Virus record (IMG/VR): IMGVR_UViG_2718218309_000002 | Length of the DNA stretch: 35,391 nucleotides | Source of the DNA: a virus | Taxonomy: Duplodnaviria; Heunggongvirae; Uroviricota; Caudoviricetes | Reading direction: 5' to 3' (one strand) | Shown here: one piece after another, positions 1 to 35,391 of the stretch | Layout of the letters: the number at the start of each line of letters is the position of its first letter | How positions within the stretch are numbered: position 1 is the stretch's first letter | Program-made: the position numbers and the translations under genes | Notes under the pieces: model-generated | The model's input: the letters and a program-made list of their open reading frames with translations, nothing else | Databases searched by the model: none | Told to the model about the DNA's origin: nothing

Positions 1-900
1 TTAACGCAATAATGGACAATCTGGTGGTAATCGACAACGCAACGCCGCCGGAAGTATTTCAATATGAAAGTTTTGTCCGCTCAACGGTTCGCCATCAAGA
101 TTAAAAGTGATTTCGTGTGGGGCTTGTATATCAAACCACGACGAAGCGCCTTCGATAATATTCGGGTTATCTTCGTCAGATTTTAAGGTTGATACGAGAG
201 CCGGAAGAATTTCATCGCCGGTAAAAATGCGCAGTTGCAGCAAGCCATCGTTAATTAACGCGTTCGGACACAATTGCTGACCGCCACCGGCCTGACGCCC
301 GTTACCAATACCAATGACCAGGGCGTCACCTTGCCAGTGAAAGTTTTCACCGCGGATTTCACAACGGTCCGGTTGCAGAGTATCCATGCGCATTAAGCCA
401 TGAATGATGTAAGAGACGCCACCCAGCGCGGCTTTTAATTTTTCCGGCGTTTCTGTGGTAATACGCGTCCCAAATCCGCCTGTCGCCATATTAATAAAAC
501 AGGTTTGTTTGTTGACCTGCGCCATATCTATCGCAATGGCGTTACCGGCAATTGCCAGTTTCAGCGCCTTATCCAGTGCCTCAGGAATCCCTACACTGGT
601 GGCAAAATCATTGGCGGTTCCTAATGGCAAAATTCCCAGCGCGGGTATGTCATCCCCCTCACACTGAATCAACGCCGTAGAAACTTCATTAATGGTGCCA
701 TCGCCACCACCGGCAATCACCGTTGCGACGCCCAACTTCCGGGCCTCCTCTACATATCGTGCGGCATCGCCTTTCTCCCAGGTGACCCGCACATGGATCG
801 TCATTCCTTCCTCACGCAACAGCATAATTGCTTCGCGCAAGGGTAGATTGTCAGTACTTTTGCCATTAAGAATCAGTAAGCTGGCGGGAAATTCTGCCAT
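1..900 (-). CDS. yegS: Lipid kinase YegS (host gene, complete, 299 aa)
   Basis: Translation begins [28 protein letters not shown] with the GGGDGT diacylglycerol-kinase-type motif, matching my recollection of E. coli YegS; ATG at 898..900, stop at 1..3. Confidence 0.93.
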
Positions 901-1315
901 GATCGTATGTGCCTTTATGATTGGTCTGTAGATAGTGTAGAGCAGAAAACAAAAGGTGGAGTCAGAACAGGATGAAAGTCGGAGGATAAAAAGTCAGTTC
1001 AAGTATGGAGGATTCAGTGGTTACCACCAGGAGCTTGCAATGGGGACAGCGAATACTAACGGCTGCCACCGATAAATTTCAAAAAAGAGCATATGCCTAA
1101 TATTCAACCAAACAGTGGCATCTTAAATATACTATTCCAAATATATTAAAGCCCCCATGGAGTTACCCTGAAGGGCCTCAATGTCCGTAATTCCTACTTA
1201 TGTAGGAAATGTTGTACAGAACATTTATTATAATCCTATTCAATTATAATAATCATGCCATTATTATATTTAAACACTAGAGAGTGTCGTTGGTATTTAA
1301 TGGGGGAAGGTGAGA

Positions 1316-1632
1316 TGAAAAAGATAGCTGCTATATCATTAATTAGTATTTTTATTATGTCTGGTTGTGCTGTGCATAATGATGAGACAAGTATCGGTAA
1401 ATTTGGTCTTGCATATAAAAGTAATATTCAGCGTAAACTCGATAACCAATACTACACCGAAGCCGAAGCTTCTTTAGCCAGGGGCAGAATATCTGGTGCA
1501 GAAAATATAGTAAAAAATGATGCAGCCCATTTCTGTGTTACTCAGGGCAAAAAAATGCAGATAGTTGACCTGAAGACAGAAGGTGCAGGATTACATGGCG
1601 TCGCTCGTCTGACATTCAAATGTGGAGAGTGA
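1316..1632 (+). CDS. yegR: Putative lipoprotein YegR (host gene, 105 aa)
   Basis: ORF-track frame 1255..1632; internal ATG at 1316 preceded by GGAAGGTGAG; MKKIAAISLISIFIMSGC is a signal peptide with a lipobox; synteny with yegS. Confidence 0.8.
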
Positions 1633-1790
1633 GAATATTTTTTGGTAAGCGTCAAACATGCGCGTTCTGGTTGTGCTTAGCCGGAACCTGTGCGAGCACG
1701 ATGCCGTTACGTGAAAGGCATCGTGCTATGAAGGGAGATTCTATCGATGTGGTCAATGGAAGACGGTGACCAGGGATAGGGCTTATGCAT

Positions 1791-1817
1791 AAAAAATAAG
1801 CCCGTGTAAGGGAGATT
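1791..1817. repeat. attL: 27-bp P2-type att core AAAAAATAAGCCCGTGTAAGGGAGATT
   Basis: Exact 27-bp direct repeat of the sequence at 33859..33885; lies immediately upstream of int, as expected for a P2 prophage left junction. Confidence 0.85.
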
Positions 1818-1896
1818 TAGGGTGTCACCAGTAGGGGCTTTCAACGGTACAATGCGGGTTTGAGCGGCATAAATTACCACTGAAAGCCCTTACACG

Positions 1897-2910
1897 TTAC
1901 TCTACTGTGGACACTGTGTGGACACTCTCGGCCTCAGTACCACCTCTTAGCGGATTAAGAGAAATGGCGTCCTGAAGGTACTCTGGCGCAAAATGAGCGT
2001 AAACCATAGTTTGCTCAATCCGCGTGTGACCTAGTATCCGTTGTAGCGTGATAATACTTCCTCCATTAATCATGAAATGAGTGGCAAAGCTGTGCCTTAG
2101 TGCATGTGTGGCTTGCCCCATTGGCAAATCCGGTTTTATTGCTTTCATTGTTCGTCTGAAGCGAGGGTAATCAGCATCAGGGAATAAAAAACCTCGTTTG
2201 TTATCCGCGATCATTTTGGCAACAGCCTCTGAGATCGGGACGGTGCGTGGTTTGTTTGTTTTCGTTTTAACAAACGTGACGCGGTTATGGATGATATTTT
2301 CTGCTTTCAAACGAGCTGCTTCTCCCCAACGTGCTCCAGTACTCAGGCAAAGAATCGCAATCTTTTTGTTGTCGCCGTCAAGAGCAGCAAGCAGTAAGGC
2401 AATTTCTTCCTGCGTGAGATAGCCTGTGTCTGGTTTTTCCTCCTTAAGCCTTTTTGTCCCTCTGATAGGGTGCTCACCAAAGAATAACTCCGCTTCAATC
2501 AGGGCTGTAAACATGCCGCTAATACATGTTAAATCACGATTGATACTCGAAGGTTTAATACCCTGACTTCTTCGGGTGGCGCAGTACTGGCTGATAAGCG
2601 ATTTCGTAATTTGAAATGCGCATGGGTCATTCGTTATTTTTGTGAAGATTTCAATTTTTCCAAGATTAGATTTCCCATGCTCTTCGTGTTTACCCTTTAA
2701 ATCCCACCAGATCTGTGTCAGCTCCGACAGACGTCGCTTGTCTGTTGGTTTTGATAGCCATTCTTTATTGTGGTGGTTGTACAACGTGTATTTCTCGAAA
2801 GCGACAGCTTCGCTTTTCTTATCAAACTTCCTACGGATGCGTTTTCCATTACGTCCAGTAGGGCGGATGTCCACTTCATATCGACCATCATCGAGTTTTT
2901 TGATTGCCAT
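1897..2910 (-). CDS. int: Tyrosine integrase (P2 Int, 337 aa)
   Basis: 337-aa ORF next to attL; C-terminal HALRHSFATH...RILGHTRIEQTMVYAH carries the tyrosine recombinase R-H-R-Y signature; length and position match P2 Int. Confidence 0.96.
   Translation of the reverse strand: MAIKKLDDGRYEVDIRPTGRNGKRIRRKFDKKSEAVAFEKYTLYNHHNKEWLSKPTDKRRLSELTQIWWDLKGKHEEHGKSNLGKIEIFTKITNDPCAFQITKSLISQYCATRRSQGIKPSSINRDLTCISGMFTALIEAELFFGEHPIRGTKRLKEEKPDTGYLTQEEIALLLAALDGDNKKIAILCLSTGARWGEAARLKAENIIHNRVTFVKTKTNKPRTVPISEAVAKMIADNKRGFLFPDADYPRFRRTMKAIKPDLPMGQATHALRHSFATHFMINGGSIITLQRILGHTRIEQTMVYAHFAPEYLQDAISLNPLRGGTEAESVHTVSTVE
1906..1925. promoter_or_regulatory. Tandem TGTGGACAC direct repeats, putative Int arm-type binding sites (P' arm)
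   Basis: Two copies of TGTGGACAC at 1906..1914 and 1917..1925, 11 bp apart, just inside attL; a related TGTGGACGTGACC lies in the P arm near 33811. Confidence 0.4.
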
Positions 2911-3025
2911 CAGAAAACCCTCCGAGTGGTGTGTTTTTTTGCGACTACTAATCGCTTTTTTCGTGGTGGCTGAAATTTAGCCACCAATAGTAGGCACTTG
3001 TGATGAATATATTCACGATGAATTG

Positions 3026-3325
3026 TTAACCAGTCTTTTGACCGGAGTGGGGCGACGTTGTTTCGTTTTGCCCAAAGTGTGCGAGAGCGGGCGCAATTTG
3101 CCCGGACTCAGGAGCGATCTGATTGGTCATGAACCATAAAGTGTATTTGGTGAATTGTGGGGTCTGCAGGATGTTCATCATGACATCTGTTGGAGGTGTT
3201 GAACGACCACTTTCATAGTAACTCAGCGTGCCATACGGAACCCCTGTTAAATCAGCAAGTTGTTGTCTGCTCAAATACTCTGATTTTCGCATTAAGACTA
3301 TCTTCTCGCTTATCGTGTTTGACAT
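3026..3325 (-). CDS. C: Immunity repressor C (99 aa, HTH)
   Basis: 99-aa protein with HTH segment LSRQQLADLTGVPYGTLSYYESG; divergent from cox; matches P2 C in length and position. Confidence 0.93.
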   Translation of the reverse strand: MSNTISEKIVLMRKSEYLSRQQLADLTGVPYGTLSYYESGRSTPPTDVMMNILQTPQFTKYTLWFMTNQIAPESGQIAPALAHFGQNETTSPHSGQKTG

Positions 3326-3329
3326 GGTG

Positions 3330-3358
3330 TTTAGATCTCAATAGTATTTAGTTTAGAT
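3330..3358. promoter_or_regulatory. Putative C operator: TTTAGAT direct repeats 22 bp apart in the C/cox divergent promoter region
   Basis: TTTAGAT at 3330..3336 and 3352..3358, two helical turns apart, in the 114-bp C-cox intergenic region; P2 C is known to bind direct repeats. Confidence 0.4.
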
Positions 3359-3439
3359 GTAGATTGTTTAGTGCTTGGATGTGGGCACTAAAAGGCATTA
3401 TAAGACATTAAACGCAATTCATGAGGGCTAGAGGACGAC

Positions 3440-3715
3440 ATGAGCAAGCAAGTAACACTCATGACTGATGCGATTCCTTATCAGGAGTTCGCAAAACTAA
3501 TAGGAAAATCGACAGGAGCGGTTCGTCGGATGATCGATAAAGGAAAGCTGCCTGTAATTGATATGACCGATCCACAATCAGCTTCAGGTCGTGCAGGTGA
3601 ATATTGGGTGTACCTTCCGGCATGGAATAACGGACTAAAACTGGCTTATGAAAGCCGACCTAAAGAGATTCGTGACGGCTGGTTGATGTGGTTAGGTCTC
3701 GGTGAACCACGTTAA
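3440..3715 (+). CDS. cox: Excisionase / directionality factor Cox (91 aa)
   Basis: 91-aa ORF divergent from C, first gene of the early operon; length and position match P2 Cox. Confidence 0.93.
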   Translation: MSKQVTLMTDAIPYQEFAKLIGKSTGAVRRMIDKGKLPVIDMTDPQSASGRAGEYWVYLPAWNNGLKLAYESRPKEIRDGWLMWLGLGEPR

Positions 3716-3725
3716 GGAGAACCGT

Positions 3726-3896
3726 ATGAATGAGCCTCGTTGTATTGCTCAGTTACTGCGTAACGAAAGCCCCAGGGCGATTGACTTCACCATCACCCAC
3801 GGTAAGGGGCGTAAGGGAATCATTATCCGCACCAAAAAACAGAGTCCGTTAAAAAAGGCTCTGACCTTTCTGAAAAGCCGGAGGGTATGGAAATGA
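3726..3896 (+). CDS. Small early protein (P2 orf78-like, 56 aa)
   Basis: ATG at 3726 preceded by AAGGAGA; the ORF-track entry 3702..3896 starts at an upstream GTG that overlaps the cox stop. Confidence 0.55.
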   Translation: MNEPRCIAQLLRNESPRAIDFTITHGKGRKGIIIRTKKQSPLKKALTFLKSRRVWK

Positions 3897-4393
3897 CAGT
3901 GATGACGCTCAATCTCGTTGAAAAACAGCCAGCAGCTATGCGCCGGATAATTGGTAAGCATCTTGCCGTTCCTCGCTGGCAGGATACATGTGATTATTAT
4001 AATCAGATGATGGAGCGCGAACGGCTAACAGTTTGCTTTCATGCGCAGTTAAAACAGCGTCACGCAACGATGCGTTTTGAAGAAATGAACGACGTCGAAC
4101 GTGAACGACTGGTATGTGCAATTGATGAATTGCGTGGGGCATTCTCAAAACGTCGTCAGGTCGGTGCAAGTGAGTATGCATATATTAGTTTTTTAACAGT
4201 CAGTCAGCGTCGTACTTTATTTATGCATGCCGGATTGACTGAAAAAGAATTTAACCAGCCATACTGGCGAATTAATGAAGAGTCATGTTACTGGCGTGAT
4301 GCTTTATTCCGTGCATTACGTGAATTATTCAGCCTGTTTGAGTATGCACCGACAATTCTGACGTCGGTAAAACCAGAGCAATATCTGCATTAA
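3893..4393 (+). CDS. B: Replication protein B (helicase-loader-like, 166 aa)
   Basis: ORF-track frame 3887..4393; ATG at 3893 gives 166 aa (the P2 gpB length) with GGAGGG 8 nt upstream; ATG at 3887 is an alternative start. Confidence 0.88.
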   Translation: MTVMTLNLVEKQPAAMRRIIGKHLAVPRWQDTCDYYNQMMERERLTVCFHAQLKQRHATMRFEEMNDVERERLVCAIDELRGAFSKRRQVGASEYAYISFLTVSQRRTLFMHAGLTEKEFNQPYWRINEESCYWRDALFRALRELFSLFEYAPTILTSVKPEQYLH

Positions 4394-4456
4394 GTAATTA
4401 ACCAGAGTTTTTAACGCACTTAATCGTGCGGGGCTTCTTTTTGCCTGGAGAAAGTT

Positions 4457-4681
4457 ATGCATACAGTTTCTGAAAGTCAGTGCGGTAAATACGCATTACT
4501 GCTGCAACAGGCCAGAACCGAAGCACAGGCCGACGCTGCGACGCGCTTTTCTTCTCATCTTGATGCCATGATTCGCCACATCACAAAGGCGGAGTTATCC
4601 CGCGTGGAGATAGTCGAGCTGCTCAGTCAGGAGTCGGAAAAATTTCACAATATCGGATTGTCTCGCGGGGAGGTGCTTTGA
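4457..4681 (+). CDS. Hypothetical early protein (P2 orf80-like, 74 aa)
   Basis: ATG at 4457 with GGAG upstream; stop overlaps the next start (TGATG), typical operon coupling. Confidence 0.7.
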
Positions 4682-4983
4682 TGTCCTGTTCTCGTTCAGT
4701 TGTATTACTGAATAACGCCTTAAAAATCGCCGTTATGAAAAATGGCGATTTGTCTCTTATTCAACTTGGTCTTGATAAAGAAAAACGCGAAATAACTGAG
4801 TCTGTTATCGCGATTTATCAGAACGAATTAAACCTCCTGTCTGATGTGGTCAATTTGCTTGTTAAACGCGCTGTGTTTCACAAGCAAATCTCCTCCGTGG
4901 ATGAACTGACGAAATTAACGACAGAAATCGCCAGCTATTGCGCTGATGAATTTAAAAACCTTAACGACAAAAGGAACTGGTAA
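4681..4983 (+). CDS. Hypothetical early protein (P2 orf81-like, 100 aa)
   Basis: ATG at 4681 overlapping the upstream stop; same frame as ORF-track entry 4678..4983. Confidence 0.7.
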   Translation: MSCSRSVVLLNNALKIAVMKNGDLSLIQLGLDKEKREITESVIAIYQNELNLLSDVVNLLVKRAVFHKQISSVDELTKLTTEIASYCADEFKNLNDKRNW

Positions 4984-5207
4984 TGCCGGACAACGTAGAT
5001 TTTATTCAGGCACAACAGGCTGAATTACTGGAGCGCCAGATTAACGCGGCAAGGGTAAAACATTGCGGTGCTTCTGCGATGGTTTGCGAAGAGTGTGACG
5101 CGCCAATACCTGCTGCCCGTCGTGCGGCTTATCCGTCAGCCACGCGTTGTGTTTCCTGTCAGTCAGTTTTTGAAGCAAAAAACAAACATTACCGGAGAAC
5201 GGCATGA
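4983..5207 (+). CDS. TraR/DksA-type C4 zinc-finger protein (P2 orf82-like, 74 aa)
   Basis: CEECDAPIP...RCVSCQ gives a CxxC-(17)-CxxC zinc finger; start overlaps the upstream stop (TAATG). Confidence 0.8.
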   Translation: MPDNVDFIQAQQAELLERQINAARVKHCGASAMVCEECDAPIPAARRAAYPSATRCVSCQSVFEAKNKHYRRTA

Positions 5208-5479
5208 GTATTCGTATTGAAATTGGCGAACGTTATGTCGTTACCAGTGACAGCTTTCAGTTTATTCTCCACGAGAAAAAGAGAGCTGAAAGCGGTAAAA
5301 ACGCCGGTCAGGAATGGCTGGCGGTGGTTGGTTATTACCCGAAATTAAGCCAGCTCGTTTCCGGCCTGATGCATCACGATATTCTGACCGGAAGCGCAAA
5401 GTCTTTTGCTGATTTAAACGCGCAGGTTGAGCAACTCAGCAAGCGTTGTTCAGAGGCTTTTGGCTCATATGGCCGTTAA
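5204..5479 (+). CDS. Hypothetical early protein (P2 orf83-like, 91 aa)
   Basis: ATG at 5204 overlapping the orf82 stop (ATGA). Confidence 0.7.
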   Translation: MSIRIEIGERYVVTSDSFQFILHEKKRAESGKNAGQEWLAVVGYYPKLSQLVSGLMHHDILTGSAKSFADLNAQVEQLSKRCSEAFGSYGR

Positions 5480-7736
5480 AGCCTCCGGGCGTTTTGTCCC
5501 TCCGTCAGCATTTGCCGCAGGCACCGGTAAGACGTTTACCGGTGCTTATGCATGGAACGCGCCACGCGAGGCCGTCGGGCGCGAAAGACCCCTTACACGT
5601 GACGAGATGCGTCAGGTGCAAGGTGTTTTATCCACGATTAACCGCCTGCCTTACTTTTTGCGCTCGCTGTTTACTTCACGCTATGACTACATCCGGCGCA
5701 ATAAAAGCCCGGTGCACGGGTTTTATTTCCTCACATCCACTTTTCAGCGTCGTTTATGGCCGCGCATTGAGCGTGTGAATCAGCGCCATGAAATGAACAC
5801 CGACGCGTCGTTGCTGTTTCTGGCAGAGCGTGATCACTATGCGCGCCTGCCGGGAATGAATGACAAGGAGCTGAAAAAGTTTGCCGCCCGTATCTCATCG
5901 CAGCTTTTCATGATGTATGAGGAACTCAGCGATGCCTGGGTGGATGCGCATGGCGAAAAAGAATCACTGTTTACGGATGAGGCTCAGGATCACCTGTATG
6001 GTCATGTTGCTGGCGCTGCACGAGCTTTCAATATTTCCCCTCTCTACTGGAAAAAATACCGTAAAAGACAGATGACCACGAGGCAGGCATATTCTGCCAT
6101 TGCCCGTCTGTTTAACGATGAGTGGTGGACTCATCAGCTTAAAGGCCAGCGTATGCGCTGGCATGAAGCGTTACTGATAGCTGTCGGGGAGGTCAATAAA
6201 GACCGTTCTCCTTATGCCAGTAAACACGCCATTCGTGATGTGCGTGCGCGCCGCCAGGCAAATCTGGAATTTCTTAAATCGTGTGACCTTGAAAACAGGG
6301 AAACCGGCGAGCGCATCGACCTTATCAGTAAGGTGATGGGCAGTATTTCTAATCCTGAAATTCGCCGGATGGAGCTGATGAACACCATTGCCGGTATTGA
6401 GCGTTACGCCGCTGCAGAGGGTGATGTGGGGATGTTTATCACGCTGACCGCGCCGTCAAAGTATCACCCGACACGTCAGGTAGGAAAAGGCGAAAGTAAA
6501 ACCGTGCAGCTTAACCACGGCTGGAACGATGAGGCATTTAATCCAAAGGATGCGCAGCGTTATCTCTGCCGTATCTGGAGCCTGATGCGCACGGCATTCA
6601 AGGATAATGATTTACAGGTCTACGGTTTGCGTGTCGTCGAGCCACACCACGACGGAACGCCGCACTGGCATATGATGCTTTTTTGTAATTCACGCCAGCG
6701 TAACCAGATTATCGAAATCATGCGTCGCTATGCGCTCAAAGAGGATGGCGACGAAAGAGGAGCCGCGCGAAACCGTTTTCAGGCAAAACACCTTAACCGG
6801 GGCGGTGCTGCGGGATATATCGCGAAATACATTTCAAAAAACATCGACGGCTATGCACTGGATGGTCAGCTCGATAACGACACCGGCAGGCCGCTGAAAG
6901 ACACTGCAGCGGCTGTTACCGCATGGGCGTCAACGTGGCGCATCCCGCAATTTAAAACGGTTGGCCTACCGACAATGGGGGCTTACCGTGAACTACGCAA
7001 ATTGCCGCGCGGCGTCAGCATTGCTGATGAGTTTGACGAGCGCGTCGAGGCTGCACGCGCCGCCGCAGACAGTGGTGATTTTGCGTTGTATATCAGCGCG
7101 CAGGGTGGGGCAAATGTCCCGCGCGATTGTCAGACTGTCAGAGTCGCCCGTAGCCCGTCGGATGAAGTTAACGAGTACGAGGAAGAAGTCGAGAGAGTGG
7201 TCGGCATTTACGCGCCGCATCTCGGCGCGCGTCATATTCATATCACCAGAACGACGGACTGGCGCATTGTGCCGAAAGTTCCGGTCGTTGAGCCTTTGAC
7301 TTTAAAAAGCGGCATCGCCGCGCCTCGGAGTCCTGTCAATAACTGTGGAAGGCTCGCCCGAGGTATCGTTCCAGTTATGGCCCCTACGCCATCTGAGGAT
7401 GCCTCAGCGGTGTTAAATCTTGTTGATGATGGGGTTGTCGTATGGGGTGATCCTGAAGCCATGAGGGTGCTCAGGGATGTGCTAAAACATGACGTGCCGC
7501 AACCAAATCGACACCAGCGGAGCAGGGAACCACTAAAACAGCAGGAAATCGCGCTATCAGCCAGACTGACCAAAGCAGAGCGGGAGCAGATACCGCACAT
7601 CCGTTATGACTTAGCACAGCATAATATCACACCGAAACGTTGGGAACTTGAGGCGCTGGCGCGAGGGGCGACTGTCATTTATGATGGAAAAACATTTACA
7701 TATCAGGTTGTAAATGAATGGGAAAATGAATTTTAA
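5469..7736 (+). CDS. A: Rolling-circle replication initiator gpA (about 755 aa)
   Basis: ORF-track frame 5427..7736 starts at TTG; the first ATG at 5469 gives MAVKASGRF; an HUH-type motif PHHDGTPHWHMMLF and a tyrosine-rich region YIAKYISKN are present. Confidence 0.9.
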   Translation: MAVKASGRFVPPSAFAAGTGKTFTGAYAWNAPREAVGRERPLTRDEMRQVQGVLSTINRLPYFLRSLFTSRYDYIRRNKSPVHGFYFLTSTFQRRLWPRIERVNQRHEMNTDASLLFLAERDHYARLPGMNDKELKKFAARISSQLFMMYEELSDAWVDAHGEKESLFTDEAQDHLYGHVAGAARAFNISPLYWKKYRKRQMTTRQAYSAIARLFNDEWWTHQLKGQRMRWHEALLIAVGEVNKDRSPYASKHAIRDVRARRQANLEFLKSCDLENRETGERIDLISKVMGSISNPEIRRMELMNTIAGIERYAAAEGDVGMFITLTAPSKYHPTRQVGKGESKTVQLNHGWNDEAFNPKDAQRYLCRIWSLMRTAFKDNDLQVYGLRVVEPHHDGTPHWHMMLFCNSRQRNQIIEIMRRYALKEDGDERGAARNRFQAKHLNRGGAAGYIAKYISKNIDGYALDGQLDNDTGRPLKDTAAAVTAWASTWRIPQFKTVGLPTMGAYRELRKLPRGVSIADEFDERVEAARAAADSGDFALYISAQGGANVPRDCQTVRVARSPSDEVNEYEEEVERVVGIYAPHLGARHIHITRTTDWRIVPKVPVVEPLTLKSGIAAPRSPVNNCGRLARGIVPVMAPTPSEDASAVLNLVDDGVVVWGDPEAMRVLRDVLKHDVPQPNRHQRSREPLKQQEIALSARLTKAEREQIPHIRYDLAQHNITPKRWELEALARGATVIYDGKTFTYQVVNEWENEF

Positions 7737-7827
7737 TGATATTAAGATACTAGGAACTAAAGAGGTATATACCCGCGATAATTGAAGGTGCTTGATTTCG
7801 AAGATAATCAGGTTCATGTTAACAGCT

Positions 7828-7971
7828 ATGAATATTGAGTTGACCGTAGAACAAAAAATCGCCATCGAAGCATTGCAACGAAAAAGTCGTGATCTCCATA
7901 TCCGCGATCGGGTCTGCTGCGTATTGCTTTCTTCTGAAAGCTGGTCAATCACAATGATTGCACCATCCTAA
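7828..7971 (+). pseudogene. Possible remnant of an IS630-family transposase N-terminus (47 codons)
   Basis: ATG at 7828 encodes MNIELTVEQKIAIEALQRKSRDLHIRDRVCCVLLSSESWSITMIAPS then stop; the pattern resembles N-terminal HTH regions of IS630-type transposases as I recall them; no downstream catalytic region. Confidence 0.35.
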
Positions 7972-8110
7972 TATATCCATAAAACAACCGCTTTGTGACA
8001 CCTGAATGACTGGACTGGTAGTAAAAAAGTAAACTTGAAACTGGTATTGAGTTTTAAGTGCGCGGGTTTTCGGTAGGGAGGTGACACTCATTAAATTAAA
8101 AGTTTCTGGT

Positions 8111-8140
8111 AAGGGGGCGGGGCCCCCTTTATAGGTTTTT
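8111..8140. terminator. GC-rich palindrome plus T-run: putative bidirectional intrinsic terminator between the A operon and the cargo gene
   Basis: AAGGGGGC-GGG-GCCCCCTT (8-bp stem, 3-nt loop) followed by ATAGGTTTTTT on the plus strand; the minus-strand side is also AT-rich; sits where the two transcription units converge. Confidence 0.45.
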
Positions 8141-11071
8141 TCAGGAATGAATAACCTTTCTAACCTGGAAGCTATCATTATGAGATGGGATTATTTCTCC
8201 TTTGAAAATAAGCCCTTCTCTCAAATACTGCCTGCTTTCAGAGGAAAATATTGTTACGTGGAAAAATATATCTACAGGGAGTTTGTCACAACTACAGAAT
8301 CCATATCCTCGTTGTGGAAAGTATCTTTTAATGATGCACTCCCCACTGATTGCTTCAACGTTTGGTGATTCTTTGCTATAAATATGACTAATCACCATGC
8401 CTATCTCTGTTCTGGAAATGTCACACATCAAAGTGTCGCCATCAACGACGGAATCTATATTATATTGTTTTAATAAATTTTGAGAAATATCGATGGGCCC
8501 ATCAATGTCATTAACAATTAGATATCCAAGGCCACGCTCAACATCATAGCTATCTACAATTGCCCTAGCATGTTTTTTTACGATGCCTAGTTTATAAATG
8601 TCGCCAAGAGTATTCTCTGGTGGTTCGCTTTCATCATATCTATTTTGTTTAAAGACTAATAGTCGATTGATTAACTCTTTTTGGCATTCATATTTTTCAT
8701 GTGTTATCTCATTGCTAATATAAACAGAGTCTTCAGATATTAAATACTCTAGAAATAGATTTCTAATATTGTACATTTTAGAGATGTGATTGCCTTTGGA
8801 AGCATAAGTATCTTTTATTTTATTTGCGATAGAACTGTCGGTGATCGCTGTTGTTAATGCCATTTGATAGAAGTAAACGCTATTACGAGATGCGAGCTTT
8901 AAATGTGCTCTACCTTTATAAGAAATTGCTAATTTCTGATTTGATGAGAGTGTAGTTGATGACATATCATAGGGTTCTATTAATTTTGCCATAATTAAGC
9001 TCTCTAAAGCTTTATCGACAGCTAGTTCTGTTGCTCCTAAAGCATCGAAATAACTGCTGATAGATTGTACGCTTAAATGTTTATCCTCAATGCTTTTTCC
9101 AGGCACTTGAATGGAGTTAAGTAAAGTAAGGATTCTTAACGCTTGCAATGGTGATTGTCTTACTTGACTATCAACTTGGAATATAGGATATATTTCTGGG
9201 ATGTCACCATTTTTATAAACTTCATAATCACCGCGAATTAACGCGTCCATGAAGCGAGTGAAATTTATCGAAGGAAGTTCACCACTAATATAAGATTTTA
9301 TCAAGTCCTCTATTTTAATTGCAGGGGATGTGATTATTCTTTTTGATAATAATAATGTTCTGCGTATATTATAGTTGGCAAGCTCACCAAGAGTTTGTGA
9401 TGTGTAATCATGATTCACAAAAATATTTTCAATCACTTTAGAAAATTTATTTATATCTTCAATGGAAATTTTAATACCTTTTGATAAAAGATAGCTTTTC
9501 TTTTGTTCATTAGTATCTTTATTGTTAAGTTTTGATGTGATGAAGTTAATTCGCTTTCTGAATACTTCCCGTGGGGACGGAGTTGGTAGAAAAAATGATT
9601 TTGATTGATAGATGCTAAATATATCTGTCTTGGAGAAAATCCAAGCTGATTTATCTGTCACGGGGAAAATAACAAGGCAGTGTTTAATGTTTTTTTTAAT
9701 TGAATTGCTAAACTGGAAGACTTTTGTTTTAAAGTCAAGTGTGAATTCATCAGTGTTATCTACGACTATTATTGGAAGCATTTTTCTATTGCTTACAACA
9801 TTGTGAAGGATGCGTTTTAAATATCCCTCTCGATCATTTTCAACAGCTTCATCTAAATAACGTCCAAATTTTTCCTTGAACTCATCTTTACTTCTATTGT
9901 AAAGAGCTGCGTCCGCTCCTCTTGATTTTCTTTTATATTCATTGTGATAAAGTCCAAGGAGATCATTCCATTCAGGTACGCCGTCCTTGTAAAGCTGGGT
10001 CTCAAGGGTTTTTATTATTTCTTCAGTCATCCAATCTAGAACTGTATCTTCTCGCCCTGTAGCTTCTAAGCAGTTTATTTTAATAAGTAAGCATCGTTCT
10101 CTAATCGTTTTATTAAGGGTGCGACTGAAAAAACGGTCTAAAAAAGTCGACTTCCCAGAGCCAGTTGGTCCAACTATAAAAACGGATTGTTCTGACTCTA
10201 GATTTATATCAGACTCAATATTTGACATTATTAAATCAGAAAGCTCATCTCCAACTTTATTTTTATTATAGTTTATATTTGACAAGACGCTAGTTGTTAT
10301 TTTCTCAAGTGAATAGTCTGCAATTCTACTTTCATATGATTCAACAAAACATTCCATCATCATCTCGTCATCTCCCTCTAATCGAGAGAAGAAACTAGAG
10401 AATACCCTTTCTAAATCATAAGCCATATCACTTTTTCTTGTTATTTTTATATCAGATCCAATGATTGGGGCTGTTAATTCATTATTTAACAATAAACGTT
10501 TGTTGTGAATATCATCAAATATAGTGTTATACAATCTTTTGTTAAATGCTTCTTTTGATAATAATTCATAGAACACGCTAAATGATTTTTCGACTGCCTC
10601 GATACTAGGGAATACAATTGCCTCTTTACTTTTGAAGTTTTCACCAGGTATAAATGTTTTGAATATTACCCAACATAACCCATCAGTTAGAATAGAAAGA
10701 GGTATGCCATTTGGCGATGCGTAGCTAAATGCCTGGTTAATTCCTGTCTCGCATTTCTTTAAAGCAGAACCTGATATTTTTAAATGTCTTACAGTGTTTT
10801 TTTGAGCTGTTTCAACTTCTAAAATGCCGATTTTTTTGGCTTCGACAACAAAGGAGGGATGATCATCAGTGGAAAGAATGTAGTCAGAGAATCCATTGTC
10901 ATGGGCAGTTTCACAAGCAATATCAGAGTGCATCCATCCAAGCGTCTCTGTTAATATGCGAGTTATGATTTGAATTTTAGCATCTTCTTCTGATTGGATT
11001 TTTGTGATGTTATGATTAACATCACTCATAATTTTTAAGAATTTTTTTTCGCTGGAATCTAAACTAGTCAT
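8141..11071 (-). CDS. Candidate anti-phage defence protein (976 aa): N-terminal PD-(D/E)xK nuclease-like domain, central P-loop NTPase, C-terminal cold-shock-like OB domain
   Basis: Single uninterrupted ORF in the A-to-cos slot. Residues 55-80 GFSDYILSTDDHPSFVVEAKKIG fit a PD-(D/E)xK / HsdR-N-like nuclease core; residues 301-309 GPTGSGKST form a Walker A (nt 10145..10171); residues 434-442 IIVVDNTDE are a candidate Walker B; residues about 908-976 (nt 8144..8350) resemble a cold-shock domain. Strongly AT-rich relative to the flanking phage genes. Confidence 0.85.
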   Translation of the reverse strand: MTSLDSSEKKFLKIMSDVNHNITKIQSEEDAKIQIITRILTETLGWMHSDIACETAHDNGFSDYILSTDDHPSFVVEAKKIGILEVETAQKNTVRHLKISGSALKKCETGINQAFSYASPNGIPLSILTDGLCWVIFKTFIPGENFKSKEAIVFPSIEAVEKSFSVFYELLSKEAFNKRLYNTIFDDIHNKRLLLNNELTAPIIGSDIKITRKSDMAYDLERVFSSFFSRLEGDDEMMMECFVESYESRIADYSLEKITTSVLSNINYNKNKVGDELSDLIMSNIESDINLESEQSVFIVGPTGSGKSTFLDRFFSRTLNKTIRERCLLIKINCLEATGREDTVLDWMTEEIIKTLETQLYKDGVPEWNDLLGLYHNEYKRKSRGADAALYNRSKDEFKEKFGRYLDEAVENDREGYLKRILHNVVSNRKMLPIIVVDNTDEFTLDFKTKVFQFSNSIKKNIKHCLVIFPVTDKSAWIFSKTDIFSIYQSKSFFLPTPSPREVFRKRINFITSKLNNKDTNEQKKSYLLSKGIKISIEDINKFSKVIENIFVNHDYTSQTLGELANYNIRRTLLLSKRIITSPAIKIEDLIKSYISGELPSINFTRFMDALIRGDYEVYKNGDIPEIYPIFQVDSQVRQSPLQALRILTLLNSIQVPGKSIEDKHLSVQSISSYFDALGATELAVDKALESLIMAKLIEPYDMSSTTLSSNQKLAISYKGRAHLKLASRNSVYFYQMALTTAITDSSIANKIKDTYASKGNHISKMYNIRNLFLEYLISEDSVYISNEITHEKYECQKELINRLLVFKQNRYDESEPPENTLGDIYKLGIVKKHARAIVDSYDVERGLGYLIVNDIDGPIDISQNLLKQYNIDSVVDGDTLMCDISRTEIGMVISHIYSKESPNVEAISGECIIKRYFPQRGYGFCSCDKLPVDIFFHVTIFSSESRQYLREGLIFKGEIIPSHNDSFQVRKVIHS

Positions 11072-11126
11072 TTCTTATCATCCAAAGTGATGTAAGTAAG
11101 TTACGGATAAATTCTTATGTATTGAG

Positions 11127-11154
11127 ATTGTAAGGTAATTAGCCATGAGTTCAA
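11127..11154 (-). promoter_or_regulatory. Putative sigma70 promoter for the cargo gene (-35 TTGAAC, 16-nt spacer, -10 TACAAT on the minus strand)
   Basis: Read on the minus strand: TTGAAC-N16-TACAAT about 55 nt upstream of the start codon at 11071; by-eye match to consensus only. Confidence 0.3.
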
Positions 11155-11283
11155 GTAGTTAGTTTGCATATCCTTGCGTGAAAATGCATCTGTCGTCTGA
11201 AATTGGTTTGCTGACACAAACCCAGCCGCCGCTGGGCAGGGTTTGAAGCGCACCTGCATTAAAACCGCCCCGTGAAGCGGGCA

Positions 11284-11302
11284 GGCGAGGCGGGGAAAGC
11301 AC
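11284..11302. other. cos site: 19-nt P2 cohesive-end sequence GGCGAGGCGGGGAAAGCAC
   Basis: Exact match to the P2 cohesive-end sequence as I recall it; located downstream of Q, where P2 has cos. Confidence 0.8.
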
Positions 11303-11444
11303 TGCGCGCTAGCGGTGGTGCTGATTTTATTTTTTCAGCGTCTGAGCGCGTCGTGATGGCGTTTAGAGTGTGCGCCGGGGCGTTGGTGTGTCTGCGGGGT
11401 GTTTTGTGCGGTGGTGAGCGTGTGAGGGTGTGATGACGGGGTGT

Positions 11445-11466
11445 AAAAAAGCCGCCCGCAGGCGGC
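11445..11466 (-). terminator. Intrinsic terminator of the P-Q operon
   Basis: On the minus strand, just after the Q stop: GCCGCC-TGCG-GGCGGC hairpin followed by TTTTTT. Confidence 0.6.
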
Positions 11467-11471
11467 GATGT

Positions 11472-12506
11472 TCAGCCGTTGTCAGTGTCCAGTGAGTAGT
11501 TTTTAAAGCGGATGACCTCCTGACCGAGCCAGCCGTTTATTTCCCGAATCCTGTCCTGTAACGGGATAAGCTCATTGCGGACAAAGACCTTTGCCACTTT
11601 CTCAATATCACCCAGCGACCCGACGTTCTCCGGCTTGCCGCCCATCAACTGAAAGGGGATGCGGTGCGCGTCCAGCAGGTCAGCGGCGCTGGCTTTTTTG
11701 ATATTAAAAAAATCGTCCTTCGTTGCGACTTCACTGAGCGGGATAATTTTAATGCCGTCGGCTTTCCCCTGTGGGGCATAGAGAAACAGATTTTTAAAGT
11801 TGTTGCGGCCTTTCGACTTCACCATGTTTTCGCGGAGCATTTCGATATCGTTGCGATCCTGCACGGCATCAGTGACGTACATGATGTATCCGGCATGTGC
11901 GCCGTTTTCGTAATACTTGCGGCGGAACAGCGTGGCCGACTCATTCAGCCAGGCAGAGTTAAGGGCGCTGAGATATTCCGGCAGGCCGTACAACTCCTGA
12001 TTAATATCCGGCTCCAGCAGGTGAAACACGGAGCCGGGCGCGAAGGCTGTCGGTTCGTTGAAGGACGGCACCCACCAGTAAACATCCTCTTCCACCCCAC
12101 GGCGGGTATATTTTGCCGGTGAGGTTTCCAGTCTGATGACCTTACCGGTGGTGCTGTAACGCTTTTCCAGAAACGCATTACCGAACACCAGAAAATCCAG
12201 CACAAAGCGGCTGAAATCCTGTTGTGAAAGCCACGGATGCGGGATAAATGTCGAGGCCAGAATATTACGTTTGACGTAAATCGGTGAGCTGTGATGTACG
12301 GCAGCACGCAGGCTTTTTGCCAGACCGGTAAAGCTGACCGGTGGCTCATACCATCTGCCGTTACTGATGCACTCGACGTAATCCAGAATGTCACGGCGGT
12401 CGAGTACCGGCACCGGCTCACCAAAGGTGAATGCCTCCATTTTCGGGGCGCTGGCGGTCATTGTTTTTGCCGCAGGTTGCGGTGTTTTCCCTTTTTTCTT
12501 GCTCAT
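11472..12506 (-). CDS. Q: Portal protein gpQ (344 aa)
   Basis: 344 aa, the P2 gpQ length; first gene after cos on the leftward packaging operon; start overlaps the P stop. Confidence 0.95.
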   Translation of the reverse strand: MSKKKGKTPQPAAKTMTASAPKMEAFTFGEPVPVLDRRDILDYVECISNGRWYEPPVSFTGLAKSLRAAVHHSSPIYVKRNILASTFIPHPWLSQQDFSRFVLDFLVFGNAFLEKRYSTTGKVIRLETSPAKYTRRGVEEDVYWWVPSFNEPTAFAPGSVFHLLEPDINQELYGLPEYLSALNSAWLNESATLFRRKYYENGAHAGYIMYVTDAVQDRNDIEMLRENMVKSKGRNNFKNLFLYAPQGKADGIKIIPLSEVATKDDFFNIKKASAADLLDAHRIPFQLMGGKPENVGSLGDIEKVAKVFVRNELIPLQDRIREINGWLGQEVIRFKNYSLDTDNG

Positions 12507-14278
12507 CAGTAAAACTCCAGAATGGTGGATGTCAGCGGGGTGCTGATACCGGCGGTGAGTGGCTCATTTAACAGGGCGTGCATGGTCGCCCAGGCGAGGT
12601 CGGCGTGGCTGGCTTCCTCGCTGCGGCTGGCCTCATAGGTGGCGCTGCGTCCGCTGCTGGTCATGGTCTTGCGGATAGCCATAAACGAGCTGGTGATGTC
12701 GGTGGCGCTGACGTCGTATTCCAGACAGCCACGGCGGATAACGTCTTTTGCCTTGAGCACCATTGCGGTTTTCATTTCCGGCGTGTAGCGGATGTCGCGC
12801 GCGGCAGGATAGAACGAGCGCACGAGCTGGAACACGCCGACACCGAGGCCGGTGGCATCAATACCGATGTATTCGACGTTGTATTTTTCGGTGAGTTTGC
12901 GGATGGATTCCGCCTGGGTGGCAAAGTCCATGCCTTTCCACTGGTGACGCTCAAGTATTCTGAATTTGCCACCGGCAACCACCGGCGGTGCCAGTACCAC
13001 GCATCCGGCGCTGTCGCCACGGTGTGACGGGTCGTAACCAATCCAGACCGGGCGTGAGCCGAACGGATTGGCGGCAAACGGCGCATAGTCTTCCCATTCT
13101 TCCAGCGTGTCGACCATGCAGCGTTGCAACTCCTCGAACGGGAACACCGACGCCTTGTCGTCAACAAATTCACACATGAACAGGTTTTTAAAATCGTCGG
13201 CGCTGTTTTCGCGTTTGAGCTGCTCAATGTCGAACAGCGTGCAGCCGCCTTTCAGGGCATCCTCAATGGTGACAATCTGCCGCCACTGGCCGTCCGCACA
13301 GAGAAGACCTCCGGCAAGTGCGTTATGACTGACGTCGATTTCCACGCGTTCAGCGGCGCTGGCGCGTCCCCGGTTAAACAGTTCACCCGACCAGAACGGG
13401 TAGGCGTCGTGCGCCAGCGTGGACGGGGTGGAGAAATAGGTCGAACGCAGGTGACTCTGTGAGGCCATACCTGATGCCACCTTACGCAGTACCTGAAAAT
13501 TCGGGATCCAGAAAATCTCATCGACGTACAGGTCGCCGTTATGGCTCTGCGCGGTGTTGGAGTTGGTGCCGAGAAAAATCAGTTTTGCGCCGTTATTGCC
13601 CAGGATAATCGGGTCACCGGTCAGGTCAACGTCAACCAGCCGGGCAAAGGCGATGATGTATTCGCGGAACACATACGCCTGCGTTTTACTGGCCGATAGA
13701 AAAATCTGGTTATGACCGGTTTTCAGGGCGCGCAGCAGCGCCTCGCGGGAAAAATAAAACGTCGCGCCAATCTGGCGGGATTTCAGGATATCGCGGATGC
13801 GGTGCTCAAGCCCGGCGCGATACCAGTGCAACTGATATTCGAAAGACTGCTCAAAGAAAATCTGCTCCAGCTTTTCGATAGCCTCGTCACTGAAAAAATT
13901 CTTTTTCGGTTTGCGCCGCCCGCCTTTGTTGCGGTTAGCGATGTTCGGATTAAGGTCTGCCTCGTTGCCGGTCTGGCTGTAGCGGTTTACCCGTGCCAGT
14001 CGTTCAATCTGGCGTCCGAGCAGGTCAATTTCCTTGAAGTCACCGCCGGTTTTCTGCGGTTTGATGATGAGCTGGGTCAGCCGCGCTTCCAGACTCATTT
14101 CGACACGGCTGATGGGGGCAACGCTGTCCCAGCCGTCGCGCTGTTTCCAGCTCTGCACTGTCGGGCGTTTCATCTGCAACATGGCGGCAATCTGCGGCAC
14201 GGAAAATCCCTGCCAGTACAGCAGCGCCGCCTGACGACGCGGGTCGTGTAAAAGAGTGGTGTCTGTGGTGATGGTCAT
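12506..14278 (-). CDS. P: Terminase large subunit gpP (590 aa)
   Basis: ORF-track frame 12506..14308 starts at TTG; internal ATG (codon 11) gives MTITTDTTLLHDPRRQ and 590 aa, the P2 gpP length. Confidence 0.93.
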   Translation of the reverse strand: MTITTDTTLLHDPRRQAALLYWQGFSVPQIAAMLQMKRPTVQSWKQRDGWDSVAPISRVEMSLEARLTQLIIKPQKTGGDFKEIDLLGRQIERLARVNRYSQTGNEADLNPNIANRNKGGRRKPKKNFFSDEAIEKLEQIFFEQSFEYQLHWYRAGLEHRIRDILKSRQIGATFYFSREALLRALKTGHNQIFLSASKTQAYVFREYIIAFARLVDVDLTGDPIILGNNGAKLIFLGTNSNTAQSHNGDLYVDEIFWIPNFQVLRKVASGMASQSHLRSTYFSTPSTLAHDAYPFWSGELFNRGRASAAERVEIDVSHNALAGGLLCADGQWRQIVTIEDALKGGCTLFDIEQLKRENSADDFKNLFMCEFVDDKASVFPFEELQRCMVDTLEEWEDYAPFAANPFGSRPVWIGYDPSHRGDSAGCVVLAPPVVAGGKFRILERHQWKGMDFATQAESIRKLTEKYNVEYIGIDATGLGVGVFQLVRSFYPAARDIRYTPEMKTAMVLKAKDVIRRGCLEYDVSATDITSSFMAIRKTMTSSGRSATYEASRSEEASHADLAWATMHALLNEPLTAGISTPLTSTILEFY

Positions 14279-14451
14279 GAATACCTCGCCGTGATGAATA
14301 CACGGCAAGGCTACTGAGTCGCGCCCCGCGATTCGCTAAGGTGCTGTTGTGTCAGTGATAAGCCATCCGGGACTGATGGCGGAGGATGCGCATCGTCGGG
14401 AAACTGATGCCGACATGTGACTCTTCTAATCACTATTCAGGACTCCTGACA

Positions 14452-15306
14452 ATGGCAAAAAAAGTCTCAAAATTCTTTCGTATCGGCGTTGAGGGTGACA
14501 CCTGTGACGGGCGTGTCATCAGTGCGCAGGATATTCAGGAAATGGCCGAAACCTTTGACCCGCGTGTCTATGGTTGCCGCATTAACCTGGAACATCTGCG
14601 CGGCATCCTGCCTGACGGTATTTTTAAACGTTATGGCGATGTGGCCGAACTGAAGGCCGAAAAGATTGATGACGATTCGGCGCTGAAAGGCAAATGGGCG
14701 CTGTTTGCGAAAATCACCCCGACCGATGACCTTATCGCGATGAACAAGGCCGCGCAGAAGGTCTACACCTCAATGGAAATTCAGCCGAACTTTGCCAACA
14801 CCGGCAAATGTTATCTGGTGGGTCTGGCCGTCACCGATGACCCGGCAAGCCTCGGCACGGAATACCTGGAATTCTGCCGCACGGCAAAACACAACCCCCT
14901 GAACCGCTTCAAATTAAGCCCTGAAAACCTGATTTCAGTGGCAACGCCTGTTGAGCTGGAATTTGAAGACCTGCCTGAAACCGTGTTCACCGCCCTGACC
15001 GAAAAGGTGAAATCCATTTTTGGCCGCAAACAGGCCAGCGATGACGCCCGTCTGAATGACGTGCATGAAGCGGTGACCGCTGTTGCTGAACATGTGCAGG
15101 AAAAACTGAGCGCCACTGAGCAGCGCCTCGCTGAGATGGAAACCGCTTTTTCCGCACTTAAGCAGGATGTGACTGACAGGGCGGATGAAACTAGCCAGGC
15201 ATTCACCCGCCTGAAAAACAGTCTCGACCACACCGAAAGTCTGACCCAGCAGCGCCGCAGCAAGGCCACCGGTGGTGGCGGTGACGCCCTGATGACGAAC
15301 TGCTGA
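14452..15306 (+). CDS. O: Capsid scaffolding protein gpO (284 aa)
   Basis: ORF-track frame 14386..15306; ATG at codon 23 gives MAKKVSKFF and 284 aa (P2 gpO length); divergent from P. Confidence 0.9.
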   Translation: MAKKVSKFFRIGVEGDTCDGRVISAQDIQEMAETFDPRVYGCRINLEHLRGILPDGIFKRYGDVAELKAEKIDDDSALKGKWALFAKITPTDDLIAMNKAAQKVYTSMEIQPNFANTGKCYLVGLAVTDDPASLGTEYLEFCRTAKHNPLNRFKLSPENLISVATPVELEFEDLPETVFTALTEKVKSIFGRKQASDDARLNDVHEAVTAVAEHVQEKLSATEQRLAEMETAFSALKQDVTDRADETSQAFTRLKNSLDHTESLTQQRRSKATGGGGDALMTNC

Positions 15307-15364
15307 CCGGCGTCAGTCAGTCCGGGAAAACCTTCACGATTAACCCTTAATTTCAGGAAAAACT

Positions 15365-16438
15365 ATGCGCCAGGAAACCCGCTTTAAATTTAATGCCTAC
15401 CTGTCCCGTGTTGCCGAACTGAACGGCATCGACGCCGGTGATGTGTCGAAAAAATTCACCGTTGAACCGTCGGTCACCCAGACCCTGATGAACACCATGC
15501 AGGAGTCCTCTGACTTTCTGACCCGCATCAACATTGTGCCGGTCAGCGAAATGAAAGGGGAAAAAATTGGCGTCGGTGTTACCGGCTCCATTGCCAGCAC
15601 CACCGACACCGCCGGTGGCACCGAGCGTCAGCCGAAGGACTTCTCGAAGCTGGCGTCAAACAAGTACGAATGCGACCAGATTAACTTCGATTTTTATATC
15701 CGCTACAAAACGCTGGACCTGTGGGCGCGTTATCAGGATTTCCAGCTCCGTGTCCGTAACGCCATTATCAAACGCCAGTCCCTTGATTTAATCATGGCCG
15801 GTTTTAACGGCGTGAGGCGTGCCGAAACCTCTGACCGCAGCAGCAATCCGATGCTGCAGGATGTGGCGGTCGGCTGGCTGCAGAAATACCGCAATGAAGC
15901 CCCGGCGCGCGTGATGAGCAAGGTCACTGACGAGGAAGGGCACACCACCTCTGAGGTCATCCGCGTGGGTAAGGGCGGTGATTATGCCAGCCTTGATGCA
16001 CTGGTGATGGATGCGACCAACAACCTGATCGAACCGTGGTATCAGGAAGACCCTGACCTTGTGGTGATAGTGGGACGTCAGTTACTGGCGGACAAGTATT
16101 TCCCCATCGTTAACAAGGAGCAGGACAACAGCGAAATGCTGGCCGCTGACGTCATCATCAGCCAGAAACGCATCGGTAACCTGCCAGCGGTACGCGTCCC
16201 GTACTTCCCGGCGGATGCGATGCTCATCACGAAGCTGGAAAACCTGTCCATCTACTACATGGATGACAGCCATCGCCGCGTGATTGAGGAAAACCCGAAA
16301 CTCGACCGCGTGGAGAACTACGAGTCAATGAACATTGATTACGTGGTGGAAGACTACGCCGCCGGTTGTCTGGTGGAAAAAATCAAGGTCGGTGATTTCT
16401 CCACACCGGCTAAAGCGACCGCAGAGCCGGGAGCGTAA
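15365..16438 (+). CDS. N: Major capsid protein gpN (357 aa)
   Basis: 357 aa, the P2 gpN length; follows O. Confidence 0.95.
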   Translation: MRQETRFKFNAYLSRVAELNGIDAGDVSKKFTVEPSVTQTLMNTMQESSDFLTRINIVPVSEMKGEKIGVGVTGSIASTTDTAGGTERQPKDFSKLASNKYECDQINFDFYIRYKTLDLWARYQDFQLRVRNAIIKRQSLDLIMAGFNGVRRAETSDRSSNPMLQDVAVGWLQKYRNEAPARVMSKVTDEEGHTTSEVIRVGKGGDYASLDALVMDATNNLIEPWYQEDPDLVVIVGRQLLADKYFPIVNKEQDNSEMLAADVIISQKRIGNLPAVRVPYFPADAMLITKLENLSIYYMDDSHRRVIEENPKLDRVENYESMNIDYVVEDYAAGCLVEKIKVGDFSTPAKATAEPGA

Positions 16439-16441
16439 CCG

Positions 16442-17185
16442 ATGACGAGTCCCGCACAGCGCCACATGATGCGGGTCTCGGCAGCGATGACCGCGCAGCG
16501 GGAAGCCGCCCCGCTGCGACATGCAACTGTCTATGAGCAGATGCTGGTCAAGCTGGCCGCAGACCAGCGCACACTGAAAGCGATTTATTCAAAAGAGCTG
16601 AAGGCCGCGAAAAAACGCGAACTGCTGCCGTTCTGGTTGCCGTGGGTGAACGGCGTGCTGGAGCAGGGCAAAGGCGCACAGGATGACATTCTGATGACGG
16701 TCATGCTGTGGCGTCTGGATACCGGAGATATTGCCGGTGCGCTGGAGATTGCCCGTTATGCCCTGAAGTACGGTCTGACCATGCCGGGTAAACACCGCCG
16801 CACCCCGCCGTACATGTTCACCGAGGAGGTGGCGCTTGCGGCCATGCGCGCTCACGCTGCCGGTGAATCCGTGGATACCCGTCTGCTGACGGACACCCTT
16901 GAACTGACCGCCACGGCTGACATGCCTGATGAAGTGCGCGCAAAGCTGCACAAAATCACCGGTCTGTTTCTGCGTGACGCTGGTGATGCCGCAGGTGCGC
17001 TGGCGCACCTGCAACGTGCGACACAGCTCGACTGTCAGGCAGGCGTCAAAAAAGAGATTGAACGACTGGAGCGGGAACTGAAACCGAAGCCGGAGCCACA
17101 GCCAAAAGCGGCCACCCGCGCCCCGCGTAAGACCCGGAGCGTGACACCGGCAAAACGTGGACGTCCGAAAAAGAAAGCCAGTTAA
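16442..17185 (+). CDS. M: Terminase small subunit gpM (247 aa)
   Basis: 247 aa with a basic C-terminal tail; position and length match P2 gpM. Confidence 0.93.
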   Translation: MTSPAQRHMMRVSAAMTAQREAAPLRHATVYEQMLVKLAADQRTLKAIYSKELKAAKKRELLPFWLPWVNGVLEQGKGAQDDILMTVMLWRLDTGDIAGALEIARYALKYGLTMPGKHRRTPPYMFTEEVALAAMRAHAAGESVDTRLLTDTLELTATADMPDEVRAKLHKITGLFLRDAGDAAGALAHLQRATQLDCQAGVKKEIERLERELKPKPEPQPKAATRAPRKTRSVTPAKRGRPKKKAS

Positions 17186-17284
17186 CAACCGAATGCGCCC
17201 CGCGCCAGGGCGGCACGCCGGTCAGTGACGGTGAATCACCTGACACTGCACCGGCGTCCACCGCCCGACTTTTCAGAGGTAGTC

Positions 17285-17794
17285 ATGATGACGCTGATTA
17301 TTCCGCGAAAGGAGGCTCCCGTGTCCGGTGAGGGTACGGTGGTCATCCCGCAACCGGCAGGCGACGAGCCGGTGATTAAAAACACGTTCTTTTTTCCCGA
17401 TATCGACCCGAAGCGCGTCCGGGAACGTATGCGCCTTGAGCAGACCGTCGCCCCCGCCCGTCTGCGTGAGGCCATCAAGTCAGGCATGGCGGAGACGAAT
17501 GCGGAGCTGTACGAGTACCGCGAACAGAAAATTGCCGCCGGTTTTACGCGTCTGGCGGACGTTCCGGCGGACGACATCGACGGTGAAAGCATCAAAGTTT
17601 TTTACTACGAGCGCGCCGTGTGTGCGATGGCGACCGCGTCGCTTTATGAGCGTTACCGCGGCGTGGATGCCAGTGCGAAAGGAGACAAGAAGGCCGACAG
17701 CATTGACAGCACCATTGATGAGCTGTGGCGGGATATGCGCTGGGCAGTGGCGCGCATCCAGGACAAGCCGCGCTGCATCGTGAGTCAAATCTGA
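17285..17794 (+). CDS. L: Head completion / stabilisation protein gpL (169 aa)
   Basis: ORF-track frame 17225..17794; ATG ATG at 17285 preceded by GAGG gives MMTLIIPRKEAP and 169 aa. Confidence 0.88.
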   Translation: MMTLIIPRKEAPVSGEGTVVIPQPAGDEPVIKNTFFFPDIDPKRVRERMRLEQTVAPARLREAIKSGMAETNAELYEYREQKIAAGFTRLADVPADDIDGESIKVFYYERAVCAMATASLYERYRGVDASAKGDKKADSIDSTIDELWRDMRWAVARIQDKPRCIVSQI

Positions 17795-17997
17795 TGAAGA
17801 CCTTTGCGCTACAGGGCGACACGCTCGACGCCATTTGTGTCCGGTATTACGGGCGCACTGAGGGCGTGGTTGAGACCGTGCTCGCCGCAAATCCGGGACT
17901 GGCTGAACTGGGTGCGGTGCTGCCACACGGCACCGCCGTCGAACTGCCCGACGTTCAGACCGCGCCCGTGGCTGAAACTGTCAATCTGTGGGAGTAA
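17794..17997 (+). CDS. X: Tail protein gpX (67 aa)
   Basis: ORF-track frame 17725..17997; ATG at codon 24 overlaps the L stop by 1 nt; MKTFALQGDTLDAICVRYYG. Confidence 0.88.
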   Translation: MKTFALQGDTLDAICVRYYGRTEGVVETVLAANPGLAELGAVLPHGTAVELPDVQTAPVAETVNLWE

Positions 17998-18000
17998 CGC

Positions 18001-18294
18001 ATGACAGCAGAAGAAAAAAGCGTCCTGTCGCTTTTCATGATTGGGGTGCTGATTGTTGTCGGCAAGGTGCTTGCCGGTGGTGAACCCATCACCCCGCGTC
18101 TGTTTATCGGGCGCATGTTGCTCGGTGGTTTTGTCTCGATGGTTGCCGGTGTTGTTCTGGTGCAGTTTCCTGACCTGTCACTGCCTGCGGTGTGCGGCAT
18201 CGGCTCCATGCTGGGTATCGCCGGTTATCAGGTGATTGAGATTGCCATTCAGCGCCGCTTTAAGAGCAGGGGAAACAGTAATGCCGGTAATTAA
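18001..18294 (+). CDS. Y: Holin gpY
   Basis: Small protein with hydrophobic segments (LFMIGVLIVVGKVLAGG, LLGGFVSMVAGVVLV) and a charged C-terminus, first gene of the lysis cassette. Confidence 0.88.
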   Translation: MTAEEKSVLSLFMIGVLIVVGKVLAGGEPITPRLFIGRMLLGGFVSMVAGVVLVQFPDLSLPAVCGIGSMLGIAGYQVIEIAIQRRFKSRGNSNAGN

Positions 18295-18778
18295 CACGTA
18301 TCAGAATATCGCCGCCTTTCTCGACATGCTGGCGGTGTCCGAAGGGACGGCAAATCATCCGCTGACGAAAAACCGGGGCTATGACGTGATAGTCACCGGA
18401 CTGGACGGAAAGCCGGAAATTTTCACCGACTACAGTGACCACCCGTTCGCGCATGGCCGACCGGCGAAGGTGTTTAACCGTCGCGGTGAAAAATCCACGG
18501 CCTCCGGTCGCTATCAGCAGCTTTACCTGTTCTGGCCGCATTACCGCAAACAGCTTGCCCTGCCGGATTTCAGTCCGTTGTCACAGGACAGACTCGCCAT
18601 TCAGTTGATCCGCGAACGCGATGCGCTGGATGACATCCGGGCGGGACGTATTGAGCGCGCCATTTCACGCTGTCGCAATATCTGGGCGTCCCTGCCGGGA
18701 GCCGGTTACGGTCAGCGTGAGCATTCACTGGAAAAACTGGTCACCGTCTGGCGTACCGCTGGCGGCGTACCGGCTTAA
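18281..18778 (+). CDS. K: Endolysin gpK (165 aa)
   Basis: ORF-track frame 18236..18778; ATG at codon 16 preceded by AGGGGA gives MPVINTYQNIAAFLDMLAVSEGT and 165 aa. Confidence 0.9.
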   Translation: MPVINTYQNIAAFLDMLAVSEGTANHPLTKNRGYDVIVTGLDGKPEIFTDYSDHPFAHGRPAKVFNRRGEKSTASGRYQQLYLFWPHYRKQLALPDFSPLSQDRLAIQLIRERDALDDIRAGRIERAISRCRNIWASLPGAGYGQREHSLEKLVTVWRTAGGVPA

Positions 18779-18792
18779 ACGGAGTAAACACC

Positions 18793-19218
18793 ATGAAGAA
18801 ATTATCCCTTTCACTGATGCTGAATGTGTCGCTGGCGCTGATGCTGGCACTGTCCCTGATTTACCCCCAGAGCGTGGCCGTCAATTTTGTCGCCGCCTGG
18901 GCGATTCTGGCGACGGTTATCTGTGTGGTTGCCGGTGGTGTCGGCGTGTATGCCACTGAGTATGTGCTGGAACGCTACGGGCGGGAGCTGCCGCCGGAAT
19001 CGCTGGCCGTGAAGATTGTCACGGCGCTGTTTTTGCAGCCGGTGCCGTGGCGCAGGCGGTCAGTGGCTCTGGTAGTGATGGTGGCGACGTTTATCTCGCT
19101 GGTCGCTGCCGGGTGGATTTTTACCGCGCTGATTTATCTCGTGGCATCGGTGTTCTTCCGGCTGATACGTACGGCCTGCCGTCAGCGTTTTGAGGGGCGG
19201 GAACCATGTCAAAGCTGA
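18793..19218 (+). CDS. lysA: Lysis timing membrane protein LysA (141 aa)
   Basis: Multi-pass hydrophobic protein after K; P2 lysA position and length. Confidence 0.85.
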   Translation: MKKLSLSLMLNVSLALMLALSLIYPQSVAVNFVAAWAILATVICVVAGGVGVYATEYVLERYGRELPPESLAVKIVTALFLQPVPWRRRSVALVVMVATFISLVAAGWIFTALIYLVASVFFRLIRTACRQRFEGREPCQS

Positions 19219-19631
19219 TGACTGTGCTGGTTGTGTTGTTATCACTGGCGGTGGCCGGTCTGTTTCTGGTGAAACATAAAAATGCCAGCCTGCGCGCCTC
19301 GCTGGACAGGGCGAACAACGTCGCCAGCGGGCAGCAGACGACCATCACCATGCTGAAAAATCAGCTTCATGTTGCGCTCACCAGGGCAGACAAAAACGAG
19401 CTGGCGCAGGTGGCTCTGCGTCAGGAACTGGAGAACGCCGCGAAGCGTGAAGCACAGCGCGAGAAAACCATCACGAGATTACTCAATGAAAACGAAGATT
19501 TTCGCCGCTGGTACGGTGCTGACCTGCCTGATGCTGTGCGCCGGTTGCACCAGCGCCCCGCCTGCACTGACGCCAGTGATTGTCGCCAACGCCTGCCCAA
19601 AAGTGAGTCTTTGCCCGATGCCGGGCAGTGA
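19206..19631 (+). CDS. lysB: Inner-membrane spanin LysB (Rz-like, 141 aa)
   Basis: N-terminal transmembrane helix followed by a predicted coiled coil; P2 lysB position. Confidence 0.87.
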   Translation: MSKLMTVLVVLLSLAVAGLFLVKHKNASLRASLDRANNVASGQQTTITMLKNQLHVALTRADKNELAQVALRQELENAAKREAQREKTITRLLNENEDFRRWYGADLPDAVRRLHQRPACTDASDCRQRLPKSESLPDAGQ

Positions 19632-19776
19632 CCCGGAGACGAACGGCGATTTAAGTGCCGATATCCGGCAGCTTGAGAACGCGCTGGCACGCTGTGCCAG
19701 CCAGGTAAAAATGATTAAACACTGTCAGGACGAAAACGATGCTCAAACTCGACAGCCTGCGCAGGGCACTGACTGA
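19486..19776 (+). CDS. lysC: Outer-membrane lipoprotein spanin LysC (Rz1-like, 96 aa), embedded in the +1 frame of lysB
   Basis: ORF-track frame 19369..19776; ATG at codon 40 gives MKTKIFAAGTVLTCLMLCAGC, a signal peptide with a lipobox, and a Pro-rich mature part. Confidence 0.8.
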   Translation: MKTKIFAAGTVLTCLMLCAGCTSAPPALTPVIVANACPKVSLCPMPGSDPETNGDLSADIRQLENALARCASQVKMIKHCQDENDAQTRQPAQGTD

Positions 19777-20206
19777 TGCCGTCACGGTGCTGAAAACCAG
19801 CCCCGAGATGCTGCGGATATTCGTGGATAACGGGAGTATTGCCTCCACACTGGCGACGTCGTTGTCATTCGAAAAGCGTTACACGCTCAATGTGATTGTG
19901 ACCGACTTTACCGGTGATTTTGACCTGCTCATTGTGCCGGTGCTGGCGTGGCTGCGGGAAAATCAGCCCGACATCATGACCACCGACGAAGGCCAGAAAA
20001 AGGGCTTCACGTTTTATGCAGACATCAACAATGACAGCAGCTTTGATATCAGTATCAGCCTGATGCTGACCGAGCGCACGCTGGTCAGTGAGGTTGACGG
20101 TGCGCTGCATGTGAAGAATATCCCGGAACCTCCGCCGCCGGAGCCGGTCACCCGCCCGATGGAACTTTATATCAATGGTGAACTGGTGAGTAAGTGGGAT
20201 GAATGA
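19739..20206 (+). CDS. R: Tail completion protein gpR (155 aa)
   Basis: 155 aa, P2 gpR position and length. Confidence 0.9.
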   Translation: MLKLDSLRRALTDAVTVLKTSPEMLRIFVDNGSIASTLATSLSFEKRYTLNVIVTDFTGDFDLLIVPVLAWLRENQPDIMTTDEGQKKGFTFYADINNDSSFDISISLMLTERTLVSEVDGALHVKNIPEPPPPEPVTRPMELYINGELVSKWDE

Positions 20207-20651
20207 GTTTAAGCGTTTTGAAGACCGGCTGACCGGGCTGATTGAATCGCTGTCACCGTCAGGGCGTCGGCGACTGAGTGCCGAACTGGCGAAGCGCCTG
20301 CGGCAGAGTCAGCAGCGTCGGGTGATGGCACAGAAAGCCCCGGACGGCACACCCTACGCGCCACGCCAGCAGCAGAGCGCCAGAAAAAAGACCGGTCGTG
20401 TTAAGCGAAAAATGTTTGCGAAACTTATCACCAGTCGTTTTTTGCATATCCGCGCCAGCCCGGAGCAGGCATCAATGGAATTTTACGGCGGGAAGTCACC
20501 GAAAATCGCCAGTGTGCATCAGTTCGGTCTGTCGGAAGAAAACCGGAAAGACGGTAAGAAAATTGATTATCCGGCGCGTCCTCTGCTCGGCTTTACCGGT
20601 GAGGATGTGCAGATGATTGAAGAGATTATTCTGGCGCACCTCGACCGTTAG
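20199..20651 (+). CDS. S: Tail completion protein gpS (150 aa)
   Basis: 150 aa, P2 gpS position and length. Confidence 0.9.
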   Translation: MNEFKRFEDRLTGLIESLSPSGRRRLSAELAKRLRQSQQRRVMAQKAPDGTPYAPRQQQSARKKTGRVKRKMFAKLITSRFLHIRASPEQASMEFYGGKSPKIASVHQFGLSEENRKDGKKIDYPARPLLGFTGEDVQMIEEIILAHLDR

Positions 20652-20717
20652 TTGTGCCATTCCCGACACCTCATCGTCACATTGCCGCCGGTATGACCCG
20701 GCGGCATCCTTCCCGTT

Positions 20718-21353
20718 ATGAACACTCTCGCAAATATTCAGGAACTCGCGCGCGCACTGCGCAACATGATCCGCACCGGCATTATCGTCGAAACCGACCT
20801 TAACGCCGGTCGCTGCCGTGTGCAGACCGGCGGCATGTGCACCGACTGGCTTCAGTGGCTGACCCATCGCGCCGGACGTTCGTGCACATGGTGGGCACCT
20901 TCCGTGGGGGAACAGGTGTTGATTCTGTCCGTGGGCGGTGAACTCGACACGGCGTTTGTTCTGCCGGGGATTTATTCCGGCGATAATCCCGCGCCGTCTG
21001 CGTCGGCGGATGCCCTGCATATCCGTTTCCCTGACGGGGCGGTGATTGAGTATGAACCCGAAACCAGTGCACTGACGGTAAGCGGAATTAAAACGGCCAG
21101 CGTGACGGCTTCTGATTCTGTTACTGCCACGGTGCCGGTGGTCATGGTGAAAGCATCAACCCGCATCACCCTGGACACACCGGAGGTGGTCTGCACCAAC
21201 AGGCTGATTACCGGCACGCTGGAAGTGCAGAAGGGCGGGACGATGCGCGGCAACATTGAACACACCGGCGGTGAACTCTCATCAAACGGTAAGGTACTGC
21301 ATACCCATAAACACCCCGGCGACAGCGGCGGCACAACCGGGAGTCCTCTATGA
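20718..21353 (+). CDS. V: Baseplate spike protein gpV (211 aa)
   Basis: 211 aa, P2 gpV position and length. Confidence 0.92.
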   Translation: MNTLANIQELARALRNMIRTGIIVETDLNAGRCRVQTGGMCTDWLQWLTHRAGRSCTWWAPSVGEQVLILSVGGELDTAFVLPGIYSGDNPAPSASADALHIRFPDGAVIEYEPETSALTVSGIKTASVTASDSVTATVPVVMVKASTRITLDTPEVVCTNRLITGTLEVQKGGTMRGNIEHTGGELSSNGKVLHTHKHPGDSGGTTGSPL

Positions 21354-21697
21354 CAGCGCGTTATCTCGGAATGAATCGCAGTGATGGCCTGACTGTCACT
21401 GACCTTGAGCATATCAGCCAGAGTATCGGCGATATCCTGCGCACACCGGTCGGCTCACGGGTGATGCGTCGTGATTACGGCTCGTTGCTGGCGTCAATGA
21501 TTGACCAGCCGCAGACCCCGGCGCTTGAGTTGCAGATTAAGGTCGCCTGTTACATGGCCGTGCTGAAATGGGAACCCCGCGTCACCCTGTCATCCGTCAC
21601 CACGGCGCGCAGTTTTGACGGGCGAATGACGGTCACGTTAACCGGTCAGCACAACGACACCGGCCAGCCACTTTCGTTAACCATCCCTGTGAGTTGA
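21350..21697 (+). CDS. W: Baseplate wedge protein gpW (115 aa)
   Basis: 115 aa, start overlaps the V stop; P2 gpW position. Confidence 0.92.
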   Translation: MTARYLGMNRSDGLTVTDLEHISQSIGDILRTPVGSRVMRRDYGSLLASMIDQPQTPALELQIKVACYMAVLKWEPRVTLSSVTTARSFDGRMTVTLTGQHNDTGQPLSLTIPVS

Positions 21698-21701
21698 AAT
21701 C

Positions 21702-22610
21702 ATGCCGATTATCGACCTGAACCAGCTACCCGCACCGGATGTGGTCGAGGAGCTGGACTTTGAAACCATTCTTGCCGAACGCAAGGCGACACTGATTTCC
21801 CTTTACCCGGAAGACCAGCAGGAGGCGGTCGCCCGTACCCTGACACTGGAATCTGAGCCTCTCGTCAAACTGCTGGAAGAAAATGCTTATCGTGAGCTTA
21901 TCTGGCGTCAGCGTGTGAATGAGGCCGCACGGGCGGTGATGCTGGCCTGTGCCGCCGGTAATGACCTTGATGTGATTGGTGCCAATTACAACACCACGCG
22001 CCTGACTATCACCCCGGCAGATGATTCGACTATCCCGCCGACACCGGCAGTGATGGAATCTGACACCGATTATCGTCTGCGTATTCAGCAGGCTTTTGAG
22101 GGCTTAAGCGTCGCCGGGTCAGTGGGAGCCTATCAGTATCATGGCCGCAGTGCCGACGGGCGTGTCGCGGATATCTCTGTCACCAGTCCGTCTCCGGCCT
22201 GCGTCACTATCTCTGTGCTGTCACGTGAAAATAACGGCGTCGCATCCGAAGACCTGCTGGCCGTGGTGCGTAACGCCCTTAATGGCGAGGACGTCAGACC
22301 GGTGGCCGACCGCGTGACCGTGCAGTCTGCCGCCATCGTTGAATACCAGATAAACGCCACGCTGTATCTTTACCCTGGTCCCGAAAGCGAACCCATTCGC
22401 GCTGCCGCCGTGAAAAAACTGGAAGCGTATATCACTGCACAGCACCGGCTGGGGCGCGACATCCGTCTGTCTGCCATTTATGCCGCTTTGCATGTGGAAG
22501 GCGTGCAGCGTGTCGAGCTGGCCGCACCACTGGCCGACATCGTGCTCAACAGTACGCAGGCGTCTTTCTGTACCGAATACCGCGTCGTGACCGGAGGCTC
22601 GGATGAGTGA
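21702..22610 (+). CDS. J: Baseplate wedge protein gpJ (302 aa)
   Basis: 302 aa, P2 gpJ position and length. Confidence 0.93.
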   Translation: MPIIDLNQLPAPDVVEELDFETILAERKATLISLYPEDQQEAVARTLTLESEPLVKLLEENAYRELIWRQRVNEAARAVMLACAAGNDLDVIGANYNTTRLTITPADDSTIPPTPAVMESDTDYRLRIQQAFEGLSVAGSVGAYQYHGRSADGRVADISVTSPSPACVTISVLSRENNGVASEDLLAVVRNALNGEDVRPVADRVTVQSAAIVEYQINATLYLYPGPESEPIRAAAVKKLEAYITAQHRLGRDIRLSAIYAALHVEGVQRVELAAPLADIVLNSTQASFCTEYRVVTGGSDE

Positions 22611-23133
22611 TTCGCGACTGCTGCCGACCGGCTCATCACCGCTTGAAGTTGCCGCCGCAAAAGCCTGTGCGGAAATTGAAAAAACGCCGGTCAGTATTCG
22701 TGAGCTGTGGAACCCGGACACCTGTCCGGCAAATCTGCTGCCTTGGCTGGCGTGGGCGTTTTCGGTCGACAGATGGGATGAAAAGTGGCCGGAAGCGACC
22801 AAACGCGCCGTTATCCGCGATGCGTATTTCATCCACTGTCATAAAGGCACTATAGGTGCAATCCGACGCGTGGTGGAGCCGCTCGGCTATCTCATCAACG
22901 TGACGGAGTGGTGGGAAAACAGTGACCCGCCCGGCACCTTCCGGCTTGATATTGGTGTACTGGAAAGCGGTATCACAGAGGCAATGTATCAGGAAATGGA
23001 ACGGCTGATTGCTGATGCCAAACCTGCAAGCCGCCACCTTATTGGCCTGAACATTACCCGGGACATTCCCGGCTACCTGTTCGCCGGTGGTGTGGCTTAT
23101 GACGGCGATGTAATTACGGTTTACCCCGGATAA
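22603..23133 (+). CDS. I: Baseplate protein gpI (176 aa)
   Basis: 176 aa, P2 gpI position and length. Confidence 0.92.
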   Translation: MSDSRLLPTGSSPLEVAAAKACAEIEKTPVSIRELWNPDTCPANLLPWLAWAFSVDRWDEKWPEATKRAVIRDAYFIHCHKGTIGAIRRVVEPLGYLINVTEWWENSDPPGTFRLDIGVLESGITEAMYQEMERLIADAKPASRHLIGLNITRDIPGYLFAGGVAYDGDVITVYPG

Positions 23134-23143
23134 GTGAGGAATA

Positions 23144-25189
23144 ATGAGCACAAAATTCAGAACCGTTATCACCACTGCCGGTGCAGCAAAGCTGGCAGCG
23201 GCAACCGCACCGGGAGGGCGGAAGGTCAACATTACCACGATGGCCGTCGGGGATGGCGGTGGTAAATTGCCTGTCCCGGATGCCGGACAGACCGGGCTTA
23301 TCCATGAAGTCTGGCGACATGCGCTGAACAAAATCAGCCAGGACAAACGAAACAGTAATTATATTATCGCAGAGCTGGTTATTCCGCCGGAGGTGGGCGG
23401 TTTCTGGATGCGTGAGCTTGGCCTGTACGATGATGCGGGAACGTTAATTGCTGTGGCGAACATGGCCGAAAGTTATAAGCCAGCTCTTGCCGAAGGTTCA
23501 GGGCGTTCGCAGACCTGCCGCATGGTCATCATCGTCAGCAGTGTGGCCTCAGTGGAGCTGACCATTGACACCACAACGGTGATGGCGACGCAGGATTACG
23601 TTGATGACAAAATTGCAGAACATGAACAGTCACGACGTCACCCGGACGCCTCGCTGACAGCAAAAGGTTTTACTCAGTTAAGCAGTGCGACCAACAGCAC
23701 GTCTGAAACACTGGCCGCAACGCCGAAAGCGGTAAAGGCCGCGTATGACCTGGCTAACGGGAAATATACCGCACAGGACGCCACCACAGCGCGAAAAGGC
23801 CTTGTCCAGCTTAGTAGCGCCACCAACAGCACGTCTGAAACGCTCGCCGCAACACCAAAAGCCGTTAAGACGGTAATGGATGAAACGAACAAAAAAGCGC
23901 CATTAAACAGCCCTGCACTGACCGGAACGCCAACGACGCCAACTGCGCGACAGGGAACGAATAATACTCAGATCGCAAACACGGCTTTCGTTATGGCCGC
24001 GATTGCCGCCCTTGTAGACTCGTCGCCTGACGCACTGAATACGCTGAACGAGCTGGCGGCGGCGCTGGGCAATGACCCGAATTTTGCTACCACCATGACT
24101 AATGCGCTTGCGGGTAAGCAACCGAAAGATGCTACCCTGACGGCGTTGGCGGGGCTTGCTACTGCGGCAGACAGGTTTCCGTATTTTACGGGGAATGATG
24201 TTGCCAGCCTGGCAACCCTGACAAAAGTCGGACGGGATATTCTGGCTAAAGCGACCGTTACTGCCGTTATCGAATACCTCGGTTTGCAGGAAACGGTAAA
24301 CAGGGCCAGGAACGCGGTGCAAAAGAATGGCGATACCTTGTCCGGTGGGCTTACTTTTGAAAACGACTCAATCCTTGCCTGGATTCGAAATACTGACTGG
24401 GCAAAGATTGGATTAAAAAATGATGCCGACAGCGATACTGATTCATATATGTGGTTTGAAACAGGTGACAACGGCAATGAATATTTCAAATGGAGAAGTC
24501 GCCAGAGCACCACAACAAAAGACCTGATGAATCTTAAATGGGATGCTCTGTATGTTCTTGTTAAAGCCCTTTTCAGCAGTGAAGTAAAAATATCTACAGT
24601 CAATGCACTGAGGATATTTAATTCATCTTTTGGGGCTATTTTTCGCCGTTCTGAAGAAAACCTGTATATCATCCCTACACGAGAAAATGAGGGTGAAAAT
24701 GGAGATATTGGGCCATTAAGGCCATTCGGCATCAACTTAAGAACAGGAGTTGTGTCTGTTGGTAATGGTGCCAGGATTGATGGCGGGCTGGCACTTGGCA
24801 CGAATAACGCGTTGGGTGGGAACTCTATTGTTCTTGGTGATAACGATACCGGATTTAAACAAAATGGCGATGGTAATCTGGATGTTTATGCTAATAACGT
24901 CCATGTTATGCGCTTTGTTTCCGGAAGCATTCAAAGTAATAAGACCATAAATATTACGGGGCGTGTTAATCCCTCGGATTACGGTAACTTTGATTCCCGC
25001 TATGTGAGAGATATCAGACTTGGTACACGTGTTGTGCAGACCATGCAGAAAGGCGTGATGTATGAAAAGTCAGGCCATGCAATTACGGGGCTTGGTATTG
25101 TCGGTGAAGTTGATGGCGATGATCCGGCAGTATTCAGACCAATACAAAAATACATCAATGGCACATGGTATAACGTTGCGCAGGTGTAA
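23144..25189 (+). CDS. H: Tail fibre protein gpH (681 aa), mosaic
   Basis: N-terminal MSTKFRTVITTAGAAKLAAA region is P2 gpH-like; internal duplicated motif QLSSATNSTSETLAATPKAVK; AT-rich C-terminal part from about 24300. Confidence 0.92.
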   Translation: MSTKFRTVITTAGAAKLAAATAPGGRKVNITTMAVGDGGGKLPVPDAGQTGLIHEVWRHALNKISQDKRNSNYIIAELVIPPEVGGFWMRELGLYDDAGTLIAVANMAESYKPALAEGSGRSQTCRMVIIVSSVASVELTIDTTTVMATQDYVDDKIAEHEQSRRHPDASLTAKGFTQLSSATNSTSETLAATPKAVKAAYDLANGKYTAQDATTARKGLVQLSSATNSTSETLAATPKAVKTVMDETNKKAPLNSPALTGTPTTPTARQGTNNTQIANTAFVMAAIAALVDSSPDALNTLNELAAALGNDPNFATTMTNALAGKQPKDATLTALAGLATAADRFPYFTGNDVASLATLTKVGRDILAKATVTAVIEYLGLQETVNRARNAVQKNGDTLSGGLTFENDSILAWIRNTDWAKIGLKNDADSDTDSYMWFETGDNGNEYFKWRSRQSTTTKDLMNLKWDALYVLVKALFSSEVKISTVNALRIFNSSFGAIFRRSEENLYIIPTRENEGENGDIGPLRPFGINLRTGVVSVGNGARIDGGLALGTNNALGGNSIVLGDNDTGFKQNGDGNLDVYANNVHVMRFVSGSIQSNKTINITGRVNPSDYGNFDSRYVRDIRLGTRVVQTMQKGVMYEKSGHAITGLGIVGEVDGDDPAVFRPIQKYINGTWYNVAQV

Positions 25190-25192
25190 ATT

Positions 25193-25720
25193 ATGCAGCA
25201 TTTAAAGAACATTAAGTCAGGTAATCCCAAAACAAAAGAACAATATCAGCTAACAAAGAATTTTGATGTTATCTGGTTATGGTCCGAAGACGGAAAAAAC
25301 TGGTATGAAGAAGTAAGTAATTTTCAGGAAGACACAATAAAGATTGTTTACGATGAAAATAATATTATTGTCGCCATCACCAGAGATGCTTCAACGCTTA
25401 ATCCTGAAGGTTTTAGCGTCGTTGAGGTTCCTGATATTACTGCCAACCGGCGTGCTGATGACTCTGGTAAATGGATGTTTAAGGATGGTGCCGTGATTAA
25501 GCGGATTTATACGGCAGACGAACAGCAGCAACTGGCGGAATTACATAAGGCAGCTTTGCTTTCCGAAGCTGAATCCGTGATTTTGCCGCTGGAGCGCGCG
25601 GTCAGGCTGAATATGGCAACAGATGAGGAGCGTAGTCGACTGGAGGCATGGGAACGCTATAGTGTTCTGGTCAGTCGTGTGGATCCTGCAAATCCTGAAT
25701 GGCCGGAAATGCCGCAATAA
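25193..25720 (+). CDS. G: Tail fibre assembly chaperone gpG (175 aa)
   Basis: 175 aa immediately after H; AT-rich N-terminal half and GC-richer C-terminal half. Confidence 0.9.
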
Positions 25721-25935
25721 GTTGTATGAGCTCTAGTGTGGGCTTACATATCTATGGCACAGAGTAAAGCCTAATCTGACAGTCCACTCTGTGCCAGAGG
25801 TGGGCATTGCTGATGTCATAAAATATTATGCCAGCAGCCGTCTTAGGGGAGTGTTTACATTTCAATGATCGGGTATGATCTCGGCATGTTAATGGTTTAT
25901 TACTAAATGCTTGCGCCTATCTTTATGGAGGAGTA

Positions 25936-26835
25936 ATGAGTGGTATTCGTATAACTCAGGCTATTGATAACAATCAGATTTTAGTAAATGTAAATACTTT
26001 TAATTATAGTGTTAATCCCTATCCACTCAAATGTCCTGACCCAAATTGCTCTGCTCATTTGGTGTATGTCAAAAGCCATATTCGTCGGAGTTTTAATAAA
26101 ACCTTGCATATCCCCGCCTTCTTTAGACTGGAAAAAAATTTCACGCATGACAAATTATGTCAGTATGGAACTTCAGGATTGAATACAATTTATGCAAGTG
26201 ATTCCAGTCATGATATCAGCCGTGCGCTTGCCACAGGTAATAATATATTCCGTATACATATACTCGATGAAGATGATATCTCTAAATTAAGCAGAAAAGC
26301 TGCAGCTATGCAGGCAAATCCACCTTCTGATACTACAGACCGCGTTTATGTCAAGAGAGGTCGGAAAGCCCCCTATGTGAAGAACATGGATAGCTTACGG
26401 GAGATCTATGAATATGGAAAAGCTCACCCCAACAAGAGAAACAGCATAAAAATTGTTACTGGAACAAGTACTGTAACGTGGTCTGATTTTTTCTATGAAA
26501 CAACGCAGTTAGAACGATTGTCAACTTACCTCCAGAAAGTAAAAATAGCTCAGGTTGCTGTAATTATGAAAGTGCATGTGGCGAGAATCCCTATGGCGAA
26601 ATTTAATTATCGACACTTCATTGAAGGTTCGCCAATGAGGATAAAAGGGGGCTTTAATATATATCCTACGATTCAATTAGGAAATGTTACTCCAAAATTA
26701 TTTCCGTTGAGTAGCATTGTCATGGTACTCGGTAAATTTACTATTCCAACAAATAGAAAAATGATAATGGATCCAACATTTGAGCGTGAAGTCAGAACCA
26801 TAGTTTCTAGTGAAGAGCAAGTGCTAATTCTTTGA
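25936..26835 (+). CDS. Hypothetical cargo protein in the Z/fun slot (299 aa), candidate defence or exclusion factor
   Basis: ATG at 25936 preceded by GGAGGAG; AT-rich; lies between G and FI where P2 carries Z/fun; no recognisable catalytic motif or transmembrane segment; contains a CPDPNCSAH element. Confidence 0.75.
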   Translation: MSGIRITQAIDNNQILVNVNTFNYSVNPYPLKCPDPNCSAHLVYVKSHIRRSFNKTLHIPAFFRLEKNFTHDKLCQYGTSGLNTIYASDSSHDISRALATGNNIFRIHILDEDDISKLSRKAAAMQANPPSDTTDRVYVKRGRKAPYVKNMDSLREIYEYGKAHPNKRNSIKIVTGTSTVTWSDFFYETTQLERLSTYLQKVKIAQVAVIMKVHVARIPMAKFNYRHFIEGSPMRIKGGFNIYPTIQLGNVTPKLFPLSSIVMVLGKFTIPTNRKMIMDPTFEREVRTIVSSEEQVLIL

Positions 26836-27029
26836 AATCAAGAGGATTTGGCTCGGATGATTATGTGCGGCTTATAACCATAACGTAATGAGCGGATTTT
26901 TCTACTGCTTTTTATCATTTTGGTTAACTAAAACTAACCTCTGCTCCTCGCTCAAAGCAGACTGTCAGATTTGATAGCGTTTTGGCTATGTAAATTGTCA
27001 GTCGGAAAATGAGTGAGTACAAATCAGGA

Positions 27030-27058
27030 CAGGCGGGCGAATTGCCTGCCTTTTCTTT
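27030..27058 (+). terminator. Weak hairpin plus T-run downstream of the Z/fun-slot gene
   Basis: CAGGC-GGGCGAATT-GCCTG followed by CCTTTTCTTT; only a 5-bp stem. Confidence 0.25.
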
Positions 27059-27154
27059 ATCTGTTGTTTCATCTACTGACCAGCCAGGTCAAATAGCGTC
27101 TCATGCACTGCCCAACAGAAAATAGTTGCACCCATTAACCACGGAGTTAAACGG

Positions 27155-28345
27155 ATGAGTGACTATCATCACGGCGTGCAGGTGCTGGAGATTAACGACG
27201 GCACCCGCGTCATTTCCACCGTATCCACCGCCATTGTTGGCATGGTCTGCACGGCCAGCGATGCGGATGCGGAAATCTTCCCCCTCAATAAACCGGTGCT
27301 GATTACCAATGTGCAGAGTGCAATTGCAAAGGCCGGTAAAAAAGGCACGCTGGCGGCGTCGTTGCAGGCTATCGCCGACCAGTCAAAACCGGTCACCGTT
27401 GTCGTACGTGTGGAAGACGGCACCGGCGAAGACGAAGAAACGAAACTCGCGCAGACCGTTTCCAATATCATCGGCACCACTGACGAAAACGGTCAGTACA
27501 CCGGACTGAAGGCCCTGCTGGCGGCAGAGTCGGTAACCGGTGTTAAACCGCGTATTCTCGGCGTGCCGGGACTGGACACCAAAGAGGTGGCTGTTGCACT
27601 GGCATCAGTCTGTCAGAAGCTGCGCGCTTTCGGGTATATCAGCGCATGGGGCTGTAAAACCATTTCCGAGGTGAAAGCCTACCGCCAGAATTTCAGCCAG
27701 CGTGAGCTGATGGTCATCTGGCCGGATTTCCTCGCATGGGATACGGTCGCCAGTACCACCGCCACCGCGTATGCCACCGCCCGTGCGCTGGGTCTGCGCG
27801 CTAAAATGGACCAGGAGCAGGGCTGGCATAAAACGCTGTCCAACGTCGGGGTGAACGGTGTTACCGGCATCAGCGCGTCCGTATTCTGGGATTTGCAGGA
27901 GTCCGGCACCGATGCTGACCTGCTTAACGAGTCAGGCGTCACAACGCTGATTCGCCGTGACGGTTTCCGCTTCTGGGGTAACCGTACCTGCTCTGATGAT
28001 CCGCTGTTCCTCTTTGAAAACTACACCCGCACCGCGCAGGTGCTGGCCGACACGATGGCTGAGGCGCACATGTGGGCGGTGGACAAGCCCATCACCGCAA
28101 CGCTGATTCGCGACATCGTTGACGGCATCAATGCCAAATTCCGTGAGCTGAAAACAAACGGCTATATCGTGGATGCGACCTGCTGGTTCAGCGAAGAGTC
28201 CAACGATGCGGAAACCCTCAAGGCCGGAAAACTGTATATCGACTACGACTATACCCCGGTGCCTCCTCTTGAAAATCTGACCCTGCGCCAGCGCATTACC
28301 GATAAATACCTGGCAAATCTGGTCACTTCGGTTAACAGCAATTAA
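27155..28345 (+). CDS. FI: Tail sheath protein gpFI (396 aa)
   Basis: 396 aa, P2 gpFI position and length. Confidence 0.96.
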   Translation: MSDYHHGVQVLEINDGTRVISTVSTAIVGMVCTASDADAEIFPLNKPVLITNVQSAIAKAGKKGTLAASLQAIADQSKPVTVVVRVEDGTGEDEETKLAQTVSNIIGTTDENGQYTGLKALLAAESVTGVKPRILGVPGLDTKEVAVALASVCQKLRAFGYISAWGCKTISEVKAYRQNFSQRELMVIWPDFLAWDTVASTTATAYATARALGLRAKMDQEQGWHKTLSNVGVNGVTGISASVFWDLQESGTDADLLNESGVTTLIRRDGFRFWGNRTCSDDPLFLFENYTRTAQVLADTMAEAHMWAVDKPITATLIRDIVDGINAKFRELKTNGYIVDATCWFSEESNDAETLKAGKLYIDYDYTPVPPLENLTLRQRITDKYLANLVTSVNSN

Positions 28346-28357
28346 GGAGCCTGACCG

Positions 28358-28876
28358 ATGGCAATGCCGCGCAAACTCAAGTTAATGAACGTCTTTCTGA
28401 ACGGCTACAGCTATCAGGGCGTTGCAAAGTCCGTCACGCTGCCAAAACTGACCCGTAAGCTCGAAAACTATCGCGGTGCGGGGATGAACGGCAGCGCACC
28501 GGTAGACCTCGGCCTTGATGACGATGCGCTGTCAATGGAGTGGTCGCTCGGTGGCTTCCCGGATTCGGTTATCTGGGAGCTTTACGCCGCAACCGGTGTG
28601 GATGCTGTGCCGATTCGTTTTGCAGGCTCTTACCAGCGTGACGATACCGGCGAAACGGTGGCCGTCGAAGTGGTCATGCGTGGACGTCAGAAAGAAATCG
28701 ACACCGGCGAGGGCAAACAGGGAGAAGACACCGAGTCGAAAATCTCCGTGGTCTGCACCTATTTCCGGCTGACGATGGACGGTAAGGAGCTGGTCGAAAT
28801 CGACACCATCAACATGATTGAGAAGGTGAACGGCGTCGACCGGCTGGAGCAACACCGCCGCAATATCGGCCTGTGA
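28358..28876 (+). CDS. FII: Tail tube protein gpFII (172 aa)
   Basis: 172 aa, P2 gpFII position and length. Confidence 0.96.
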   Translation: MAMPRKLKLMNVFLNGYSYQGVAKSVTLPKLTRKLENYRGAGMNGSAPVDLGLDDDALSMEWSLGGFPDSVIWELYAATGVDAVPIRFAGSYQRDDTGETVAVEVVMRGRQKEIDTGEGKQGEDTESKISVVCTYFRLTMDGKELVEIDTINMIEKVNGVDRLEQHRRNIGL

Positions 28877-28932
28877 TTTTCATCCGGTCAGCCTGGCTGA
28901 CCGGTTAACCCCGATTCAGAAGTGAGAAAACC

Positions 28933-29208
28933 ATGAACAAAGAAAATGTGATTACCCTGGACAATCCGGTCAAGCGTGGTGAGCAGGTTATCGAACAGGT
29001 CACGCTGATGAAACCCAATGCCGGGACGCTGCGCGGTGTCAGTCTGGCTGCGGTCGCAAACTCCGAAGTCGATGCGCTGATTAAGGTGCTGCCGCGCATG
29101 ACGGCACCAATGCTGACCGAGCAGGAGGTCGCCGCGCTGGAACTGCCTGACCTTGTGGCGCTGGCCGGTAAGGTGGTCGGTTTTTTGTCGCCGAACTCGG
29201 TGCAGTGA
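28933..29208 (+). CDS. E: Tail assembly chaperone gpE (91 aa)
   Basis: 91 aa ending GFLSPNSVQ; contains a TTTTTTG slippery site near its 3' end. Confidence 0.92.
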   Translation: MNKENVITLDNPVKRGEQVIEQVTLMKPNAGTLRGVSLAAVANSEVDALIKVLPRMTAPMLTEQEVAALELPDLVALAGKVVGFLSPNSVQ

Positions 29209-29360
29209 CGTTCCCGAAAAATTTCTCGGTCGATGACCTGATGGCGGATGTGGCAGTGATATTTCACTGGCCGCCATCAGAACTGTATCCCATGAGCCTG
29301 ACCGAACTCATCACATGGCGCGAAAAGGCGCTCCGGCGAAGCGGAAACACGAATGAGTGA
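28933..29360 (+). CDS. E': Tail assembly chaperone gpE+E' (programmed -1 frameshift product, about 142 aa)
   Basis: Slippery heptamer TTTTTTG at 29181..29187; the -1 frame continues ...VAELGAVTFPKNFSVDDLMADVAVIFHWPPSELYPMSLTELITWREKALRRSGNTNE to a TGA overlapping the T start. Confidence 0.75.
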
Positions 29361-31800
29361 CAATGTAAAATTACAGGTATTGCTCAGGGCTGTTGACCAG
29401 GCATCCCGCCCGTTTAAATCCATCCGTACAGCGAGCAGGTCGCTGTCGGGTGATATCCGGGAAACACAAAAATCACTGCGCGAGCTGAACGGTCAGGCAT
29501 CCCGTATTGAGGGATTCCGCAAGACCAGTGCACAGCTCGCCGTGACTGGTCATGCACTTGAAAAGGCACGGCAGGAGGCCGAAGCCCTTGCCACACAGTT
29601 TAAAAACACCGAGCGTCCGACCCGTGCTCAGGCGAAAGTGCTGGAATCCGCAAAGCGAGCAGCGGAGGACTTACAGGCGAAATATAACCGCCTGACGGAT
29701 TCCGTTAAACGCCAGCAGCGGGAACTGGCTGCTGTGGGAATTAATACCCGCAATCTTGCACATGATGAGCAGGGGCTGAAAAACCGTATCAGTGAAACCA
29801 CCGCGCAGCTTAACCGGCAGCGTGACGCGCTGGCGCGTGTCAGTGCGCAACAGGCAAAACTTAACGCAGTAAAACAGCGTTATCAGGCCGGAAAGGAACT
29901 GGCCGGAACTATGGCCTCAGTGGGCGCTGCCGGTGTGGGGATTGCGGCGGCGGGAACGATGGCCGGTGTTAAGTTGCTGATGCCCGGTTATGAGTTTGCG
30001 CAGAAAAACTCAGAATTGCAGGCCGTGCTCGGCGTGGCAAAAGACTCCGCCGAAATGGCCGCACTCCGCAAGCAGGCGCGCCAGCTCGGTGACAATACTG
30101 CCGCCTCGGCGGATGATGCAGCCGGTGCACAGATTATCATTGCGAAAGCCGGTGGAGATGCTGCGGCTATTCAGGCGGCAACGCCGGTCACGCTGAATAT
30201 GGCACTGGCGAATCAGCGGTCGATGGAAGAAAACGCGCAACTGTTGCTGGGGACTAAGGCATCCTTTCAACTGTCAAATGATGATGTCAGTCATGTGGGC
30301 GACGTGTTGTCGGCAACGATGAATAAGTCGGCGGCTGATTTTCAGGGACTCAGTGATGCACTGACTTATCTCGGCCCGGTTGCGAAGACGGCAGGTGTAA
30401 GTCTTGAGCAGGCAGCAGCCATGACAGGTGTGCTGCATGACAATAACATCAGGGGGTCAATGGCGGGTACGGGTAGCAGTGCCGTTGTCACCCGATTACA
30501 GGCTCCGACAGGGAAAGCATGGGATGCACTCAAAGAGCTTGGCGTTAAAACCTCGGACAAAAAGGGAAATATGCGCCCGTTGTTCACCATTCTGAAAGAG
30601 ATTCAGGCCAGCTTTGATAAACACAAGCTGGGAACGTCTCAGAAGGGGGAATACCTTAAAACCATTTTTGGTGAGGAAGCCCTGAAATCAGCGAACGTTT
30701 TACTGGCAGCGGCAGCAAGCGGAAAACTGGATACGCTGACCGCCACGCTGAAAGCCTCGGACGGTAAAACGGAAGAGCTGGTTAAAATCATGCAGGATAA
30801 CCTCGGCGGTGACTTTAAGGAGTTTCAGTCCGCTTATGAGGCGGTGGGGACTGACCTGTTTGACCAGCAGGAAGGCGCACTGCGTAAGCTCACACAGACG
30901 GCCACAAAGTATGTGTTAAAACTCGACGGCTGGATCCAGAAAAACAAATCACTGGCGTCAACCATCGGCCTCATTGTCGGTGGCGCACTGGCGCTGACTG
31001 GCGTCATCGGTGCCATTGGCCTCGTAGCCTGGCCGGTTATCACCGGCATCAATGCCATCATCGCGGCAGCAGGCGCAATGGGGGCAATCTTCACGACGGT
31101 TGGCAGTGCTGTTATGACGGCCATCGGGGCGATTAGCTGGCCGGTTGTTGCCGTGGTGGCCGCCATTGTCGCCGGGGCGTTGCTTATTCGTAAATACTGG
31201 GAGCCTGTCAGCGCATTCTTTGGCGGTGTGGTTGAAGGGCTGAAAGCGGCATTTGCGCCGGTGGGGGAACTGTTCACGCCACTTAAACCGGTGTTTGACT
31301 GGCTCGGTGAAAAGTTACAGGCCGCGTGGCAGTGGTTTAAAAACCTGATTGCCCCGGTCAAAGCCACCCAGGACACCCTGAACCGTTGCCGTGACACGGG
31401 TGTCATGTTCGGGCAGGCACTGGCTGACGCGTTGATGCTGCCGCTTAATGCGTTCAACAAACTGCGCAGTGGTATTGACTGGGTACTGGAAAAACTCGGT
31501 GTCATCAACAAAGAGTCAGACACACTTGACCAGACCGCCGCAAGGACTAATGCCGCCACGTATGGCACCGGTGGTTATATTCCGGCGACCAGCTCTTATG
31601 CAGGCTATCAGGCTTATCAGCCGGTCACGGCACCGGCTGGCCGCTCTTATGTGGACCAGAGTAAAAACGAATATCACATCAGCCTGACCGGTGGTACTGC
31701 GCCGGGGACACAGCTTGACCGCCAGTTACAGGATGCGCTCGAAAAATACGAGCGGGATAAACGTGCGCGTGCCCGTGCCAGCATGATGCATGACGGTTAA
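29353..31800 (+). CDS. T: Tail tape measure protein gpT (815 aa)
   Basis: 815 aa with a coiled-coil N-terminus and a hydrophobic Gly/Ala-rich central region; P2 gpT position. Confidence 0.95.
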   Translation: MSDNVKLQVLLRAVDQASRPFKSIRTASRSLSGDIRETQKSLRELNGQASRIEGFRKTSAQLAVTGHALEKARQEAEALATQFKNTERPTRAQAKVLESAKRAAEDLQAKYNRLTDSVKRQQRELAAVGINTRNLAHDEQGLKNRISETTAQLNRQRDALARVSAQQAKLNAVKQRYQAGKELAGTMASVGAAGVGIAAAGTMAGVKLLMPGYEFAQKNSELQAVLGVAKDSAEMAALRKQARQLGDNTAASADDAAGAQIIIAKAGGDAAAIQAATPVTLNMALANQRSMEENAQLLLGTKASFQLSNDDVSHVGDVLSATMNKSAADFQGLSDALTYLGPVAKTAGVSLEQAAAMTGVLHDNNIRGSMAGTGSSAVVTRLQAPTGKAWDALKELGVKTSDKKGNMRPLFTILKEIQASFDKHKLGTSQKGEYLKTIFGEEALKSANVLLAAAASGKLDTLTATLKASDGKTEELVKIMQDNLGGDFKEFQSAYEAVGTDLFDQQEGALRKLTQTATKYVLKLDGWIQKNKSLASTIGLIVGGALALTGVIGAIGLVAWPVITGINAIIAAAGAMGAIFTTVGSAVMTAIGAISWPVVAVVAAIVAGALLIRKYWEPVSAFFGGVVEGLKAAFAPVGELFTPLKPVFDWLGEKLQAAWQWFKNLIAPVKATQDTLNRCRDTGVMFGQALADALMLPLNAFNKLRSGIDWVLEKLGVINKESDTLDQTAARTNAATYGTGGYIPATSSYAGYQAYQPVTAPAGRSYVDQSKNEYHISLTGGTAPGTQLDRQLQDALEKYERDKRARARASMMHDG

Positions 31801-31814
31801 GGAGGTGACGAAAA

Positions 31815-32294
31815 ATGATGCTCGCGTTAGGTATGTTTGTTTTTATGCGCCAGACGCTGCCACACCAGACCATGCAGCGTGAATCAGATTATCGCTGGCC
31901 GTCAAATTCCCGTATCGGTAAACGGGATGCCTACCAGTTTCTCGGTGTGGGTGAGGAAAACATGACGCTGGCCGGTGTGCTTTATCCCGAACTGACCGGC
32001 GGCAAGCTGACGATGACCACGCTCAGGCTGATGGCAGAGGAAGGCCGGGCGTGGCCGTTGCTGGATGGCACCGGCATGATTTACGGCATGTATGTCATCA
32101 GCAGGGTGAGTGAAACAGGGAGTATTTTCTTTGCAGACGGCACACCCCGAAAAATTGATTTTACGCTGTCGCTCACCCGCGTTGATGAATCACTGGCCGC
32201 GCTTTATGGCGATATAGGTAAACAGGCGGAATCGCTCATCGGTAAGGCTGGCAGTATGACAACCAGATTCACGGGTATGACGGGGGCGGGATAA
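31815..32294 (+). CDS. U: Tail protein gpU (159 aa)
   Basis: 159 aa, P2 gpU position and length. Confidence 0.94.
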   Translation: MMLALGMFVFMRQTLPHQTMQRESDYRWPSNSRIGKRDAYQFLGVGEENMTLAGVLYPELTGGKLTMTTLRLMAEEGRAWPLLDGTGMIYGMYVISRVSETGSIFFADGTPRKIDFTLSLTRVDESLAALYGDIGKQAESLIGKAGSMTTRFTGMTGAG

Positions 32295-33457
32295 TGCTGG
32301 ATGCGCTGACATTTGATGCAGGCAGTACGCTGACACCGGATTACATGCTGATGCTCGACAGCAGGGATATTACCGGCAATATCAGCGACCGTCTGATGAG
32401 CATGACCCTGACGGATAACCGGGGCTTTGAGGCTGACCAGCTTGATATTGAACTGAACGATGCCGACGGGCAGGTCGGGCTGCCGGTTCGTGGCGCTGTC
32501 CTGACGGTGTATATCGGCTGGAAAGGTTTTGCCCTGGTATGCAAAGGGAAATTTACCGTTGATGAGGTTGAACACCGGGGCGCGCCGGATGTGGTTACCA
32601 TCCGCGCCCGGAGTGCAGATTTCCGCGGGACGCTCAATTCCCGCCGTGAAGGCTCCTGGCATGACACCACGCTCGGTGCGATTGTTGAGGCGATAGCCTC
32701 CCGTAACAGACTGGAAGCCAGTGTCGCTCCGTCACTGGCCGGAATTAAAATCCCGCACATCGACCAGTCGCAGGAGTCTGATGCGAAATTCCTGACCCGT
32801 CTTGCAGAACGCAACGGCGGTGAGGTCTCTGTAAAAATGGGAAAACTGTTGTTTCTCAAAGCGGGGCAGGGGGTGACGGCCAGTGGTAAAAAAATCCCGC
32901 AGATTACCATCACCCGCAGCGACGGCGACCGTCATCATTTTGCGATTGCTGACCGTGGAGCTTACACCGGCGTAACGGCAAAGTGGTTACACACCAAAGA
33001 CCCGAAGCCGCAAAAGCAGAAGGTAAAACTGAAACGCAAAAAGAAAGAGAAACACCTGCGCGCACTGGAACACCCGAAAGCGAAACCAGTCACGCAGAAG
33101 AAAGCGCCAAAAGTACCGGAAGCGCGCGAAGGTGAATACATGGCAGGTGAGGCTGACAACGTTTTTGCCCTGACCACGGTATATGCCACGAAAGCGCAGG
33201 CCATGCGCGCCGCTCAGGCGAAGTGGGATAAGCTGCAACGGGGCGTTGCGGAGTTCTCCATCAGTCTGGCTACTGGTCGGGCAGATATTTACACGGAAAC
33301 GCCGGTCAAAGTATCAGGCTTTAAGCGCGTCATAGACGAGCAGGACTGGACAATCACTAAGGTGACACATTTTCTGAATAATAGCGGCTTCACGACGTCC
33401 CTGGAGCTTGAGGTCAGGCTTTCTGATGTGGAGTACGAAACAGAAGATGATGAGTGA
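32294..33457 (+). CDS. D: Tail protein gpD (387 aa)
   Basis: 387 aa, start overlaps the U stop; P2 gpD position and length. Confidence 0.94.
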   Translation: MLDALTFDAGSTLTPDYMLMLDSRDITGNISDRLMSMTLTDNRGFEADQLDIELNDADGQVGLPVRGAVLTVYIGWKGFALVCKGKFTVDEVEHRGAPDVVTIRARSADFRGTLNSRREGSWHDTTLGAIVEAIASRNRLEASVAPSLAGIKIPHIDQSQESDAKFLTRLAERNGGEVSVKMGKLLFLKAGQGVTASGKKIPQITITRSDGDRHHFAIADRGAYTGVTAKWLHTKDPKPQKQKVKLKRKKKEKHLRALEHPKAKPVTQKKAPKVPEAREGEYMAGEADNVFALTTVYATKAQAMRAAQAKWDKLQRGVAEFSISLATGRADIYTETPVKVSGFKRVIDEQDWTITKVTHFLNNSGFTTSLELEVRLSDVEYETEDDE

Positions 33458-33538
33458 TGTTTTTATTTTATCTGTTTGTTTTATAAGGATAAATTAACTA
33501 AAATGGCACCATCAACAAAACCGGAAGAGGTGCTCGCG

Positions 33539-33757
33539 ATGTTTCATTGTCCTTTATGCCAGCATGCCGCACATGCGCGTACAAGTCGCTATATCACTGA
33601 CACGACAAAAGAGCGTTATCACCAGTGCCAGAACGTGAATTGCAGCGCCACGTTCATCACTTATGAGTCGGTACAGCGATACATCGTGAAGCCGGGAGAA
33701 GTCCACGCCGTAAGACCGCACCCGTTGCCGTCAGGGCAGCAAATTATGTGGATGTAA
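33539..33757 (+). CDS. ogr: Late-gene transcription activator Ogr (zinc finger, 72 aa)
   Basis: ORF-track frame 33476..33757; ATG at codon 22 gives MFHCPLCQHAAHARTSRYITDTTKERYHQCQNVNCSATF with a CxxC...CxxxxC zinc finger. Confidence 0.95.
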   Translation: MFHCPLCQHAAHARTSRYITDTTKERYHQCQNVNCSATFITYESVQRYIVKPGEVHAVRPHPLPSGQQIMWM

Positions 33758-33769
33758 TTACAAACAGGA

Positions 33770-33795
33770 AGCCCCTCAGTCGAGGGGCTTTTTTG
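33770..33795 (+). terminator. Intrinsic terminator after ogr
   Basis: AGCCCCTC-AGTC-GAGGGGCT hairpin followed by TTTTTTG immediately after the ogr stop. Confidence 0.7.
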
Positions 33796-33858
33796 TCGAT
33801 GTGGTCAATGTGTGGACGTGACCAGAAATAAATCCTTTTATTTCATTGTATTACGCGT

Positions 33859-33885
33859 AAAAAATAAGCCCGTGTAAGGGAGATT
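33859..33885. repeat. attR: 27-bp P2-type att core AAAAAATAAGCCCGTGTAAGGGAGATT
   Basis: Exact direct repeat of 1791..1817, about 100 bp downstream of ogr. Confidence 0.85.
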
Positions 33886-34029
33886 ACACAGGCTAAGGAG
33901 GTGGTTCCTGGTACAGCTAGCATTTTATGGGTTATGTTTTTCAGCGAAACGGATGATAACCTTAATAAATACAGCTGTATGTGATCGGTTTCTAAGAATT
34001 TTCCATCCGGGAAAAATAATCGAAATTAA

Positions 34030-35391
34030 TCACTTACCGTGGGGATTACGCGTGGTTTCCCCGGAGAAATTACGCATCAGCAGCGCGTAATTGAGCTCAA
34101 GATCCTGCGGGACCGGGAGCCACACAGTATAACCATCGCCTGGTGCTATCGGCATAGCTTCGCCTTTGGCGTTTTCCATGTGCTCAAGGGTAAAATTAAT
34201 GTTGCCTTGCGGCGTCATCAGCTCAAGGCTGTCGCCAACGGAGAATTTATTTTTCACCGCTACCGCCGCGAGGTCCCCCTTGCGCTCACCGGTAAACTCA
34301 CCAACAAACTGCTGGCGGTCAGAAACTGAATAACCGTATTCGTAGTTCTGATAATCGTCGTGAGTATGACGACGCAGGAAACCTTCGGTATAGCCACGAT
34401 GCGCCAGACCTTCCAGAGTTTCCAGCAGGCTGGTATCGAACGGTTTTCCCGCAGCGGCGTCATCGATAGCTTTGCGGTAAACCTGTGCGGTGCGTGCACA
34501 ATAGTAGAAAGATTTGGTACGACCTTCGATTTTCAGCGAATGCACGCCCATTTTGGTCAGGCGTTCTACATGGGCGATGGCGCGCAGATCTTTCGAGTTC
34601 ATGATGTAAGTGCCGTGCTCATCTTCAAACGCGGTCATATACTCGCCCGGACGCTGGGCCTCTTCGATCATAAACACTTTGTCGGTTGGTGCGCCGATAC
34701 CCAGCGTCGGCTCAACATTTTGCACCGGAATCGGCTCGTACTTGTGTACGATGTTGCCAACATCATCTTCTTTCCCTTCCTGGACGTTGTACTCCCAGCG
34801 GCAGGCGTTGGTGCAGGTGCCCTGGTTCGGGTCGCGCTTGTTGATATAGCCAGAGAGCAGGCAGCGACCGGAGTAGGCCATGCACAGCGCGCCGTGAACG
34901 AAGATCTCGATCTCCATATCCGGCACCTGATTGCGGATCTCTTCAATCTCTTCCAGCGACAGCTCGCGAGAGAGGATCACGCGGGTCAGGCCCATTTGCT
35001 GCCAGAATTTCACCGTCGCCCAGTTCACGGCGTTAGCCTGCACCGAAAGGTGGATCGGCATTTCAGGGAAGTGCTCACGCACCAGCATAATCAGCCCTGG
35101 ATCGGACATAATCAGCGCATCCGGCCCCATTTCCACCACCGGTTTCAGGTCACGGATAAAGGTTTTCAGCTTGGCGTTGTGCGGTGCAATGTTGACCACG
35201 ACATAAAACTTTTTCCCCAGCGCGTGGGCTTCATTGATGCCGAGCTGAAGATTTTCGTGGTTGAATTCGTTGTTGCGCACACGCAGGGAATAACGCGGCT
35301 GGCCCGCATAAACAGCATCTGCGCCATAAGCGAAAGCGTAACGCATATTTTTCAGCGTTCCCGCCGGGGAAAGGAGTTCCGGTTTAAACAT
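34030..35391 (-). CDS. yegQ: U32-family peptidase-like protein YegQ (host gene, 453 aa, complete)
   Basis: Begins MFKPELLSPAGTLKNMRYAFAYGADAVYAG, matching my recollection of E. coli YegQ; the ATG is the last three bases of the window. Confidence 0.93.
   Translation of the reverse strand: MFKPELLSPAGTLKNMRYAFAYGADAVYAGQPRYSLRVRNNEFNHENLQLGINEAHALGKKFYVVVNIAPHNAKLKTFIRDLKPVVEMGPDALIMSDPGLIMLVREHFPEMPIHLSVQANAVNWATVKFWQQMGLTRVILSRELSLEEIEEIRNQVPDMEIEIFVHGALCMAYSGRCLLSGYINKRDPNQGTCTNACRWEYNVQEGKEDDVGNIVHKYEPIPVQNVEPTLGIGAPTDKVFMIEEAQRPGEYMTAFEDEHGTYIMNSKDLRAIAHVERLTKMGVHSLKIEGRTKSFYYCARTAQVYRKAIDDAAAGKPFDTSLLETLEGLAHRGYTEGFLRRHTHDDYQNYEYGYSVSDRQQFVGEFTGERKGDLAAVAVKNKFSVGDSLELMTPQGNINFTLEHMENAKGEAMPIAPGDGYTVWLPVPQDLELNYALLMRNFSGETTRNPHGK

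Follow-up and report, generated by a model that had tools for sequence, protein, structure and literature searches.

Why should host DNA on the outer side of a prophage attachment core resemble the attachment arm of the phage? The question was raised by a 35,391-nucleotide stretch of E. coli DNA (the window), in which a preliminary description had noted a hairpin, a partial copy of the att core and a P-arm-like segment just left of attL, and had suggested a relic of an older P2-like occupant or a rearranged secondary att site. Open reading frames (ORFs) and matches to annotated genomes gave the gene order yegS-yegR, P2-like prophage, yegQ/trhP, an arrangement that we take to be locI, the preferred site of P2. 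The left host gene is yegS, encoding a lipid kinase (1-900, minus strand; ORF, and yegS annotation in matching genomes), followed by yegR, encoding a small lipoprotein (1318-1632, plus strand; annotated start MKKIAAIS, mechanical ORF from 1255; PF27694:YegR). The right host gene is yegQ, or trhP (34030-35391, minus strand; ORF and annotated genomes). Between them the prophage runs from the integrase at the left to D and ogr at the right.

The prophage is bounded by two plus-strand cores, attL (27 nt, 1791-1817) and attR (33859-33885), which share one sequence, that of the annotated P2 attP core. The integrase ORF occupies 1897-2910 on the minus strand, and its 3' end contains the Int sites of the P' arm, TGTGGACA, at 1906-1913 and 1917-1924, according to the P' arm annotation of P2. 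The cohesive-end sequence of cos, GGCGAGGCGGGGAAAGCAC, lies at 11284-11302 (plus strand). At the right end, ogr (33539-33757, plus strand; ORF with mechanical start 33476, and P2 annotation) is followed on the same strand by the ogr/late-operon terminator, a hairpin and T-run at 33770-33795 (P2 terminator annotation 24265-24288), and by an intact P arm at 33796-33858, in which, by the P2 annotation, Int arm sites precede an IHF region. This arm is identical to that of P2 at 58 of 63 positions. The cos-adjacent hotspot of the resident prophage (8141-11071, minus strand) holds a single 976-aa ORF, possibly a defence-type cargo gene. A window repeat between 1319-1356 and 9486-9523 (D11), the latter copy inside this gene and on the other strand, was dismissed as an A/T-rich chance match.

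The arm-like segment was found where the preliminary description had placed it, at 1744-1773 on the plus strand, and matched 33796-33825 without gaps at 24 of 30 positions. Pairwise alignment of the flank (1695-1790) with the P-arm region (33758-33858), a check proposed in that description, gave a local score of 22 compared to 7.5 ± 1.3 for shuffled sequences (z = 11.3), a similarity far beyond chance. The score was reached in 0 of 5000 and 0 of 2000 shuffles, and in 1 of 2911 other window segments. The similarity extended past the span first noticed: TTATGCAT beside attL matches TTACGCGT beside attR (repeat D10), and the two arms remain collinear as far as the core, save for a 16-nt gap. The geometry is that of an attR, with the arm directly left of the core, on the same strand and collinear, and with B' at the right in empty sites.

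Annotated P2 has the ogr terminator, the Int P-arm site, the IHF site (24324-24357) and the core in that order, and 1744-1773 aligns with P2 24293-24320, annotated as 'protein_bind Int, P arm' with the sequence TCGATGTGGTCAATGTGTGGACGTGACC. Arm sites of the P2 type are direct repeats with the consensus tgTGGaCa (PMC3448106). The first arm repeat, TGTGGTCA, is intact in the host and fits this consensus, and the second matches it at 5 of 8 positions; the TGTGGACA repeats are common to the P arm and the P' arm (1906-1924). Positions 1744-1773 are thus a putative relic of the Int arm-type region, with its first repeat intact and its second degenerate, and 1774-1790 (plus strand) would be a shortened relic of the IHF-site part, 16 nt less than in the phage. 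A functional Int/IHF module, with two tgTGGaCa repeats and an IHF site at native spacing, was not found in the flank, which holds one intact repeat. No extant phage in the collections had an arm nearer to the host version than that of P2.

The att core coincides with the left half of the yegQ intrinsic terminator. Core plus B' arm (33861-33894, minus strand) is predicted to fold at -15.9 kcal/mol into a hairpin with 11 bp in the stem and 6 nt in the loop, with UUAUUUUUU behind it (z = -5.1 for attR, -5.7 for the empty site), placing a stem-loop and then a U-tract directly 3' of yegQ. At attL, folding produced no such hairpin. Citrobacter and Salmonella carry a perfect version of it, and the core/terminator of C. 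koseri is identical at 25 of 27 positions, without an arm relic. Because the fold lies directly downstream of yegQ and is kept in Citrobacter and Salmonella, P2 appears, as judged from sequence, to integrate into the yegQ terminator and to rebuild it at attR. Some attL junctions have different P' arms beyond ...GTAAGGG, which indicates that several phage lineages use the same core and terminator, with crossover left of the last core bases.

Two further observations concern the core. At position 1803 (and 33871) the window has a C, so that the terminator stem contains a G-U wobble. A T at position 1803, and with it a perfect stem as in the Citrobacter and Salmonella hairpin, is found in ST131 and the lineage of SCPM-O-B-8794. 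The C is the allele of P2 attP and may mark the half of the core that came from the phage. The attL junctions L038, L046, L053, L094 and L109 from IMG/VR differ in sequence after ...GCCCGTGTAAGGG or ...GCCCGTGTA, and divergent sequences beyond the attL core of some lysogens include CGTTTTTCAGGGTAGG, CGTTTTTATACCCC and CCCGCCCTTTGAG.

The flank is not peculiar to the lysogen. In strain 2013C-3181, whose site is unoccupied, the DNA from yegR to yegQ was identical to the window minus the prophage, and the flank through the core was found in 5417 of 5426 complete E. coli genomes (5388 of 5426, about 99%, at a coverage of at least 80%). It had been argued beforehand that the same flank in strains with an unoccupied site and no P2 history would point to a host-encoded element. 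The flank is formally there in unoccupied sites, but an absence of P2 history is not claimable for any E. coli.

K-12-type genomes have the same flank with few substitutions, followed by 18 nt of the core and the last 213 nt of gene D, and after this D remnant by ogrK, an intact P arm, the core and yegQ. The comparison with the K-12 yegR-ogrK-yegQ region, also proposed in the preliminary description, therefore placed the old flank immediately left of a younger D'-ogrK remnant, and the order old flank - truncated core/D' - ogrK - intact arm - core - yegQ presents the decay proposed below while still in progress. The cryptic remnant, presumably an occupant of P2 locI, was reportedly described by Barreiro and Haggard-Ljungquist in 1992. 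The arrangement ogr-arm-core-yegQ, as prophage or as remnant, was present in about 1121 genomes.

Less-deleted forms of the arm relic were found among 78 occupied left flanks from IMG/VR, which comprised 34 sequence variants. The 212-nt variants L098, L107, L064 and L090, together with L024 from RefSeq, have 12 more arm nucleotides, GGGATCAATCCGTATTTACAGC..., and in the best-preserved variant, L098, the relic measures 59 nt, where the phage arm has 63, and agrees with it at 48 of 57 aligned positions. In variant L057 the core is adjoined by the phage-type TTACGCGT. Homologous recombination of the fossil arm with the resident one was considered and rejected: chimeric queries (host flank + phage arm + B', and ogr + host-type arm + B') found no recombinant in the 5426 genomes.

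Relics of the arm were also found in other lineages. In SCPM-O-B-8794 (L007), a divergent strain labelled E. coli, the flank is shared up to ...AACCTGTGCGA (window position 1694) and then differs, and beside the core lies CGTAACCAGAAACAAATCTTTTAATTCAATTGGTTACGTAT, a nearly full-length core-proximal arm of 41 nt. In Salmonella (L017), a terminator-like hairpin followed by TGTGGTCAAT... and ...TTATTGATTGTACGC stands left of the core, and this relic follows the P2 arm collinearly over its full length (score 22.5, z = 9.8, 0 of 3000 shuffles); no significant similarity was detected between the Salmonella and E. coli relics. In C. koseri, yegS is separated from the terminator by 105 nt without arm-like sequence, as expected of an ancestral state in which the arm is absent, and the C. 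amalonaticus spacer (L019:4790-4900) contains only an ERIC-like repeat. These comparisons covered one Salmonella and two Citrobacter genomes in addition to the divergent Escherichia lineage. Since the relics are closer to the phage arm than to each other, and since a relative with a pristine site exists, we infer repeated deposition from phage to host, and it is also by inference that rounds of occupation and decay are counted.

The spacers of these relatives have features of their own. The ERIC-like repeat of C. amalonaticus matches many places in Salmonella chromosomal contigs that are filed in the phage collection, and the sequence GTGACCAGGG, shared between the flank and the C. amalonaticus spacer, was set aside as coincidental, being part of this multi-copy repeat. 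In the Salmonella genome (CP019409; L017:2126-4388), the DNA that separates yegS from the arm relic and yegQ terminator encodes an SseK/NleB-like effector and a CesT-like chaperone and contains a 111-aa ORF; in Salmonella too, the yegS-yegQ spacer is an insertion hotspot. A Logan contig (SRR10749232_241; L016:142-3517) has cdtA-cdtB-cdtC beside yegS, where E. coli has yegR; its YegS is 90% identical to that of E. coli, and the contig stops short of yegQ. Since cdt-V is reported from P2-like prophages (Svab et al. 2013), these cdt genes could be another cargo-only fossil in the spacer.

A second phage-like piece lies 50 nt upstream of the arm relic. Positions 1637-1694 (plus strand) match 186 30517-30574 at 43 of 58 positions (74%; score 28, z = 15, 0 of 3000 shuffles), with a weak BLAST match as well, and are interpreted as a relic of the cos-proximal right end of a 186-like phage of the P2 family. 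The homology of the SCPM-O-B-8794 segment reaches the last base of the 186 genome (E = 5e-8; z = 25.6), and this segment also matches the genome ends of 186-like phages from Salmonella, Erwinia and Yersinia. The two pieces keep the prophage order, right end ... P arm - core, so that the arm relic does have other phage-derived sequence nearby in the order expected of a remnant.

The 186-like piece is directly preceded by yegR and by the decayed remains of a second lipoprotein gene (gene 2). P2-like phages have their main hotspot for accessory genes beside cos, between gpA and gpQ (PMC13586616). Because of this cos-side hotspot position and the 186-like piece directly downstream, yegR and the second gene may be former phage cargo. 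Demonstrable cargo yegR is not: its matches in the phage collection, in IMG/VR and in PHROG 21109 are prophage calls that overshoot into the flank. Searches found no independent phage copy of yegR or of the second lipoprotein gene, and no relatives of the latter in IMG/VR. Records filed as phage that carry host flank (yegR, arm relic) include ON470606.1, AY639599.1, PHROG 21109 and about 80 IMG/VR contigs, and the YegR 'phage' protein family is probably a prophage-boundary artefact.

Several genomes differ in this part of the flank. E. coli FDAARGOS_1077 (L027:1560-1625) has lost yegR between two 11-bp direct repeats, TCTGGTTGTGC, one in the lipobox codons of yegR and the other in the 186-like segment, with arm relic and core intact. 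In B2/ST131 genomes (L003:2885-3054; L009:4322-4642), 170 bp extra after yegR represent the decayed 5' part of the second lipoprotein gene. This gene encodes 106 aa with a weak DUF4156 match; Cedecea-like genomes have an intact copy behind yegR, with the pair in a different genomic context.

Between the 186-like piece and the arm relic lie 49 nt (1695-1743) that comprise the hairpin, a 10-mer and CTA. Significant similarity was found neither to the resident prophage, where 78 of 200 shuffles scored as well, nor to the 186 end, the SCPM-specific segment or Rfam. The hairpin at 1695-1727 (AGCACGATGCC-GTTACGTGAAA-GGCATCGTGCT) is as it had been described, with a perfect 11-bp stem and an 11-nt loop, and its RNA is predicted to fold at about -21 to -25 kcal/mol (z = -4.35 versus shuffles). 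It has no T-run on either strand, 0 terminator-like sites were predicted in 1200-2000, and Rfam covariance models gave zero matches at E <= 1 in 900-2000. Among strains the stem changes are mostly C-to-T, which retains G-U pairing on the plus strand, and no compensatory double changes were seen among the flank variants. Comparisons with the prophage and the 186 end detected no relation of the hairpin to phage. The region 1255-1830 occurs at a median of 1 place per genome, unlike a dispersed REP, ERIC or MITE repeat. Derivation of 1695-1790 from the decayed 3' end of the second lipoprotein gene was ruled out (z <= 2.3); an origin in that gene does hold for the first bases that follow yegR and for the additional 170 bp of B2/ST131 strains.

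The 10-mer AAGGGAGATT at 1731-1740 (plus strand) equals the last 10 nt of the att core, as had been reported, and has just two other copies in the window, at 1808 and 33876, which form the ends of the att cores. A 10-nt word common to flank and core has a chance probability of 0.0044 in a post hoc test. The 10-mer is polymorphic among strains (AAGGGAGATT, AAGGAGGATT in K-12 and B2-type genomes, and AAGGGGGATT), the K-12 and B2-type alleles match the core at 8 of 10 positions, and it also aligns under the 3' half of the ogr terminator and T-run at 8 of 14 positions. Conserved similarity over the length of a core was not found: 10 of 27 nt match as a block and 15 of 27 overall. The match to the core is probably coincidental, and the proposal of a partial att-core copy or a rearranged secondary att site is unsupported, the 10-mer being polymorphic and its neighbouring bases unlike the core. 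Both hairpin and 10-mer are outside the reach of the model set out below.

We consider it likely that 1744-1790 is the fossil P arm of a P2-family attP, left by a decayed earlier prophage at the same site. A P2-like phage would have inserted in the left half of the yegQ terminator, placing P arm - core - B' (attR) beside yegQ. If this prophage was then lost by deletion, without Int/Cox excision, the attR would stay with its core intact and serve as the 'attB' of the next phage, whose integration would leave the fossil arm on the host side of attL, as in the window. The 186-like piece at 1637-1694, followed by P arm - core, is arranged as it would be after a deletion of the entire late region, from cos to ogr, and the two pieces would then form one fossil. 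Of the alternatives first put forward, the relic of an older P2-like occupant is favoured by the match to the Int arm site, the collinearity, the less-deleted variants, the 186-like piece, the differently decayed copies in a divergent Escherichia and in Salmonella, and the absence from C. koseri.

Most of what was looked for in a remnant was found here. No phage genes or pseudogenes were found in the spacers of E. coli, SCPM-O-B-8794, Salmonella or Citrobacter (tblastn with all prophage ORFs, E < 0.01). Between yegS and yegR there was no attL remnant, blastn of 901-1330 against phages returning only host-flank records, so that the fossil has no recognisable left edge. The best reading is that the flank is a species-wide fossil of one or more older P2-family prophages, that the 'attB' of E. 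coli is an old attR, and that the K-12 D'-ogrK remnant is a younger layer produced by the same process and stacked on the old one.

The resemblance could be due to chance or low complexity in principle, and the small size of the segment, but nothing more, speaks for this; with the alignment score never equalled in 5000 shuffles (z = 11.3), the position and orientation relative to the core correct and independent relics in two other lineages, we give it practically no credence. The similarity might also have arisen in the opposite direction, if P2 had captured its P arm from the host flank of attB by aberrant excision. The core is clearly host-like, since it is the yegQ terminator and is largely kept in C. 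koseri without an arm relic, but the arm is a phage property. It has Int arm-type repeats that recur in the P' arm, and it is still common (about 77-99% identity) to phages whose match to the window stops about 13 nt before the core and whose own core therefore seems to differ. In hosts, the arm is found in degenerate, shortened and lineage-specific versions, none of them in C. koseri, and the E. coli and Salmonella flanks differ more from each other than from the phage arm. By the heterobivalent mechanism of the integrase, replacement of the P arm with plain host DNA would moreover deprive the phage of arm sites that it needs for integration. Capture from the host is thus highly improbable.

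A ghost prophage with both ends preserved would explain the 10-mer as well, AAGGGAGATT then being the right end of an older attL core at a tandem or secondary att site. The exact match of 10 of 10 positions and its low chance probability agree with this, a clean internal deletion running from attL to the ogr terminator would give the observed succession of 10-mer, 3 nt, arm and core, and the K-12 deletion has one end inside an attL core. Against it stand the alleles of the 10-mer (GGGAG, GGAGG, GGGGG), of which those of K-12 and B2-type genomes differ from the core at two of 10 positions, the match of the 17 nt to its left to the core at only 5 positions, and its second, equally weak reading under the ogr terminator; as an attL it would also leave the 186-like piece outside, to the left. 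We regard a ghost prophage as unlikely. The same low likelihood is given to a present-day function, either as a leftover Int arm-type site by which P2 integration or excision would be helped or tuned, or as part of a yegR 3' UTR element that includes the hairpin. Among 23 distinct flank variants, the block 1737-1767 is the longest invariant run (31 nt), exceeds the runs within the core and covers the intact arm repeat (P about 0.012, post hoc and from mostly related, occupied sites), which is a hint of constraint, and the hairpin stem keeps its pairing through G-U changes. The lack of compensatory changes, Rfam matches and a terminator signature, and the degenerate second arm repeat and IHF region, argue against a function, which would in any case be compatible with a fossil origin and leave that origin unchanged. 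Somewhat less doubtful, although still improbable, is a wider form of the fossil attR explanation, in which the whole yegS-yegQ spacer would be the skeleton of an ancient P2/186-family prophage, with yegR and the second gene as cargo, 1637-1694 as right end, 1744-1817 as attR, and 1737-1767 still binding Int and aiding the site preference of P2. If so, the preference of a phage for its site would have been created by the fossil of its predecessor.

On the favoured explanation, an earlier prophage that decayed to its attR, the classical preferred site of P2 would be the yegQ terminator plus the worn arm of an earlier P2-family prophage and not naive host DNA. The locus offers a series of decay at one site, from the pristine C. 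koseri through arm-only relics and the K-12 D'-ogrK remnant to a full prophage. Arm-like flanks of this kind can mislead both the assumption that the shortest interval is the ancestral attB and the calling of prophage boundaries from att repeats, and residual arm sites at attB may affect the choice or efficiency of integration. The fossil arm is no novel type of system: att sites are already known to harbour remnants, and the older, gene-free layer at the P2 site is only modestly new. No earlier description of this layer was found in the accessible literature, although Yu 1989 and Barreiro 1992 may contain one, and no paper in the literature searched links P2-like phages with yegQ.

Among known systems, the P arm of P2 attP shares sequence and order with the relic: TCGATGTGGTCAATG...GTGACCAG, an A/T-rich region, TTAyGCrT and the core. 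The relic differs from that arm in its degenerate second repeat, GGAAGACG where P2 has TGTGGACG, and in an IHF region that is 16 nt shorter, or 4 nt shorter in the rarer variants. The 186-like piece has its counterpart in the right end of 186, although mainstream E. coli lacks the last 50 nt before cos and cos itself; the resident P2-like prophage has in common with 186 only the last ~35 nt of the cos-proximal region.

The closest relative of the feature is the cryptic P2 remnant of K-12 (D' pseudogene yegZ, ogrK, attR), which lies at the same locus in the same orientation, arm - core - yegQ, and originated in the same mode, from a prophage cut down by deletion that left an attR with a full core. 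That remnant is young, retains ogrK, 213 nt of D and an intact arm, and is confined to some strains, whereas the feature described here is older, gene-free and shortened, is about 75-85% identical to the arm and is present in about 99% of E. coli. At attB sites that overlap terminators or tRNA 3' ends, the phage likewise carries the 3' end of the host element, which integration restores. The site described here differs from such attB sites, and from grounded prophages in general, in that its 'empty' state retains the arm DNA of a former occupant.

Follow-up and report, generated by a model that had tools for sequence, protein, structure and literature searches.

The window analyzed here, the whole stretch of 35,391 nucleotides, carries a 32.07-kb Peduovirus element whose backbone is about 97% identical to phage P2. 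It is flanked by yegS and yegR on the left and by yegQ (current name trhP) on the right, and is bounded by the 27-mer AAAAAATAAGCCCGTGTAAGGGAGATT, which is present in two exact plus-strand copies (1791–1817 and 33859–33885). The preliminary description had reported these cores as occurring exactly twice, 32 kb apart, and as bracketing int to ogr; on recheck they were identical, and the arrangement has the Peduovirus form, with bounding core repeats, int just inside attL and ogr just inside attR. No other copy of the 27-mer with up to 3 mismatches was found in the window (0 expected, 100 shuffles). The exact repeat is 28 bp long, as the T preceding the 27-mer is common to both copies (1790–1817 and 33858–33885); the element spans 32,095 bp with both cores included and the unit phage genome amounts to 32,068 bp. 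The 27-mer is identical to the annotated attP core of P2 (24356–24382). The attachment sites and adjoining features are the following:

1790–1817, plus strand: attL core, the 27-bp P2 core and 1 shared base; exact repeat, same as the P2 attP core
1818–1930, plus strand: P' arm, with Cox-binding region and Int arm sites (TGTGGACACTGTGTGGACAC), features annotated in P2
33795–33857, plus strand: P arm, with Int arm sites and IHF region, assigned by comparison with P2 and the K-12 remnant
33858–33885, plus strand: attR core; exact repeat
33862–33947, minus strand: cyaR sRNA gene, full-length match to the Rfam model RF00112 (100.7 bits, gathering score 47)

The site had been placed between yegR and yegQ, which holds for the flanks; the finer position was missed. 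The element sits in the 3' end of the sRNA gene cyaR, located between attR and yegQ, a more exact position than a plain intergenic site. The CyaR model match (33862–33947) overlaps the core (33859–33885), and the core comprises the loop, the 3' half of the stem and the U-tail of the cyaR terminator; it is the 3' end of the RNA gene, regenerated after insertion, and cyaR is whole at attR. The P' arm shows 1 mismatch to P2 (24383–24496). In the P arm the Int arm sites are those of P2, whereas the IHF-proximal 15 nt or so are of the K-12 remnant type and differ from P2 at several positions. A relic P arm is present left of attL, which shows that P2 traffic at this site has been repeated.

The empty site was verified, and so was the K-12 remnant. 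As stated in the preliminary description, K-12 retains only a cryptic remnant here: in MG1655 the locus holds 629 bp, compared with 32 kb in the window, annotated as "cryptic prophage PR-X" (yegZ/ogrK). In the remnant a partial core is joined directly to yegZ (a fragment of gpD), and ogrK, a P arm and an exact core come next, the deletion extending from within the attL core to within gene D; the same attR core and P arm and a near-identical ogr adjoin cyaR in both. The locus adjoins the position of the K-12 ogrK remnant and its core is the same as attP, and we take it to be the P2 attachment site locI, preferred in E. coli C and remnant-occupied in K-12; the name reportedly goes back to Barreiro and Haggard-Ljungquist in 1992. 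A P2-type integrase was detected at the same attL-int junction in 811 of 5426 complete E. coli genomes (~15%), so that occupation of the site is not special to the source strain and the finding is routine.

The backbone comprises the following genes and sites, D6 being a PGAP-annotated sister prophage:

1897–2910, minus strand: int, tyrosine integrase (337 aa), 336/337 residues identical to P2 Int (99.7%)
3026–3325, minus strand: C, immunity repressor (99 aa), 100% identical to P2 C
3440–3715, plus strand: cox, excisionase and repressor of Pc, a 91-aa ORF of P2 cox length, 100% identical to D6 cox
3726–5479, plus strand: early operon orf78, B, orf80, orf81, orf82 and orf83, with the ORF lengths of P2
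5469–7736, plus strand: A, rolling-circle replication initiator (755 aa), containing ori, 93% identical to P2 gpA
11285–11303, plus strand: cos, 19-nt cohesive end GGCGAGGCGGGGAAAGCAC, exact match to P2 cosL/cosR
11472–14278, minus strand: Q (portal, 344 aa) and P (large terminase, 590 aa), full length, 99.1% and 99.7% identical to D6
14452–17997, plus strand: O, N, M, L and X (scaffold, capsid, small terminase, head completion, tail X), full length, 98–100% identical to D6
18001–19776, plus strand: lysis cassette of Y holin (97 aa), K endolysin, lysA, lysB and lysC, by comparison with P2 and D6
19739–25720, plus strand: R, S, V, W, J, I, tail fiber H (681 aa) and G, tail and baseplate, full length against D6
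27155–33457, plus strand: FI, FII, E, E+E', T, U and D (sheath, tube, chaperones, tape measure, tail), full length against D6
33539–33757, plus strand: ogr, activator of the late genes (72 aa); D6 has a 100% identical protein under the name OgrK

The earlier view of a complete element is borne out: each of the 36 backbone proteins compared aligns with D6 over its full length and without gaps, the backbone ORFs have the lengths found in P2, and every P2 backbone gene is full-length, none being disrupted. In the early operon, orf78, B, orf80, orf81 and orf83 are 98.6–100% identical to D6; orf82, an intact 74-aa ORF of P2 length here, is frameshifted in D6 and stood outside that comparison. The ori nick region has 1 mismatch to P2 in the first 82 nt and is otherwise identical, and the slippery run of the E/E' frameshift (GGTTTTTTG) is conserved. 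These sites, cos and the att arms are all conserved, which agrees at the level of sequence with the description of the modules as functional-looking. Further Peduovirus traits are found in the C/cox switch with a P2-type integrase, in gpA/gpB replication with ori inside A, in the 19-nt cos and the divergent Q-P and O-N-M-L packaging and capsid operons, and in the full complement of contractile-tail, baseplate and lysis genes, with the E/E' frameshift among them.

From int to ogr the genes and their order are those of P2 (NC_001895), with identical att core, cos and C. A P2-like prophage had been proposed, and the nucleotide identity is 97.2% across the 83% of the query (1791–25000) shared with P2. 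The prophage differs from P2 in lacking orf30, orf91, tin, old and Z/fun (no orf30 was present between S and V in the ORF list of the window) and in having a 976-aa gene and a homologue of Wphi orf44. It also diverges in the C-terminus of H, of which the N-terminal 251 aa are conserved, in the C-terminal ~150 aa of gpA, and in the C-tail of the Y holin, which is altered and 4 aa longer, unlike both P2 and D6. In ICTV practice 95% identity delimits a species and 70% a genus. Identity multiplied by coverage is ~0.81 over 1791–25000, the last 9 kb lying outside the query, and thus below the genome-wide 95% for the P2 species; by these thresholds the prophage would be placed in P2's genus and not in P2's species. 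The P2-like prophages in three E. coli genomes (VTB96777v, CE0026f, CE0032f) show 98.2% identity over all of 1791–25000, the 976-aa cargo included. Flanks were examined for VTB96777v alone; its prophage occupies the same yegR-trhP locus and carries in its G-FI hotspot three other genes, one annotated "restriction endonuclease", in place of orf44. The exact cargo combination of the window prophage was found in no complete genome of the collection.

Cargo genes occupy two regions:

7737–11284: cargo island 1, gpA-gpQ (tin/old) hotspot, GC 0.35 against 0.54 in the backbone, replacing P2 orf91, tin and old
8111–8129: GC-rich, terminator-like hairpin 12 nt past the stop codon of the 976-aa gene, from a sequence scan
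8141–11071, minus strand: 976-aa protein, candidate defense gene (Pfam AAA_22 and CSD; domains of homologues; AF2 model and fold searches)
11127–11154, minus strand: promoter-like site TTGAAC-16-TACAAT upstream of the 976-aa gene, from a consensus scan only
25721–27154: cargo island 2, G-FI (Z/fun) hotspot, GC 0.39, 99.9% identical to Wphi 14381–15841
25936–26835, plus strand: 299-aa protein, Wphi orf44 homologue, phrog_7195 (unknown-function family)

Cargo island 2 was found in 114 of 5426 E. coli genomes. In a comparison limited to the island (25700–27160), Wphi (NC_005056) is 99.9% identical, orf44 included; it lacks the 976-aa gene. The 299-aa protein forms 12 clusters whose named members belong to Enterobacterales, and it gave no Pfam, PADLOC or NCBIfam match. 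Cargo island 1 had no match among the phage records of the collection, Wphi included, and its 976-aa gene occurs in 6 of the 5426 complete E. coli genomes; the protein family is widespread, with about 228 representatives at 50% identity (E <= 1e-30).

The 976-aa protein comprises a PD-(D/E)xK nuclease (HsdR-type; residues 1–190), an Orc/Cdc6/STAND-like AAA+ NTPase (about 285–730) and two cold-shock domains (CSDs; 834–900 and 913–976, or 829–975 when delimited together). Its homologues carry HSDR_N, AAA_16/22 and CSD, while relatives of ~800–870 aa lack the CSDs. The D...(D/E)xK motif is kept across the family with invariant catalytic residues, as in PD-(D/E)xK nucleases of the HsdR N-terminal type. 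PADLOC-DB v2.0.0 yielded no full-length defense model for the protein, the best match being mad8 (E 3e-5, P-loop only), and its distant relatives matched only a generic CSD model. The gene was catalogued only as "AAA_22" and is missing from the table of evaluated systems (Rousset, 2022), and no phenotype for it was found in the literature searched.

Taken together, the element is very probably a complete P2-like (Peduovirus) prophage, integrated by Int into the 3' end of cyaR and bearing acquired cargo in two hotspots, of which the 976-aa cargo most likely serves defense. Its life cycle would follow that of P2 and presumably end in viable phage. P2-type, Int-mediated site-specific recombination would integrate the phage at cyaR, between yegR and yegQ/trhP; because the attP core equals the cyaR terminator and the crossover falls inside the core, cyaR stays intact at attR and a second core is left at attL. 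The C repressor would hold lysogeny. The SOS response does not induce P2; as C is identical to that of P2, P2 immunity and a lack of SOS induction are expected, and the mitomycin C test proposed earlier is unlikely to be informative. Excision would require Int, Cox and IHF, replication would start with nicking by gpA at ori within A, late genes would be switched on by Ogr, and DNA would be packaged from cos by the P/M terminase. At the two known P2 hotspots, low-GC single-gene cargo appears to have been acquired horizontally in place of tin/old and Z/fun.

A recently inactivated, cryptic prophage, in which excision, replication or lysis has been lost through missense changes or altered cis sites, would also resemble this element. 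The holin tail, the divergent gpA C-terminus and the K-12 remnant variant in the IHF-proximal part of the attR P arm could be read in that way, and inactivating point mutations need not truncate a gene, sequence alone being no proof of viability. However, no essential gene is truncated, frameshifted or missing, cos, ori and the frameshift site are intact, and the D6 sister shows the same kind of gpA C-terminal divergence (94% identity); in addition, a published analysis describes pseudogenes as rare in P2 elements (PMC13586616). Inactivation is judged quite improbable. The right end (ogr, P arm and core) might instead derive from recombination with a resident ogrK remnant of the K-12 type, giving a phage-remnant chimera. 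This would account for the identity with the MG1655 remnant from ~33770 to the core, for the P arm unlike that of P2 and for an ogr product 100% identical to the OgrK-annotated protein of sister prophages, and it fits the repeated P2 traffic shown by the relic P arm. Nevertheless, the ogr coding region differs from MG1655 at about 9 positions, and the same OgrK protein occurs in complete sister prophages, so that the K-12 remnant may itself descend from this lineage; a chimeric origin seems unlikely, and the prophage is complete either way.

The prophage is apparently an ordinary, intact P2 relative at a common P2 site of E. coli. It adds little in itself, as P2-like elements lie here in about one seventh of complete E. 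coli genomes and the hotspot biology has already been published. It does provide a worked example of how a phage enters the terminator of an sRNA gene without damage, of prophage decay to the K-12 ogrK/yegZ remnant, and of fast cargo swapping among otherwise near-identical prophages. Its sole unusual feature looks like the rare candidate anti-phage gene of the gpA-gpQ hotspot, in which the practical value resides: a rare gene that is intact and sits on a natural platform for expression, from a broadly distributed family.

The order of an N-terminal effector, a central NTPase and a C-terminal sensor in the 976-aa protein is that of Avs-style proteins. The protein was compared with antiviral STAND NTPases (Avs) and with NLR-like proteins of bacteria whose nuclease effectors are of Mrr type. 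No NACHT, NB-ARC, NLR or Avs model matched it in Pfam or PADLOC, Pfam giving AAA_22/AAA_16 only. Its closest folds are Orc/Cdc6. The C-terminus has the two CSDs in the place of a TPR-like repeat sensor for a phage protein, pointing to nucleic acid, not protein, as the ligand. EcAvs4 measures ~1,600 aa, and the 976-aa protein is far shorter. A tentative reading, possible although not favored by the odds, is that of an uncharacterized single-gene immune protein that couples an HsdR-type nuclease to an Orc/Cdc6/STAND-like AAA+ switch and senses single-stranded nucleic acid through its two CSDs, unlike known Avs, which recognize phage proteins. On the favored view of a defense expressed in the lysogen, the tandem CSDs, whose sensing role is pure inference, would bind single-stranded nucleic acid made during infection, the AAA+ module may then switch or oligomerize, and the N-terminal nuclease would cut DNA. 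If the protein does defend, a nucleic-acid-sensing variant would be added to the NTPase-based immune receptors.

Alternatively, the protein may serve the prophage or itself, as an addiction-type toxic nuclease, a counter-defense factor or an Orc/Cdc6-related accessory of replication or partition. Its best structural matches, from the AF2 model and fold searches, are indeed Cdc6/Orc replication initiators and the transposition ATPase TnsC, no defense model matches it, and some homologues adjoin Rep or integrase genes of small islands. We regard such a role as rather doubtful, and consider anti-phage defense expressed in the lysogen to be most likely. Old of P2 is an ABC-type ATPase with a Toprim nuclease. 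It occupies the same slot in the same orientation, and both are single-gene combinations of ATPase and nuclease for which expression from the prophage is expected; the folds differ, being PD-(D/E)xK, AAA+ and CSDs in the 976-aa protein. Promoter-like sites in the region did not exceed in total the shuffled expectation; the position of the one upstream of the 976-aa gene is analogous to that of the P2 old promoter near cos.

The element in the window is a standard P2-type temperate phage (Peduovirus), its functional integrity being judged from sequence, and represents an ordinary addition to a well-known kind. The sole lead worth pursuing is a catalogued, uncharacterised gene for a protein combining a nuclease, an AAA+ module and two cold-shock domains (CSDs). 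The main features are as follows:

1791-1817, left att core (attL), by int
7737-11284, cargo island in the gpA-gpQ (tin/old) hotspot
8141-11071, minus strand, gene of the 976-aa protein, the single product of that island
11285-11303, cos, 19 nt, exact match to P2
18001-18294, plus strand, holin Y
23144-25720, plus strand, tail-fibre region H-G
25721-27154, cargo island in the G-FI (Z/fun) hotspot
25936-26835, plus strand, gene of the 299-aa protein, the product of that island
33859-33885, right att core (attR), by ogr
33862-33947, minus strand, full-length CyaR sRNA

A sequence search found the 27-mer AAAAAATAAGCCCGTGTAAGGGAGATT exactly twice in the window, at the two att cores, as the preliminary description had claimed, with no additional match at up to 3 mismatches and none in 100 shuffles. 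The exact repeat extends to 28 bp, the preceding T being common to both copies, and the 27-mer is the annotated attP core of the P2 reference (L002, 24356-24382). The unit phage genome thus delimited is 32,068 bp, near the 33,593 bp of P2. The flanking genes are yegS-yegR on the left and yegQ (current name trhP) on the right, and the K-12 remnant named in the preliminary description does exist, since MG1655 carries yegZ (a gpD fragment) and ogrK here (629 bp, 'cryptic prophage PR-X').

Among 50,697 phage records, the best megablast match for 1791-25000 was P2 (97.2% identical across 83% of the query), and the remaining top matches were all Peduovirus. The genes were compared with those of P2 by ORF length and pairwise comparisons, and by tblastn with the proteins of L001, the PGAP-annotated sister prophage at the same locus in E. 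coli D6. When a mechanical ORF list was set against the reference annotation, an ORF of matching length, order and strand was present for each P2 backbone gene: int, C, cox, orf78, B, orf80-83, A, Q, P, O, N, M, L, X, Y, K, lysA/B/C, R, S, V, W, J, I, H, G, FI, FII, E/E', T, U, D and ogr. With the D6 proteins (n = 36), the backbone genes were all aligned full-length and gap-free. Identities lay at 92-100%, save for H and G of the tail fibre, which diverge in their distal parts. No essential gene is truncated and the cores are identical, which supports the earlier reading of an intact P2-like prophage.

The C repressor matches that of P2 at 100% identity and Int is identical at 336 of 337 positions, while gpA reaches 93%, its divergence being limited to the last ~150 residues, which adjoin the hotspot. 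Relative to D6, the early proteins int, C, cox, orf78, B, orf81 and orf83 are at 100% and orf80 at 98.6%; orf82 is intact in the window, whereas it is frameshifted in D6. Comparison of the ORF list with P2 showed that the nonessential orf30 of the S-V interval (opposite strand) is absent at 20652-20717, as is orf91 (after A) from the window. Holin Y has 97 aa against 93 in P2, with a C-tail 4 aa longer (…KSRGNSNAGN vs …KGRGKQ), and its ORF overlaps the start of K by 14 nt. Tail fibre H (681 aa) is 97% identical to D6 H over its first 251 residues, and the alignment reported with P2 H is confined to ~140 residues at the C-terminus (51% identity); G shares 76% identity with D6 G. This pattern of divergence suggests that the receptor-binding module was swapped.

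Cis-acting elements are similarly conserved. Besides cos, the ori nick region shows one mismatch to P2 across its first 82 nt, and conservation extends to the E/E' slippery run. The P' arm carries a single base difference from P2. In the P arm, the Int arm sites are intact, and the IHF-proximal stretch has the K-12-remnant form, not that of P2. P2 is not inducible via the SOS response. As C is identical to the P2 repressor, the prophage is expected to be non-SOS-inducible as well, and mitomycin C would be a poor test.

The insertion site, which we take to be the classical P2 site locI, coincides with a small RNA gene. Between attR and yegQ/trhP a full-length CyaR was detected by Rfam (100.7 bits; gathering score, 47), and the att core corresponds to the loop, 3' stem half and U-tail of its terminator. 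Integration therefore occurs into the 3' end of cyaR, with the gene regenerated at attR, while attL holds the core copy alone, lacking the other stem half. Recombination by Int would take place between attP and the cyaR terminator, with lysogeny maintained by C. In MG1655 the order is yegR, a partial core fused to yegZ, ogrK, P arm, an exact core, cyaR and trhP, and the prophage-free arrangement in strain PI6 is yegR, core, trhP. Of 5426 complete E. coli genomes, 811 cover at least 80% of the attL-int junction query, which indicates that the cyaR site is commonly occupied by a P2-type integrase.

On the bacterial side of attL, a relic P arm lacking the IHF segment was observed at 1717-1790 (TCGATGTGGTCAATG ... 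GTGACCAG), preceded by the core-like GAAGGGAGATT. The relic sequence is also found in prophage-free genomes, so that the 'empty' attB is itself scarred by an older P2-like element. A perfect 11-bp inverted repeat downstream of yegR (1696-1729, AGCACGATGCC ... GGCATCGTGCT) is probably the yegR terminator.

Both cargo islands are AT-rich, with a GC content of 0.35 (gpA-gpQ) and 0.39 (G-FI) against 0.54 for the backbone, and they occupy two sites that earlier work on P2-like phages identified as defence hotspots (PMC9122126; PMC13586616). The nearest relatives in complete genomes are 98.2% identical throughout 1791-25000. Among them, the prophage of E. coli VTB96777v lies at the same locus and carries the same 976-aa gene, but its G-FI hotspot (L014 26391-28474) holds three different genes, one of them annotated 'restriction endonuclease'; the two hotspots thus assort independently. 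This comparison illustrates the rapid, independent exchange of hotspot cargo reported in PMC13586616. In D6, by contrast, the gpA-gpQ hotspot (L001 7945-10539) encodes an 864-aa SIR2-family protein instead of the 976-aa one.

The 976-aa gene is preceded by a promoter-like site, and a GC hairpin lies right after its stop codon. Two minus-strand ORFs downstream (7945-8178 and 7611-7952) were rejected as operon partners on account of this terminator-like hairpin, their lack of family matches and the absence of a RefSeq call in VTB96777v. A 47-aa ORF between gpA and the gene (7828-7971, plus strand; WP_001755157) is a hypothetical protein in relatives; its reading as a transposase fragment is unsupported by Pfam, with no family match. 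The island is carried by only 6 of the 5426 complete genomes (99.3-99.4% identity) and by none of the phage records searched. A near-identical RefSeq protein, WP_032286573, was catalogued as a single-gene P2 locus under the label 'AAA_22' (Rousset et al., 2022, Table S5) and is missing from the systems evaluated in Table S2 of that study. Searches of the available literature on CSD and STAND proteins, Avs, conflict systems and P2 hotspots did not find this architecture in a defence context, the accession in Table S5 excepted.

Homologues 44-59% identical were identified in Vibrio, Plesiomonas, Citrobacter, Yersinia, Serratia, Methylomonas, Rhizobium, Aquimarina and many metagenomes, with HSDR_N, AAA_22/AAA_16 and CSD as precomputed Pfam domains; a full HMMER scan yielded 228 representatives at E <= 1e-30. 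Elsewhere they are also single-gene cargo, as a lone islet (V. cholerae), at a prophage end (Yersinia) or in integrase/AlpA/Rep (Citrobacter) and integrase/SIR2 (Methylomonas) islands. Aligning 28 members showed the PD-(D/E)xK residues D63, E77 and K79 to be invariant, along with Walker A (G301...G306-K307), Walker B (D438, D441-E442) and the G-F motifs of the two CSDs. The CSDs were located at 834-900 and 913-976 by a profile search of PDB. Many relatives of ~800-870 aa (among the homologues P0149-P0281) lack CSDs and align to residues 1 to ~800 only, and the phrog_14719 match is limited to residues 1-832; the CSD pair hence looks like an addition to a core made up of the nuclease and the AAA+ module.

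Lysogen-expressed defence is the most likely role of this protein, given its slot (occupied by old/tin in P2 and by the SIR2 protein in D6), its mobility and its effector-NTPase-binding-domain layout. The CSD pair would bind single-stranded nucleic acid made during infection, upon which the AAA+ module may switch or oligomerise and the nuclease would be released. The protein would functionally resemble Avs proteins, although profile membership and a search for a repeat-type sensor placed it outside every defined Avs family. Neither the protein nor its distant relatives are covered by a PADLOC model.

The G-FI island shares 99.9% identity with phage Wphi and occurs in 114 of 5426 genomes. Its 299-aa product is a homologue of Wphi orf44, a family of 12 clusters in which the organism-named ones are all Enterobacterales, and gave no match in Pfam, PADLOC or NCBIfam. 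The predicted structure is poor (pLDDT 54.5), and weak OB-fold-like matches of the C-terminal half of this low-confidence model offer only a hint. In the N-terminal part, C33, C38, H58, H71 and C75 are invariant.

What the first reader, a model, noticed from the sequence alone, without database searches (positions are those of the whole stretch)
7737..8140. Decayed IS630-like transposase start in the spacer between A and the cargo gene
A 47-codon ORF (7828..7971) reads like the N-terminal HTH region of an IS630-family transposase and then stops; no catalytic region follows. If correct, it is a scar of an insertion and deletion event, consistent with rapid turnover at this cargo slot.
Basis: inference. 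Interest (0 to 1): 0.4.

Follow-up and report, generated by a model that had tools for sequence, protein, structure and literature searches.

The report
Dead IS630-family fragment beside phage cargo
The spacer between replication gene A and the cargo gene of this P2-like prophage holds the dead front quarter of an IS630-family jumping gene: an ordinary scar, though such elements are rare in this phage hotspot.

Summary
The 47-codon ORF lies at 7828-7971. It is the start of an IS630-family transposase gene. tblastn with intact, model-verified IS630 transposases gives E = 3e-24 over their first 68-75 residues.

The remnant is larger than the ORF. It starts at 7770 with a complete 29-bp left terminal inverted repeat, preceded by the family's TA target (7768-7769). 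It is colinear with intact copies through 8031. The reading frame passes two nonsense codons, TAA at 7969 and TGA at 7996. Similarity is lost by about 8046.

The second HTH, the DDE catalytic domain and the right inverted repeat are absent from the whole window. Fifteen private substitutions sit at sites invariant in five relatives, 13 of them at codon positions 1 or 2, which shows neutral decay.

The region is not conserved in other P2-like phages. It occurs only together with this cargo, inside a roughly 4-kb ori-to-cos cassette that recombines between P2 backbones.

Most likely an IS landed just after gene A in a peduovirus, and a later deletion or cargo replacement cut it. It is immobile and probably functionless. 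Interest is low. The one noteworthy point is that a 2026 survey calls transposable elements almost nonexistent in P2 defence hotspots.

The parts
7768..7769 (+). TA dinucleotide directly 5' of the IS end. It is the presumed target site of the original insertion, 32 nt after the stop of gene A.
   Evidence: Six independent copies all read TA|TACCC at their left junction: window, L004, L005, L006, L007/L008 and L036. The intact copy L007 has TA on both sides.
7770..7798 (+). Complete left terminal inverted repeat of the IS: TACCCGCGATAATTGAAGGTGCTTGATTT.
   Evidence: It is colinear with the left ends of intact copies. In L007 the left end and the reverse complement of the right end match over about 29 bp. 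The 58-nt distance from the IS end to the ATG is the same as in L006 and L007.
7828..7971 (+). The 47-codon ORF of the finding. It corresponds to transposase codons 1-47 and ends at a nonsense codon (TAA, 7969-7971) where relatives have Gln (CAA/CAG).
   Evidence: phmmer of the 47 aa alone gives E = 2.5e-12.
7972..8031 (+). Continuation of the transposase homology in the same frame (codons 49-68). It includes a second nonsense codon, TGA at 7996-7998, where relatives have Arg (CGx).
   Evidence: The tblastn alignments run through both stops to 8031.
8032..8046 (+). Possible last residue of IS homology, which requires a 1-nt deletion. The truncation junction lies between 8031 and about 8046.
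   Evidence: Pairwise alignment to L004 gives 14 of 20 matches at 8024-8042, then chance level. No part of 8025-8145 matches any region of five IS copies.
8047..8140 (.). Non-IS tail of the spacer. A G+C hairpin (8111-8129) followed by a T tract abuts the cargo stop codon. It is terminator-like on the + strand and forms the same hairpin on the - strand.
   Evidence: Terminator scan. Folding gives -17.7 kcal/mol on the + strand and -14.7 kcal/mol on the - strand. No homologue in phages or plasmids.
7351..7736 (+). Divergent 3' part of gene A (60-80% identity to P2, against 95-100% upstream). It forms the left arm of the cassette that carries the remnant.
   Evidence: Invariant together with the spacer and cargo across related loci.
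8141..11071 (-). Cargo gene of 976 aa, with an HSDR_N-like N-terminus, a P-loop AAA domain and a C-terminal cold-shock domain. It is always found together with the remnant.

Best explanation
The region 7770 to about 8046 is the dead 5' quarter of an IS630-family insertion sequence of roughly 1.1 kb.

Inferred history:
1. The element transposed into a TA dinucleotide 32 nt downstream of gene A of a P2-like (peduovirus) genome.
2. A later deletion or cargo-replacement event had its left endpoint inside the IS. It removed the rest of the DNA-binding region, the DDE catalytic domain and the right inverted repeat. It joined the stump to the terminator and 3' end of the present cargo gene.
3. The stump has since drifted neutrally. 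It carries two nonsense codons, many replacements of otherwise invariant residues, and probably a 1-nt deletion.

With one inverted repeat and no transposase, the stump cannot move. It now travels passively as filler inside an ori-to-cos cassette: gene A 3' end, stump, terminator, cargo and its promoter. That cassette is exchanged between P2 backbones by recombination.

Shown: the identity of the fragment as an IS630-family remnant, its extent, its left end with TA, the absence of the remaining parts, its decay, and its linkage to the cassette.

Inferred: the order of events, that the insertion happened in a phage genome, and that the fragment has no present function.
For: Homology:
- tblastn gives E = 2e-22 to annotated IS630-family transposases on plasmids.
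- Three intact homologues give E = 3e-24, 7e-20 and 2e-13. I verified them as IS630 family with NF033545 (216-241 bits, cutoff 100) and with DDE_3, HTH_29 and HTH_33.
- Nucleotide identity is 78% to a Pantoea copy over 7764-8013, 84% to the Salmonella spv-plasmid remnant and 87.6% to an Enterobacter remnant.

Anatomy:
- The left IR and TA are as in intact copies, with the same 58-nt leader.
- The only full match to the IR motif in the window is at 7768.
- No DDE part and no right end exist anywhere in the window.

Decay:
- There are 15 private changes at sites invariant in 5 relatives, 13 of them at codon positions 1 or 2. The closest relative has 1 such change.
- Both stops are one-step changes from Gln and Arg codons.

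Orientation: the intact IS end abuts a genuine, though divergent, gene A end. The broken end faces the cargo.

Linkage: all 19 sampled contexts of the ORF or the cargo show the same A-ORF-cargo-portal arrangement. The stretch from about 7351 to 11310 is nearly SNP-free, while the flanks differ by 2-3%.

No alternative function signal was found: Rfam none, PHROGs, Pfam and NCBIfam none.
Against: - No intact copy or empty site in a related phage was found, so the order of events cannot be shown directly.
- This IS lineage is absent from 5,426 complete E. coli genomes apart from the six prophage copies. It is absent from 50,697 phage records. The insertion therefore must have happened in an unsampled host or phage, or outside a phage altogether.
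- The 48 nt between the end of P2 homology (7721) and the IS end (7770) have no homologue anywhere. Their phage origin rests only on continuity with the gene A reading frame.
- Lack of function is inferred, not tested.
Confidence: 0.85

Rival explanations
1. The stump never transposed into a phage. It was already a fragment lying beside the cargo gene in a plasmid or genomic island, and it was imported with the cargo into the P2 hotspot by illegitimate recombination.
For: - The IS lineage is found on plasmids and chromosomes of Salmonella, Citrobacter, Enterobacter, Pantoea and Vibrio. It is not found elsewhere in E. coli or in sequenced phages.
- The stump and the cargo always occur together.
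- 7722-7769 is also non-P2 sequence.
Against: - The intact IS terminus with its TA lies on the gene A side, 33 nt after the stop of a genuine peduovirus A reading frame that is itself part of the cassette. The broken end faces the cargo. An import that cut through an IS next to the cargo would be expected to keep the cargo-proximal end, not the distal one.
- Cargo homologues in other contexts have no IS630 neighbour.
Confidence: 0.12
2. The 47-codon ORF, or the stump as DNA or RNA, has been co-opted. It might act as a small HTH-derived regulator, an insulator or terminator region between the convergent A and cargo transcripts, or a binding site.
For: - The ORF is intact from ATG to stop in more than 100 assemblies and is sometimes annotated as a protein.
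- The stump lies between two convergent transcription units, next to a strong hairpin.
Against: - The ORF retains only about half of the first HTH. In intact proteins HTH_23 and HTH_29 span residues 25-84.
- Homology continues in frame past the stop.
- Invariant residues are replaced.
- There are no profile hits and no Rfam hit.
- Its invariance is no greater than that of the neighbouring cargo and gene A 3' end. It reflects recent spread, not selection.
- The terminator hairpin lies outside the IS-derived part.
Confidence: 0.03
3. The resemblance is due to chance, or the spacer is a conserved P2-family regulatory sequence.
For: Profile libraries give no hit to the ORF.
Against: - E-values range from 1e-12 to 1e-24 in three independent searches.
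- Nucleotide-level colinearity includes the non-coding IS end.
- There is no match in any phage record.
Confidence: 0.005

Closest known systems
Intact IS630-family elements on Citrobacter plasmids (transposases WP_326979341.1 on pF217-3 and WP_141227218.1 on pCIAM-2) and on Candidatus Fukatsuia symbiotica plasmids (WP_119797901.1; 1,094-bp element with about 29-bp IRs and TA duplication)
   Same: - Same left terminal sequence (TACCCG.GAT.A.TGAAG.TGCTTGATTT).
- Same 58-nt leader.
- The first 62-68 transposase residues are 50-62% identical.
- A TA directly flanks the left end.

   Different: These elements encode a complete 340-351-aa transposase with HTH_29, HTH_33 and DDE_3 domains and have a right IR. 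The window copy keeps only about 24% of the element, has two nonsense codons and cannot transpose.
IS630-like remnant upstream of spvR on Salmonella virulence plasmids (for example NC_002638), the Enterobacter remnant cut by an IS110-family element (P0122, L036), and the Pantoea stewartii pDSJ06 copy cut by IS66
   Same: They belong to the same IS lineage, with 84%, 87.6% and 78% nucleotide identity respectively. Each keeps the left end and has lost the 3' part.
   Different: Their truncation points and insertion sites are independent. They lie on plasmids or chromosomes, not in a phage. The Salmonella copy breaks at about codon 23 and the Enterobacter copy at about codon 44.
Small intergenic pseudogenes in the gpA-gpQ defence hotspot of P2-like prophages (PMC13586616, NAR 2026; hotspot first described in PMC9122126)
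   Same: It is a tiny intergenic pseudogene in the main P2 hotspot. That paper interprets such pseudogenes as debris of intense recombination. It reports that 98% of P2-like prophages have at least one pseudogene, that about half of the pseudogenes lie in defence loci, and that about 90% are small intergenic pieces.
   Different: That survey states that transposable elements are 'almost nonexistent' in these phages and that significant numbers were not identified in hotspots. Here the debris is clearly of transposable-element origin.
Prototype IS630 of Shigella sonnei and the Tc1/mariner superfamily
   Same: Family-level features match: a TA target, short terminal IRs, and an N-terminal HTH followed by a DDE transposase in the intact relatives (NF033545).
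   Different: From my own knowledge, the prototype's N-terminal sequence is not closely similar to this one. No DNA match to the stump exists in E. coli genomes beyond the six prophage copies.

Membership tests
IS630-family insertion sequence (as a functional element) | DDE transposase catalytic domain (Pfam DDE_3 / NCBIfam NF033545) | tested here: not met
   tblastn with three intact transposases matches only residues 1-68/75, and nothing else in the 35-kb window matches. NCBIfam and Pfam find nothing in the ORF or its read-through.
IS630-family insertion sequence (as a functional element) | Terminal inverted repeats at both ends | tested here: not met
   The left IR is present at 7770-7798. 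No right IR was found: the motif search finds only the copy at 7768, and 8025-8145 matches no part of five IS copies.
IS630-family insertion sequence (as a functional element) | TA target-site duplication flanking the element | tested here: inconclusive
   A TA is present directly 5' of the left end (7768-7769), as in five other copies. The duplication cannot be tested because the right end is gone.
Remnant derived from an IS630-family element | Significant, colinear homology to the N-terminal HTH region of transposases that themselves pass the family model | tested here: met
   E = 3e-24, 7e-20 and 2e-13. The homologues score 216-241 bits on NF033545 against a cutoff of 100. The 47 aa alone give E = 2.5e-12 against 1.84e9 proteins.
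Remnant derived from an IS630-family element | Homology extends into the non-coding IS terminus and stops at the IS boundary | tested here: met
   Alignments of the independent copies diverge exactly upstream of TA|TACCC.
Pseudogene (neutral decay) | Disabling mutations and loss of purifying selection relative to functional relatives | tested here: met
   Two in-frame nonsense codons. 15 private changes at sites invariant in 5 relatives, 13 of them at codon positions 1 or 2. The five relatives show 1-14 such changes, most of them at position 3.
P2-like (Peduovirus) gpA-gpQ/cos variable hotspot | Location between replication gene A and cos/portal gene Q, replacing P2 orf91-tin-old | tested here: met
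   P2 homology ends at 7721 (P2 position 30286) and resumes at 11255 (P2 position 33546, cosR). Gene order is given.
Functional small HTH protein | A complete HTH domain recognised by a profile | tested here: not met
   There is no HTH profile hit even at E <= 10. The ORF stops at residue 47, whereas HTH_23 and HTH_29 span residues 25-84 in intact relatives.

The most novel reading that the evidence does not exclude
The truncated IS marks the non-homologous junction through which the present HSDR_N-AAA-cold-shock cargo entered the peduovirus hotspot. On this reading, an IS630-family insertion created or seeded the breakpoint of a cargo swap. Transposable elements would then contribute, at least occasionally, to defence-gene capture in P2-like phages. 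A 2026 survey of thousands of P2 and P4 elements could not find evidence for this route.
Probability: 0.15. Interest if true: 0.4.

Novelty: new member of a known kind. Interest (0 to 1): 0.17.

Why it matters
Practically, it corrects an annotation. The 'hypothetical protein' WP_001755157.1 is the stump of an IS630-family transposase pseudogene, not a phage gene.

Biologically, it gives a dated, directional scar in the main defence hotspot of P2-like phages. The intact IS end faces gene A and the broken end faces the cargo. So the last rearrangement that placed this cargo had a non-homologous left junction inside an IS.

Transposable elements are reported to be almost nonexistent in these hotspots (PMC13586616). 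This is therefore a rare documented case of one having landed there. It remains a single passive remnant, with no evidence of function.

Tried and rejected
- Profile scans of the 47-aa ORF and of the 88-aa read-through (Pfam, NCBIfam, PHROGs) found no relevant hit. The fragment is too short and too decayed, so the identification came from tblastn and phmmer instead.
- The word-indexed protein search with the restored 75-aa sequence found only the identical 47-aa protein. It was uninformative.
- blastn of the spacer against phages found no match. This rejects the idea of a conserved P2 regulatory region.
- I looked for an intact copy or an empty site at the same position:
  - An exact junction 25-mer in IMG/VR gave 0 hits.
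  - The gene A C-terminal 124 aa in IMG/VR gave only two contigs of the same lineage.
  - E. coli genomes in 'near' and 'distant' modes gave only the six prophage copies.
- I looked for the cargo's donor. In the GTDB species representatives only one relative was found, at 42% identity. The nearest homologues in the large protein set are 59% identical and have no IS630 neighbour.
- I checked whether the closest remnant (P0122, 80% aa identity) was an orthologous scar in another prophage. It is not. It lies in an Enterobacter-type chromosomal IS junction.
- A search for a right IR or an internal-deletion junction in 8025-8145 gave only chance-level 7-10-mers.
- Rfam on 7600-8300 found nothing.
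- The promoter scan gave numbers no higher than in shuffled sequence.
- A literature search for IS630 with spvR gave no paper naming the element. ISfinder was unavailable, so the IS has no name here.

Full report
**Context.** The window is a P2-like (peduovirus) prophage. Integrase, C, cox, B and the early genes lead to replication gene A on the + strand. The ORF listing gives A as 5427-7736, and RefSeq starts it 42 nt later. A 976-aa gene lies convergent to A on the minus strand (8141-11071). It is followed by cos and the portal gene Q (11472-12506, minus). The finding concerns the 404-nt spacer 7737-8140 between A and this cargo gene. In P2 itself, this slot holds orf91, tin and old.

**Observation.** The ORF is there as described. 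An ATG at 7828 is followed by 47 codons and a TAA at 7969-7971. RefSeq annotates exactly this ORF as hypothetical protein WP_001755157.1 in two of the six complete E. coli genomes that carry the spacer.

**Identity of the fragment.**
- Profile libraries see nothing relevant in the 47 residues (Pfam, NCBIfam, PHROGs).
- Translating the spacer shows that the same frame keeps reading sensibly beyond the stop...MIAPS*YIHKTTAL*HLNDW...
- tblastn of this read-through against 72,556 plasmids hits annotated IS630-family transposases at E = 2e-22 to 1e-11, with 46-68% identity over residues 1-68.
- I took three intact homologues, from Citrobacter braakii pF217-3, C. amalonaticus pCIAM-2 and Candidatus Fukatsuia, and checked their family membership by model. 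They score 216-241 bits on NF033545 'IS630 family transposase' (cutoff 100). They have HTH_29/HTH_23 at residues about 25-84, HTH_33 at about 96-152 and DDE_3 at about 164-306.
- Searched back against the window, they match only 7828-8031 (7807-8031 for the pCIAM-2 protein, which has 7 extra N-terminal residues). This covers residues 1-68/75 in one frame across both stops, at E = 3e-24, 7e-20 and 2e-13. Nothing else in the 35 kb matches.
- The 47 residues alone, searched by phmmer against 1.84 billion representative proteins, give 25 hits at E <= 1e-3 (best 2.5e-12). All hits are short ORFs of 44-166 aa. Seven of the eight I scanned show fragments of HTH_29, HTH_23, HTH_33 or DDE_3, so they are other broken N-termini of the same transposase lineage.

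**Extent and anatomy.**
- At the DNA level the spacer is 78% identical to a Pantoea stewartii plasmid copy over 7764-8013. It is 84% identical to a remnant upstream of spvR on Salmonella virulence plasmids over 7768-7900, and 87.6% identical to an Enterobacter-type remnant over 7767-7959.
- Alignments of these independent copies diverge exactly upstream of the sequence TA|TACCCG.
- In the intact 1,094-bp Fukatsuia copy, the left end and the reverse complement of the right end match over about 29 bp, and TA flanks both ends. This is the IS630-family hallmark.
- In the window the TA is at 7768-7769 and the complete left inverted repeat is at 7770-7798. The ATG follows after the same 58 nt as in intact copies.
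- Colinearity holds to 8031. With a 1-nt deletion it may extend to about 8046. Beyond that, identity is at chance level.
- No right inverted repeat exists. The only full match to the end motif in the window is at 7768. 8025-8145 matches no part of five IS copies.
- About 24% of the element survives: the left IR, the leader and the first 68-73 codons, which cover only part of the first HTH.

**Decay.**
- Both stops are single-step changes from codons conserved in relatives. Gln became TAA at codon 48, and Arg (CGx) became TGA at codon 57.
- At sites where all five relatives agree, the window copy has 15 private changes, 13 of them at codon positions 1 or 2. They include R30C, G38S, Q46P and E52K. 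The closest relative has 1 such change.
- Among the relatives themselves, differences concentrate at third positions. This is the signature of a pseudogene.

**The rest of the spacer.** 8047-8140 has no homologue in phages or plasmids. It contains a G+C hairpin (8111-8129) followed by a T tract that runs into the cargo's stop codon. It is terminator-like on the + strand. The hairpin also forms on the minus strand, directly after the cargo gene. Rfam finds nothing in 7600-8300.

**Comparison with P2 relatives.**
- The spacer has no match in 50,697 phage records.
- Identity to P2 is 95-100% through gene A up to 7350. It falls to 60-80% from 7351. That is 24 nt beyond the position corresponding to the P2 ori nick, which maps to 7327. 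Identity is lost at 7721 and resumes at 11255-11302 at cosR.
- All sampled contigs carrying the 47-aa ORF or the cargo show the same A-ORF-cargo-portal arrangement, as do two IMG/VR contigs.
- Across these 23 loci, the stretch from about 7351 to 11310 is either essentially identical to the window (0-2 SNPs) or belongs to one alternative haplotype. The 5' part of A and gene Q differ by 2-3%.
- The remnant is therefore part of an ori-to-cos cassette of about 4 kb that is exchanged among P2 backbones. Its invariance reflects recent spread rather than selection on it.

**History and mechanism.** The intact IS terminus with its TA lies 33 nt past the stop of a genuine, if divergent, peduovirus A reading frame. 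The broken end faces the cargo. The simplest reading has three steps:
1. An IS630-family element transposed into a TA just downstream of A in a peduovirus.
2. A later deletion or cargo replacement had its left endpoint inside the IS. It removed three-quarters of the IS and left the present terminator and cargo next to the stump.
3. The stump decayed.

The host in which this happened was probably not E. coli. No other copy of this IS lineage exists in 5,426 complete E. coli genomes. Its relatives are in Salmonella, Citrobacter, Enterobacter, Pantoea, Vibrio and Photobacterium.

The main rival is that a pre-existing stump was imported together with the cargo from a non-phage donor. It is disfavoured by the orientation argument and by the absence of IS630 neighbours beside cargo homologues. 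It is not excluded, because no intact copy or empty site was found.

Co-option of the 47-aa peptide or of the stump is very unlikely. Only half an HTH remains, homology runs past the stop, invariant residues are replaced, and there are no profile or Rfam hits.

**Comparison with what is known.**
- The fragment is not an IS630-family element in the functional sense. The DDE domain and the right IR were tested for and are absent.
- It is, with high confidence, derived from one.
- It belongs to the class of small intergenic pseudogenes that a 2026 survey found to be common in P2 and P4 defence loci and interpreted as recombination debris (PMC13586616).
- The same paper states that transposable elements are 'almost nonexistent' in these phages and were not found in significant numbers in hotspots. 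In line with that, tblastn of an intact transposase of this lineage against all 50,697 phage records gives only two remote hits, neither of them in a P2-like phage. That rarity is the only mildly unusual aspect.

**Verdict.** The feature is an ordinary, immobile, unannotated IS630-family scar. Novelty: a new member of a known kind. Interest is low.

Noticed in passing
window 7327-7351 and 11255-11311: The variable cassette is bounded by ori and cos. Identity to P2 collapses at 7351, 24 nt after the position matching the P2 ori nick (7327), and returns at cosR. Across 23 related loci, about 7351-11310 is nearly SNP-free while the 5' part of A and gene Q differ by 2-3%. The whole right arm of the linear genome therefore seems to swap as a unit, taking about 125 C-terminal codons of gene A with it.
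   Followed up: partly
window 8141-11071 (minus strand): The cargo is a 976-aa single gene. It has a P-loop AAA domain, a weak C-terminal cold-shock domain hit, and an HSDR_N-type N-terminal domain (PF04313) recorded only for several homologues, not for this protein itself. It has more than 400 homologues, but none between 99% and 59% identity. PADLOC gives only weak hits. The nearest relative (59%) sits next to a Phage_GPA gene and an integrase in a metagenome contig (L032). The Vibrio cholerae homologue is a stand-alone chromosomal gene. It is a candidate single-gene defence system that I could not assign to a named family.
   Followed up: partly
L008 1801-1932 (NC_002638), L036 5940-6132, L004 2437-3300: This IS630 lineage is seen mostly as wreckage. 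One remnant lies upstream of spvR on Salmonella plasmids, and matching remnants occur in 381 Salmonella plasmid records (one record inspected). One Enterobacter-type copy is cut by an IS110-family element. One Pantoea copy appears cut next to an IS66-family element. All 25 phmmer hits of the 47-aa ORF are ORFs of 44-166 aa.
   Followed up: partly
window 7381-7404, 7896, 8002, 8088: The cassette exists in two haplotypes. The alternative one has 10 SNPs in the gene A 3' part, the last five at 7381-7404. It also has three SNPs in the spacer and about 11 in the cargo. This suggests a further recombination breakpoint inside the gene A 3' end.
   Followed up: no
L001/L002 6092-6235 versus the four other complete genomes: RefSeq annotation is inconsistent. 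The 47-codon ORF is called a hypothetical protein (WP_001755157.1) in two of six complete genomes and is left unannotated in four. In no case is it flagged as a transposase pseudogene.
   Followed up: yes
L017 10679-12144: One related prophage appears degraded. An 89-aa terminase C-terminal fragment lies directly next to sheath, tube and tape-measure gene fragments. It still keeps the intact A-stump-cargo-portal cassette.
   Followed up: no

Follow-up and report, generated by a model that had tools for sequence, protein, structure and literature searches.

A nuclease-NTPase protein with tandem cold-shock domains in the tin/old slot of a P2-like prophage, a candidate NLR-like anti-phage protein

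To our knowledge, recognition of phage proteins is common to all the bacterial Avs and NLR-like proteins that have been characterised. The Avs members with nuclease effectors (Avs3, Avs4 and Avs7; AVAST) are single polypeptides in which an N-terminal nuclease, of the Mrr or Cap4 type in Avs3/4, is followed by a central P-loop NTPase, by helical and winged-helix parts and by C-terminal recognition modules. Avs proteins are carried in prophage hotspots and are typically longer than 1,400 aa, and they include forms with TPR-type sensors of 400 aa or more. Avs7, which has a Cap4 nuclease, is a nuclease-STAND DNase activated by oligomerisation. SAMD9/9L and the bacterial Avs9 are STAND proteins of about 1,400-1,600 aa in which a nuclease effector of the AlbA_2 type is followed by a P-loop NTPase and, at the C-terminus, an OB fold, with SIR2, TPR and SAM domains in addition; SAMD9 senses nucleic acids. 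In Lee et al. 2026, STANDs are described as substantially larger than typical defence proteins, recognition is extended to the greater part of the core phage proteome, and the defending STAND families Avs22-24 and bNACHT20 are without an identified protein trigger. One or two cold-shock domains (CSDs), predicted to be nucleic-acid-binding or sensing modules, have been added to PD-(D/E)xK-family defence enzymes in the CoCoNuT proteins CnuB/CnuC (PMC11090510), which belong to McrBC-type GTPase systems with two or more genes and coiled coils, and in Shedu type 1G, whose nuclease is DUF4263 and which has no NTPase. Finally, P2 itself carries tin and old between gene A and cos; both products exclude competing phages, and Old is a single-gene unit in which an ABC-type ATPase is joined to a TOPRIM nuclease. 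Validated defence systems recur in this slot (Rousset et al. 2022, PMC9122126).

The locus analysed here lies in a P2-like E. coli prophage, within a window (the whole stretch of DNA that was studied) of 35,391 nt. In agreement with a first-pass annotation of the same DNA, the P2 tin/old slot was found to hold one large AT-rich gene on the strand opposite to gene A. The gene has the replication endonuclease A (5427-7736, +) on one side and cos with the portal gene Q (11472-12506, -) on the other, and it is complete, with an ATG start and 976 aa plus a stop codon. The features of the slot are as follows:

8141..11071, minus strand: the 976-aa open reading frame, RefSeq 'AAA family ATPase' (WP_001755156.1; common allele WP_032286573.1)
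11127..11154, minus strand: candidate sigma-70 promoter TTGAAC-16-TACAAT, about 55 nt 5' of the ATG, a consensus match only
11284..11302, plus strand: the 19-mer GGCGAGGCGGGGAAAGCAC, which we take to be P2 cos, the right-hand limit of the cargo slot
8111..8129, no strand assigned: GC-rich hairpin, 12 nt past the stop codon of the gene

The GC content of the gene was 33.5%, compared with about 52-58% in the phage genes on either side, a composition foreign to the prophage. The candidate promoter, which would be the gene's own, lies downstream of the portal-gene terminators, and the hairpin scored as a terminator for plus-strand transcripts coming from gene A, its minus strand being without a T-run. 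The gene is a single-gene unit, and neither a methyltransferase or specificity gene in its neighbourhood nor BREX partner genes at the locus were found. A 59-aa ORF at 7792-7971, considered as an IS630-type HTH remnant, had no support from Pfam or PADLOC.

The family profile matched about 573 representative clusters, with full-length homologues spread over many phyla, and since the frame also runs for 976 codons in 33%-GC DNA, it is far beyond chance. In E. coli the gene is rare: of 5426 complete genomes, 7 carried it. Recurrence at the same position, which the first-pass annotation had proposed to look for, was observed: all the E. coli genomes checked had the gene between A and cos/Q, as the window does, and 30 occurrences in the P2 hotspot have been published (PMC9122126). 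The carriers of the family were prophages, small integrative islands and plasmids. The Citrobacter homologue was on a small integrase/AlpA/Rep island, the one from Yersinia was at a prophage end and adjoined RelB/ParE, that of Methylomonas adjoined SIR2 and integrases, and that of V. cholerae was a lone insertion among housekeeping genes; plasmid homologues accounted for 30 records, 15 of them conjugative. No homologue was found by tblastn in 50,697 deposited phage genomes, and the evidence for carriage by phages therefore rests on prophages. A distant Klebsiella relative lacking the CSDs adjoined P2-type portal genes and, by eye, matched seed #111 of Lee et al. 2026. Its identity with Rousset system #23 (HSDR_N_2/KAP_NTPase/NB-ARC) was rejected, as BLASTP with the available fragment was not significant.

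The first-pass annotation had described the protein as unrecognised and outside any named family. This was an overstatement, because a near-identical protein had already been listed twice. Rousset et al. 2022 (PMC9122126, Table S5B) have it as system #106, 'BpuSI_N/NB-ARC/S1-like', an 'NLR-like protein', and this entry differs from the protein in the window by one residue; Lee et al. 2026 include the allele WP_032286573.1, as #208, among their 656 curated defence-related STAND seeds. No experimental record was found for the protein or any homologue in the literature covered, which stopped short of the cloned-STAND list of Lee et al. 2026. Neither the tables of tested systems in Rousset et al. 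(PMC9122126) nor the supplements of Vassallo et al. and of the 2026 P2/P4 preprint include the protein, and the accession WP_001755156 was not found in the literature searched. PADLOC v2.0.0 matched no characterised defence system and gave no hit to an AVAST, bNACHT or NLR model, the best match being mad8 (E 3e-5) in the P-loop region. NCBIfam matches were at the level of the P-loop, with no characterised system among them, and phmmer against PDB sequences returned CSD and P-loop fragments only. The family profile gave confident CSD matches in the PDB (YB-1 and CspA, E about 1e-8) and no nuclease or NTPase relative there. A PHROG without known function, phrog_14719, matched residues 1-832.

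Next, the protein was divided into the following parts, all encoded on the minus strand:

10502..11071, minus strand: PD-(D/E)xK nuclease domain of the HSDR_N / BpuSI_N type, residues 1-190 (alignment, profiles and fold)
10202..10501, minus strand: helical connector with a low-confidence linker (269-290), residues 191-290 (alignment and model)
9575..10201, minus strand: P-loop NTPase core, residues 291-499 (motifs)
9152..9574, minus strand: helical lid/arm domain, residues 500-640, with the invariant motif LPTPxP...R507
8921..9151, minus strand: winged-helix domain, residues 641-717, with the invariant H665
8597..8920, minus strand: short bundle of five helices, residues 718-825, where the CSD-less relatives end
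8363..8596, minus strand: cold-shock domain 1 (CSD1), residues 826-903 (profile, homologue matches and CspA alignment)
8144..8362, minus strand: cold-shock domain 2 (CSD2), residues 904-976, with RNP1 and RNP2 kept

The nuclease call made at first pass was borne out. In an alignment of 40 sequences, with homologues from diverse bacteria at 45-59% identity, the residues D63...E77-A78-K79 were invariant, and HSDR_N was matched in 23 of the 40 homologues, above the Pfam cutoff in several (P0053, P0097 and P0009). The predicted model of this domain (pLDDT 83) had its strands and helices in the expected alpha-beta-beta-beta-alpha-beta order, and its nearest folds were HsdR 3h1t (E 7.5e-4), DrdV 7lo5 and BpuSI 3s1s. 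From the alignment and the model, the N-terminus is a restriction-type PD-(D/E)xK nuclease domain of the HsdR/BpuSI kind, with the catalytic triad intact and presumably active. The connector that follows carries an invariant CFVExxESRxAD motif at residues 241-252. Membership of the type I HsdR proteins was rejected, as the nuclease domain alone is shared and there are no SF2 motor and no HsdM or HsdS partners.

Similarly, the P-loop NTPase was recovered with the motifs already reported for it, namely the Walker A GPTGSGKS(T) at 301-309 (K307) and a Walker B with D438 and D441/E442 in IIVVDNTDE at 434-442, and the residues of both were invariant in the same alignment. The sensor-1 region is at T472/D473, and a helical insert of about 95 residues is present between beta2 and the Walker B strand. 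The invariant H665 of the winged helix may, by analogy, be equivalent to the nucleotide-sensing His of STAND WHDs. The protein has the AAA+ base, lid and C-terminal winged helix of the ORC/Cdc6 fold, and its NTPase was structurally nearer ORC/Cdc6 than solved STANDs; TIGR02928 (orc1/cdc6), however, scored 22.5 bits against a cutoff of 181.3, so that there is no family-level membership by sequence. The modelled NTPase, lid and winged helix together thus appear to stand at the structural boundary between ORC/Cdc6 and STAND proteins. Sequence similarity to ORC/Cdc6, TnsC/MuB and BREX BrxC was marginal, and none of these has a fused nuclease or CSDs, unlike the protein described here. A ResIII match was limited to the P-loop (E 0.09), with no helicase or translocase motor.

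The three-part description given at first pass had missed the winged helix (about 641-717), the helical bundle (718-825) and one of the CSDs: its single C-terminal CSD, the segment of about 910-960, is real, but there are two, the other one at 826-903. In the CspA alignment, CSD1 was degenerate, with RNP1 KGFGF replaced by RGLGY and RNP2 VFVHF by IDISQ; this domain is canonical in the family consensus, and the aromatic residues of RNP1/RNP2 have been lost in the E. coli copy. CSD2 retained RNP1 RGYGF (921-925) and RNP2 IFFHV (935-939), and its PF00313 score in this copy was 18.8 bits, under the cutoff of 27. Both stretches scored 57-59 bits in homologues, and PF00313 was matched in 36 of the 40 family members (best E 1e-18). 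The CSD1 region of homologues also matched PF08206 OB_RNB, the CSD of RNase II/R, and two tandem CSDs are the arrangement found in RNase II/R. Profile searches detected no TPR or repeat family after the WHD, where about 90 aa of helices and the two CSDs are all that is present. We concluded that the C-terminus, as judged from these profiles and motifs, consists of a short helical bundle and two CSDs. On the whole, Pfam and the model folds upheld the nuclease, NTPase and cold-shock (OB) calls, partly at family level (HSDR_N, and CSD in homologues). Among the relatives compared, forms with zero, one and two CSDs had one core in common, and most of the best-matching complete relatives had no CSDs and ended after the helical bundle. 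Because the conserved core occurs without CSDs in most of those relatives, and because CSD1 of E. coli is degenerate, the CSDs appear to be an accessory module, and not the core or a universal sensor. Variation of this kind is a modularity typical of immune STANDs.

When these parts were compared with the systems described above, several features were shared with the nuclease-effector Avs proteins: one polypeptide, an N-terminal effector (HSDR_N-type PD-(D/E)xK) fused to the NTPase, helical and winged-helix domains, C-terminal modules and carriage in a prophage hotspot, for a protein itself published as 'NLR-like'. Unlike the Avs proteins, it matched no Avs HMM, it has an effector of the HsdR/BpuSI type and not the Cap4 nuclease of Avs7, it carries about 90 aa of helices and two CSDs in place of a large TPR-type sensor, and at 976 aa it is far smaller. 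The first-pass annotation had set an Avs/STAND match against its own reading; the match found was partial, at the level of architecture, with no characterised Avs family involved. With SAMD9/9L and Avs9 the protein shares the order of nuclease, NTPase and OB fold, but it differs from them in effector, accessory domains and length, and domain profile searches gave no sequence or profile match. The addition of CSDs to a PD-(D/E)xK-family enzyme is common to CoCoNuT CnuB/CnuC and Shedu type 1G. CoCoNuT/McrBC membership was rejected, with no McrB or DUF2357 match and a single-gene locus, and the DUF4263 domain set of Shedu was not detected by Pfam or PADLOC. P2 Old and Tin have the genomic slot in common with this gene and Old its single-gene ATPase and nuclease make-up; the exclusion of competing phages known for both is presumed for the 976-aa protein. 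As noted at first pass, there is no resemblance beyond this. OLD family membership was rejected, as no AAA_15, AAA_21, TOPRIM or OLD match was found in Pfam, NCBIfam or PADLOC and the fold is different throughout, and identity with Tin was rejected on domain content.

Collectively, we favour, at a probability of roughly 0.55, the reading that this single polypeptide acts in anti-phage immunity as an NLR-like (Avs-type) protein and is moron cargo of the P2 tin/old hotspot. The defence role proposed at first pass remains plausible in view of the slot, the domain content and the independent published listing. In the uninfected cell, the protein would be an autoinhibited monomer, probably ADP-bound. 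The C-terminal half (winged helix, helical bundle and CSDs) would read a cue of infection and so permit NTP-dependent oligomerisation, which would gather the N-terminal nuclease domains for DNA cleavage, and the destruction of phage DNA, and probably of host DNA too, would result in abortive infection or growth arrest, after the manner of Avs3, Avs4 and Avs7. The tandem CSD may be an accessory binder of single-stranded nucleic acid, with CSD2 the functional one in this copy; the tandem would either provide the trigger (phage ssDNA or RNA) or make it more precise, or else keep the enzyme attached to its substrate. The narrower proposal, that phage ssDNA or RNA is itself the trigger through the tandem CSDs and that NTP-dependent assembly fires the restriction-type nuclease, is one we hold only tentatively and consider rather unlikely. 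The first-pass scheme, in which the CSD senses and the NTPase gates the nuclease, is still conjecture, and its CSD half is weakened by the CSD-less relatives and the degenerate CSD1. On the side against an Avs-type protein are the missing Avs/bNACHT match in PADLOC, the tiny 'sensor' after the WHD, the degenerate CSD1 and the lack of a homologue in deposited phages.

A doubtful, though not negligible, alternative is a direct ATP-dependent restriction-like enzyme, and not an abortive NLR-like sensor, with survival of the host. Here, the ORC/Cdc6-type AAA+ with its winged helix and helical insert would load or oligomerise on DNA, like ORC, TnsC, MuB and BrxC, the CSDs would bind single-stranded regions (injected ends, forks, and rolling-circle or recombination intermediates), and the HsdR-type nuclease would cut the bound foreign DNA. 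Restriction enzymes of types I, IIG and IIL indeed have a nuclease of this kind, the insert of about 95 aa is where initiator-clade AAA+ proteins would carry a DNA-contacting motif, hardly any distinct sensor domain is present in the CSD-less relatives, and the database names of some homologues are 'type I' or 'predicted type IV restriction endonuclease'. However, self/non-self discrimination is left unexplained, since no methyltransferase or specificity partner was seen in the E. coli, V. cholerae, Citrobacter, Methylomonas and Yersinia neighbourhoods; the TIGR02928 score (22.5 bits against 181) and the absence of a helicase or translocase motor, the ResIII match being P-loop only, also speak against it, and two published analyses put the NTPase among STANDs (Rousset et al., PMC9122126; Lee et al. 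2026).

We consider it highly unlikely that the gene has no defence role and is either of benefit to the phage or element, in replication or partition via the ORC-like ATPase, or a decaying passenger. ORC/Cdc6-like folds are those of replication proteins, some homologues lie among housekeeping genes, as in V. cholerae, and the literature covered gave no phenotype for the protein or its homologues. Nevertheless, the reading frame is unbroken and shows strong purifying conservation, its nuclease and NTPase motifs being unchanged among sequences of 45-59% identity. The gene occurs sporadically and on mobile elements, the slot is one where validated defence systems recur (PMC9122126), and gene A already provides P2 with a replication initiator. 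Most improbable of all is an RNA-directed system in which the tandem CSDs, laid out like those of RNase II/R, trap single-stranded RNA from phage or host so that transcripts are degraded or sensed, in parallel with the RNA targeting predicted for CSD-bearing CoCoNuT systems (PMC11090510): CSDs are generally RNA-binding and CSD1 of homologues matches OB_RNB, but CSDs also bind ssDNA (PMC11090510), the nearest folds of the nuclease domain are dsDNA restriction nucleases, most of the best-matching complete relatives lack CSDs, and profile searches of the protein and its homologues detected no RNase-type domain.

PADLOC, which gave no match to a described system, and RefSeq, with its 'AAA family ATPase', miss the gene, and this part of the presumed defence content of the P2 hotspot goes unannotated. 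A compact nuclease-NTPase with C-terminal CSDs of the canonical single-strand-binding kind is an easily cloned candidate for nucleic-acid sensing, with the CSD-less and single-CSD relatives as natural controls. If sensing through the CSDs is true, no earlier member of the bacterial Avs-like world would have sensed nucleic acid, the protein would be a small bacterial parallel to sensing of the SAMD9 type, and the natural series of forms with zero, one and two CSDs would be a built-in experiment on a sensing modality added to a STAND/ORC-like switch. The position between ORC/Cdc6 AAA+ initiators and STANDs could, moreover, show how immune switches arose from DNA-loading ATPases.

The target gene occupies the cargo slot of a P2-like prophage, and the locus contains the following features.

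8141..11071, minus strand: target ORF of 976 aa with an ATG start (ORF listing)
11154-11127, minus strand: candidate sigma-70 promoter of the target gene (consensus match)
11284-11302: 19-nt cos sequence, between the target gene and the portal gene

The ORF listing and the E. coli C2 chromosome, where a sequence 100% identical to the window is present, agree with the first-pass annotation, which had placed this ORF between A and cos in the P2 cargo slot. Its neighbours in that chromosome are annotated "replication endonuclease" (gene A) on one side and "phage portal protein" on the other, and the terminase, scaffold, and capsid genes come after the portal gene; the 19-mer is the cos sequence of P2. 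The gene is rare (7 out of 5426 complete E. coli genomes), and it occupied the identical position in the three further complete E. coli genomes inspected. The region has 32-35% GC, versus about 52-58% in the adjoining phage genes. Transcribed in the opposite direction to A, and with its candidate promoter downstream of two terminator-like hairpins closing the portal transcript, the gene looks like an independent moron-type unit.

Within 7700-11500, 10 terminator-like hairpins were found versus 2.7 expected, about four times expectation; those at 8111-8129 and 11265-11284/11451-11466 flank the cargo gene on both sides, one directly touching the cos site. Between gene A and the target gene are 400 bp that contain a 59-aa ORF (7792-7971, plus strand), whose sequence (…ELTVEQKIAIEALQRKSRDLHIRDRVCCVLLSSESWS…) resembles by eye the HTH at the N-terminus of IS630-type transposases; neither Pfam nor PADLOC gave a match backing this, and the resemblance, if it holds, would point to what is left of an earlier insertion or exchange. 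For the same interval, RefSeq has a different small hypothetical ORF in one strain. A 299-aa ORF of about 38% GC (25936-26835, plus strand) is flanked by G (tail-fibre assembly, 25193-25720) and FI (tail sheath, 27155-28345), the position of the P2 Z/fun slot, the second cargo hotspot of the phage; it had no match in Pfam or PADLOC and is a candidate uncharacterised cargo or defence gene. At the E. coli C2 locus (NZ_CP010117.1, L001, 20162-21757), the prophage integrase adjoins yegR/yegS and the gat operon, so the P2-like prophage is integrated near yegR.

The protein was analyzed with an alignment of 40 full-length homologues (45-59% identity), drawn from a set that spans diverse bacteria (Gammaproteobacteria, Alphaproteobacteria, and a Flavobacterium among them), and with a good AlphaFold2 model built from it (mean pLDDT 81, pTM 0.65). 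The nuclease and P-loop NTPase proposed by eye were both confirmed. Residues 1-190 form the alpha-beta-beta-beta-alpha-beta core of a PD-(D/E)xK nuclease with D63, E77, and K79 invariant in the alignment, and HSDR_N (PF04313) was detected in 23 of the 40 members, several above the Pfam cutoff. Modelled on their own (pLDDT 83), residues 1-270 were nearest, among solved folds, to the nuclease domains of restriction enzymes: type I HsdR (3h1t, E 7.5e-4), type IIL DrdV (7lo5), and type IIG BpuSI (3s1s). Residues 291-499 are the NTPase, with Walker A at G301-T309 (K307), Walker B D438 with D441/E442, and a sensor-1 region at T472/D473, all invariant in the same alignment; AAA_22 scored above the Pfam cutoff, and AAA_16, ATPase_2, nSTAND_NTPase5, NACHT, and KAP_NTPase gave weak scores. 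Between beta2 and the Walker B strand, the chain carries a helical insert of ~95 residues; the folds closest to the NTPase are ORC/Cdc6, TnsC, MuB, and BrxC. A helical lid (500-640), a winged helix with invariant His665 (641-717), and a five-helix bundle (718-825) follow. PDB sequence and family-profile searches found no solved structure of any relative.

At the C-terminus, the proposed cold-shock fold was recovered, but in two cold-shock domains (CSDs) rather than one. Family profile positions 829-899 (CSD1) match YB-1 and CspA at about 1e-8, and positions 922-974 (CSD2) match UNR-type CSDs; homologues scored 57-59 bits on PF00313 over two matched stretches, and in these proteins PF08206, the RNase II/R OB domain, hits CSD1 as well. 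The RNP1/RNP2 aromatics are missing from CSD1 in the E. coli copy and in Vibrio and Plesiomonas relatives (KGFGF to RGLGY; VFVHF to IDISQ), and CSD2 of the E. coli copy retains RGYGF and IFFHV. Judged by motifs, at least one of the two CSDs is canonical in the window protein. When 1.84 billion cluster representatives were searched exhaustively with the family profile, 573 matched at E≤1e-30.

Forms among the 150 matches listed (of 573); approximate hand tally of apparently complete proteins
Two-CSD form: about 965-985 aa; whole profile covered; ~12 among the matches listed
One-CSD form (homologue P0159): 894 aa; profile positions 1-894; 1 among the matches listed
CSD-less form: about 800-870 aa; profile coverage ends at ~760-826; ~45 among the matches listed

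The homologues P0135 and P0142 have the same nuclease and NTPase motifs and no CSD. Forms with zero, one, or two CSDs and common motifs indicate that the tandem CSD is a module appended to a core of ~810 aa that is conserved. Because most relatives, among complete proteins in the matches listed, are without CSDs, these are not a universal sensor of the family.

In the loci examined, homologue neighbourhoods were mobile or defence-flavoured, and the gene was always a single unit without a conserved partner. It was found in a small integrase/AlpA/Rep/resolvase island in three different chromosomal settings in Citrobacter, at a prophage end beside RelB/ParE in Yersinia, adjoining SIR2 and integrases in Methylomonas, as a lone insertion in V. 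cholerae, and on 30 plasmids, half of them conjugative. In loci L005-L007 (Citrobacter freundii and a metagenome, about 6370-16270), a ~9 kb element has the homologue P0086 as its main cargo and also encodes an integrase, AlpA, a replication protein of the Rep_ORF2-G2P type, and a resolvase; its right junction is constant (beside a formate/nitrite transporter gene) and its left flanks are three different ones, and the element resembles a satellite- or PICI-like mobile island whose neighbouring content varies. Moreover, Klebsiella aerogenes NCTC10006 (LR134124.1; L014, 4986-7436) encodes a distant relative of 816 aa that has no CSD (22% identity, E 7e-19); its annotation is "Predicted type IV restriction endonuclease", and by eye it matches seed #111 (OWF11469.1) of Lee et al. 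2026. It directly follows fragmented P2-type terminase and portal genes, which suggests that this slot type also serves another, distantly related family of nuclease-NTPases.

The protein, named "AAA family ATPase" in RefSeq, had been called unrecognised, and this was wrong. Rousset et al. 2022 (PMC9122126) list it in Table S5B as system #106, with Pfams "BpuSI_N/NB-ARC/S1-like", 30 P2-hotspot occurrences, and the note "NLR-like protein"; the representative, compared over residues to ~400, is the window protein bar Y267H. Table S5A has the entry "AAA_22 WP_032286573", the common allele, and in Table S5A/B (P2 hotspot), nuclease, P-loop NTPase, and OB-fold combinations recur, fused and split. 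In Lee et al. 2026 (bioRxiv 10.64898/2026.01.04.697583), residues 273-448 of WP_032286573.1 are seed #208 of 656 curated defence-related STAND seeds. No experimental test of the protein was found in the tested-system tables of Rousset et al., nor does it occur in the supplements of Vassallo et al. or of a 2026 P2/P4 preprint, and PADLOC v2 has no model for it. Old and Tin, already set apart by eye, type I HsdR holoenzymes, and McrBC were unrelated to it in domain and PADLOC/NCBIfam profile searches. The protein is thus catalogued already, and its distinguishing features are the ORC-like NTPase and the tandem-CSD tail. Collectively, the initial interpretation was partly supported, with domains and slot right and the proposed CSD sensing of phage nucleic acid weakened.

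The protein has an intact restriction-type nuclease, an intact NTPase with lid and winged helix, and two CSDs, and its gene is a single unit residing in a hotspot and on mobile elements; we regard an anti-phage or anti-MGE role as quite probable. The main rival to an Avs-like mechanism would be a restriction-like enzyme that is loaded on DNA and acts directly: the closest NTPase folds all load on DNA, and CSD-less forms are almost without a separate sensor, but no modification or specificity partner accounts for self/non-self distinction, and we regard this reading as doubtful. A nucleic-acid-triggered bacterial NLR-like sensor is similarly tentative, and a non-defence role is improbable. An RNA-directed system, for which the RNase II/R-like tandem CSD and the CoCoNuT precedent speak, is very unlikely given a nuclease fold nearest to restriction-enzyme domains.

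By analogy, the window protein would work most like nuclease-effector Avs proteins, and both groups already label it that way; however, it has no TPR-type sensor and no Avs profile matches it, and by structure its NTPase falls at the boundary between the ORC/Cdc6 and STAND types. SAMD9/Avs9 is a precedent for nuclease, P-loop NTPase, and OB fold within one protein, and CoCoNuTs and Shedu type 1G for CSDs on defence nucleases. To an Avs-like, NTP-gated DNase mechanism, modelled on nuclease-bearing Avs proteins (Avs7), we assign a probability of about 0.55. The resting protein would be autoinhibited, a cue would act on the C-terminal half, and NTP-dependent oligomerisation would bring the nuclease domains together to cut DNA, with abortive infection as the likely outcome; the CSDs would most plausibly add single-stranded nucleic-acid binding, as a (co-)trigger or substrate tether.

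What the first reader, a model, noticed from the sequence alone, without database searches (positions are those of the whole stretch)
11072..11283. Cargo gene has its own sigma70-like promoter next to cos, implying expression in the lysogen
The 976-aa gene is transcribed away from cos and toward A, opposite to the early operon. A reasonable -35/-10 pair (TTGAAC-N16-TACAAT, minus strand, around 11127..11154) precedes it. Independence from the Ogr-dependent late promoters is what one would expect for a lysogen-expressed defence gene.
Basis: inference. Interest (0 to 1): 0.35.

Follow-up and report, generated by a model that had tools for sequence, protein, structure and literature searches.

The report
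Own promoter of a P2-prophage cargo gene
A P2-like prophage carries a foreign 976-aa gene next to its DNA-packaging site, and the short stretch in front of it holds a believable ordinary bacterial promoter, placed almost exactly where phage P2's own old/tin defence genes have their mapped one, so this is an expected arrangement and not a new one.

Summary
TTGAAC-N16-TACAAT lies on the minus strand at 11154..11127, 55 nt upstream of the ATG (11071) of the 976-aa gene. The gene runs from cos toward gene A. The match is modestly better than chance: it is the 5th best sigma70 site in the 35-kb window on my own scoring matrix, and 2.5-3.6% of shuffles of the intergenic region reach its score. The finding region has three parts. 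The diverged but conserved cos flank spans 11165-11284, the promoter 11127-11154, and a ~49-nt leader follows. The decisive comparison is P2 itself. The P2 reference record annotates the old-tin mRNA start 44-46 nt before old and 149-151 nt from cos. Here the predicted start is ~164 nt from cos and 49 nt before the ATG. The mapped P2 promoter matches consensus less well than this candidate. No Ogr-type dyad and no LexA box lie in the region, and a strong terminator follows Q. The cargo is AT-rich (33.5% GC versus ~53% in the flanking phage genes). It encodes a nuclease / STAND-like ATPase / tandem cold-shock-domain protein that recurs as cargo of mobile elements. Expression in the lysogen is a reasonable inference by analogy and is not shown. 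Verdict: an ordinary moron-type transcription unit at the known P2 hotspot, of low interest.

The parts
11284..11302 (+). cos cohesive-end sequence GGCGAGGCGGGGAAAGCAC (P2-type 19-mer). It starts one base beyond the finding's right edge.
   Evidence: Read directly. Identical to the annotated cosR of P2 NC_001895. Pattern found in 25 viral contigs.
11265..11284 (-). Conserved GC hairpin followed by TTTTAATGCA, immediately inside cos. It is part of the cos flank and may also act as a weak terminator.
   Evidence: Terminator scan. Conserved in P2, P4, 186 and all cargo types. The fold is not better than shuffles (z -0.37).
11165..11259 (.). Diverged but conserved cos flank. ATGCA motifs (minus-strand reading) lie at 11259-11255, 11189-11184, a degenerate ACGCA at 11179-11175, and 11169-11165. 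A CGCCAG-like block lies between them. This is probably the terminase-recognition part of cos, not cargo and not promoter.
   Evidence: The same motifs sit at the same distances from cos in 10 cargo types plus P4 and 186. There are 4 ATGCA/TGCAT in 124 nt against 0.23 expected from the window density.
11149..11154 (-). Candidate -35 hexamer TTGAAC (4 of 6 to TTGACA). It begins 10 nt after the last cos-flank motif.
11127..11132 (-). Candidate -10 hexamer TACAAT (5 of 6 to TATAAT), spacer 16 nt, no extended -10 TG.
11072..11120 (-). Predicted 5' leader of ~49 nt, from an inferred start at A 11120 (7 nt after the -10). The Shine-Dalgarno is weak (GGATGATAAGAAATG) and there is no significant structure.
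   Evidence: The start position is inferred from promoter geometry. The fold has z -1.16. No Rfam family matches. P2 old has a 44-46-nt leader.
8141..11071 (-). Cargo gene, 976 aa, 33.5% GC. Domains: N-terminal restriction-endonuclease-like (HSDR_N-type) domain, P-loop STAND/ORC-Cdc6-like ATPase, winged-helix region, two C-terminal cold-shock domains.
   Evidence: GC content.
8111..8129 (.). GC-rich hairpin between the convergent cargo gene (stop 8141) and gene A (stop 7736). The T-run lies on the + side, so it is a good terminator for early-operon read-through and a weaker one for the cargo transcript.
   Evidence: Terminator scan. The minus-strand fold is -14.7 kcal/mol with z -2.86.
11451..11466 (-). 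Intrinsic terminator after portal gene Q (GCCGCCTGCGGGCGGC + U6). It insulates the cargo from late P-Q transcription.
   Evidence: -14.4 kcal/mol, z -3.39, 0 of 200 shuffles as good.

Best explanation
The interval 11072-11283 is the upstream region of a moron-type, single-gene cargo inserted at the known P2 A-cos-Q hotspot. It has three parts.
1. 11165-11284 is phage backbone. It is the conserved flank of cos (hairpin, then ATGCA motifs), presumably needed for terminase recognition.
2. 11127-11154 is a sigma70-type promoter (TTGAAC-N16-TACAAT) at the cos-proximal edge of the AT-rich, non-conserved DNA.
3. About 11120-11072 is a short unstructured leader.

E. coli RNA polymerase with sigma70 is proposed to start at about 11120 and transcribe the 976-aa gene toward A. 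The transcript would end near the hairpin at 8111-8129. No site for the phage's late activator (Ogr) or for LexA was found, and late P-Q transcripts are stopped after Q. The promoter is therefore expected to fire at a low constitutive level in the repressed prophage, as the old-tin promoter of P2 does.

Shown: the sequence match, its rank, the anatomy, and the P2 parallel. Inferred: that it fires, where it starts, and that it is active in the lysogen.
For: 1. The hexamers and spacing are present and form the only strong site on the right strand between cos and the ATG. The site ranks 5th in the window. It is reached by 2.5-3.6% of shuffles and by 1% of window tiles.
2. The P2 NC_001895 record annotates 'transcript start; old-tin mRNA' 44-46 nt upstream of old and 149-151 nt from cosR. 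By my reading the P2 promoter there is TTGAAT-N17-TAAAAA, with its -35 at 115 nt from cos.
3. In the window the -35 is at 130 nt from cos. The distance from the -10 end to the ATG is 55 nt, against 51 nt in P2. The mapped P2 promoter scores 7.8 on the same matrix, against 12.7 here.
4. Loci whose cos-proximal gene faces toward cos score at most 9.5 on the equivalent strand and interval.
5. Q is followed by a strong terminator.
6. No Ogr dyad lies in the region at <=1 mismatch, while the regions where the late promoters are expected each have one. No LexA box is present.
7. The cargo is compositionally foreign, 33.5% GC against ~53% in A and Q. The whole segment 7737-~11160 occurs in only 6 of 5426 E. 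coli genomes.
8. Homologues elsewhere are stand-alone genes. Most have long, AT-rich upstream intergenic regions.
9. P2 old and tin are equally AT-rich (35% and 33% GC). OLD is nevertheless reported as constitutively expressed in lysogens (PMC12445682).
10. Hotspot systems from P4, and probably P2, were active when cloned with native promoters (PMC9122126).
Against: - There are no transcript data of any kind.
- The promoter cannot be tested by conservation. All known copies are >=99.5% identical, with zero substitutions in 11072-11282. The nearest other homologue is only 59% identical in protein.
- The crude scan finds as many or better hexamer pairs inside the AT-rich gene as shuffles predict, so AT-rich DNA produces such matches readily.
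- The spacer is 16 nt and not 17. There is no extended -10 and no clear UP element.
- The low score of the real P2 promoter shows that matrix score is a poor guide. A weaker site could equally be the true start.
- AT-rich foreign DNA is a typical H-NS target (established knowledge), so the promoter could be silenced.
Confidence: 0.6

Rival explanations
1. The hexamer pair is a chance match in AT-rich DNA. The gene is transcribed from another, weaker start in 11072-11260, for example a site like the low-scoring real P2 old promoter.
For: Promoter-like sites in 7500-12500 are not enriched over shuffles (18 versus 14.2 +/- 2.9). 3.8% of tiles inside the cargo reach the same score. The experimentally mapped P2 promoter scores only 7.8, so functional promoters here need not score well.
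Against: On the correct strand the next best site scores 8.6 and overlaps the start codon. All others score <=5.7. The candidate's distances from cos and from the ATG mirror those of P2.
Confidence: 0.2
2. The promoter exists but the gene is silent or nearly silent in the lysogen. It could be repressed by H-NS or another xenogeneic silencer, or need an unknown signal. 'Expression in the lysogen' would then not follow from the promoter.
For: The cargo is 29-39% GC over 3 kb, within ~53% GC phage DNA. By established knowledge this is the classic H-NS substrate. One hotspot system in PMC9122126 (PARIS-1) was inactive from its native promoter.
Against: P2 old (34.8% GC) and tin (32.9% GC) are just as AT-rich, and they act from the prophage. 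No operator-like repeat or palindrome lies around the promoter.
Confidence: 0.2
3. The cargo is mainly expressed by read-through of late P-Q transcripts across cos during lytic growth, and not from its own promoter.
For: The cargo is co-oriented with Q and P. The hairpins at 11284..11265 and ~11245..11217 are not better than shuffles (z -0.37 and -0.96).
Against: A strong terminator directly follows Q (z -3.39, U6). A gene of this kind gives no obvious benefit if made only late in the phage's own lytic cycle. P2 old-tin has its own mapped start.
Confidence: 0.05

Closest known systems
P2 old-tin transcription unit (P2 NC_001895; 'transcript start; old-tin mRNA' annotated in the record; Myung & Calendar 1995 recalled from memory, not read here)
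   Same: Same hotspot between A and cos, and the same orientation away from cos. A sigma70-type promoter sits directly after the conserved cos flank (-35 at 115 versus 130 nt from cos). The leader is of similar length (44-46 versus ~49 nt). Both are AT-rich foreign genes (33-35% GC) in a ~53% GC phage. Both lie next to cos.
   Different: No sequence homology beyond the cos flank. The cargo differs: a single 976-aa nuclease/STAND-like/CSD protein instead of OLD (ATPase-Toprim) plus Tin. The promoter here matches consensus better. The P2 start is experimentally mapped, whereas this one is only predicted.
Phage 'morons' (Hendrix/Juhala concept, from established knowledge): extra genes in prophages with their own promoter and terminator and deviant base composition, expressed from the repressed prophage
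   Same: It is inserted at a variable site between conserved genes. It has deviant GC content, a promoter-like site upstream and a hairpin downstream. It is a single autonomous gene.
   Different: Expression from the prophage is not demonstrated. The downstream hairpin has its T-run on the opposite strand.
P2/P4 cos-adjacent defence hotspots (Rousset et al. 2022, PMC9122126; PMC13586616)
   Same: The locus is exactly the gpA-gpQ hotspot described there. Cargo differs from phage to phage (cdt, Fic, DUF4238, retron, old/tin and others) while the cos flank is kept.
   Different: This particular cargo was not found among the systems named in the text sections read. It has no strong PADLOC hit. Orientation is not universal: in pro483, 569R9 and phage 899 the cargo is co-directional with A.
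Phage 186 p95 (tum/orf97) at the same A-cos locus
   Same: Another own-promoter accessory unit in the homologous interval.
   Different: p95 points toward cos and is LexA-repressed. No LexA box occurs here.
Avs/STAND-type single-protein defence NTPases (architecture comparison for the cargo only)
   Same: Tripartite layout: N-terminal nuclease-like effector, central STAND/AAA_16/AAA_22-type NTPase, C-terminal putative sensor. Weak nSTAND_NTPase5 and NACHT hits occur in some family members.
   Different: No significant hit to PADLOC Avs models. The closest fold matches are ORC/Cdc6 AAA+ proteins. The C-terminus is two cold-shock domains and not TPR-like repeats. No defence phenotype is known.

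Membership tests
sigma70-dependent promoter | -35 and -10 hexamers close to TTGACA and TATAAT, separated by 16-18 nt, upstream of a gene on the same strand | tested here: met
   TTGAAC-N16-TACAAT at 11154..11127, 55 nt before the ATG. Score 12.7, 5th in the window.
sigma70-dependent promoter | A primary transcript 5' end about 7 nt downstream of the -10, dependent on the hexamers | not testable with these tools
   No RNA data. The predicted start at A 11120 is an inference.
sigma70-dependent promoter | Conservation of the hexamers among diverged relatives | tested here: inconclusive
   All copies are >=99.5% identical, with no change in 11072-11282. The next homologue is 59% identical in protein and sits in another context.
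P2 old-tin-type hotspot transcription unit | Located between gene A and cos, transcribed away from cos | tested here: met
P2 old-tin-type hotspot transcription unit | Promoter directly after the conserved cos flank, with a start ~150 nt from cos and a leader of ~45 nt | tested here: met
   Met for the predicted geometry only. The -35 is at 130 nt from cos (115 in P2). The predicted start is ~164 nt from cos (149-151 in P2). The leader is ~49 nt (44-46 in P2).
P2 old-tin-type hotspot transcription unit | Sequence homology to the P2 old promoter or gene | tested here: not met
   Homology to P2 ends at ~11250 by BLAST. Beyond that only the cos-flank motifs align. The protein is unrelated to OLD.
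Moron | Inserted at a site whose content varies among otherwise collinear phages | tested here: met
   Relatives match only A and the cos/Q side. The interval holds different genes in each.
Moron | Base composition different from the surrounding phage | tested here: met
   33.5% GC versus ~53% in A and Q.
Moron | Own terminator downstream | tested here: inconclusive
   The hairpin at 8111-8129 is stable (z -2.86), but the U-run follows it on the + strand, not the cargo strand.
Moron | Expressed from the repressed prophage | not testable with these tools
   Needs RNA or protein data from a lysogen.
Ogr/Delta-dependent P2 late promoter | Partial dyad TGT-N12-ACA centred near -55 (from established knowledge of P2 late promoters) | tested here: not met
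   No match with <=1 mismatch in 11072-11283. One-mismatch matches are present in the regions where the late promoters are expected (14348, 27065 and 20653). Those late promoters were located by gene position only.
Known anti-phage defence system (PADLOC v2.0.0 models) | Significant match of the cargo protein to a system model | tested here: not met
   The best hit is mad8 at E 3e-5, over the P-loop region only. PHROG 14719 is 'unknown function'.

The most novel reading that the evidence does not exclude
The gene driven by this promoter is an uncharacterised single-protein anti-phage system. Its layout would be a restriction-endonuclease-like N-terminal effector, a STAND/ORC-Cdc6-like ATPase switch, and two cold-shock domains that sense single-stranded phage nucleic acid. 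It would be kept constitutively 'on guard' in P2 lysogens from a promoter wedged against the packaging signal. Its recurrence as cargo of unrelated mobile elements would then mark a widespread, unnamed defence family. Those elements are a lambdoid prophage, int-AlpA-Rep islands, a GPA-type Rep element and a Vibrio singleton island.
Probability: 0.35. Interest if true: 0.55.

Novelty: new member of a known kind. Interest (0 to 1): 0.15.

Why it matters
If confirmed, it adds one more case to a rule already established for P2 old/tin and the P2/P4 hotspots. That rule is that cargo next to cos brings its own housekeeping-type promoter and is expressed from the silent prophage. This is what allows such genes to protect, or otherwise change, the host.

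The practical value is small but real. The analysis defines a roughly 95-nt native promoter/leader fragment (about 11072-11165) for cloning this candidate system. It also shows that the rest of the 'intergenic' region is packaging signal that should not be mistaken for regulatory DNA. The promoter itself would not surprise a specialist. The uncharacterised cargo protein is the more interesting object.

Tried and rejected
- **Conservation test of the hexamers.** Rejected as uninformative. The six E. coli genomes and three other copies (two viral contigs and one NCBI assembly) differ at 1-17 sites over 3.6 kb and at none in 11072-11282.
- **Other genomic contexts for the same upstream DNA.** None found in phages or E. 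coli genomes. The exact-protein look-up returned the same prophage context.
- **Upstream regions of distant homologues.** These genes are mostly stand-alone with long AT-rich upstream regions, but the DNA cannot be aligned and the best sigma70 hits are scattered. This is only weak support.
- **Ogr dyad and LexA box searches.** Negative in the region.
- **Rfam scan of 7700-11500.** Only chance-level snoRNA hits.
- **Repeats or operators around the promoter.** Nothing convincing.
- **Small ORFs in the interval.** Only 21-53-aa ORFs of no evident meaning.
- **A backbone-provided promoter inside the conserved cos flank.** No good site on the away strand in the window, so rejected.
- **Original papers.** I could not retrieve Myung & Calendar 1995 or Ziermann & Calendar 1990. 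Statements about them rest on the GenBank annotation, on citing papers, or on memory, and are marked so.
- **Second viral-contig pattern scan.** Returned the same 25 loci.

Full report
**Context.** The window is an integrated P2-like prophage.
- The regulatory and replication genes are int (1897-2910, minus), C, cox and gene A (5427-7736, plus; Phage_GPA).
- The packaging genes are portal Q (11472-12506, minus) and terminase P.
- An Ogr/Delta zinc-finger gene lies at 33476-33757. Host genes flank both ends.
- The P2 19-nt cohesive-end sequence GGCGAGGCGGGGAAAGCAC lies at 11284-11302 (identical to the annotated cosR of P2).
- The 976-aa ORF (8141-11071, minus) fills the A-cos interval. This is the gpA-gpQ 'hotspot' of P2-like phages described by Rousset et al. 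(PMC9122126).
- Relatives match the window only in A and from ~11250 rightwards. In between they carry other cargo: old/tin, cdtABC, Fic, DUF4238, DUF4209 and a retron.

**Observation.** TTGAAC-N16-TACAAT is present on the minus strand at 11154..11127. The -10 ends 55 nt before the ATG.
- By simple hexamer counting the match is unremarkable. The scan found 18 sites in 5 kb against 14.2 +/- 2.9 in shuffles, and several better ones lie inside the AT-rich gene.
- With a position-weighted sigma70 matrix of my own (approximate frequencies plus a spacer term) it scores 12.7. This is the 5th best hit in the window on both strands. The best hit sits upstream of cox, where P2 Pe is expected.
- 2.5-3.6% of dinucleotide shuffles of the intergenic region reach the score. 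So do 1% of 212-nt tiles of the window and 3.8% of tiles within the cargo.
- It is the only strong site on the right strand between cos and the ATG.

**Anatomy of 11072-11283.** BLAST homology to other P2-likes stops at ~11250. Reading away from cos in 10 cargo types plus P4 and 186 shows a conserved layout that extends further:
- a hairpin plus TTTTA;
- ATGCA-gt-TGCAT at 25-37 nt from cos;
- a CGCCAG-like block at about 50-58 nt;
- two or three ATGCA motifs about 10 nt apart at 95-125 nt.

In the window these motifs are at 11259-11255, 11189-11184, 11179-11175 (ACGCA) and 11169-11165. That is 4 exact ATGCA/TGCAT in 124 nt against 0.23 expected. I read this as the terminase-recognition flank of cos that P2 and P4 share. 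Rousset et al. cite Ziermann & Calendar 1990 for a shared core cos. The original paper was not available, so the functional assignment is an inference. More than half of the flagged interval is therefore packaging signal. The candidate -35 begins 10 nt after the last motif. The rest is a ~49-nt leader without significant structure and without any Rfam match.

**The P2 parallel.** The P2 reference record annotates 'transcript start; old-tin mRNA' at two positions. They lie 44-46 nt upstream of old and 149-151 nt from cosR. The sequence there reads TTGAAT-N17-TAAAAA, with the -10 ending 6-8 nt before those starts (the hexamer assignment is mine).

| Feature | P2 old-tin | This window |
|---|---|---|
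| -35, distance from cos | 115 nt | 130 nt |
| -10 end to ATG | 51 nt | 55 nt |
| Score on my matrix | 7.8 | 12.7 |
| Start site | mapped (annotated) | predicted only |

OLD is described as constitutively expressed in the lysogen (PMC12445682). The window therefore reproduces, with unrelated DNA, the geometry of a mapped lysogen-active promoter at the same locus. Loci whose cos-proximal gene points toward cos have no comparable site on the equivalent strand (maximum 9.5). The intervals compared there differ in length, so this is only weak support.

**Independence from phage circuits.**
- A strong intrinsic terminator follows Q (11466..11451, -14.4 kcal/mol, z -3.39, U6).
- The two further hairpins before the promoter are not better than shuffles.
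- No TGT-N12-ACA dyad occurs in the interval with up to one mismatch. The regions where late promoters are expected each contain one. I located those late promoters by gene position only.
- No LexA box is present, unlike 186 p95 at the homologous locus.
- No operator-like repeat is present.
- In the lysogen Pe is repressed, so convergent transcription from A should be absent. The hairpin at 8111-8129, with its T-run on the plus strand, would stop early-operon read-through.

**Caveats.**
- No RNA data exist.
- Conservation is uninformative. The cargo segment (7737 to ~11160) occurs in 6 of 5426 complete E. coli genomes at >=99.5% identity, with no substitution in 11072-11282.
- The cargo is 33.5% GC, a typical H-NS substrate by established knowledge. 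However, P2 old and tin are 34.8% and 32.9% GC and still act from the prophage.
- The low matrix score of the real P2 promoter warns that score does not identify the true start.

**The cargo.** The family is well conserved (59% mean column identity over 26 members).
- It has a PD-(D/E)xK-like motif (D63, E77-x-K79). Pfam HSDR_N matches in 11 of 26 members.
- It has a P-loop (G301-T309) and a Walker-B-like DNxDE motif (438-442).
- Pfam assigns AAA_22 and AAA_16, with weak nSTAND_NTPase5 and NACHT hits in some members.
- Two C-terminal cold-shock domains match CspA and YB-1 structures.
- An AlphaFold model (mean pLDDT 69) finds ORC/Cdc6 AAA+ proteins as the best folds, and RdrA further down the list.
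- PADLOC gives only P-loop-level hits. PHROG 14719 is 'unknown function'.
- Homologues are stand-alone cargo of other mobile elements:
  - a Vibrio cholerae singleton island;
  - a Citrobacter int-AlpA-Rep island;
  - a GPA-type Rep plus integrase element;
  - a Plesiomonas lambdoid prophage;
  - a prophage end in Yersinia.

This pattern fits a defence or conflict gene but does not prove one.

**Verdict.** The arrangement is the known one for P2 hotspot cargo and for morons. It is a new member of a known kind and of low interest. I put about 0.6 on this hexamer pair being the functional promoter. I put about 0.85 on the gene having its own promoter somewhere in 11072-11165. I put about 0.6-0.7 on expression in the lysogen.

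Noticed in passing
window 11165-11284; also L002 (P2), L034 (P4), L035 (186), L003-L033: The flank of cos is conserved much further than BLAST shows. Reading away from cos: a hairpin + TTTTA, ATGCAgtTGCAT at 25-37 nt, a CGCCAG-like block at ~50-58 nt, and 2-3 ATGCA motifs ~10 nt apart at 95-125 nt. This holds in every cargo type examined and in P4 and 186. It is probably the terminase-recognition part of cos. It sets the true right-hand boundary of the hotspot at ~125 nt from the nick.
   Followed up: partly
window 8141-11071 (minus): The cargo protein combines an HSDR_N-like nuclease, a STAND/ORC-Cdc6-like ATPase and two cold-shock domains. It belongs to a widespread family of ~975-aa proteins, with ~800-aa relatives whose match to the query stops before the cold-shock-domain region. 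It has no strong PADLOC hit and recurs as stand-alone cargo of unrelated mobile elements. It is a candidate unnamed defence system.
   Followed up: partly
window 25936-26835 (+) and 26030..26003 (-): A 299-aa ORF without any Pfam hit sits at what appears to be the second P2 variable locus (the Z/fun region between tail genes). The second-best sigma70-like site of the whole window (TTGAGT-N16-TATAAT, minus strand) lies inside its 5' end, pointing the other way.
   Followed up: no
window 7737-8140: About 400 nt of 40.6% GC DNA lie between the stop of A and the stop of the cargo. The segment is found only together with this cargo (6 E. coli genomes). RefSeq annotates a 47-aa hypothetical ORF there, at about window 7828-7971 (+). 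It may be a remnant of an earlier cargo or part of the module. The hairpin at 8111-8129 lies at its edge.
   Followed up: partly
L028, L029, L032 versus L002, L030, L031, L033: The orientation of hotspot cargo is not fixed. In pro483, 569R9 and phage 899 the cargo is co-directional with gene A. In P2, the cdt phage, vB_YpM_22, pro147 and this window it is transcribed away from cos. In pro147 a retron (RT) lies on the other side of cos, between cos and Q.
   Followed up: no
window 9343-9372 (+), 10545-10518 (-), 9164-9194 (+) and others inside the cargo gene: Many strong sigma70-like sites lie on both strands inside the 33% GC gene. They are potential spurious intragenic or antisense promoters of the kind usually silenced by H-NS in AT-rich foreign DNA.
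   Followed up: no

Follow-up and report, generated by a model that had tools for sequence, protein, structure and literature searches.

The AT-rich block at positions 24300–25450 of the 35,391-nucleotide stretch of phage DNA analysed here (the window) is very probably the distal tail-fibre module of a P2-type prophage. This module comprises the variable end of the fibre gene H and the chaperone gene G, is shared with Mu and P1, and has a GC content of its own. It would correspond to the Sv-U half of the invertible segment of Mu, P1, P7, D108 and some P2-like phages, here fixed in one orientation, with the P2-specific N-terminal part of H joined to it at an intact 26-bp gix/cix-type site. The module appears to hold its base composition (about 43–44% GC) in whichever genome carries it, and the GC content would fall just past the crossover site because the module keeps this composition. 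By comparison with homologues, the fibre would be anchored to the baseplate through the N-terminal part of H, its trimeric shaft end and receptor-binding tip would be formed by the distal part, and G would bind the fibre C-terminus and promote trimerisation. Host range would evolve by homologous recombination among copies of the module in co-resident prophages and plasmids, yielding a fine patchwork in which an 877-nt patch of pro147 type would supply the host-range region HR1, and in which HR2 would be of pro147 type at the protein level. The composition, homologies, crossover site and breakpoints described below are direct observations.

Prophage and gene layout

The prophage in the window is of P2 type (Peduovirus) and adjoins the host gene yegS; P2 (AF063097) shows 96.8% identity to the window over 83% of 24 kb. 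The late operon is collinear with that of P2, in the order I (22603–23133), H, G, a variable locus and FI (27155–28345), and the operon position (V-W-J-I-H-G, variable locus, FI) is alike in the two phages. H encodes a tail fibre protein of 681 residues (23144–25189), as indicated by its open reading frame, Pfam matches and the collinear H genes of P2, Wphi, pro147 and HQ103. G encodes a tail fibre assembly protein (Tfa) of 175 residues (25193–25720), as indicated by Pfam Caudo_TAP and homology to Mu U. Both gene calls are correct, and all features reported here lie on the plus strand. The variable locus between G and FI (Z/fun) contains a 299-aa cargo ORF of the Wphi gp44 family (25936–26835), in the position of orf44 in Wphi and HQ103; P2, pro147, L-413C and P2_AC1 carry other genes at this locus. 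The cargo ORF gave no Pfam or PADLOC match and matched only phrog_7195, of unknown function, and an AlphaFold2 model based on an alignment of 13 sequences reached a mean pLDDT of 46.9.

Fibre protein H and its relatives

The N-terminus of H (residues 1–151) matches the baseplate-attachment domain Phage_tail_fib collar (PF12571) with an E-value of 2.5e-58. It is followed by two matches to Phage_fiber_2 (PF03406) and a Gp34_trimer match at residues 419–529; this order of domains and the position between I and G are those of a P2-type gpH. The protein falls into two parts. The constant, P2-specific part (residues 1–374; 23144–24266; GC 0.553) shows 96–100% nucleotide identity to P2, shares 95% identity with the constant fibre part of the Xuanwuvirus 503458 up to the crossover site of that phage, and showed no homology to the variable segments of Mu or P1. 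The variable distal part (residues 375–681; 24267–25189; GC 0.43) is of the Mu S / P1 Sv type. It matches Mu S in PDB 5YVQ_A (chain residues 167–504) with a phmmer E-value of 2.4e-86, and its conserved parts show 83–93% nucleotide identity to the Sv segments of P1, P7 and D108. The homology to Mu S starts at the gix/cix site, and that to P1, P7 and D108 starts at 24267–24329, at or no more than about 60 nt past the annotated crossover sites or inverted repeats of these phages.

Module DNA is also found in the invertible segments of P1, P7, D108 and the P2-like Xuanwuviruses 503458 and P88, and successive segments of H and G differ in their best relative by sliding identity. The proposal in the preliminary description that distal H and G form a horizontally exchanged host-range module is borne out by the homology to Mu S and U, by these invertible segments, and by published swaps. 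Consistent with that proposal, identity to P2 is not uniform along the two genes: H is 92–100% identical to P2 H over residues 1–475, unalignable over residues 476–606 and 76% identical over its final 75 residues; for G, amino-acid identity to the P2 protein is 94%. In the unalignable part, a 68-aa segment of the window is absent from P2, and a 56-aa segment of P2 is absent from the window.

Among the closest known parallels are the G segment of Mu and D108 and the C segment of P1 and P7, in which Sv-U is homologous to H residues 375–681 plus G and has about the same GC content. Unlike these segments, the module in the window has a single fixed orientation, a P2-specific fibre N-terminus, and neither an invertase, a second site nor an Sv′-U′ set. 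In 503458, the window-type Sv-U is the copy that is unexpressed in the deposited orientation; it is 92% identical overall and 98–100% identical over 24303–25002. The constant fibre parts of 503458 and P88 resemble P2 H. However, both phages carry an invertase and both alternative tips, whereas the window carries one tip only.

A solitary crossover site

The variable part of H begins with a solitary 26-bp crossover site of the gix/cix type (Din invertase) at 24267–24292, which reads TTATCGAATACC TC GGTTTGCAGGAA and encodes the residues I-E-Y-L-G-L-Q-E. This site can be aligned to the inverted repeats annotated in D108 and to the cix sites of P1 and P7. Its left half-site is shared, with 0 mismatches, by the 503458 site on the constant side, and its right half-site, again with 0 mismatches, by the other 503458 site, and the site in H is therefore an exact hybrid of both sites of the invertible system in 503458. 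No second site was found in the window (26-mer with up to 3 mismatches; core with up to 1 mismatch). A tblastn search of the whole window with P7 Cin and the 503458 invertase gave nothing better than an E-value of 0.3 over 14 aa, and tblastn with D108 U′ and S′ matched only G and the end of H. Given that there is no second site, invertase or alternative U′/S′ set, the region is not an invertible segment.

Could the module have been installed by site-specific capture, with a Din-family invertase (Gin, Cin or Pin) acting in trans and still able to exchange it? In favour of this, the site is intact and is exactly what a crossover between both sites of 503458, a live system, would yield, and the homology to the invertible segments starts there. 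Nevertheless, capture of this kind is unlikely: the site stands alone, with no invertase or second Sv′-U′ set in the window; the boundaries of the recombination patch described below lie 50–120 nt upstream (pro147) or 55–135 nt downstream (P2_AC1) of the crossover dinucleotide; and conservation of the peptide IEYLGLQE can account for conservation of the site. With its boundaries off the crossover dinucleotide, the patch is sufficiently explained by homologous recombination, the process favoured here.

Base composition of the block

The GC content of 24300–25450 is 0.414. The late-gene backbone, measured in 1151-nt windows over 11500–24250 and 27100–33000, has a mean of 0.566 (sd 0.016, minimum 0.532), which places the block at z = −9.4. 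Maximum-likelihood change-points put the drop at 24351 (2-log-likelihood support 24316–24404) and the recovery at 25370 (support 25364–25380), the latter being codon 60 of G. The sharp fall in GC from about 24300 into the first half of G, as originally described, is thus real, with coordinates good to about 50–80 nt. The support interval of the drop falls 25–110 nt past the crossover site, not exactly on it. As for the recovery that had been described, a change-point does mark it, but it is only partial: GC reaches about 0.50 in 25400–25800 and then falls a second time, to 0.35–0.40, in 25800–27100. This second tract is a separate AT-rich island (GC 0.39) that contains the 299-aa cargo ORF and is not part of the fibre module.

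All codon positions share the drop. GC3 is 0.57 in H codons 1–374 and 0.40 in H codons 375–681; in G it is 0.35 N-terminally and 0.47 C-terminally. For GC2, the value of 0.52 declines to 0.40 in variable H and to 0.29 in N-terminal G. Overall GC within G is 0.30 over codons 1–59 and 0.51 over codons 60–175. The fall in GC3 points to a different mutational history, beyond a difference in amino-acid content alone. On the other hand, GC2 also falls and the most AT-rich piece, the N-terminus of G, is strongly conserved, and so the composition is not purely a mark of foreign origin.

These values also bear on the idea that the low GC content reflects protein constraints rather than ancestry, with beta-rich tips and the N-terminal domain of the chaperone needing Asn, Lys, Ile, Tyr and Asp and thereby AT-rich codons. 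The low GC2, the AT-richness of the conserved G N-terminus, and a GC1 of 0.66 in the helical, Ala/Glu/Arg-rich C-terminus of G are as this idea predicts. However, GC3 is largely free of amino-acid constraint and falls equally, which argues against protein constraints as the sole cause; the change in composition starts where the Mu/P1 homology starts; and the neighbouring I, FI and repeat-rich constant part of H keep a GC3 of 0.57–0.69. This explanation is accordingly considered very unlikely.

The module reading is supported by the composition of the relatives. At homologous positions in P2, GC is 0.562 in the constant part of H, 0.434 in the variable part and 0.438 in G, and both the coordinate of the drop and the codon of the crossover-like site are those seen in the window. 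Module GC is 0.43–0.45 in P2, D108, P7 and 503458 and 0.45–0.47 in P1; the backbones of P2-type phages have 0.54–0.56. Since reference P2 shows the same drop, the drop marks no replacement specific to the window phage. The composition of the block is accordingly an old property of the fibre-tip/chaperone module.

The chaperone G

G starts 4 nt past the stop codon of H and has the features of a Tfa protein, with a match to Caudo_TAP (PF02413) at an E-value of 3.2e-34. It matches Mu U in PDB 5YVQ_B, a chain of the solved Mu S–U complex, over its full length (E-value 1e-104), with about 93% identity to Mu U. In the work behind PDB 5YVQ, Mu Tfa was found to chaperone its cognate fibre and to stay on the tip (PMC9608196). 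By virtue of the identity to Mu U, G would likewise be expected to act as a chaperone of its cognate fibre and to be retained on the tip.

G is closest to its counterparts in P2, L-413C and HQ103. Over the first 95 residues, identity to P2 G reaches 97%, and the AT-rich N-terminal half is thus the more conserved half. PHROG matches divide G into an N-terminal part (1–93) and a C-terminal part (101–175). The recovery of GC within G was considered as a boundary between Tfa domains or as a recombination boundary and was rejected, as it lies at codon 60, away from the PHROG junction at about 93–101, and identity to P2 is unbroken there. The possibility that the fibre tip covaries with the N-terminal half of G and not with the C-terminal half was also rejected. 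The tip shows a correlation with each half (Spearman 0.74 and 0.71; a descriptive result only, from 14 phylogenetically non-independent fibre-chaperone pairs), and the divergence between U and U′ chaperones is C-terminal, with 69–72% identity in the N-terminal half and 33–37% in the C-terminal half.

A recent recombination patch within H

A patch at 24147–25023, of pro147 / EC9 / 503458 type, differs from pro147 (KR073660 / NC_028896) by 1 mismatch in 877 nt, compared with 98 mismatches in 1244 nt outside it (Fisher p = 2.5e-22); its flanks are 8–11% divergent. Within the patch, 24569–24982 agrees with pro147 at every position (100%); P2 has nothing collinear with this segment and aligns to it only through a displaced 119-nt stretch at 81.5%. 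The H protein of pro147 is collinear over all 681 residues, with 7 amino-acid differences. In contrast, 25024–25720, comprising the 3′ end of H and the whole of G, is 11.5% divergent from pro147 in DNA, and the cargo gene between G and FI differs. The patch boundaries were placed at 24147–24213 for pro147 and at 24346–24415 for P2_AC1, with the recent right breakpoint at about 25023. The whole patch was found in 53 of 5426 complete E. coli genomes, and parts of it in 1323 of the 5426. Roughly 2,900 E. coli genomes gave matches to the region. The allele is already deposited, in pro147, P2_AC1 and an E. coli EC9 prophage.

The patch is the sole recent exchange detectable, lying entirely within H and excluding G. 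Two parts of the preliminary description are not supported: that the GC drop delimits a replacement in the window phage, and that the chaperone was replaced together with the tip, G not having been swapped relative to P2. A recent, phage-specific replacement of 24300–25450, in which the tip and the N-terminal chaperone half were exchanged and the GC boundaries are the breakpoints, is extremely unlikely. These boundaries are real, and H does differ from its P2 counterpart within the tract, but the GC profile of P2 is the same, 24300–24568 (just past the GC drop) is still 89–96% identical to P2, the conserved N-terminal half of G shows no breakpoint at 25370–25450, and the recent patch leaves out G.

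Host-range regions

The receptor of P2 and Mu is the LPS core. Two host-range regions, HR1 and HR2, have been defined in P2-like fibres, and an HR2 swap between P88 and pro147, within H alone, alters host range (PMC5285337). In the window, the HR1 equivalent comprises H residues 529–612 (24728–24979), by pairwise alignment from P88 residues 576–695, and the HR2 equivalent comprises H residues 633–663 (25040–25132), mapped from P88 residues 716–746. Both regions are alignable and show allelic differences between phages that differ in host range. The HR1 equivalent holds the module differences from P2 and is identical to that of pro147. HR2 of the window, TMQKGVMYEKSGHAITGLGIVGEVDGDDPAV, agrees with pro147 at 29 of 31 residues and, at the two key positions, carries the residues of pro147 (I647 and P661), being of pro147 type and not of P2 type. 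HR2 adjoins the end of the patch but lies outside it, and its DNA diverges from pro147 by 7–10% and has its closest relatives in L-413C and D108. The receptor and host range of the window allele are inferred, as is the direction of the transfers: the fixed module may derive from an invertible one, or the reverse.

Engineered fibres provide a further comparison. The best engineered fusion of P2 and P1 fibres was made at H residue 370, and host range was altered when it was co-expressed with the cognate chaperone U′ (PMC9942202). This point of fusion is five residues from the natural junction.

What does the module mean for P2-type prophages?

Since 1992, when Haggard-Ljungquist, Halling and Calendar (J Bacteriol 174:1462) reportedly described P2 H and G as passing horizontally between unrelated phages, the mosaic relation of these genes to Mu and P1 has been a textbook example of horizontal fibre-gene exchange. 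Mosaicism of the fibre-tip/chaperone module is therefore already known, and the hypervariable regions of the allele have already been the subject of experiments. The case described here shows that GC change-points in tail fibre genes are unsafe as markers of recent breakpoints, since an old composition boundary here coexists with recent breakpoints at other positions (24147–24213 and about 25023). The solitary site is perhaps no mere relic: it is conceivable, at a low probability, that the fixed fibres of P2-type phages are 'frozen' invertible segments and that Din invertases acting in trans, such as Pin of e14 or those of a co-resident Mu, P1 or Xuanwuvirus, might use it. If it were still used in this way, site-specific capture of tip and chaperone cassettes from other prophages would operate beside homologous recombination. 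Overall, with HR1 and HR2 both of pro147 type, the likely host specificity of the prophage may be read from its fibre, which would be of value in annotation.

The fibre module and its base composition

The window was identified as a P2-type (Peduovirus) prophage, with 96.8% identity to P2 over 83% of a 24-kb query, adjoining host yegS (1-900, minus strand; DAGK_cat and YegS_C domains). Its integrase gene lies at 1897-2910 (minus strand) and gene I at 22603-23133. H (23144-25189) encodes a tail fibre protein of 681 residues, in which fibre repeats accompany an N-terminal P2 tail-collar domain, and G (25193-25720) its 175-residue chaperone, a Caudo_TAP tail-fibre assembly protein; both genes had been assigned correctly in the preliminary description. 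The block at 24300-25450, spanning distal H and the N-terminal part of G, has a GC content of 0.414, z = -9.4 against 1151-nt windows of the late-gene backbone (mean 0.566, sd 0.016, minimum 0.532). The GC drop reported to run from about 24300 through the first half of G was thus confirmed, with maximum-likelihood change-points at 24351 (support 24316-24404) for the fall and at 25370 (support 25364-25380), codon 60 of G, for the recovery. The recovery described there was found to be only partial, to ~0.50 over 25400-25800, before a renewed fall to 0.35-0.40 over 25800-27100 (change-points 25806 and 27170). The latter tract is an island separate from the fibre block, and contains a 299-aa ORF.

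The fall was observed at all three codon positions. GC3 goes from 0.57 in H codons 1-374 to 0.40 in codons 375-681, and it is 0.35 in the N-terminal part of G, where GC2 is 0.29; overall GC in G codons 1-59 is 0.30. Amino-acid content contributes to the AT-richness too, and a distinct history of the module is argued for as well because GC3 falls equally.

From nt 24267 (residue 375) on, H is homologous to residues 167-504 of S, the tail fibre of Mu (PDB 5YVQ chain A, E 2.4e-86), and G along its full length to Mu U (5YVQ chain B, E 1e-104). The DNA of the block is also present in the invertible segments of P1 (C segment, Sv-U), P7 (Sv'-U') and D108 (G segment), and in those of the P2-like Xuanwuviruses 503458 and P88. 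The block functions as half of such a fibre segment would, without being an invertible segment itself. The GC content of the module is 0.43-0.45 in P2, D108, P7 and 503458 and 0.45-0.47 in P1, and that of P2-type backbones is 0.54-0.56. The GC drop had been taken as the sign of an event in this phage, a reading that does not hold: in reference P2 the profile is the same at these coordinates, with GC of 0.562 in the constant and 0.434 in the variable part of H, and 0.438 in G. Given this shared profile and the low GC of the module in the carriers compared, the drop is an old property of a module circulating among unrelated phages.

Comparison with P2 and the crossover site

Identity to P2 along H and G was found not to be uniform. 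At the DNA level, 23700-24100 is 100% identical in 100-nt windows and 24200-24500 is 89-95% identical; 24569-24982 lacks a collinear match, having only a displaced 119-nt match (81.5%), and 24983-25796 is 87% identical. H residues 1-475 are 92-100% identical, residues 476-606 include a 68-aa segment that P2 lacks and miss a 56-aa P2 segment, and the last 75 residues are 76% identical. G is 94% identical overall (residues 1-95, 97%; residues 96-175, 90%). Of the proposed horizontal replacement of the tip together with its chaperone, the idea of an exchange survives, but the part exchanged relative to P2 lies within H, and G is of P2 type. The U and U' chaperone types share 69-72% identity over their N-terminal 95 residues and only 33-37% over the C-terminal 80; thus, the AT-rich N-terminal half of G is the more conserved half, not a swapped one.

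Homology to the invertible segments starts at a 26-bp sequence at 24267-24292, TTATCGAATACC TC GGTTTGCAGGAA, which aligns with the annotated D108 inverted repeats and the cix sites of P1 and P7. Each of its half-sites matches one of the two sites of 503458 with 0 mismatches, the left one that on the constant side and the right one the other. Since both half-sites match exactly, 24267-24292 is the very junction that would arise by inversion in a 503458-type phage. Neither a second copy of the site nor an invertase or alternative U'/S' set was found in the window.

Recent mosaicism

Compared with pro147 (and an E. coli EC9 prophage), only 1 mismatch was detected in 24147-25023 (877 nt), versus 98 in 1244 nt outside this patch for pro147 (Fisher p = 2.5e-22); on the right side of the patch, 25024-25720 diverges from pro147 by 11.5%. 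Over 24303-25002, identity to the silent copy that 503458 carries in its invertible segment is 98-100%. Past 25023 the best relatives change again, to L-413C and D108 (25000-25200), P2, L-413C and HQ103 (25200-25300), and HQ103 (25400-25700). The left boundary of the pro147-type patch lies at 24147-24213, 50-120 nt upstream of the crossover site, and for P2_AC1 the equivalent boundary falls at 24346-24415. The solitary intact site in H could be used by invertases supplied in trans, but these breakpoint positions argue against such use. Because the patch boundaries lie away from the site, ordinary homologous recombination among co-resident copies is sufficient to explain the pattern, and site-specific exchange is unnecessary.

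Host range

In a chimeric P2-P1 fibre built in P2, the best fusion point was H residue 370 (PMC9942202); the natural junction, at residue 375, is five residues away. When the chimera was expressed together with the cognate chaperone U', the host range for transduction changed (PMC9942202). Two hypervariable regions, HR1 and HR2, were defined in the P2-like phages P88 and pro147, and replacement of P88 HR2 by that of pro147 conferred the pro147 host range on P88 (PMC5285337). In the alignment, HR1 spans H residues 529-612 (24728-24979), and HR2 spans residues 633-663 (25040-25132). HR2 is here of pro147 type, with 29 of 31 residues identical and pro147 residues at both key positions. From this likeness we infer that virions of this prophage would have pro147-like, not P2-like, specificity; the strains on which pro147 forms plaques include K-12 and B laboratory strains and the APEC strain DE048 (PMC5285337). 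Mu Tfa is modular, its N-terminal domain binding the fibre tip and its C-terminal helical domain driving trimerisation (PMC9608196). PHROG matches divide G at about residues 93-101 and GC recovers at codon 60, so that the two boundaries differ.

The adjacent island and other features

The second AT-rich tract (25800-27100, GC 0.39) sits in the variable G-FI (Z/fun) locus, with FI at 27155-28345. P2 carries fun(Z) there, and pro147, L-413C and P2_AC1 carry other genes, whereas Wphi and HQ103 share the 299-aa ORF (gp44; 25936-26835, plus strand) with this prophage. The ORF has no match in Pfam or PADLOC, and its AlphaFold2 model (mean pLDDT 46.9) is too poor for use. Its family is small and found only in Enterobacterales (12 clusters, 65-99% identity), with invariant Cys/His near the N-terminus (C33, C38, H71, C75). 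In Morganella, a homologue neighbours genes for a reverse transcriptase and an AAA_15/AAA_21 ATPase, within an element that has an integrase and lies beside icd, a context that suggests a possible defence (anti-phage cargo) role. Consensus scans placed a promoter-like site at 25801-25829 and the first strong terminator-like hairpin after G at 27031-27051 (plus strand), downstream of the ORF and immediately ahead of the FI promoter region. Transcription of the cargo ORF may thus start both at its own promoter and, by read-through, in the late V operon.

At 7500-11100, with A (5427-7736) on one side and Q (11472-12506) on the other, GC falls to 0.32-0.35, the lowest in the window; this tract is the tin/old variable hotspot known from P2-like phages. 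A single 976-aa ORF lies there (8141-11071, minus strand), a candidate defence gene that encodes a P-loop AAA domain (AAA_22, residues 293-463) and gives weak PADLOC matches only (mad8, mad3; E about 1e-4 to 1e-5). At the prophage-host junction, between yegS and the integrase gene, a short AT-rich stretch (1001-1632, GC 0.37) contains a 125-aa ORF (1255-1632, plus strand) without a match in Pfam or PADLOC. Within H, a direct repeat (23662-23737 and 23794-23869, ~79% DNA identity) encodes the peptide ...QLSSATNSTSETLAATPKAVK... twice (Pfam Phage_fiber_2) and coincides with strong AT skew (0.29-0.42) at 23500-24000. An antisense 277-aa ORF in H (23968-24801, minus strand), with a Ser/Pro/Leu/Arg-rich translation, seems to be an artefact of the opposite reading frame.

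Relation to known phages

The AT-rich block has been described before and is of little interest. That P2 H and G are homologous to fibre genes of Mu and P1, through horizontal transfer, is claimed in the title of a 1992 paper by Haggard-Ljungquist, Halling and Calendar, and the allele found here is already deposited. Copies available for recombination are abundant: of 5426 complete E. coli genomes, 1323 contain parts of the pro147-type patch, plasmids included, and 53 contain all of it, at >=99% identity in 28 of these. This H and the Wphi-type cargo gene occur together in no complete E. coli genome or deposited phage, the best matches covering 90-91%; the prophage is simply one more recombinant. 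Inverting fibre segments have been documented in P2-like prophages of E. coli (PMC4272514). In the Xuanwuviruses 503458 (2468-2493 and 5182-5207) and P88 (4058-6206), the constant part of the fibre is still P2-H-like and adjoins an invertible segment that comes with an invertase, and in the deposited orientation of 503458 the tip and chaperone of the type found here are the unexpressed copy. Therefore, the fixed P2-type and invertible Xuanwuvirus fibres are interconvertible, by one inversion and then deletion.

What the first reader, a model, noticed from the sequence alone, without database searches (positions are those of the whole stretch)
25936..26835. AT-rich 299-aa gene of unknown function in the Z/fun cargo slot between G and FI
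The gene sits in the second known P2 cargo position, between tail-fibre assembly gene G and sheath gene FI, with its own ribosome-binding site and a long AT-rich leader. The protein has no motif I can assign; a CPDPNCSAH element could be part of a metal-binding site, and there is an acidic ILDEDDISKL stretch. It may be an orthologue of P2 Z/fun (the T5-exclusion gene, itself mechanistically uncharacterised) or a different cargo gene; I cannot tell from memory.
Basis: partly seen in the sequence, partly recalled or inferred. Interest (0 to 1): 0.6.

Follow-up and report, generated by a model that had tools for sequence, protein, structure and literature searches.

The report
Unstudied zinc/OB-fold prophage cargo gene
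The gene is real and is a swappable cargo gene of a P2-like prophage; it is not P2's Fun(Z) but phage Wφ orf44, the founder of an unnamed family of zinc-binding, OB-fold, probably nucleic-acid-binding proteins that sit in phage hotspots and bacterial defence islands, which makes it a reasonable but untested anti-phage candidate.

The parts
25936..26835 (+). CDS of 299 aa plus stop. It is identical to phage Wφ orf44/gp44 and a member of PHROG 7195.
   Evidence: ORF list; 100% tblastn identity to AY135739 gp44; PHROG 7195 full-length match, E=6e-218; dN/dS 0.07-0.22.
25936..26265 (+). N-terminal module (residues 1-110), a beta-rich domain carrying the CCHC metal site. The ligand codons are C33 at 26032-26034, C38 at 26047-26049, H71 at 26146-26148 and C75 at 26158-26160. 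It also carries two 'FRL' strands with conserved R64 and R106. This is the most conserved part of the family.
   Evidence: Invariant columns in the 120-sequence alignment A2; conservation table; secondary structure of the model; regional pairwise identity 0.28.
26266..26544 (+). Middle alpha/beta module (residues 111-203) with near-invariant Y147, W182 and F185.
26545..26832 (+). C-terminal beta-barrel (residues 204-299), assigned as the OB fold. It is the most variable part of the family and ends in near-invariant Q295.
   Evidence: OB-fold matches for the model. Five-strand pattern E204-220/226-231/241-248/261-269/283-290. An 'HP(I/V)C(I/V)xGxV' OB beta-1 pattern in distant members and regional identity 0.20. 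The assignment of the OB match to this third is inferred, because the fold tools give no aligned ranges.
25927..25933 (+). Shine-Dalgarno sequence GGAGGAG
   Evidence: Read directly from the sequence.
25801..25829 (+). Candidate sigma-70 promoter (TGGGCA-17-TATTAT) at the left cassette junction
   Evidence: Consensus scan, 9 of 12 matches. A promoter is annotated at a comparable position in the P2-EC67 Z-region record. There is no expression evidence.
25806..26940 (.). Variable cassette, the 'Z/fun' hotspot insert of about 1.13 kb at about 37% GC
   Evidence: Alignments with P2 and P2-EC67 lose similarity after about 25805 and regain it from about 26940. Other Peduoviruses match only the flanks. 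The same cassette occurs in 116 of 5,426 complete E. coli genomes at >=99% identity.
25773..25797 (.). Left arm of a backbone inverted repeat flanking the cassette. It overlaps a local hairpin (25752-25765 / 25786-25799).
   Evidence: Repeats I1 and I3. The arm is conserved in P2 and P2-EC67 and annotated 'left inverted repeat' in AJ512685.
26947..26971 (.). Right arm of the backbone inverted repeat (25 nt, 80% complementary to the left arm)
   Evidence: conserved in P2 and P2-EC67; annotated 'right inverted repeat' in AJ512685.
27031..27051 (+). Terminator-like GC-rich hairpin followed by TTTTCTTT, in the conserved backbone upstream of the F-operon promoter region
   Evidence: Terminator scan; conserved in P2 and P2-EC67.

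Best explanation
The gene is the Wφ orf44-type cargo of the P2 'Z/fun' hotspot and is not a Fun(Z) orthologue. It encodes a soluble, basic, 34-kDa protein with three parts: an N-terminal CCHC zinc module, a conserved alpha/beta core, and a fast-evolving C-terminal OB-fold domain. It travels as a single gene between accessory hotspots of temperate phages, other mobile elements and chromosomal defence islands. I think it is most likely a stand-alone lysogenic-conversion protein that excludes other phages or mobile elements. It would work by binding a single-stranded nucleic acid (phage ssDNA replication or recombination intermediates, or a tRNA-like RNA) rather than by catalysis, with the variable OB domain setting specificity. 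Shown here: the identity, the slot, the non-homology to Fun(Z), the invariant CCHC, the OB-fold match, the purifying selection, the solo mobility and the neighbourhoods. Inferred: zinc binding, nucleic-acid binding, expression in the lysogen, the anti-phage role and its mechanism.
Against: There is no phenotype and no match to any PADLOC defence model for this protein or its family. No effector or enzymatic domain was recognised, so how binding alone would stop a phage is unexplained. The conserved N-terminal 200 residues have no structural analogue and could hide an activity. The sampled contexts were chosen for long contigs and are not a random sample. Some contexts are not defence-like: colicin/pyocin loci in Proteus, and a relaxase/ParB mobile element. 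The fold tools did not report aligned ranges, so placing the OB fold in the C-terminal third is an inference. I found no mention of the gene in the defence literature I could search. One likely relevant paper (Brenes & Laub 2025) is not held in the library.
Confidence: 0.45

Rival explanations
1. It benefits the mobile element rather than the host: an ssDNA-binding establishment or counter-defence factor. For example, it could protect or mask ssDNA intermediates, or titrate a host sensor that monitors SSB or ssDNA. Phages and conjugative elements would carry it for their own spread.
For: OB-fold, SSB-like and RPA-like structural matches. One distant member lies directly beside a relaxase and a ParB_N gene on a mobile element. 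Copies sit in phage accessory regions that also host anti-defence genes. The protein has no effector domain.
Against: Several copies are chromosomal and beside restriction, Gabija, retron and Abi genes with no phage or plasmid replication context. That is typical of defence genes and unusual for anti-defence genes. The gene lies in the late/tail region of P2 rather than in an early-expressed region. The protein is basic, so it is not a DNA mimic. It lacks the bacterial SSB sequence signature (no Pfam hit).
Confidence: 0.2
2. It is a defence or abortive-infection effector with a cryptic enzymatic activity (nuclease, tRNA- or nucleotide-modifying) in the conserved N-terminal 200 residues. The OB domain would serve only as the targeting module.
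For: The N-terminal two thirds are the best conserved part and have no structural analogue. Near-invariant R106, Y147 and W182, with frequent S90 and S/T150, could form a phosphate- or nucleotide-binding pocket. The best Foldseek matches are tRNA anticodon-binding OB domains, and tRNA is a common defence target (PMC12409363, listed).
Against: There are no conserved acidic residues and no conserved His, Lys or Cys apart from the four metal ligands. No Pfam, PDB or PADLOC similarity to any nuclease or transferase was found. No antitoxin-like partner or conserved neighbour exists.
Confidence: 0.15
3. It is a sequence-specific DNA- or RNA-binding regulator that changes host physiology (lysogenic conversion unrelated to phage exclusion).
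For: It has a zinc module plus a basic nucleic-acid-binding fold. The Z-region ORF of P2-EC67 is annotated as a putative lysogenic conversion protein.
Against: There is no HTH or other known regulator domain. The gene moves alone between distant hosts (Enterobacterales, Vibrio, Aeromonas, Bacillota) without any conserved flanking target DNA, which is hard to reconcile with a host-specific regulon. The defence-island neighbourhoods also argue against it.
Confidence: 0.1
4. It is an orthologue or diverged form of P2 Fun(Z), the T5-exclusion gene.
For: Only the shared position between G and FI.
Against: Fun(Z) is 528 aa on the opposite strand. BLASTP gives E=3.6 and the profile comparison gives probability 0.2%. 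P2 itself is absent from the tblastn hits.
Confidence: 0.01
5. It is a virion or tail-fibre accessory protein, as its position inside the tail gene cluster might suggest.
For: Position between tail-fibre assembly gene G and the sheath gene, in the same orientation as the late genes.
Against: It is absent from most Peduoviruses, which carry unrelated genes or genes on the opposite strand in this slot. Homologues occur in chromosomal islands and in a lambdoid phage's nin-like region with no tail genes nearby. The fold is OB plus zinc, with no match to structural proteins.
Confidence: 0.02

Closest known systems
Phage Wφ orf44 / gp44 (AAN28239.1; RefSeq WP_000014361.1; PHROG 7195)
   Same: 100% identical protein in the same slot between G and FI, so this is the same gene.
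   Different: Nothing differs. The gene has been deposited since the Wφ genome record but carries no functional annotation, and I found no study of it.
P2 Fun(Z) (NP_046777.1), the T5-exclusion / FUdR-sensitivity gene
   Same: It occupies the same hotspot between G and FI, and it is also an AT-rich non-essential cargo gene of unknown mechanism.
   Different: It is 528 aa against 299 aa, on the opposite strand, with no sequence or profile similarity. Whether the two share a phenotype is unknown.
Zinc-bearing OB-fold ssDNA binders: MCM N-terminal domain, MCM10 internal domain, RPA. T4 gp32 is added from memory only.
   Different: Only about 100-140 of 299 residues superpose (TM-score normalised to the query <=0.26). 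There is no sequence similarity. Here the metal ligands lie about 130-170 residues upstream of the inferred OB barrel rather than within or next to it. There is no acidic C-terminal tail and no helicase or other partner domain. gp32 was not among the listed top matches.
Anticodon-binding OB domain of class IIb aminoacyl-tRNA synthetases (AspRS/AsnRS/LysRS; Pfam tRNA_anti)
   Different: There is no Pfam tRNA_anti hit and no synthetase catalytic domain. Sequence identity is 10-18%.
P2 Tin and other single-gene prophage exclusion proteins (functional analogy only)
   Same: A single cargo gene of a P2-type prophage hotspot with no recognisable enzymatic domain. By established knowledge, Tin blocks T-even phages through their ssDNA-binding protein gp32, so interference with ssDNA metabolism has a precedent in this phage group.
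   Different: No homology was tested or claimed. Tin sits in the other hotspot (old/tin, between gpA and the portal gene). The analogy is a lead, not evidence.

Membership tests
P2 Fun(Z) | Detectable sequence or profile homology to NP_046777.1 | tested here: not met
   BLASTP E=3.6; hhalign probability 0.2%.
P2 Fun(Z) | Gene of about 528 aa transcribed leftward (antisense to the late genes) between G and FI | tested here: not met
   The position matches, but this gene is 299 aa on the + strand, the same strand as the late genes.
P2 Fun(Z) | Blocks T5 growth and confers FUdR sensitivity | not testable with these tools
   This requires a phage challenge experiment.
PHROG 7195 / Wφ gp44 family | Full-length match to the family profile | tested here: met
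   E=5.8e-218 over residues 1-299 of 299; 118 of 120 wider homologues also match it.
OB-fold nucleic-acid-binding superfamily | Five-stranded beta-barrel that superposes on known OB domains | tested here: met
OB-fold nucleic-acid-binding superfamily | Actual binding of ssDNA or RNA | not testable with these tools
   Only indirect evidence: pI 9.8 and conserved Arg and aromatic residues.
Bacterial/phage SSB family (Pfam SSB) | Match to the SSB profile | tested here: not met
   No Pfam hit for the protein or for any of 120 relatives.
Bacterial/phage SSB family (Pfam SSB) | Acidic C-terminal protein-interaction tip | tested here: not met
   The protein ends ...SSEEQVLIL, inside the predicted barrel, with no disordered acidic tail.
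Cys/His zinc-binding module (CCHC) | Four conserved metal-ligand residues with knuckle-like spacing (C-x4-C ... H-x3-C) | tested here: met
   C33, C38, H71 and C75 are the only invariant columns among 120 sequences at 21% mean column identity.
Cys/His zinc-binding module (CCHC) | Metal actually bound, with the four ligands adjacent in 3D | not testable with these tools
Known anti-phage defence systems (PADLOC-DB v2.0.0) | Match to any defence-protein model | tested here: not met
   No hit for the protein. Only scattered single-member chance hits appear across 120 relatives. DefenseFinder could not be run.
Metal-dependent nucleases (PD-(D/E)xK, HNH/His-Me) | Conserved catalytic Asp/Glu/Lys or His residues | tested here: not met
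   No acidic position is conserved above about 75%, and the only conserved His is ligand H71. No Pfam or PDB sequence match.
P2 'Z/fun' hotspot cargo | Variable insert bounded by conserved backbone sequences between G and FI, with alternative unrelated genes in other Peduoviruses | tested here: met
   Junctions at about 25805 and about 26940. Flanking inverted repeats. Alternative cargos in P2, P2-EC67, P24E6b and L-413C.

The most novel reading that the evidence does not exclude
PHROG 7195 would be a new, enzyme-free class of single-protein immunity. A conserved, structurally novel CCHC core of about 200 aa, coupled to a rapidly diversifying OB domain, would directly recognise a phage single-stranded nucleic acid (or phage tRNA) and block replication or translation by sequestration. 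The gene would be exchanged as a solo unit between hotspots of P2-like and lambdoid phages and defence islands from Enterobacterales to Bacillota.
Probability: 0.25. Interest if true: 0.7.

Novelty: new variant of a known kind. Interest (0 to 1): 0.45.

Why it matters
The G-FI slot of P2 has been known as a cargo hotspot for decades, yet its contents, including Fun(Z) itself, remain mechanistically obscure. This cassette is present in about 2% of complete E. coli genomes. It belongs to a coherent, unnamed family of about 150 clusters that no domain or defence database covers. If it protects against phages, it would add a defence protein with no recognisable effector, built from a zinc module and an OB fold, and would give a simple single-gene model for defence by nucleic-acid binding. 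If instead it helps mobile elements, it would be an unusual SSB-like establishment or counter-defence factor found inside defence islands. Either result is reachable with a one-gene cloning experiment.

Tried and rejected
- Fun(Z) orthology was rejected.
- Hidden homology to the similar-sized P2-EC67 ORF1 in the same slot was rejected (hhalign probability 0.7%).
- Pfam, NCBIfam and PADLOC searches on the protein, and Pfam and PADLOC on 120 relatives, gave nothing consistent.
- PDB sequence searches with the shallow and the deep profile gave nothing significant.
- The first structure prediction, from the 13-sequence alignment, was unusable (pLDDT 46). Only the 120-sequence alignment gave a confident model.
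- Domain fusions in unusually long relatives gave no information. One NeuB/SAF case looks like a chimeric gene call.
- I looked for a conserved partner gene, a conserved leader or 3' region, or an ncRNA. None was found.
- Scans of species-representative genomes with the family alignments or single proteins returned nothing usable.
- The word-indexed profile search added only three remote relatives.
- Literature searches for the gene, its accession and its architecture found no study. Nilsson et al. 2004 and Brenes & Laub 2025 are not held in the library.
- A tail or virion role and a membrane role were rejected. Homologues occur outside phages, and the protein has no hydrophobic segment (max Kyte-Doolittle 1.23).

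Full report
**Observation**

A GGAGGAG ribosome-binding site sits at 25927-25933. The gene has 37% GC, inside a trough of 35-40% GC between tail genes at 55-60%. At that composition an open run of 299 codons has a chance of about 1e-9 (my arithmetic). Upstream is the tail-fibre assembly gene G (25193-25720) and downstream the sheath gene FI (27155-28345). The window holds a complete P2-like prophage: integrase at 1897-2910, gpA at 5427-7736, and portal/terminase from 11472. It lies between a yegS-like gene and a U32-peptidase gene.

**Identity**

The protein is 100% identical to gp44 (orf44) of Escherichia phage Wφ. It is 99.7-100% identical to unnamed genes of Yersinia phage HQ103 and of one 'Peduovirus P2' record, and these are the only phage records with a match. 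It matches PHROG 7195 ('unknown function') end to end. It matches nothing in Pfam, NCBIfam or PADLOC.

P2 Fun(Z) is a 528-aa protein encoded on the opposite strand of the same slot. It shows no similarity to gp44 by BLASTP (E=3.6) or by profile comparison (probability 0.2%). So this is not a Fun(Z) orthologue. It is one of several unrelated alternative cargos.

**The slot**

Alignment with P2 and P2-EC67 places the junctions of the variable segment at about 25805 and about 26940. The conserved backbone on either side carries a 25-nt inverted repeat (25773-25797 and 26947-26971). This corresponds to the 'left/right inverted repeats' annotated in the P2-EC67 Z-region record.

Other Peduoviruses carry different genes here:
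- Fun(Z), 528 aa, minus strand.
- P2-EC67 ORF1, 303 aa, with no homology to gp44.
- A 197-aa ORF in P24E6b.
- A 259-aa minus-strand ORF in L-413C.

The gp44 cassette occurs in 116 of 5,426 complete E. coli genomes. It is always chromosomal, at >=99% identity, and annotated 'hypothetical protein'. It sits in the same slot in the two records inspected, and one of those copies is split by an IS3 element. In IMG/VR contigs the identical cassette sits next to tail-fibre H alleles that are only 32-95% identical to the window's. Recombination therefore shuffles this neighbourhood.

No + strand terminator was found between G and the ORF. A conserved terminator-like hairpin follows at 27031-27051. The gene could therefore be read from the sigma-70-like site at 25801-25829 and also by read-through of the late V operon. 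Both are inferences.

**The family**

The word-indexed search found only 12 clusters at >=65% identity in Enterobacterales. The exhaustive profile search found 151 clusters at 50% identity, mostly 295-330 aa. Named members come from E. coli, Serratia, Morganella, Proteus, Leclercia, Photorhabdus, Yersinia, Aeromonas, Plesiomonas, several Vibrio species, Photobacterium and the Bacillota genus Rossellomorea. All are annotated 'hypothetical'.

In a 120-sequence alignment with 21% mean column identity, the only invariant residues are C33, C38, H71 and C75. R106, Y147, W182, F185 and Q295 are at >=90%. The site is C-x4-C ... H-x3-C, and the His of 'SAH' is not a conserved ligand. The acidic ILDEDD stretch is conserved only in the close subfamily.

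Of the 120 members, 118 map to PHROG 7195. None maps consistently to any Pfam, PADLOC or PDB sequence family. Orthologues in four other genera give dN/dS of 0.07-0.22.

**Structure**

With the deep alignment AlphaFold gives pLDDT 93.2 and pTM 0.75. The shallow alignment had failed.

I place the OB fold in residues 204-299 for three reasons:
- That segment has the beta1-3 / short helix / beta4-5 pattern.
- In distant relatives it begins 'HP(I/V)C(I/V)xGxV', the typical first OB strand.
- It is the least conserved third. Pairwise identity is 0.20 there, against 0.23 in the middle and 0.28 at the N-terminus.

The tools give no aligned ranges, so this assignment is an inference. It follows that the conserved N-terminal 200 residues (CCHC module plus alpha/beta core) have no recognisable structural relative.

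The protein is basic (pI 9.8, family median 9.1) and has no hydrophobic segment. Its conserved residues are Arg/Lys (5, 50, 64, 106) and aromatics (77, 138, 147, 182, 186). It has no conserved acidic residues and no spare His or Cys. This is the profile of a binder, not of a metal-dependent nuclease.

**Context**

The gene travels alone. Upstream and downstream DNA is unrelated between genera beyond a few bases around the ORF. There is no Rfam match, no conserved neighbouring gene and no informative domain fusion.

Of 11 non-P2 loci with enough flanking DNA, six have PADLOC-verified defence genes within 10 kb:
- Type I REase (E=0) in a Serratia integrase island.
- Retron I-B RT (3e-91) and ATPase-Toprim (2e-225) at a prophage end in Morganella.
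- Gabija GajA/GajB (6e-262 / 3e-288) plus a NERD-helicase in Photorhabdus.
- AbiTii (3.5e-47) 75 nt upstream in a metagenome contig.
- Retron XI RT-protease (1e-178) with RelE/HTH nearby.
- AIPR fragments, an AbiO/Nhi-like helicase and a PtuB-like HNH in Rossellomorea. The PADLOC scores here are weaker.

The other five loci are an AlpA/FRG island in Leclercia, colicin/pyocin loci in Proteus, a relaxase/ParB mobile element, a prophage end by an integrase, and the nin-like accessory region of a lambdoid phage between GIY-YIG and HNH genes, where the copy is 88% identical.

For scale, 2% of all E. coli genes and 17% of known defence genes lie within 10 genes of a known defence gene (PMC13092281). 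My sample is small and biased to long contigs, so this is supportive evidence, not proof.

**Interpretation**

The best-supported reading is a stand-alone, horizontally mobile, zinc-containing OB-fold protein that binds nucleic acid and is carried as lysogenic-conversion cargo. I consider an anti-phage or anti-mobile-element exclusion role the most likely function (about 0.45). It would act by binding ssDNA or a tRNA-like RNA, and the variable OB domain would set specificity.

The main rivals are:
- An SSB-like establishment or counter-defence factor that benefits the mobile element (0.2).
- A cryptic enzyme in the unmatched N-terminal core (0.15).
- A regulator unrelated to defence (0.1).

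Fun(Z) orthology and a virion role are effectively excluded.

**Literature**

The Z/fun hotspot is well known (bioRxiv 10.1101/2024.10.15.618418). PMC13586616 also reports defence systems within the P2 tail-gene region. The large P2 hotspot screen concentrated on the old/tin locus (PMC9122126). I found no mention of Wφ orf44, its RefSeq accession or its sequence in the searchable literature or in the DefensePredictor supplements. Some supplement tables were truncated, and two relevant papers are not held.

**Verdict**

The gene itself is already in the databases as an uncharacterised ORF. What this analysis adds is the family definition, the invariant CCHC site, the OB-fold assignment, the solo mobility and the defence-island association. 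It is a sound, cheap-to-test candidate among many, so I rate it of moderate interest.

Noticed in passing
window 8141-11071 (- strand): The other classical P2 hotspot, between gpA and the portal gene (the old/tin position), carries a single very AT-rich (about 32% GC) 976-aa gene. Its product has a P-loop NTPase region at residues about 290-460 (Pfam AAA_22 3e-07, AAA_16, AAA_29) and only weak PADLOC hits (mad8 3e-05, mad3). It looks like a STAND/NLR-like candidate defence protein that current models do not classify.
   Followed up: partly
window 1201-1800 (ORF 1255-1632, +): An AT-rich stretch (39% GC, GC skew +0.24) with a 125-aa ORF lies between the host yegS-like gene and the prophage integrase. 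This is the att-integrase position that PMC13586616 lists as a minor P2 defence hotspot. The ORF has no Pfam or PADLOC hit.
   Followed up: partly
window 24250-25450 (3' part of H and 5' part of G): GC drops to 36-45% across the C-terminal part of tail-fibre gene H and into G, before the cassette starts. In IMG/VR contigs carrying the identical gp44 cassette, the H allele is only 32-95% identical to the window's. The receptor-binding module is therefore swapped independently of the neighbouring cargo.
   Followed up: partly
L022 (E. coli GN03139, NZ_CP147532.1) 1375-3610: In one of 116 E. coli genomes the gp44 gene is split by an IS3-family transposase into 114-aa and 175-aa annotated fragments, a rare natural knockout.
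   Followed up: no
L017 / L018 8045-10997: In a metagenome contig the 40%-identical homologue lies between an AbiTii gene (75-nt gap) and an unannotated 333-aa gene (93-nt gap), all on one strand. This may be an operon. The 333-aa protein has no PADLOC hit.
   Followed up: partly
L004 / L005 7900-8977: In Morganella a gene-free gap of 1,077 nt separates the homologue from the type I-B retron RT. It may hold the retron ncRNA (msr/msd) on the opposite strand. I did not examine it.
   Followed up: no
window 25752-25799: A 14-bp hairpin (93% complementary, 20-nt loop) lies in the conserved backbone just after the G stop codon and overlaps the left arm of the cassette-flanking inverted repeat. It has no T-run, so it is not a typical terminator. 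It may instead be a recombination or RNA-processing site.
   Followed up: no
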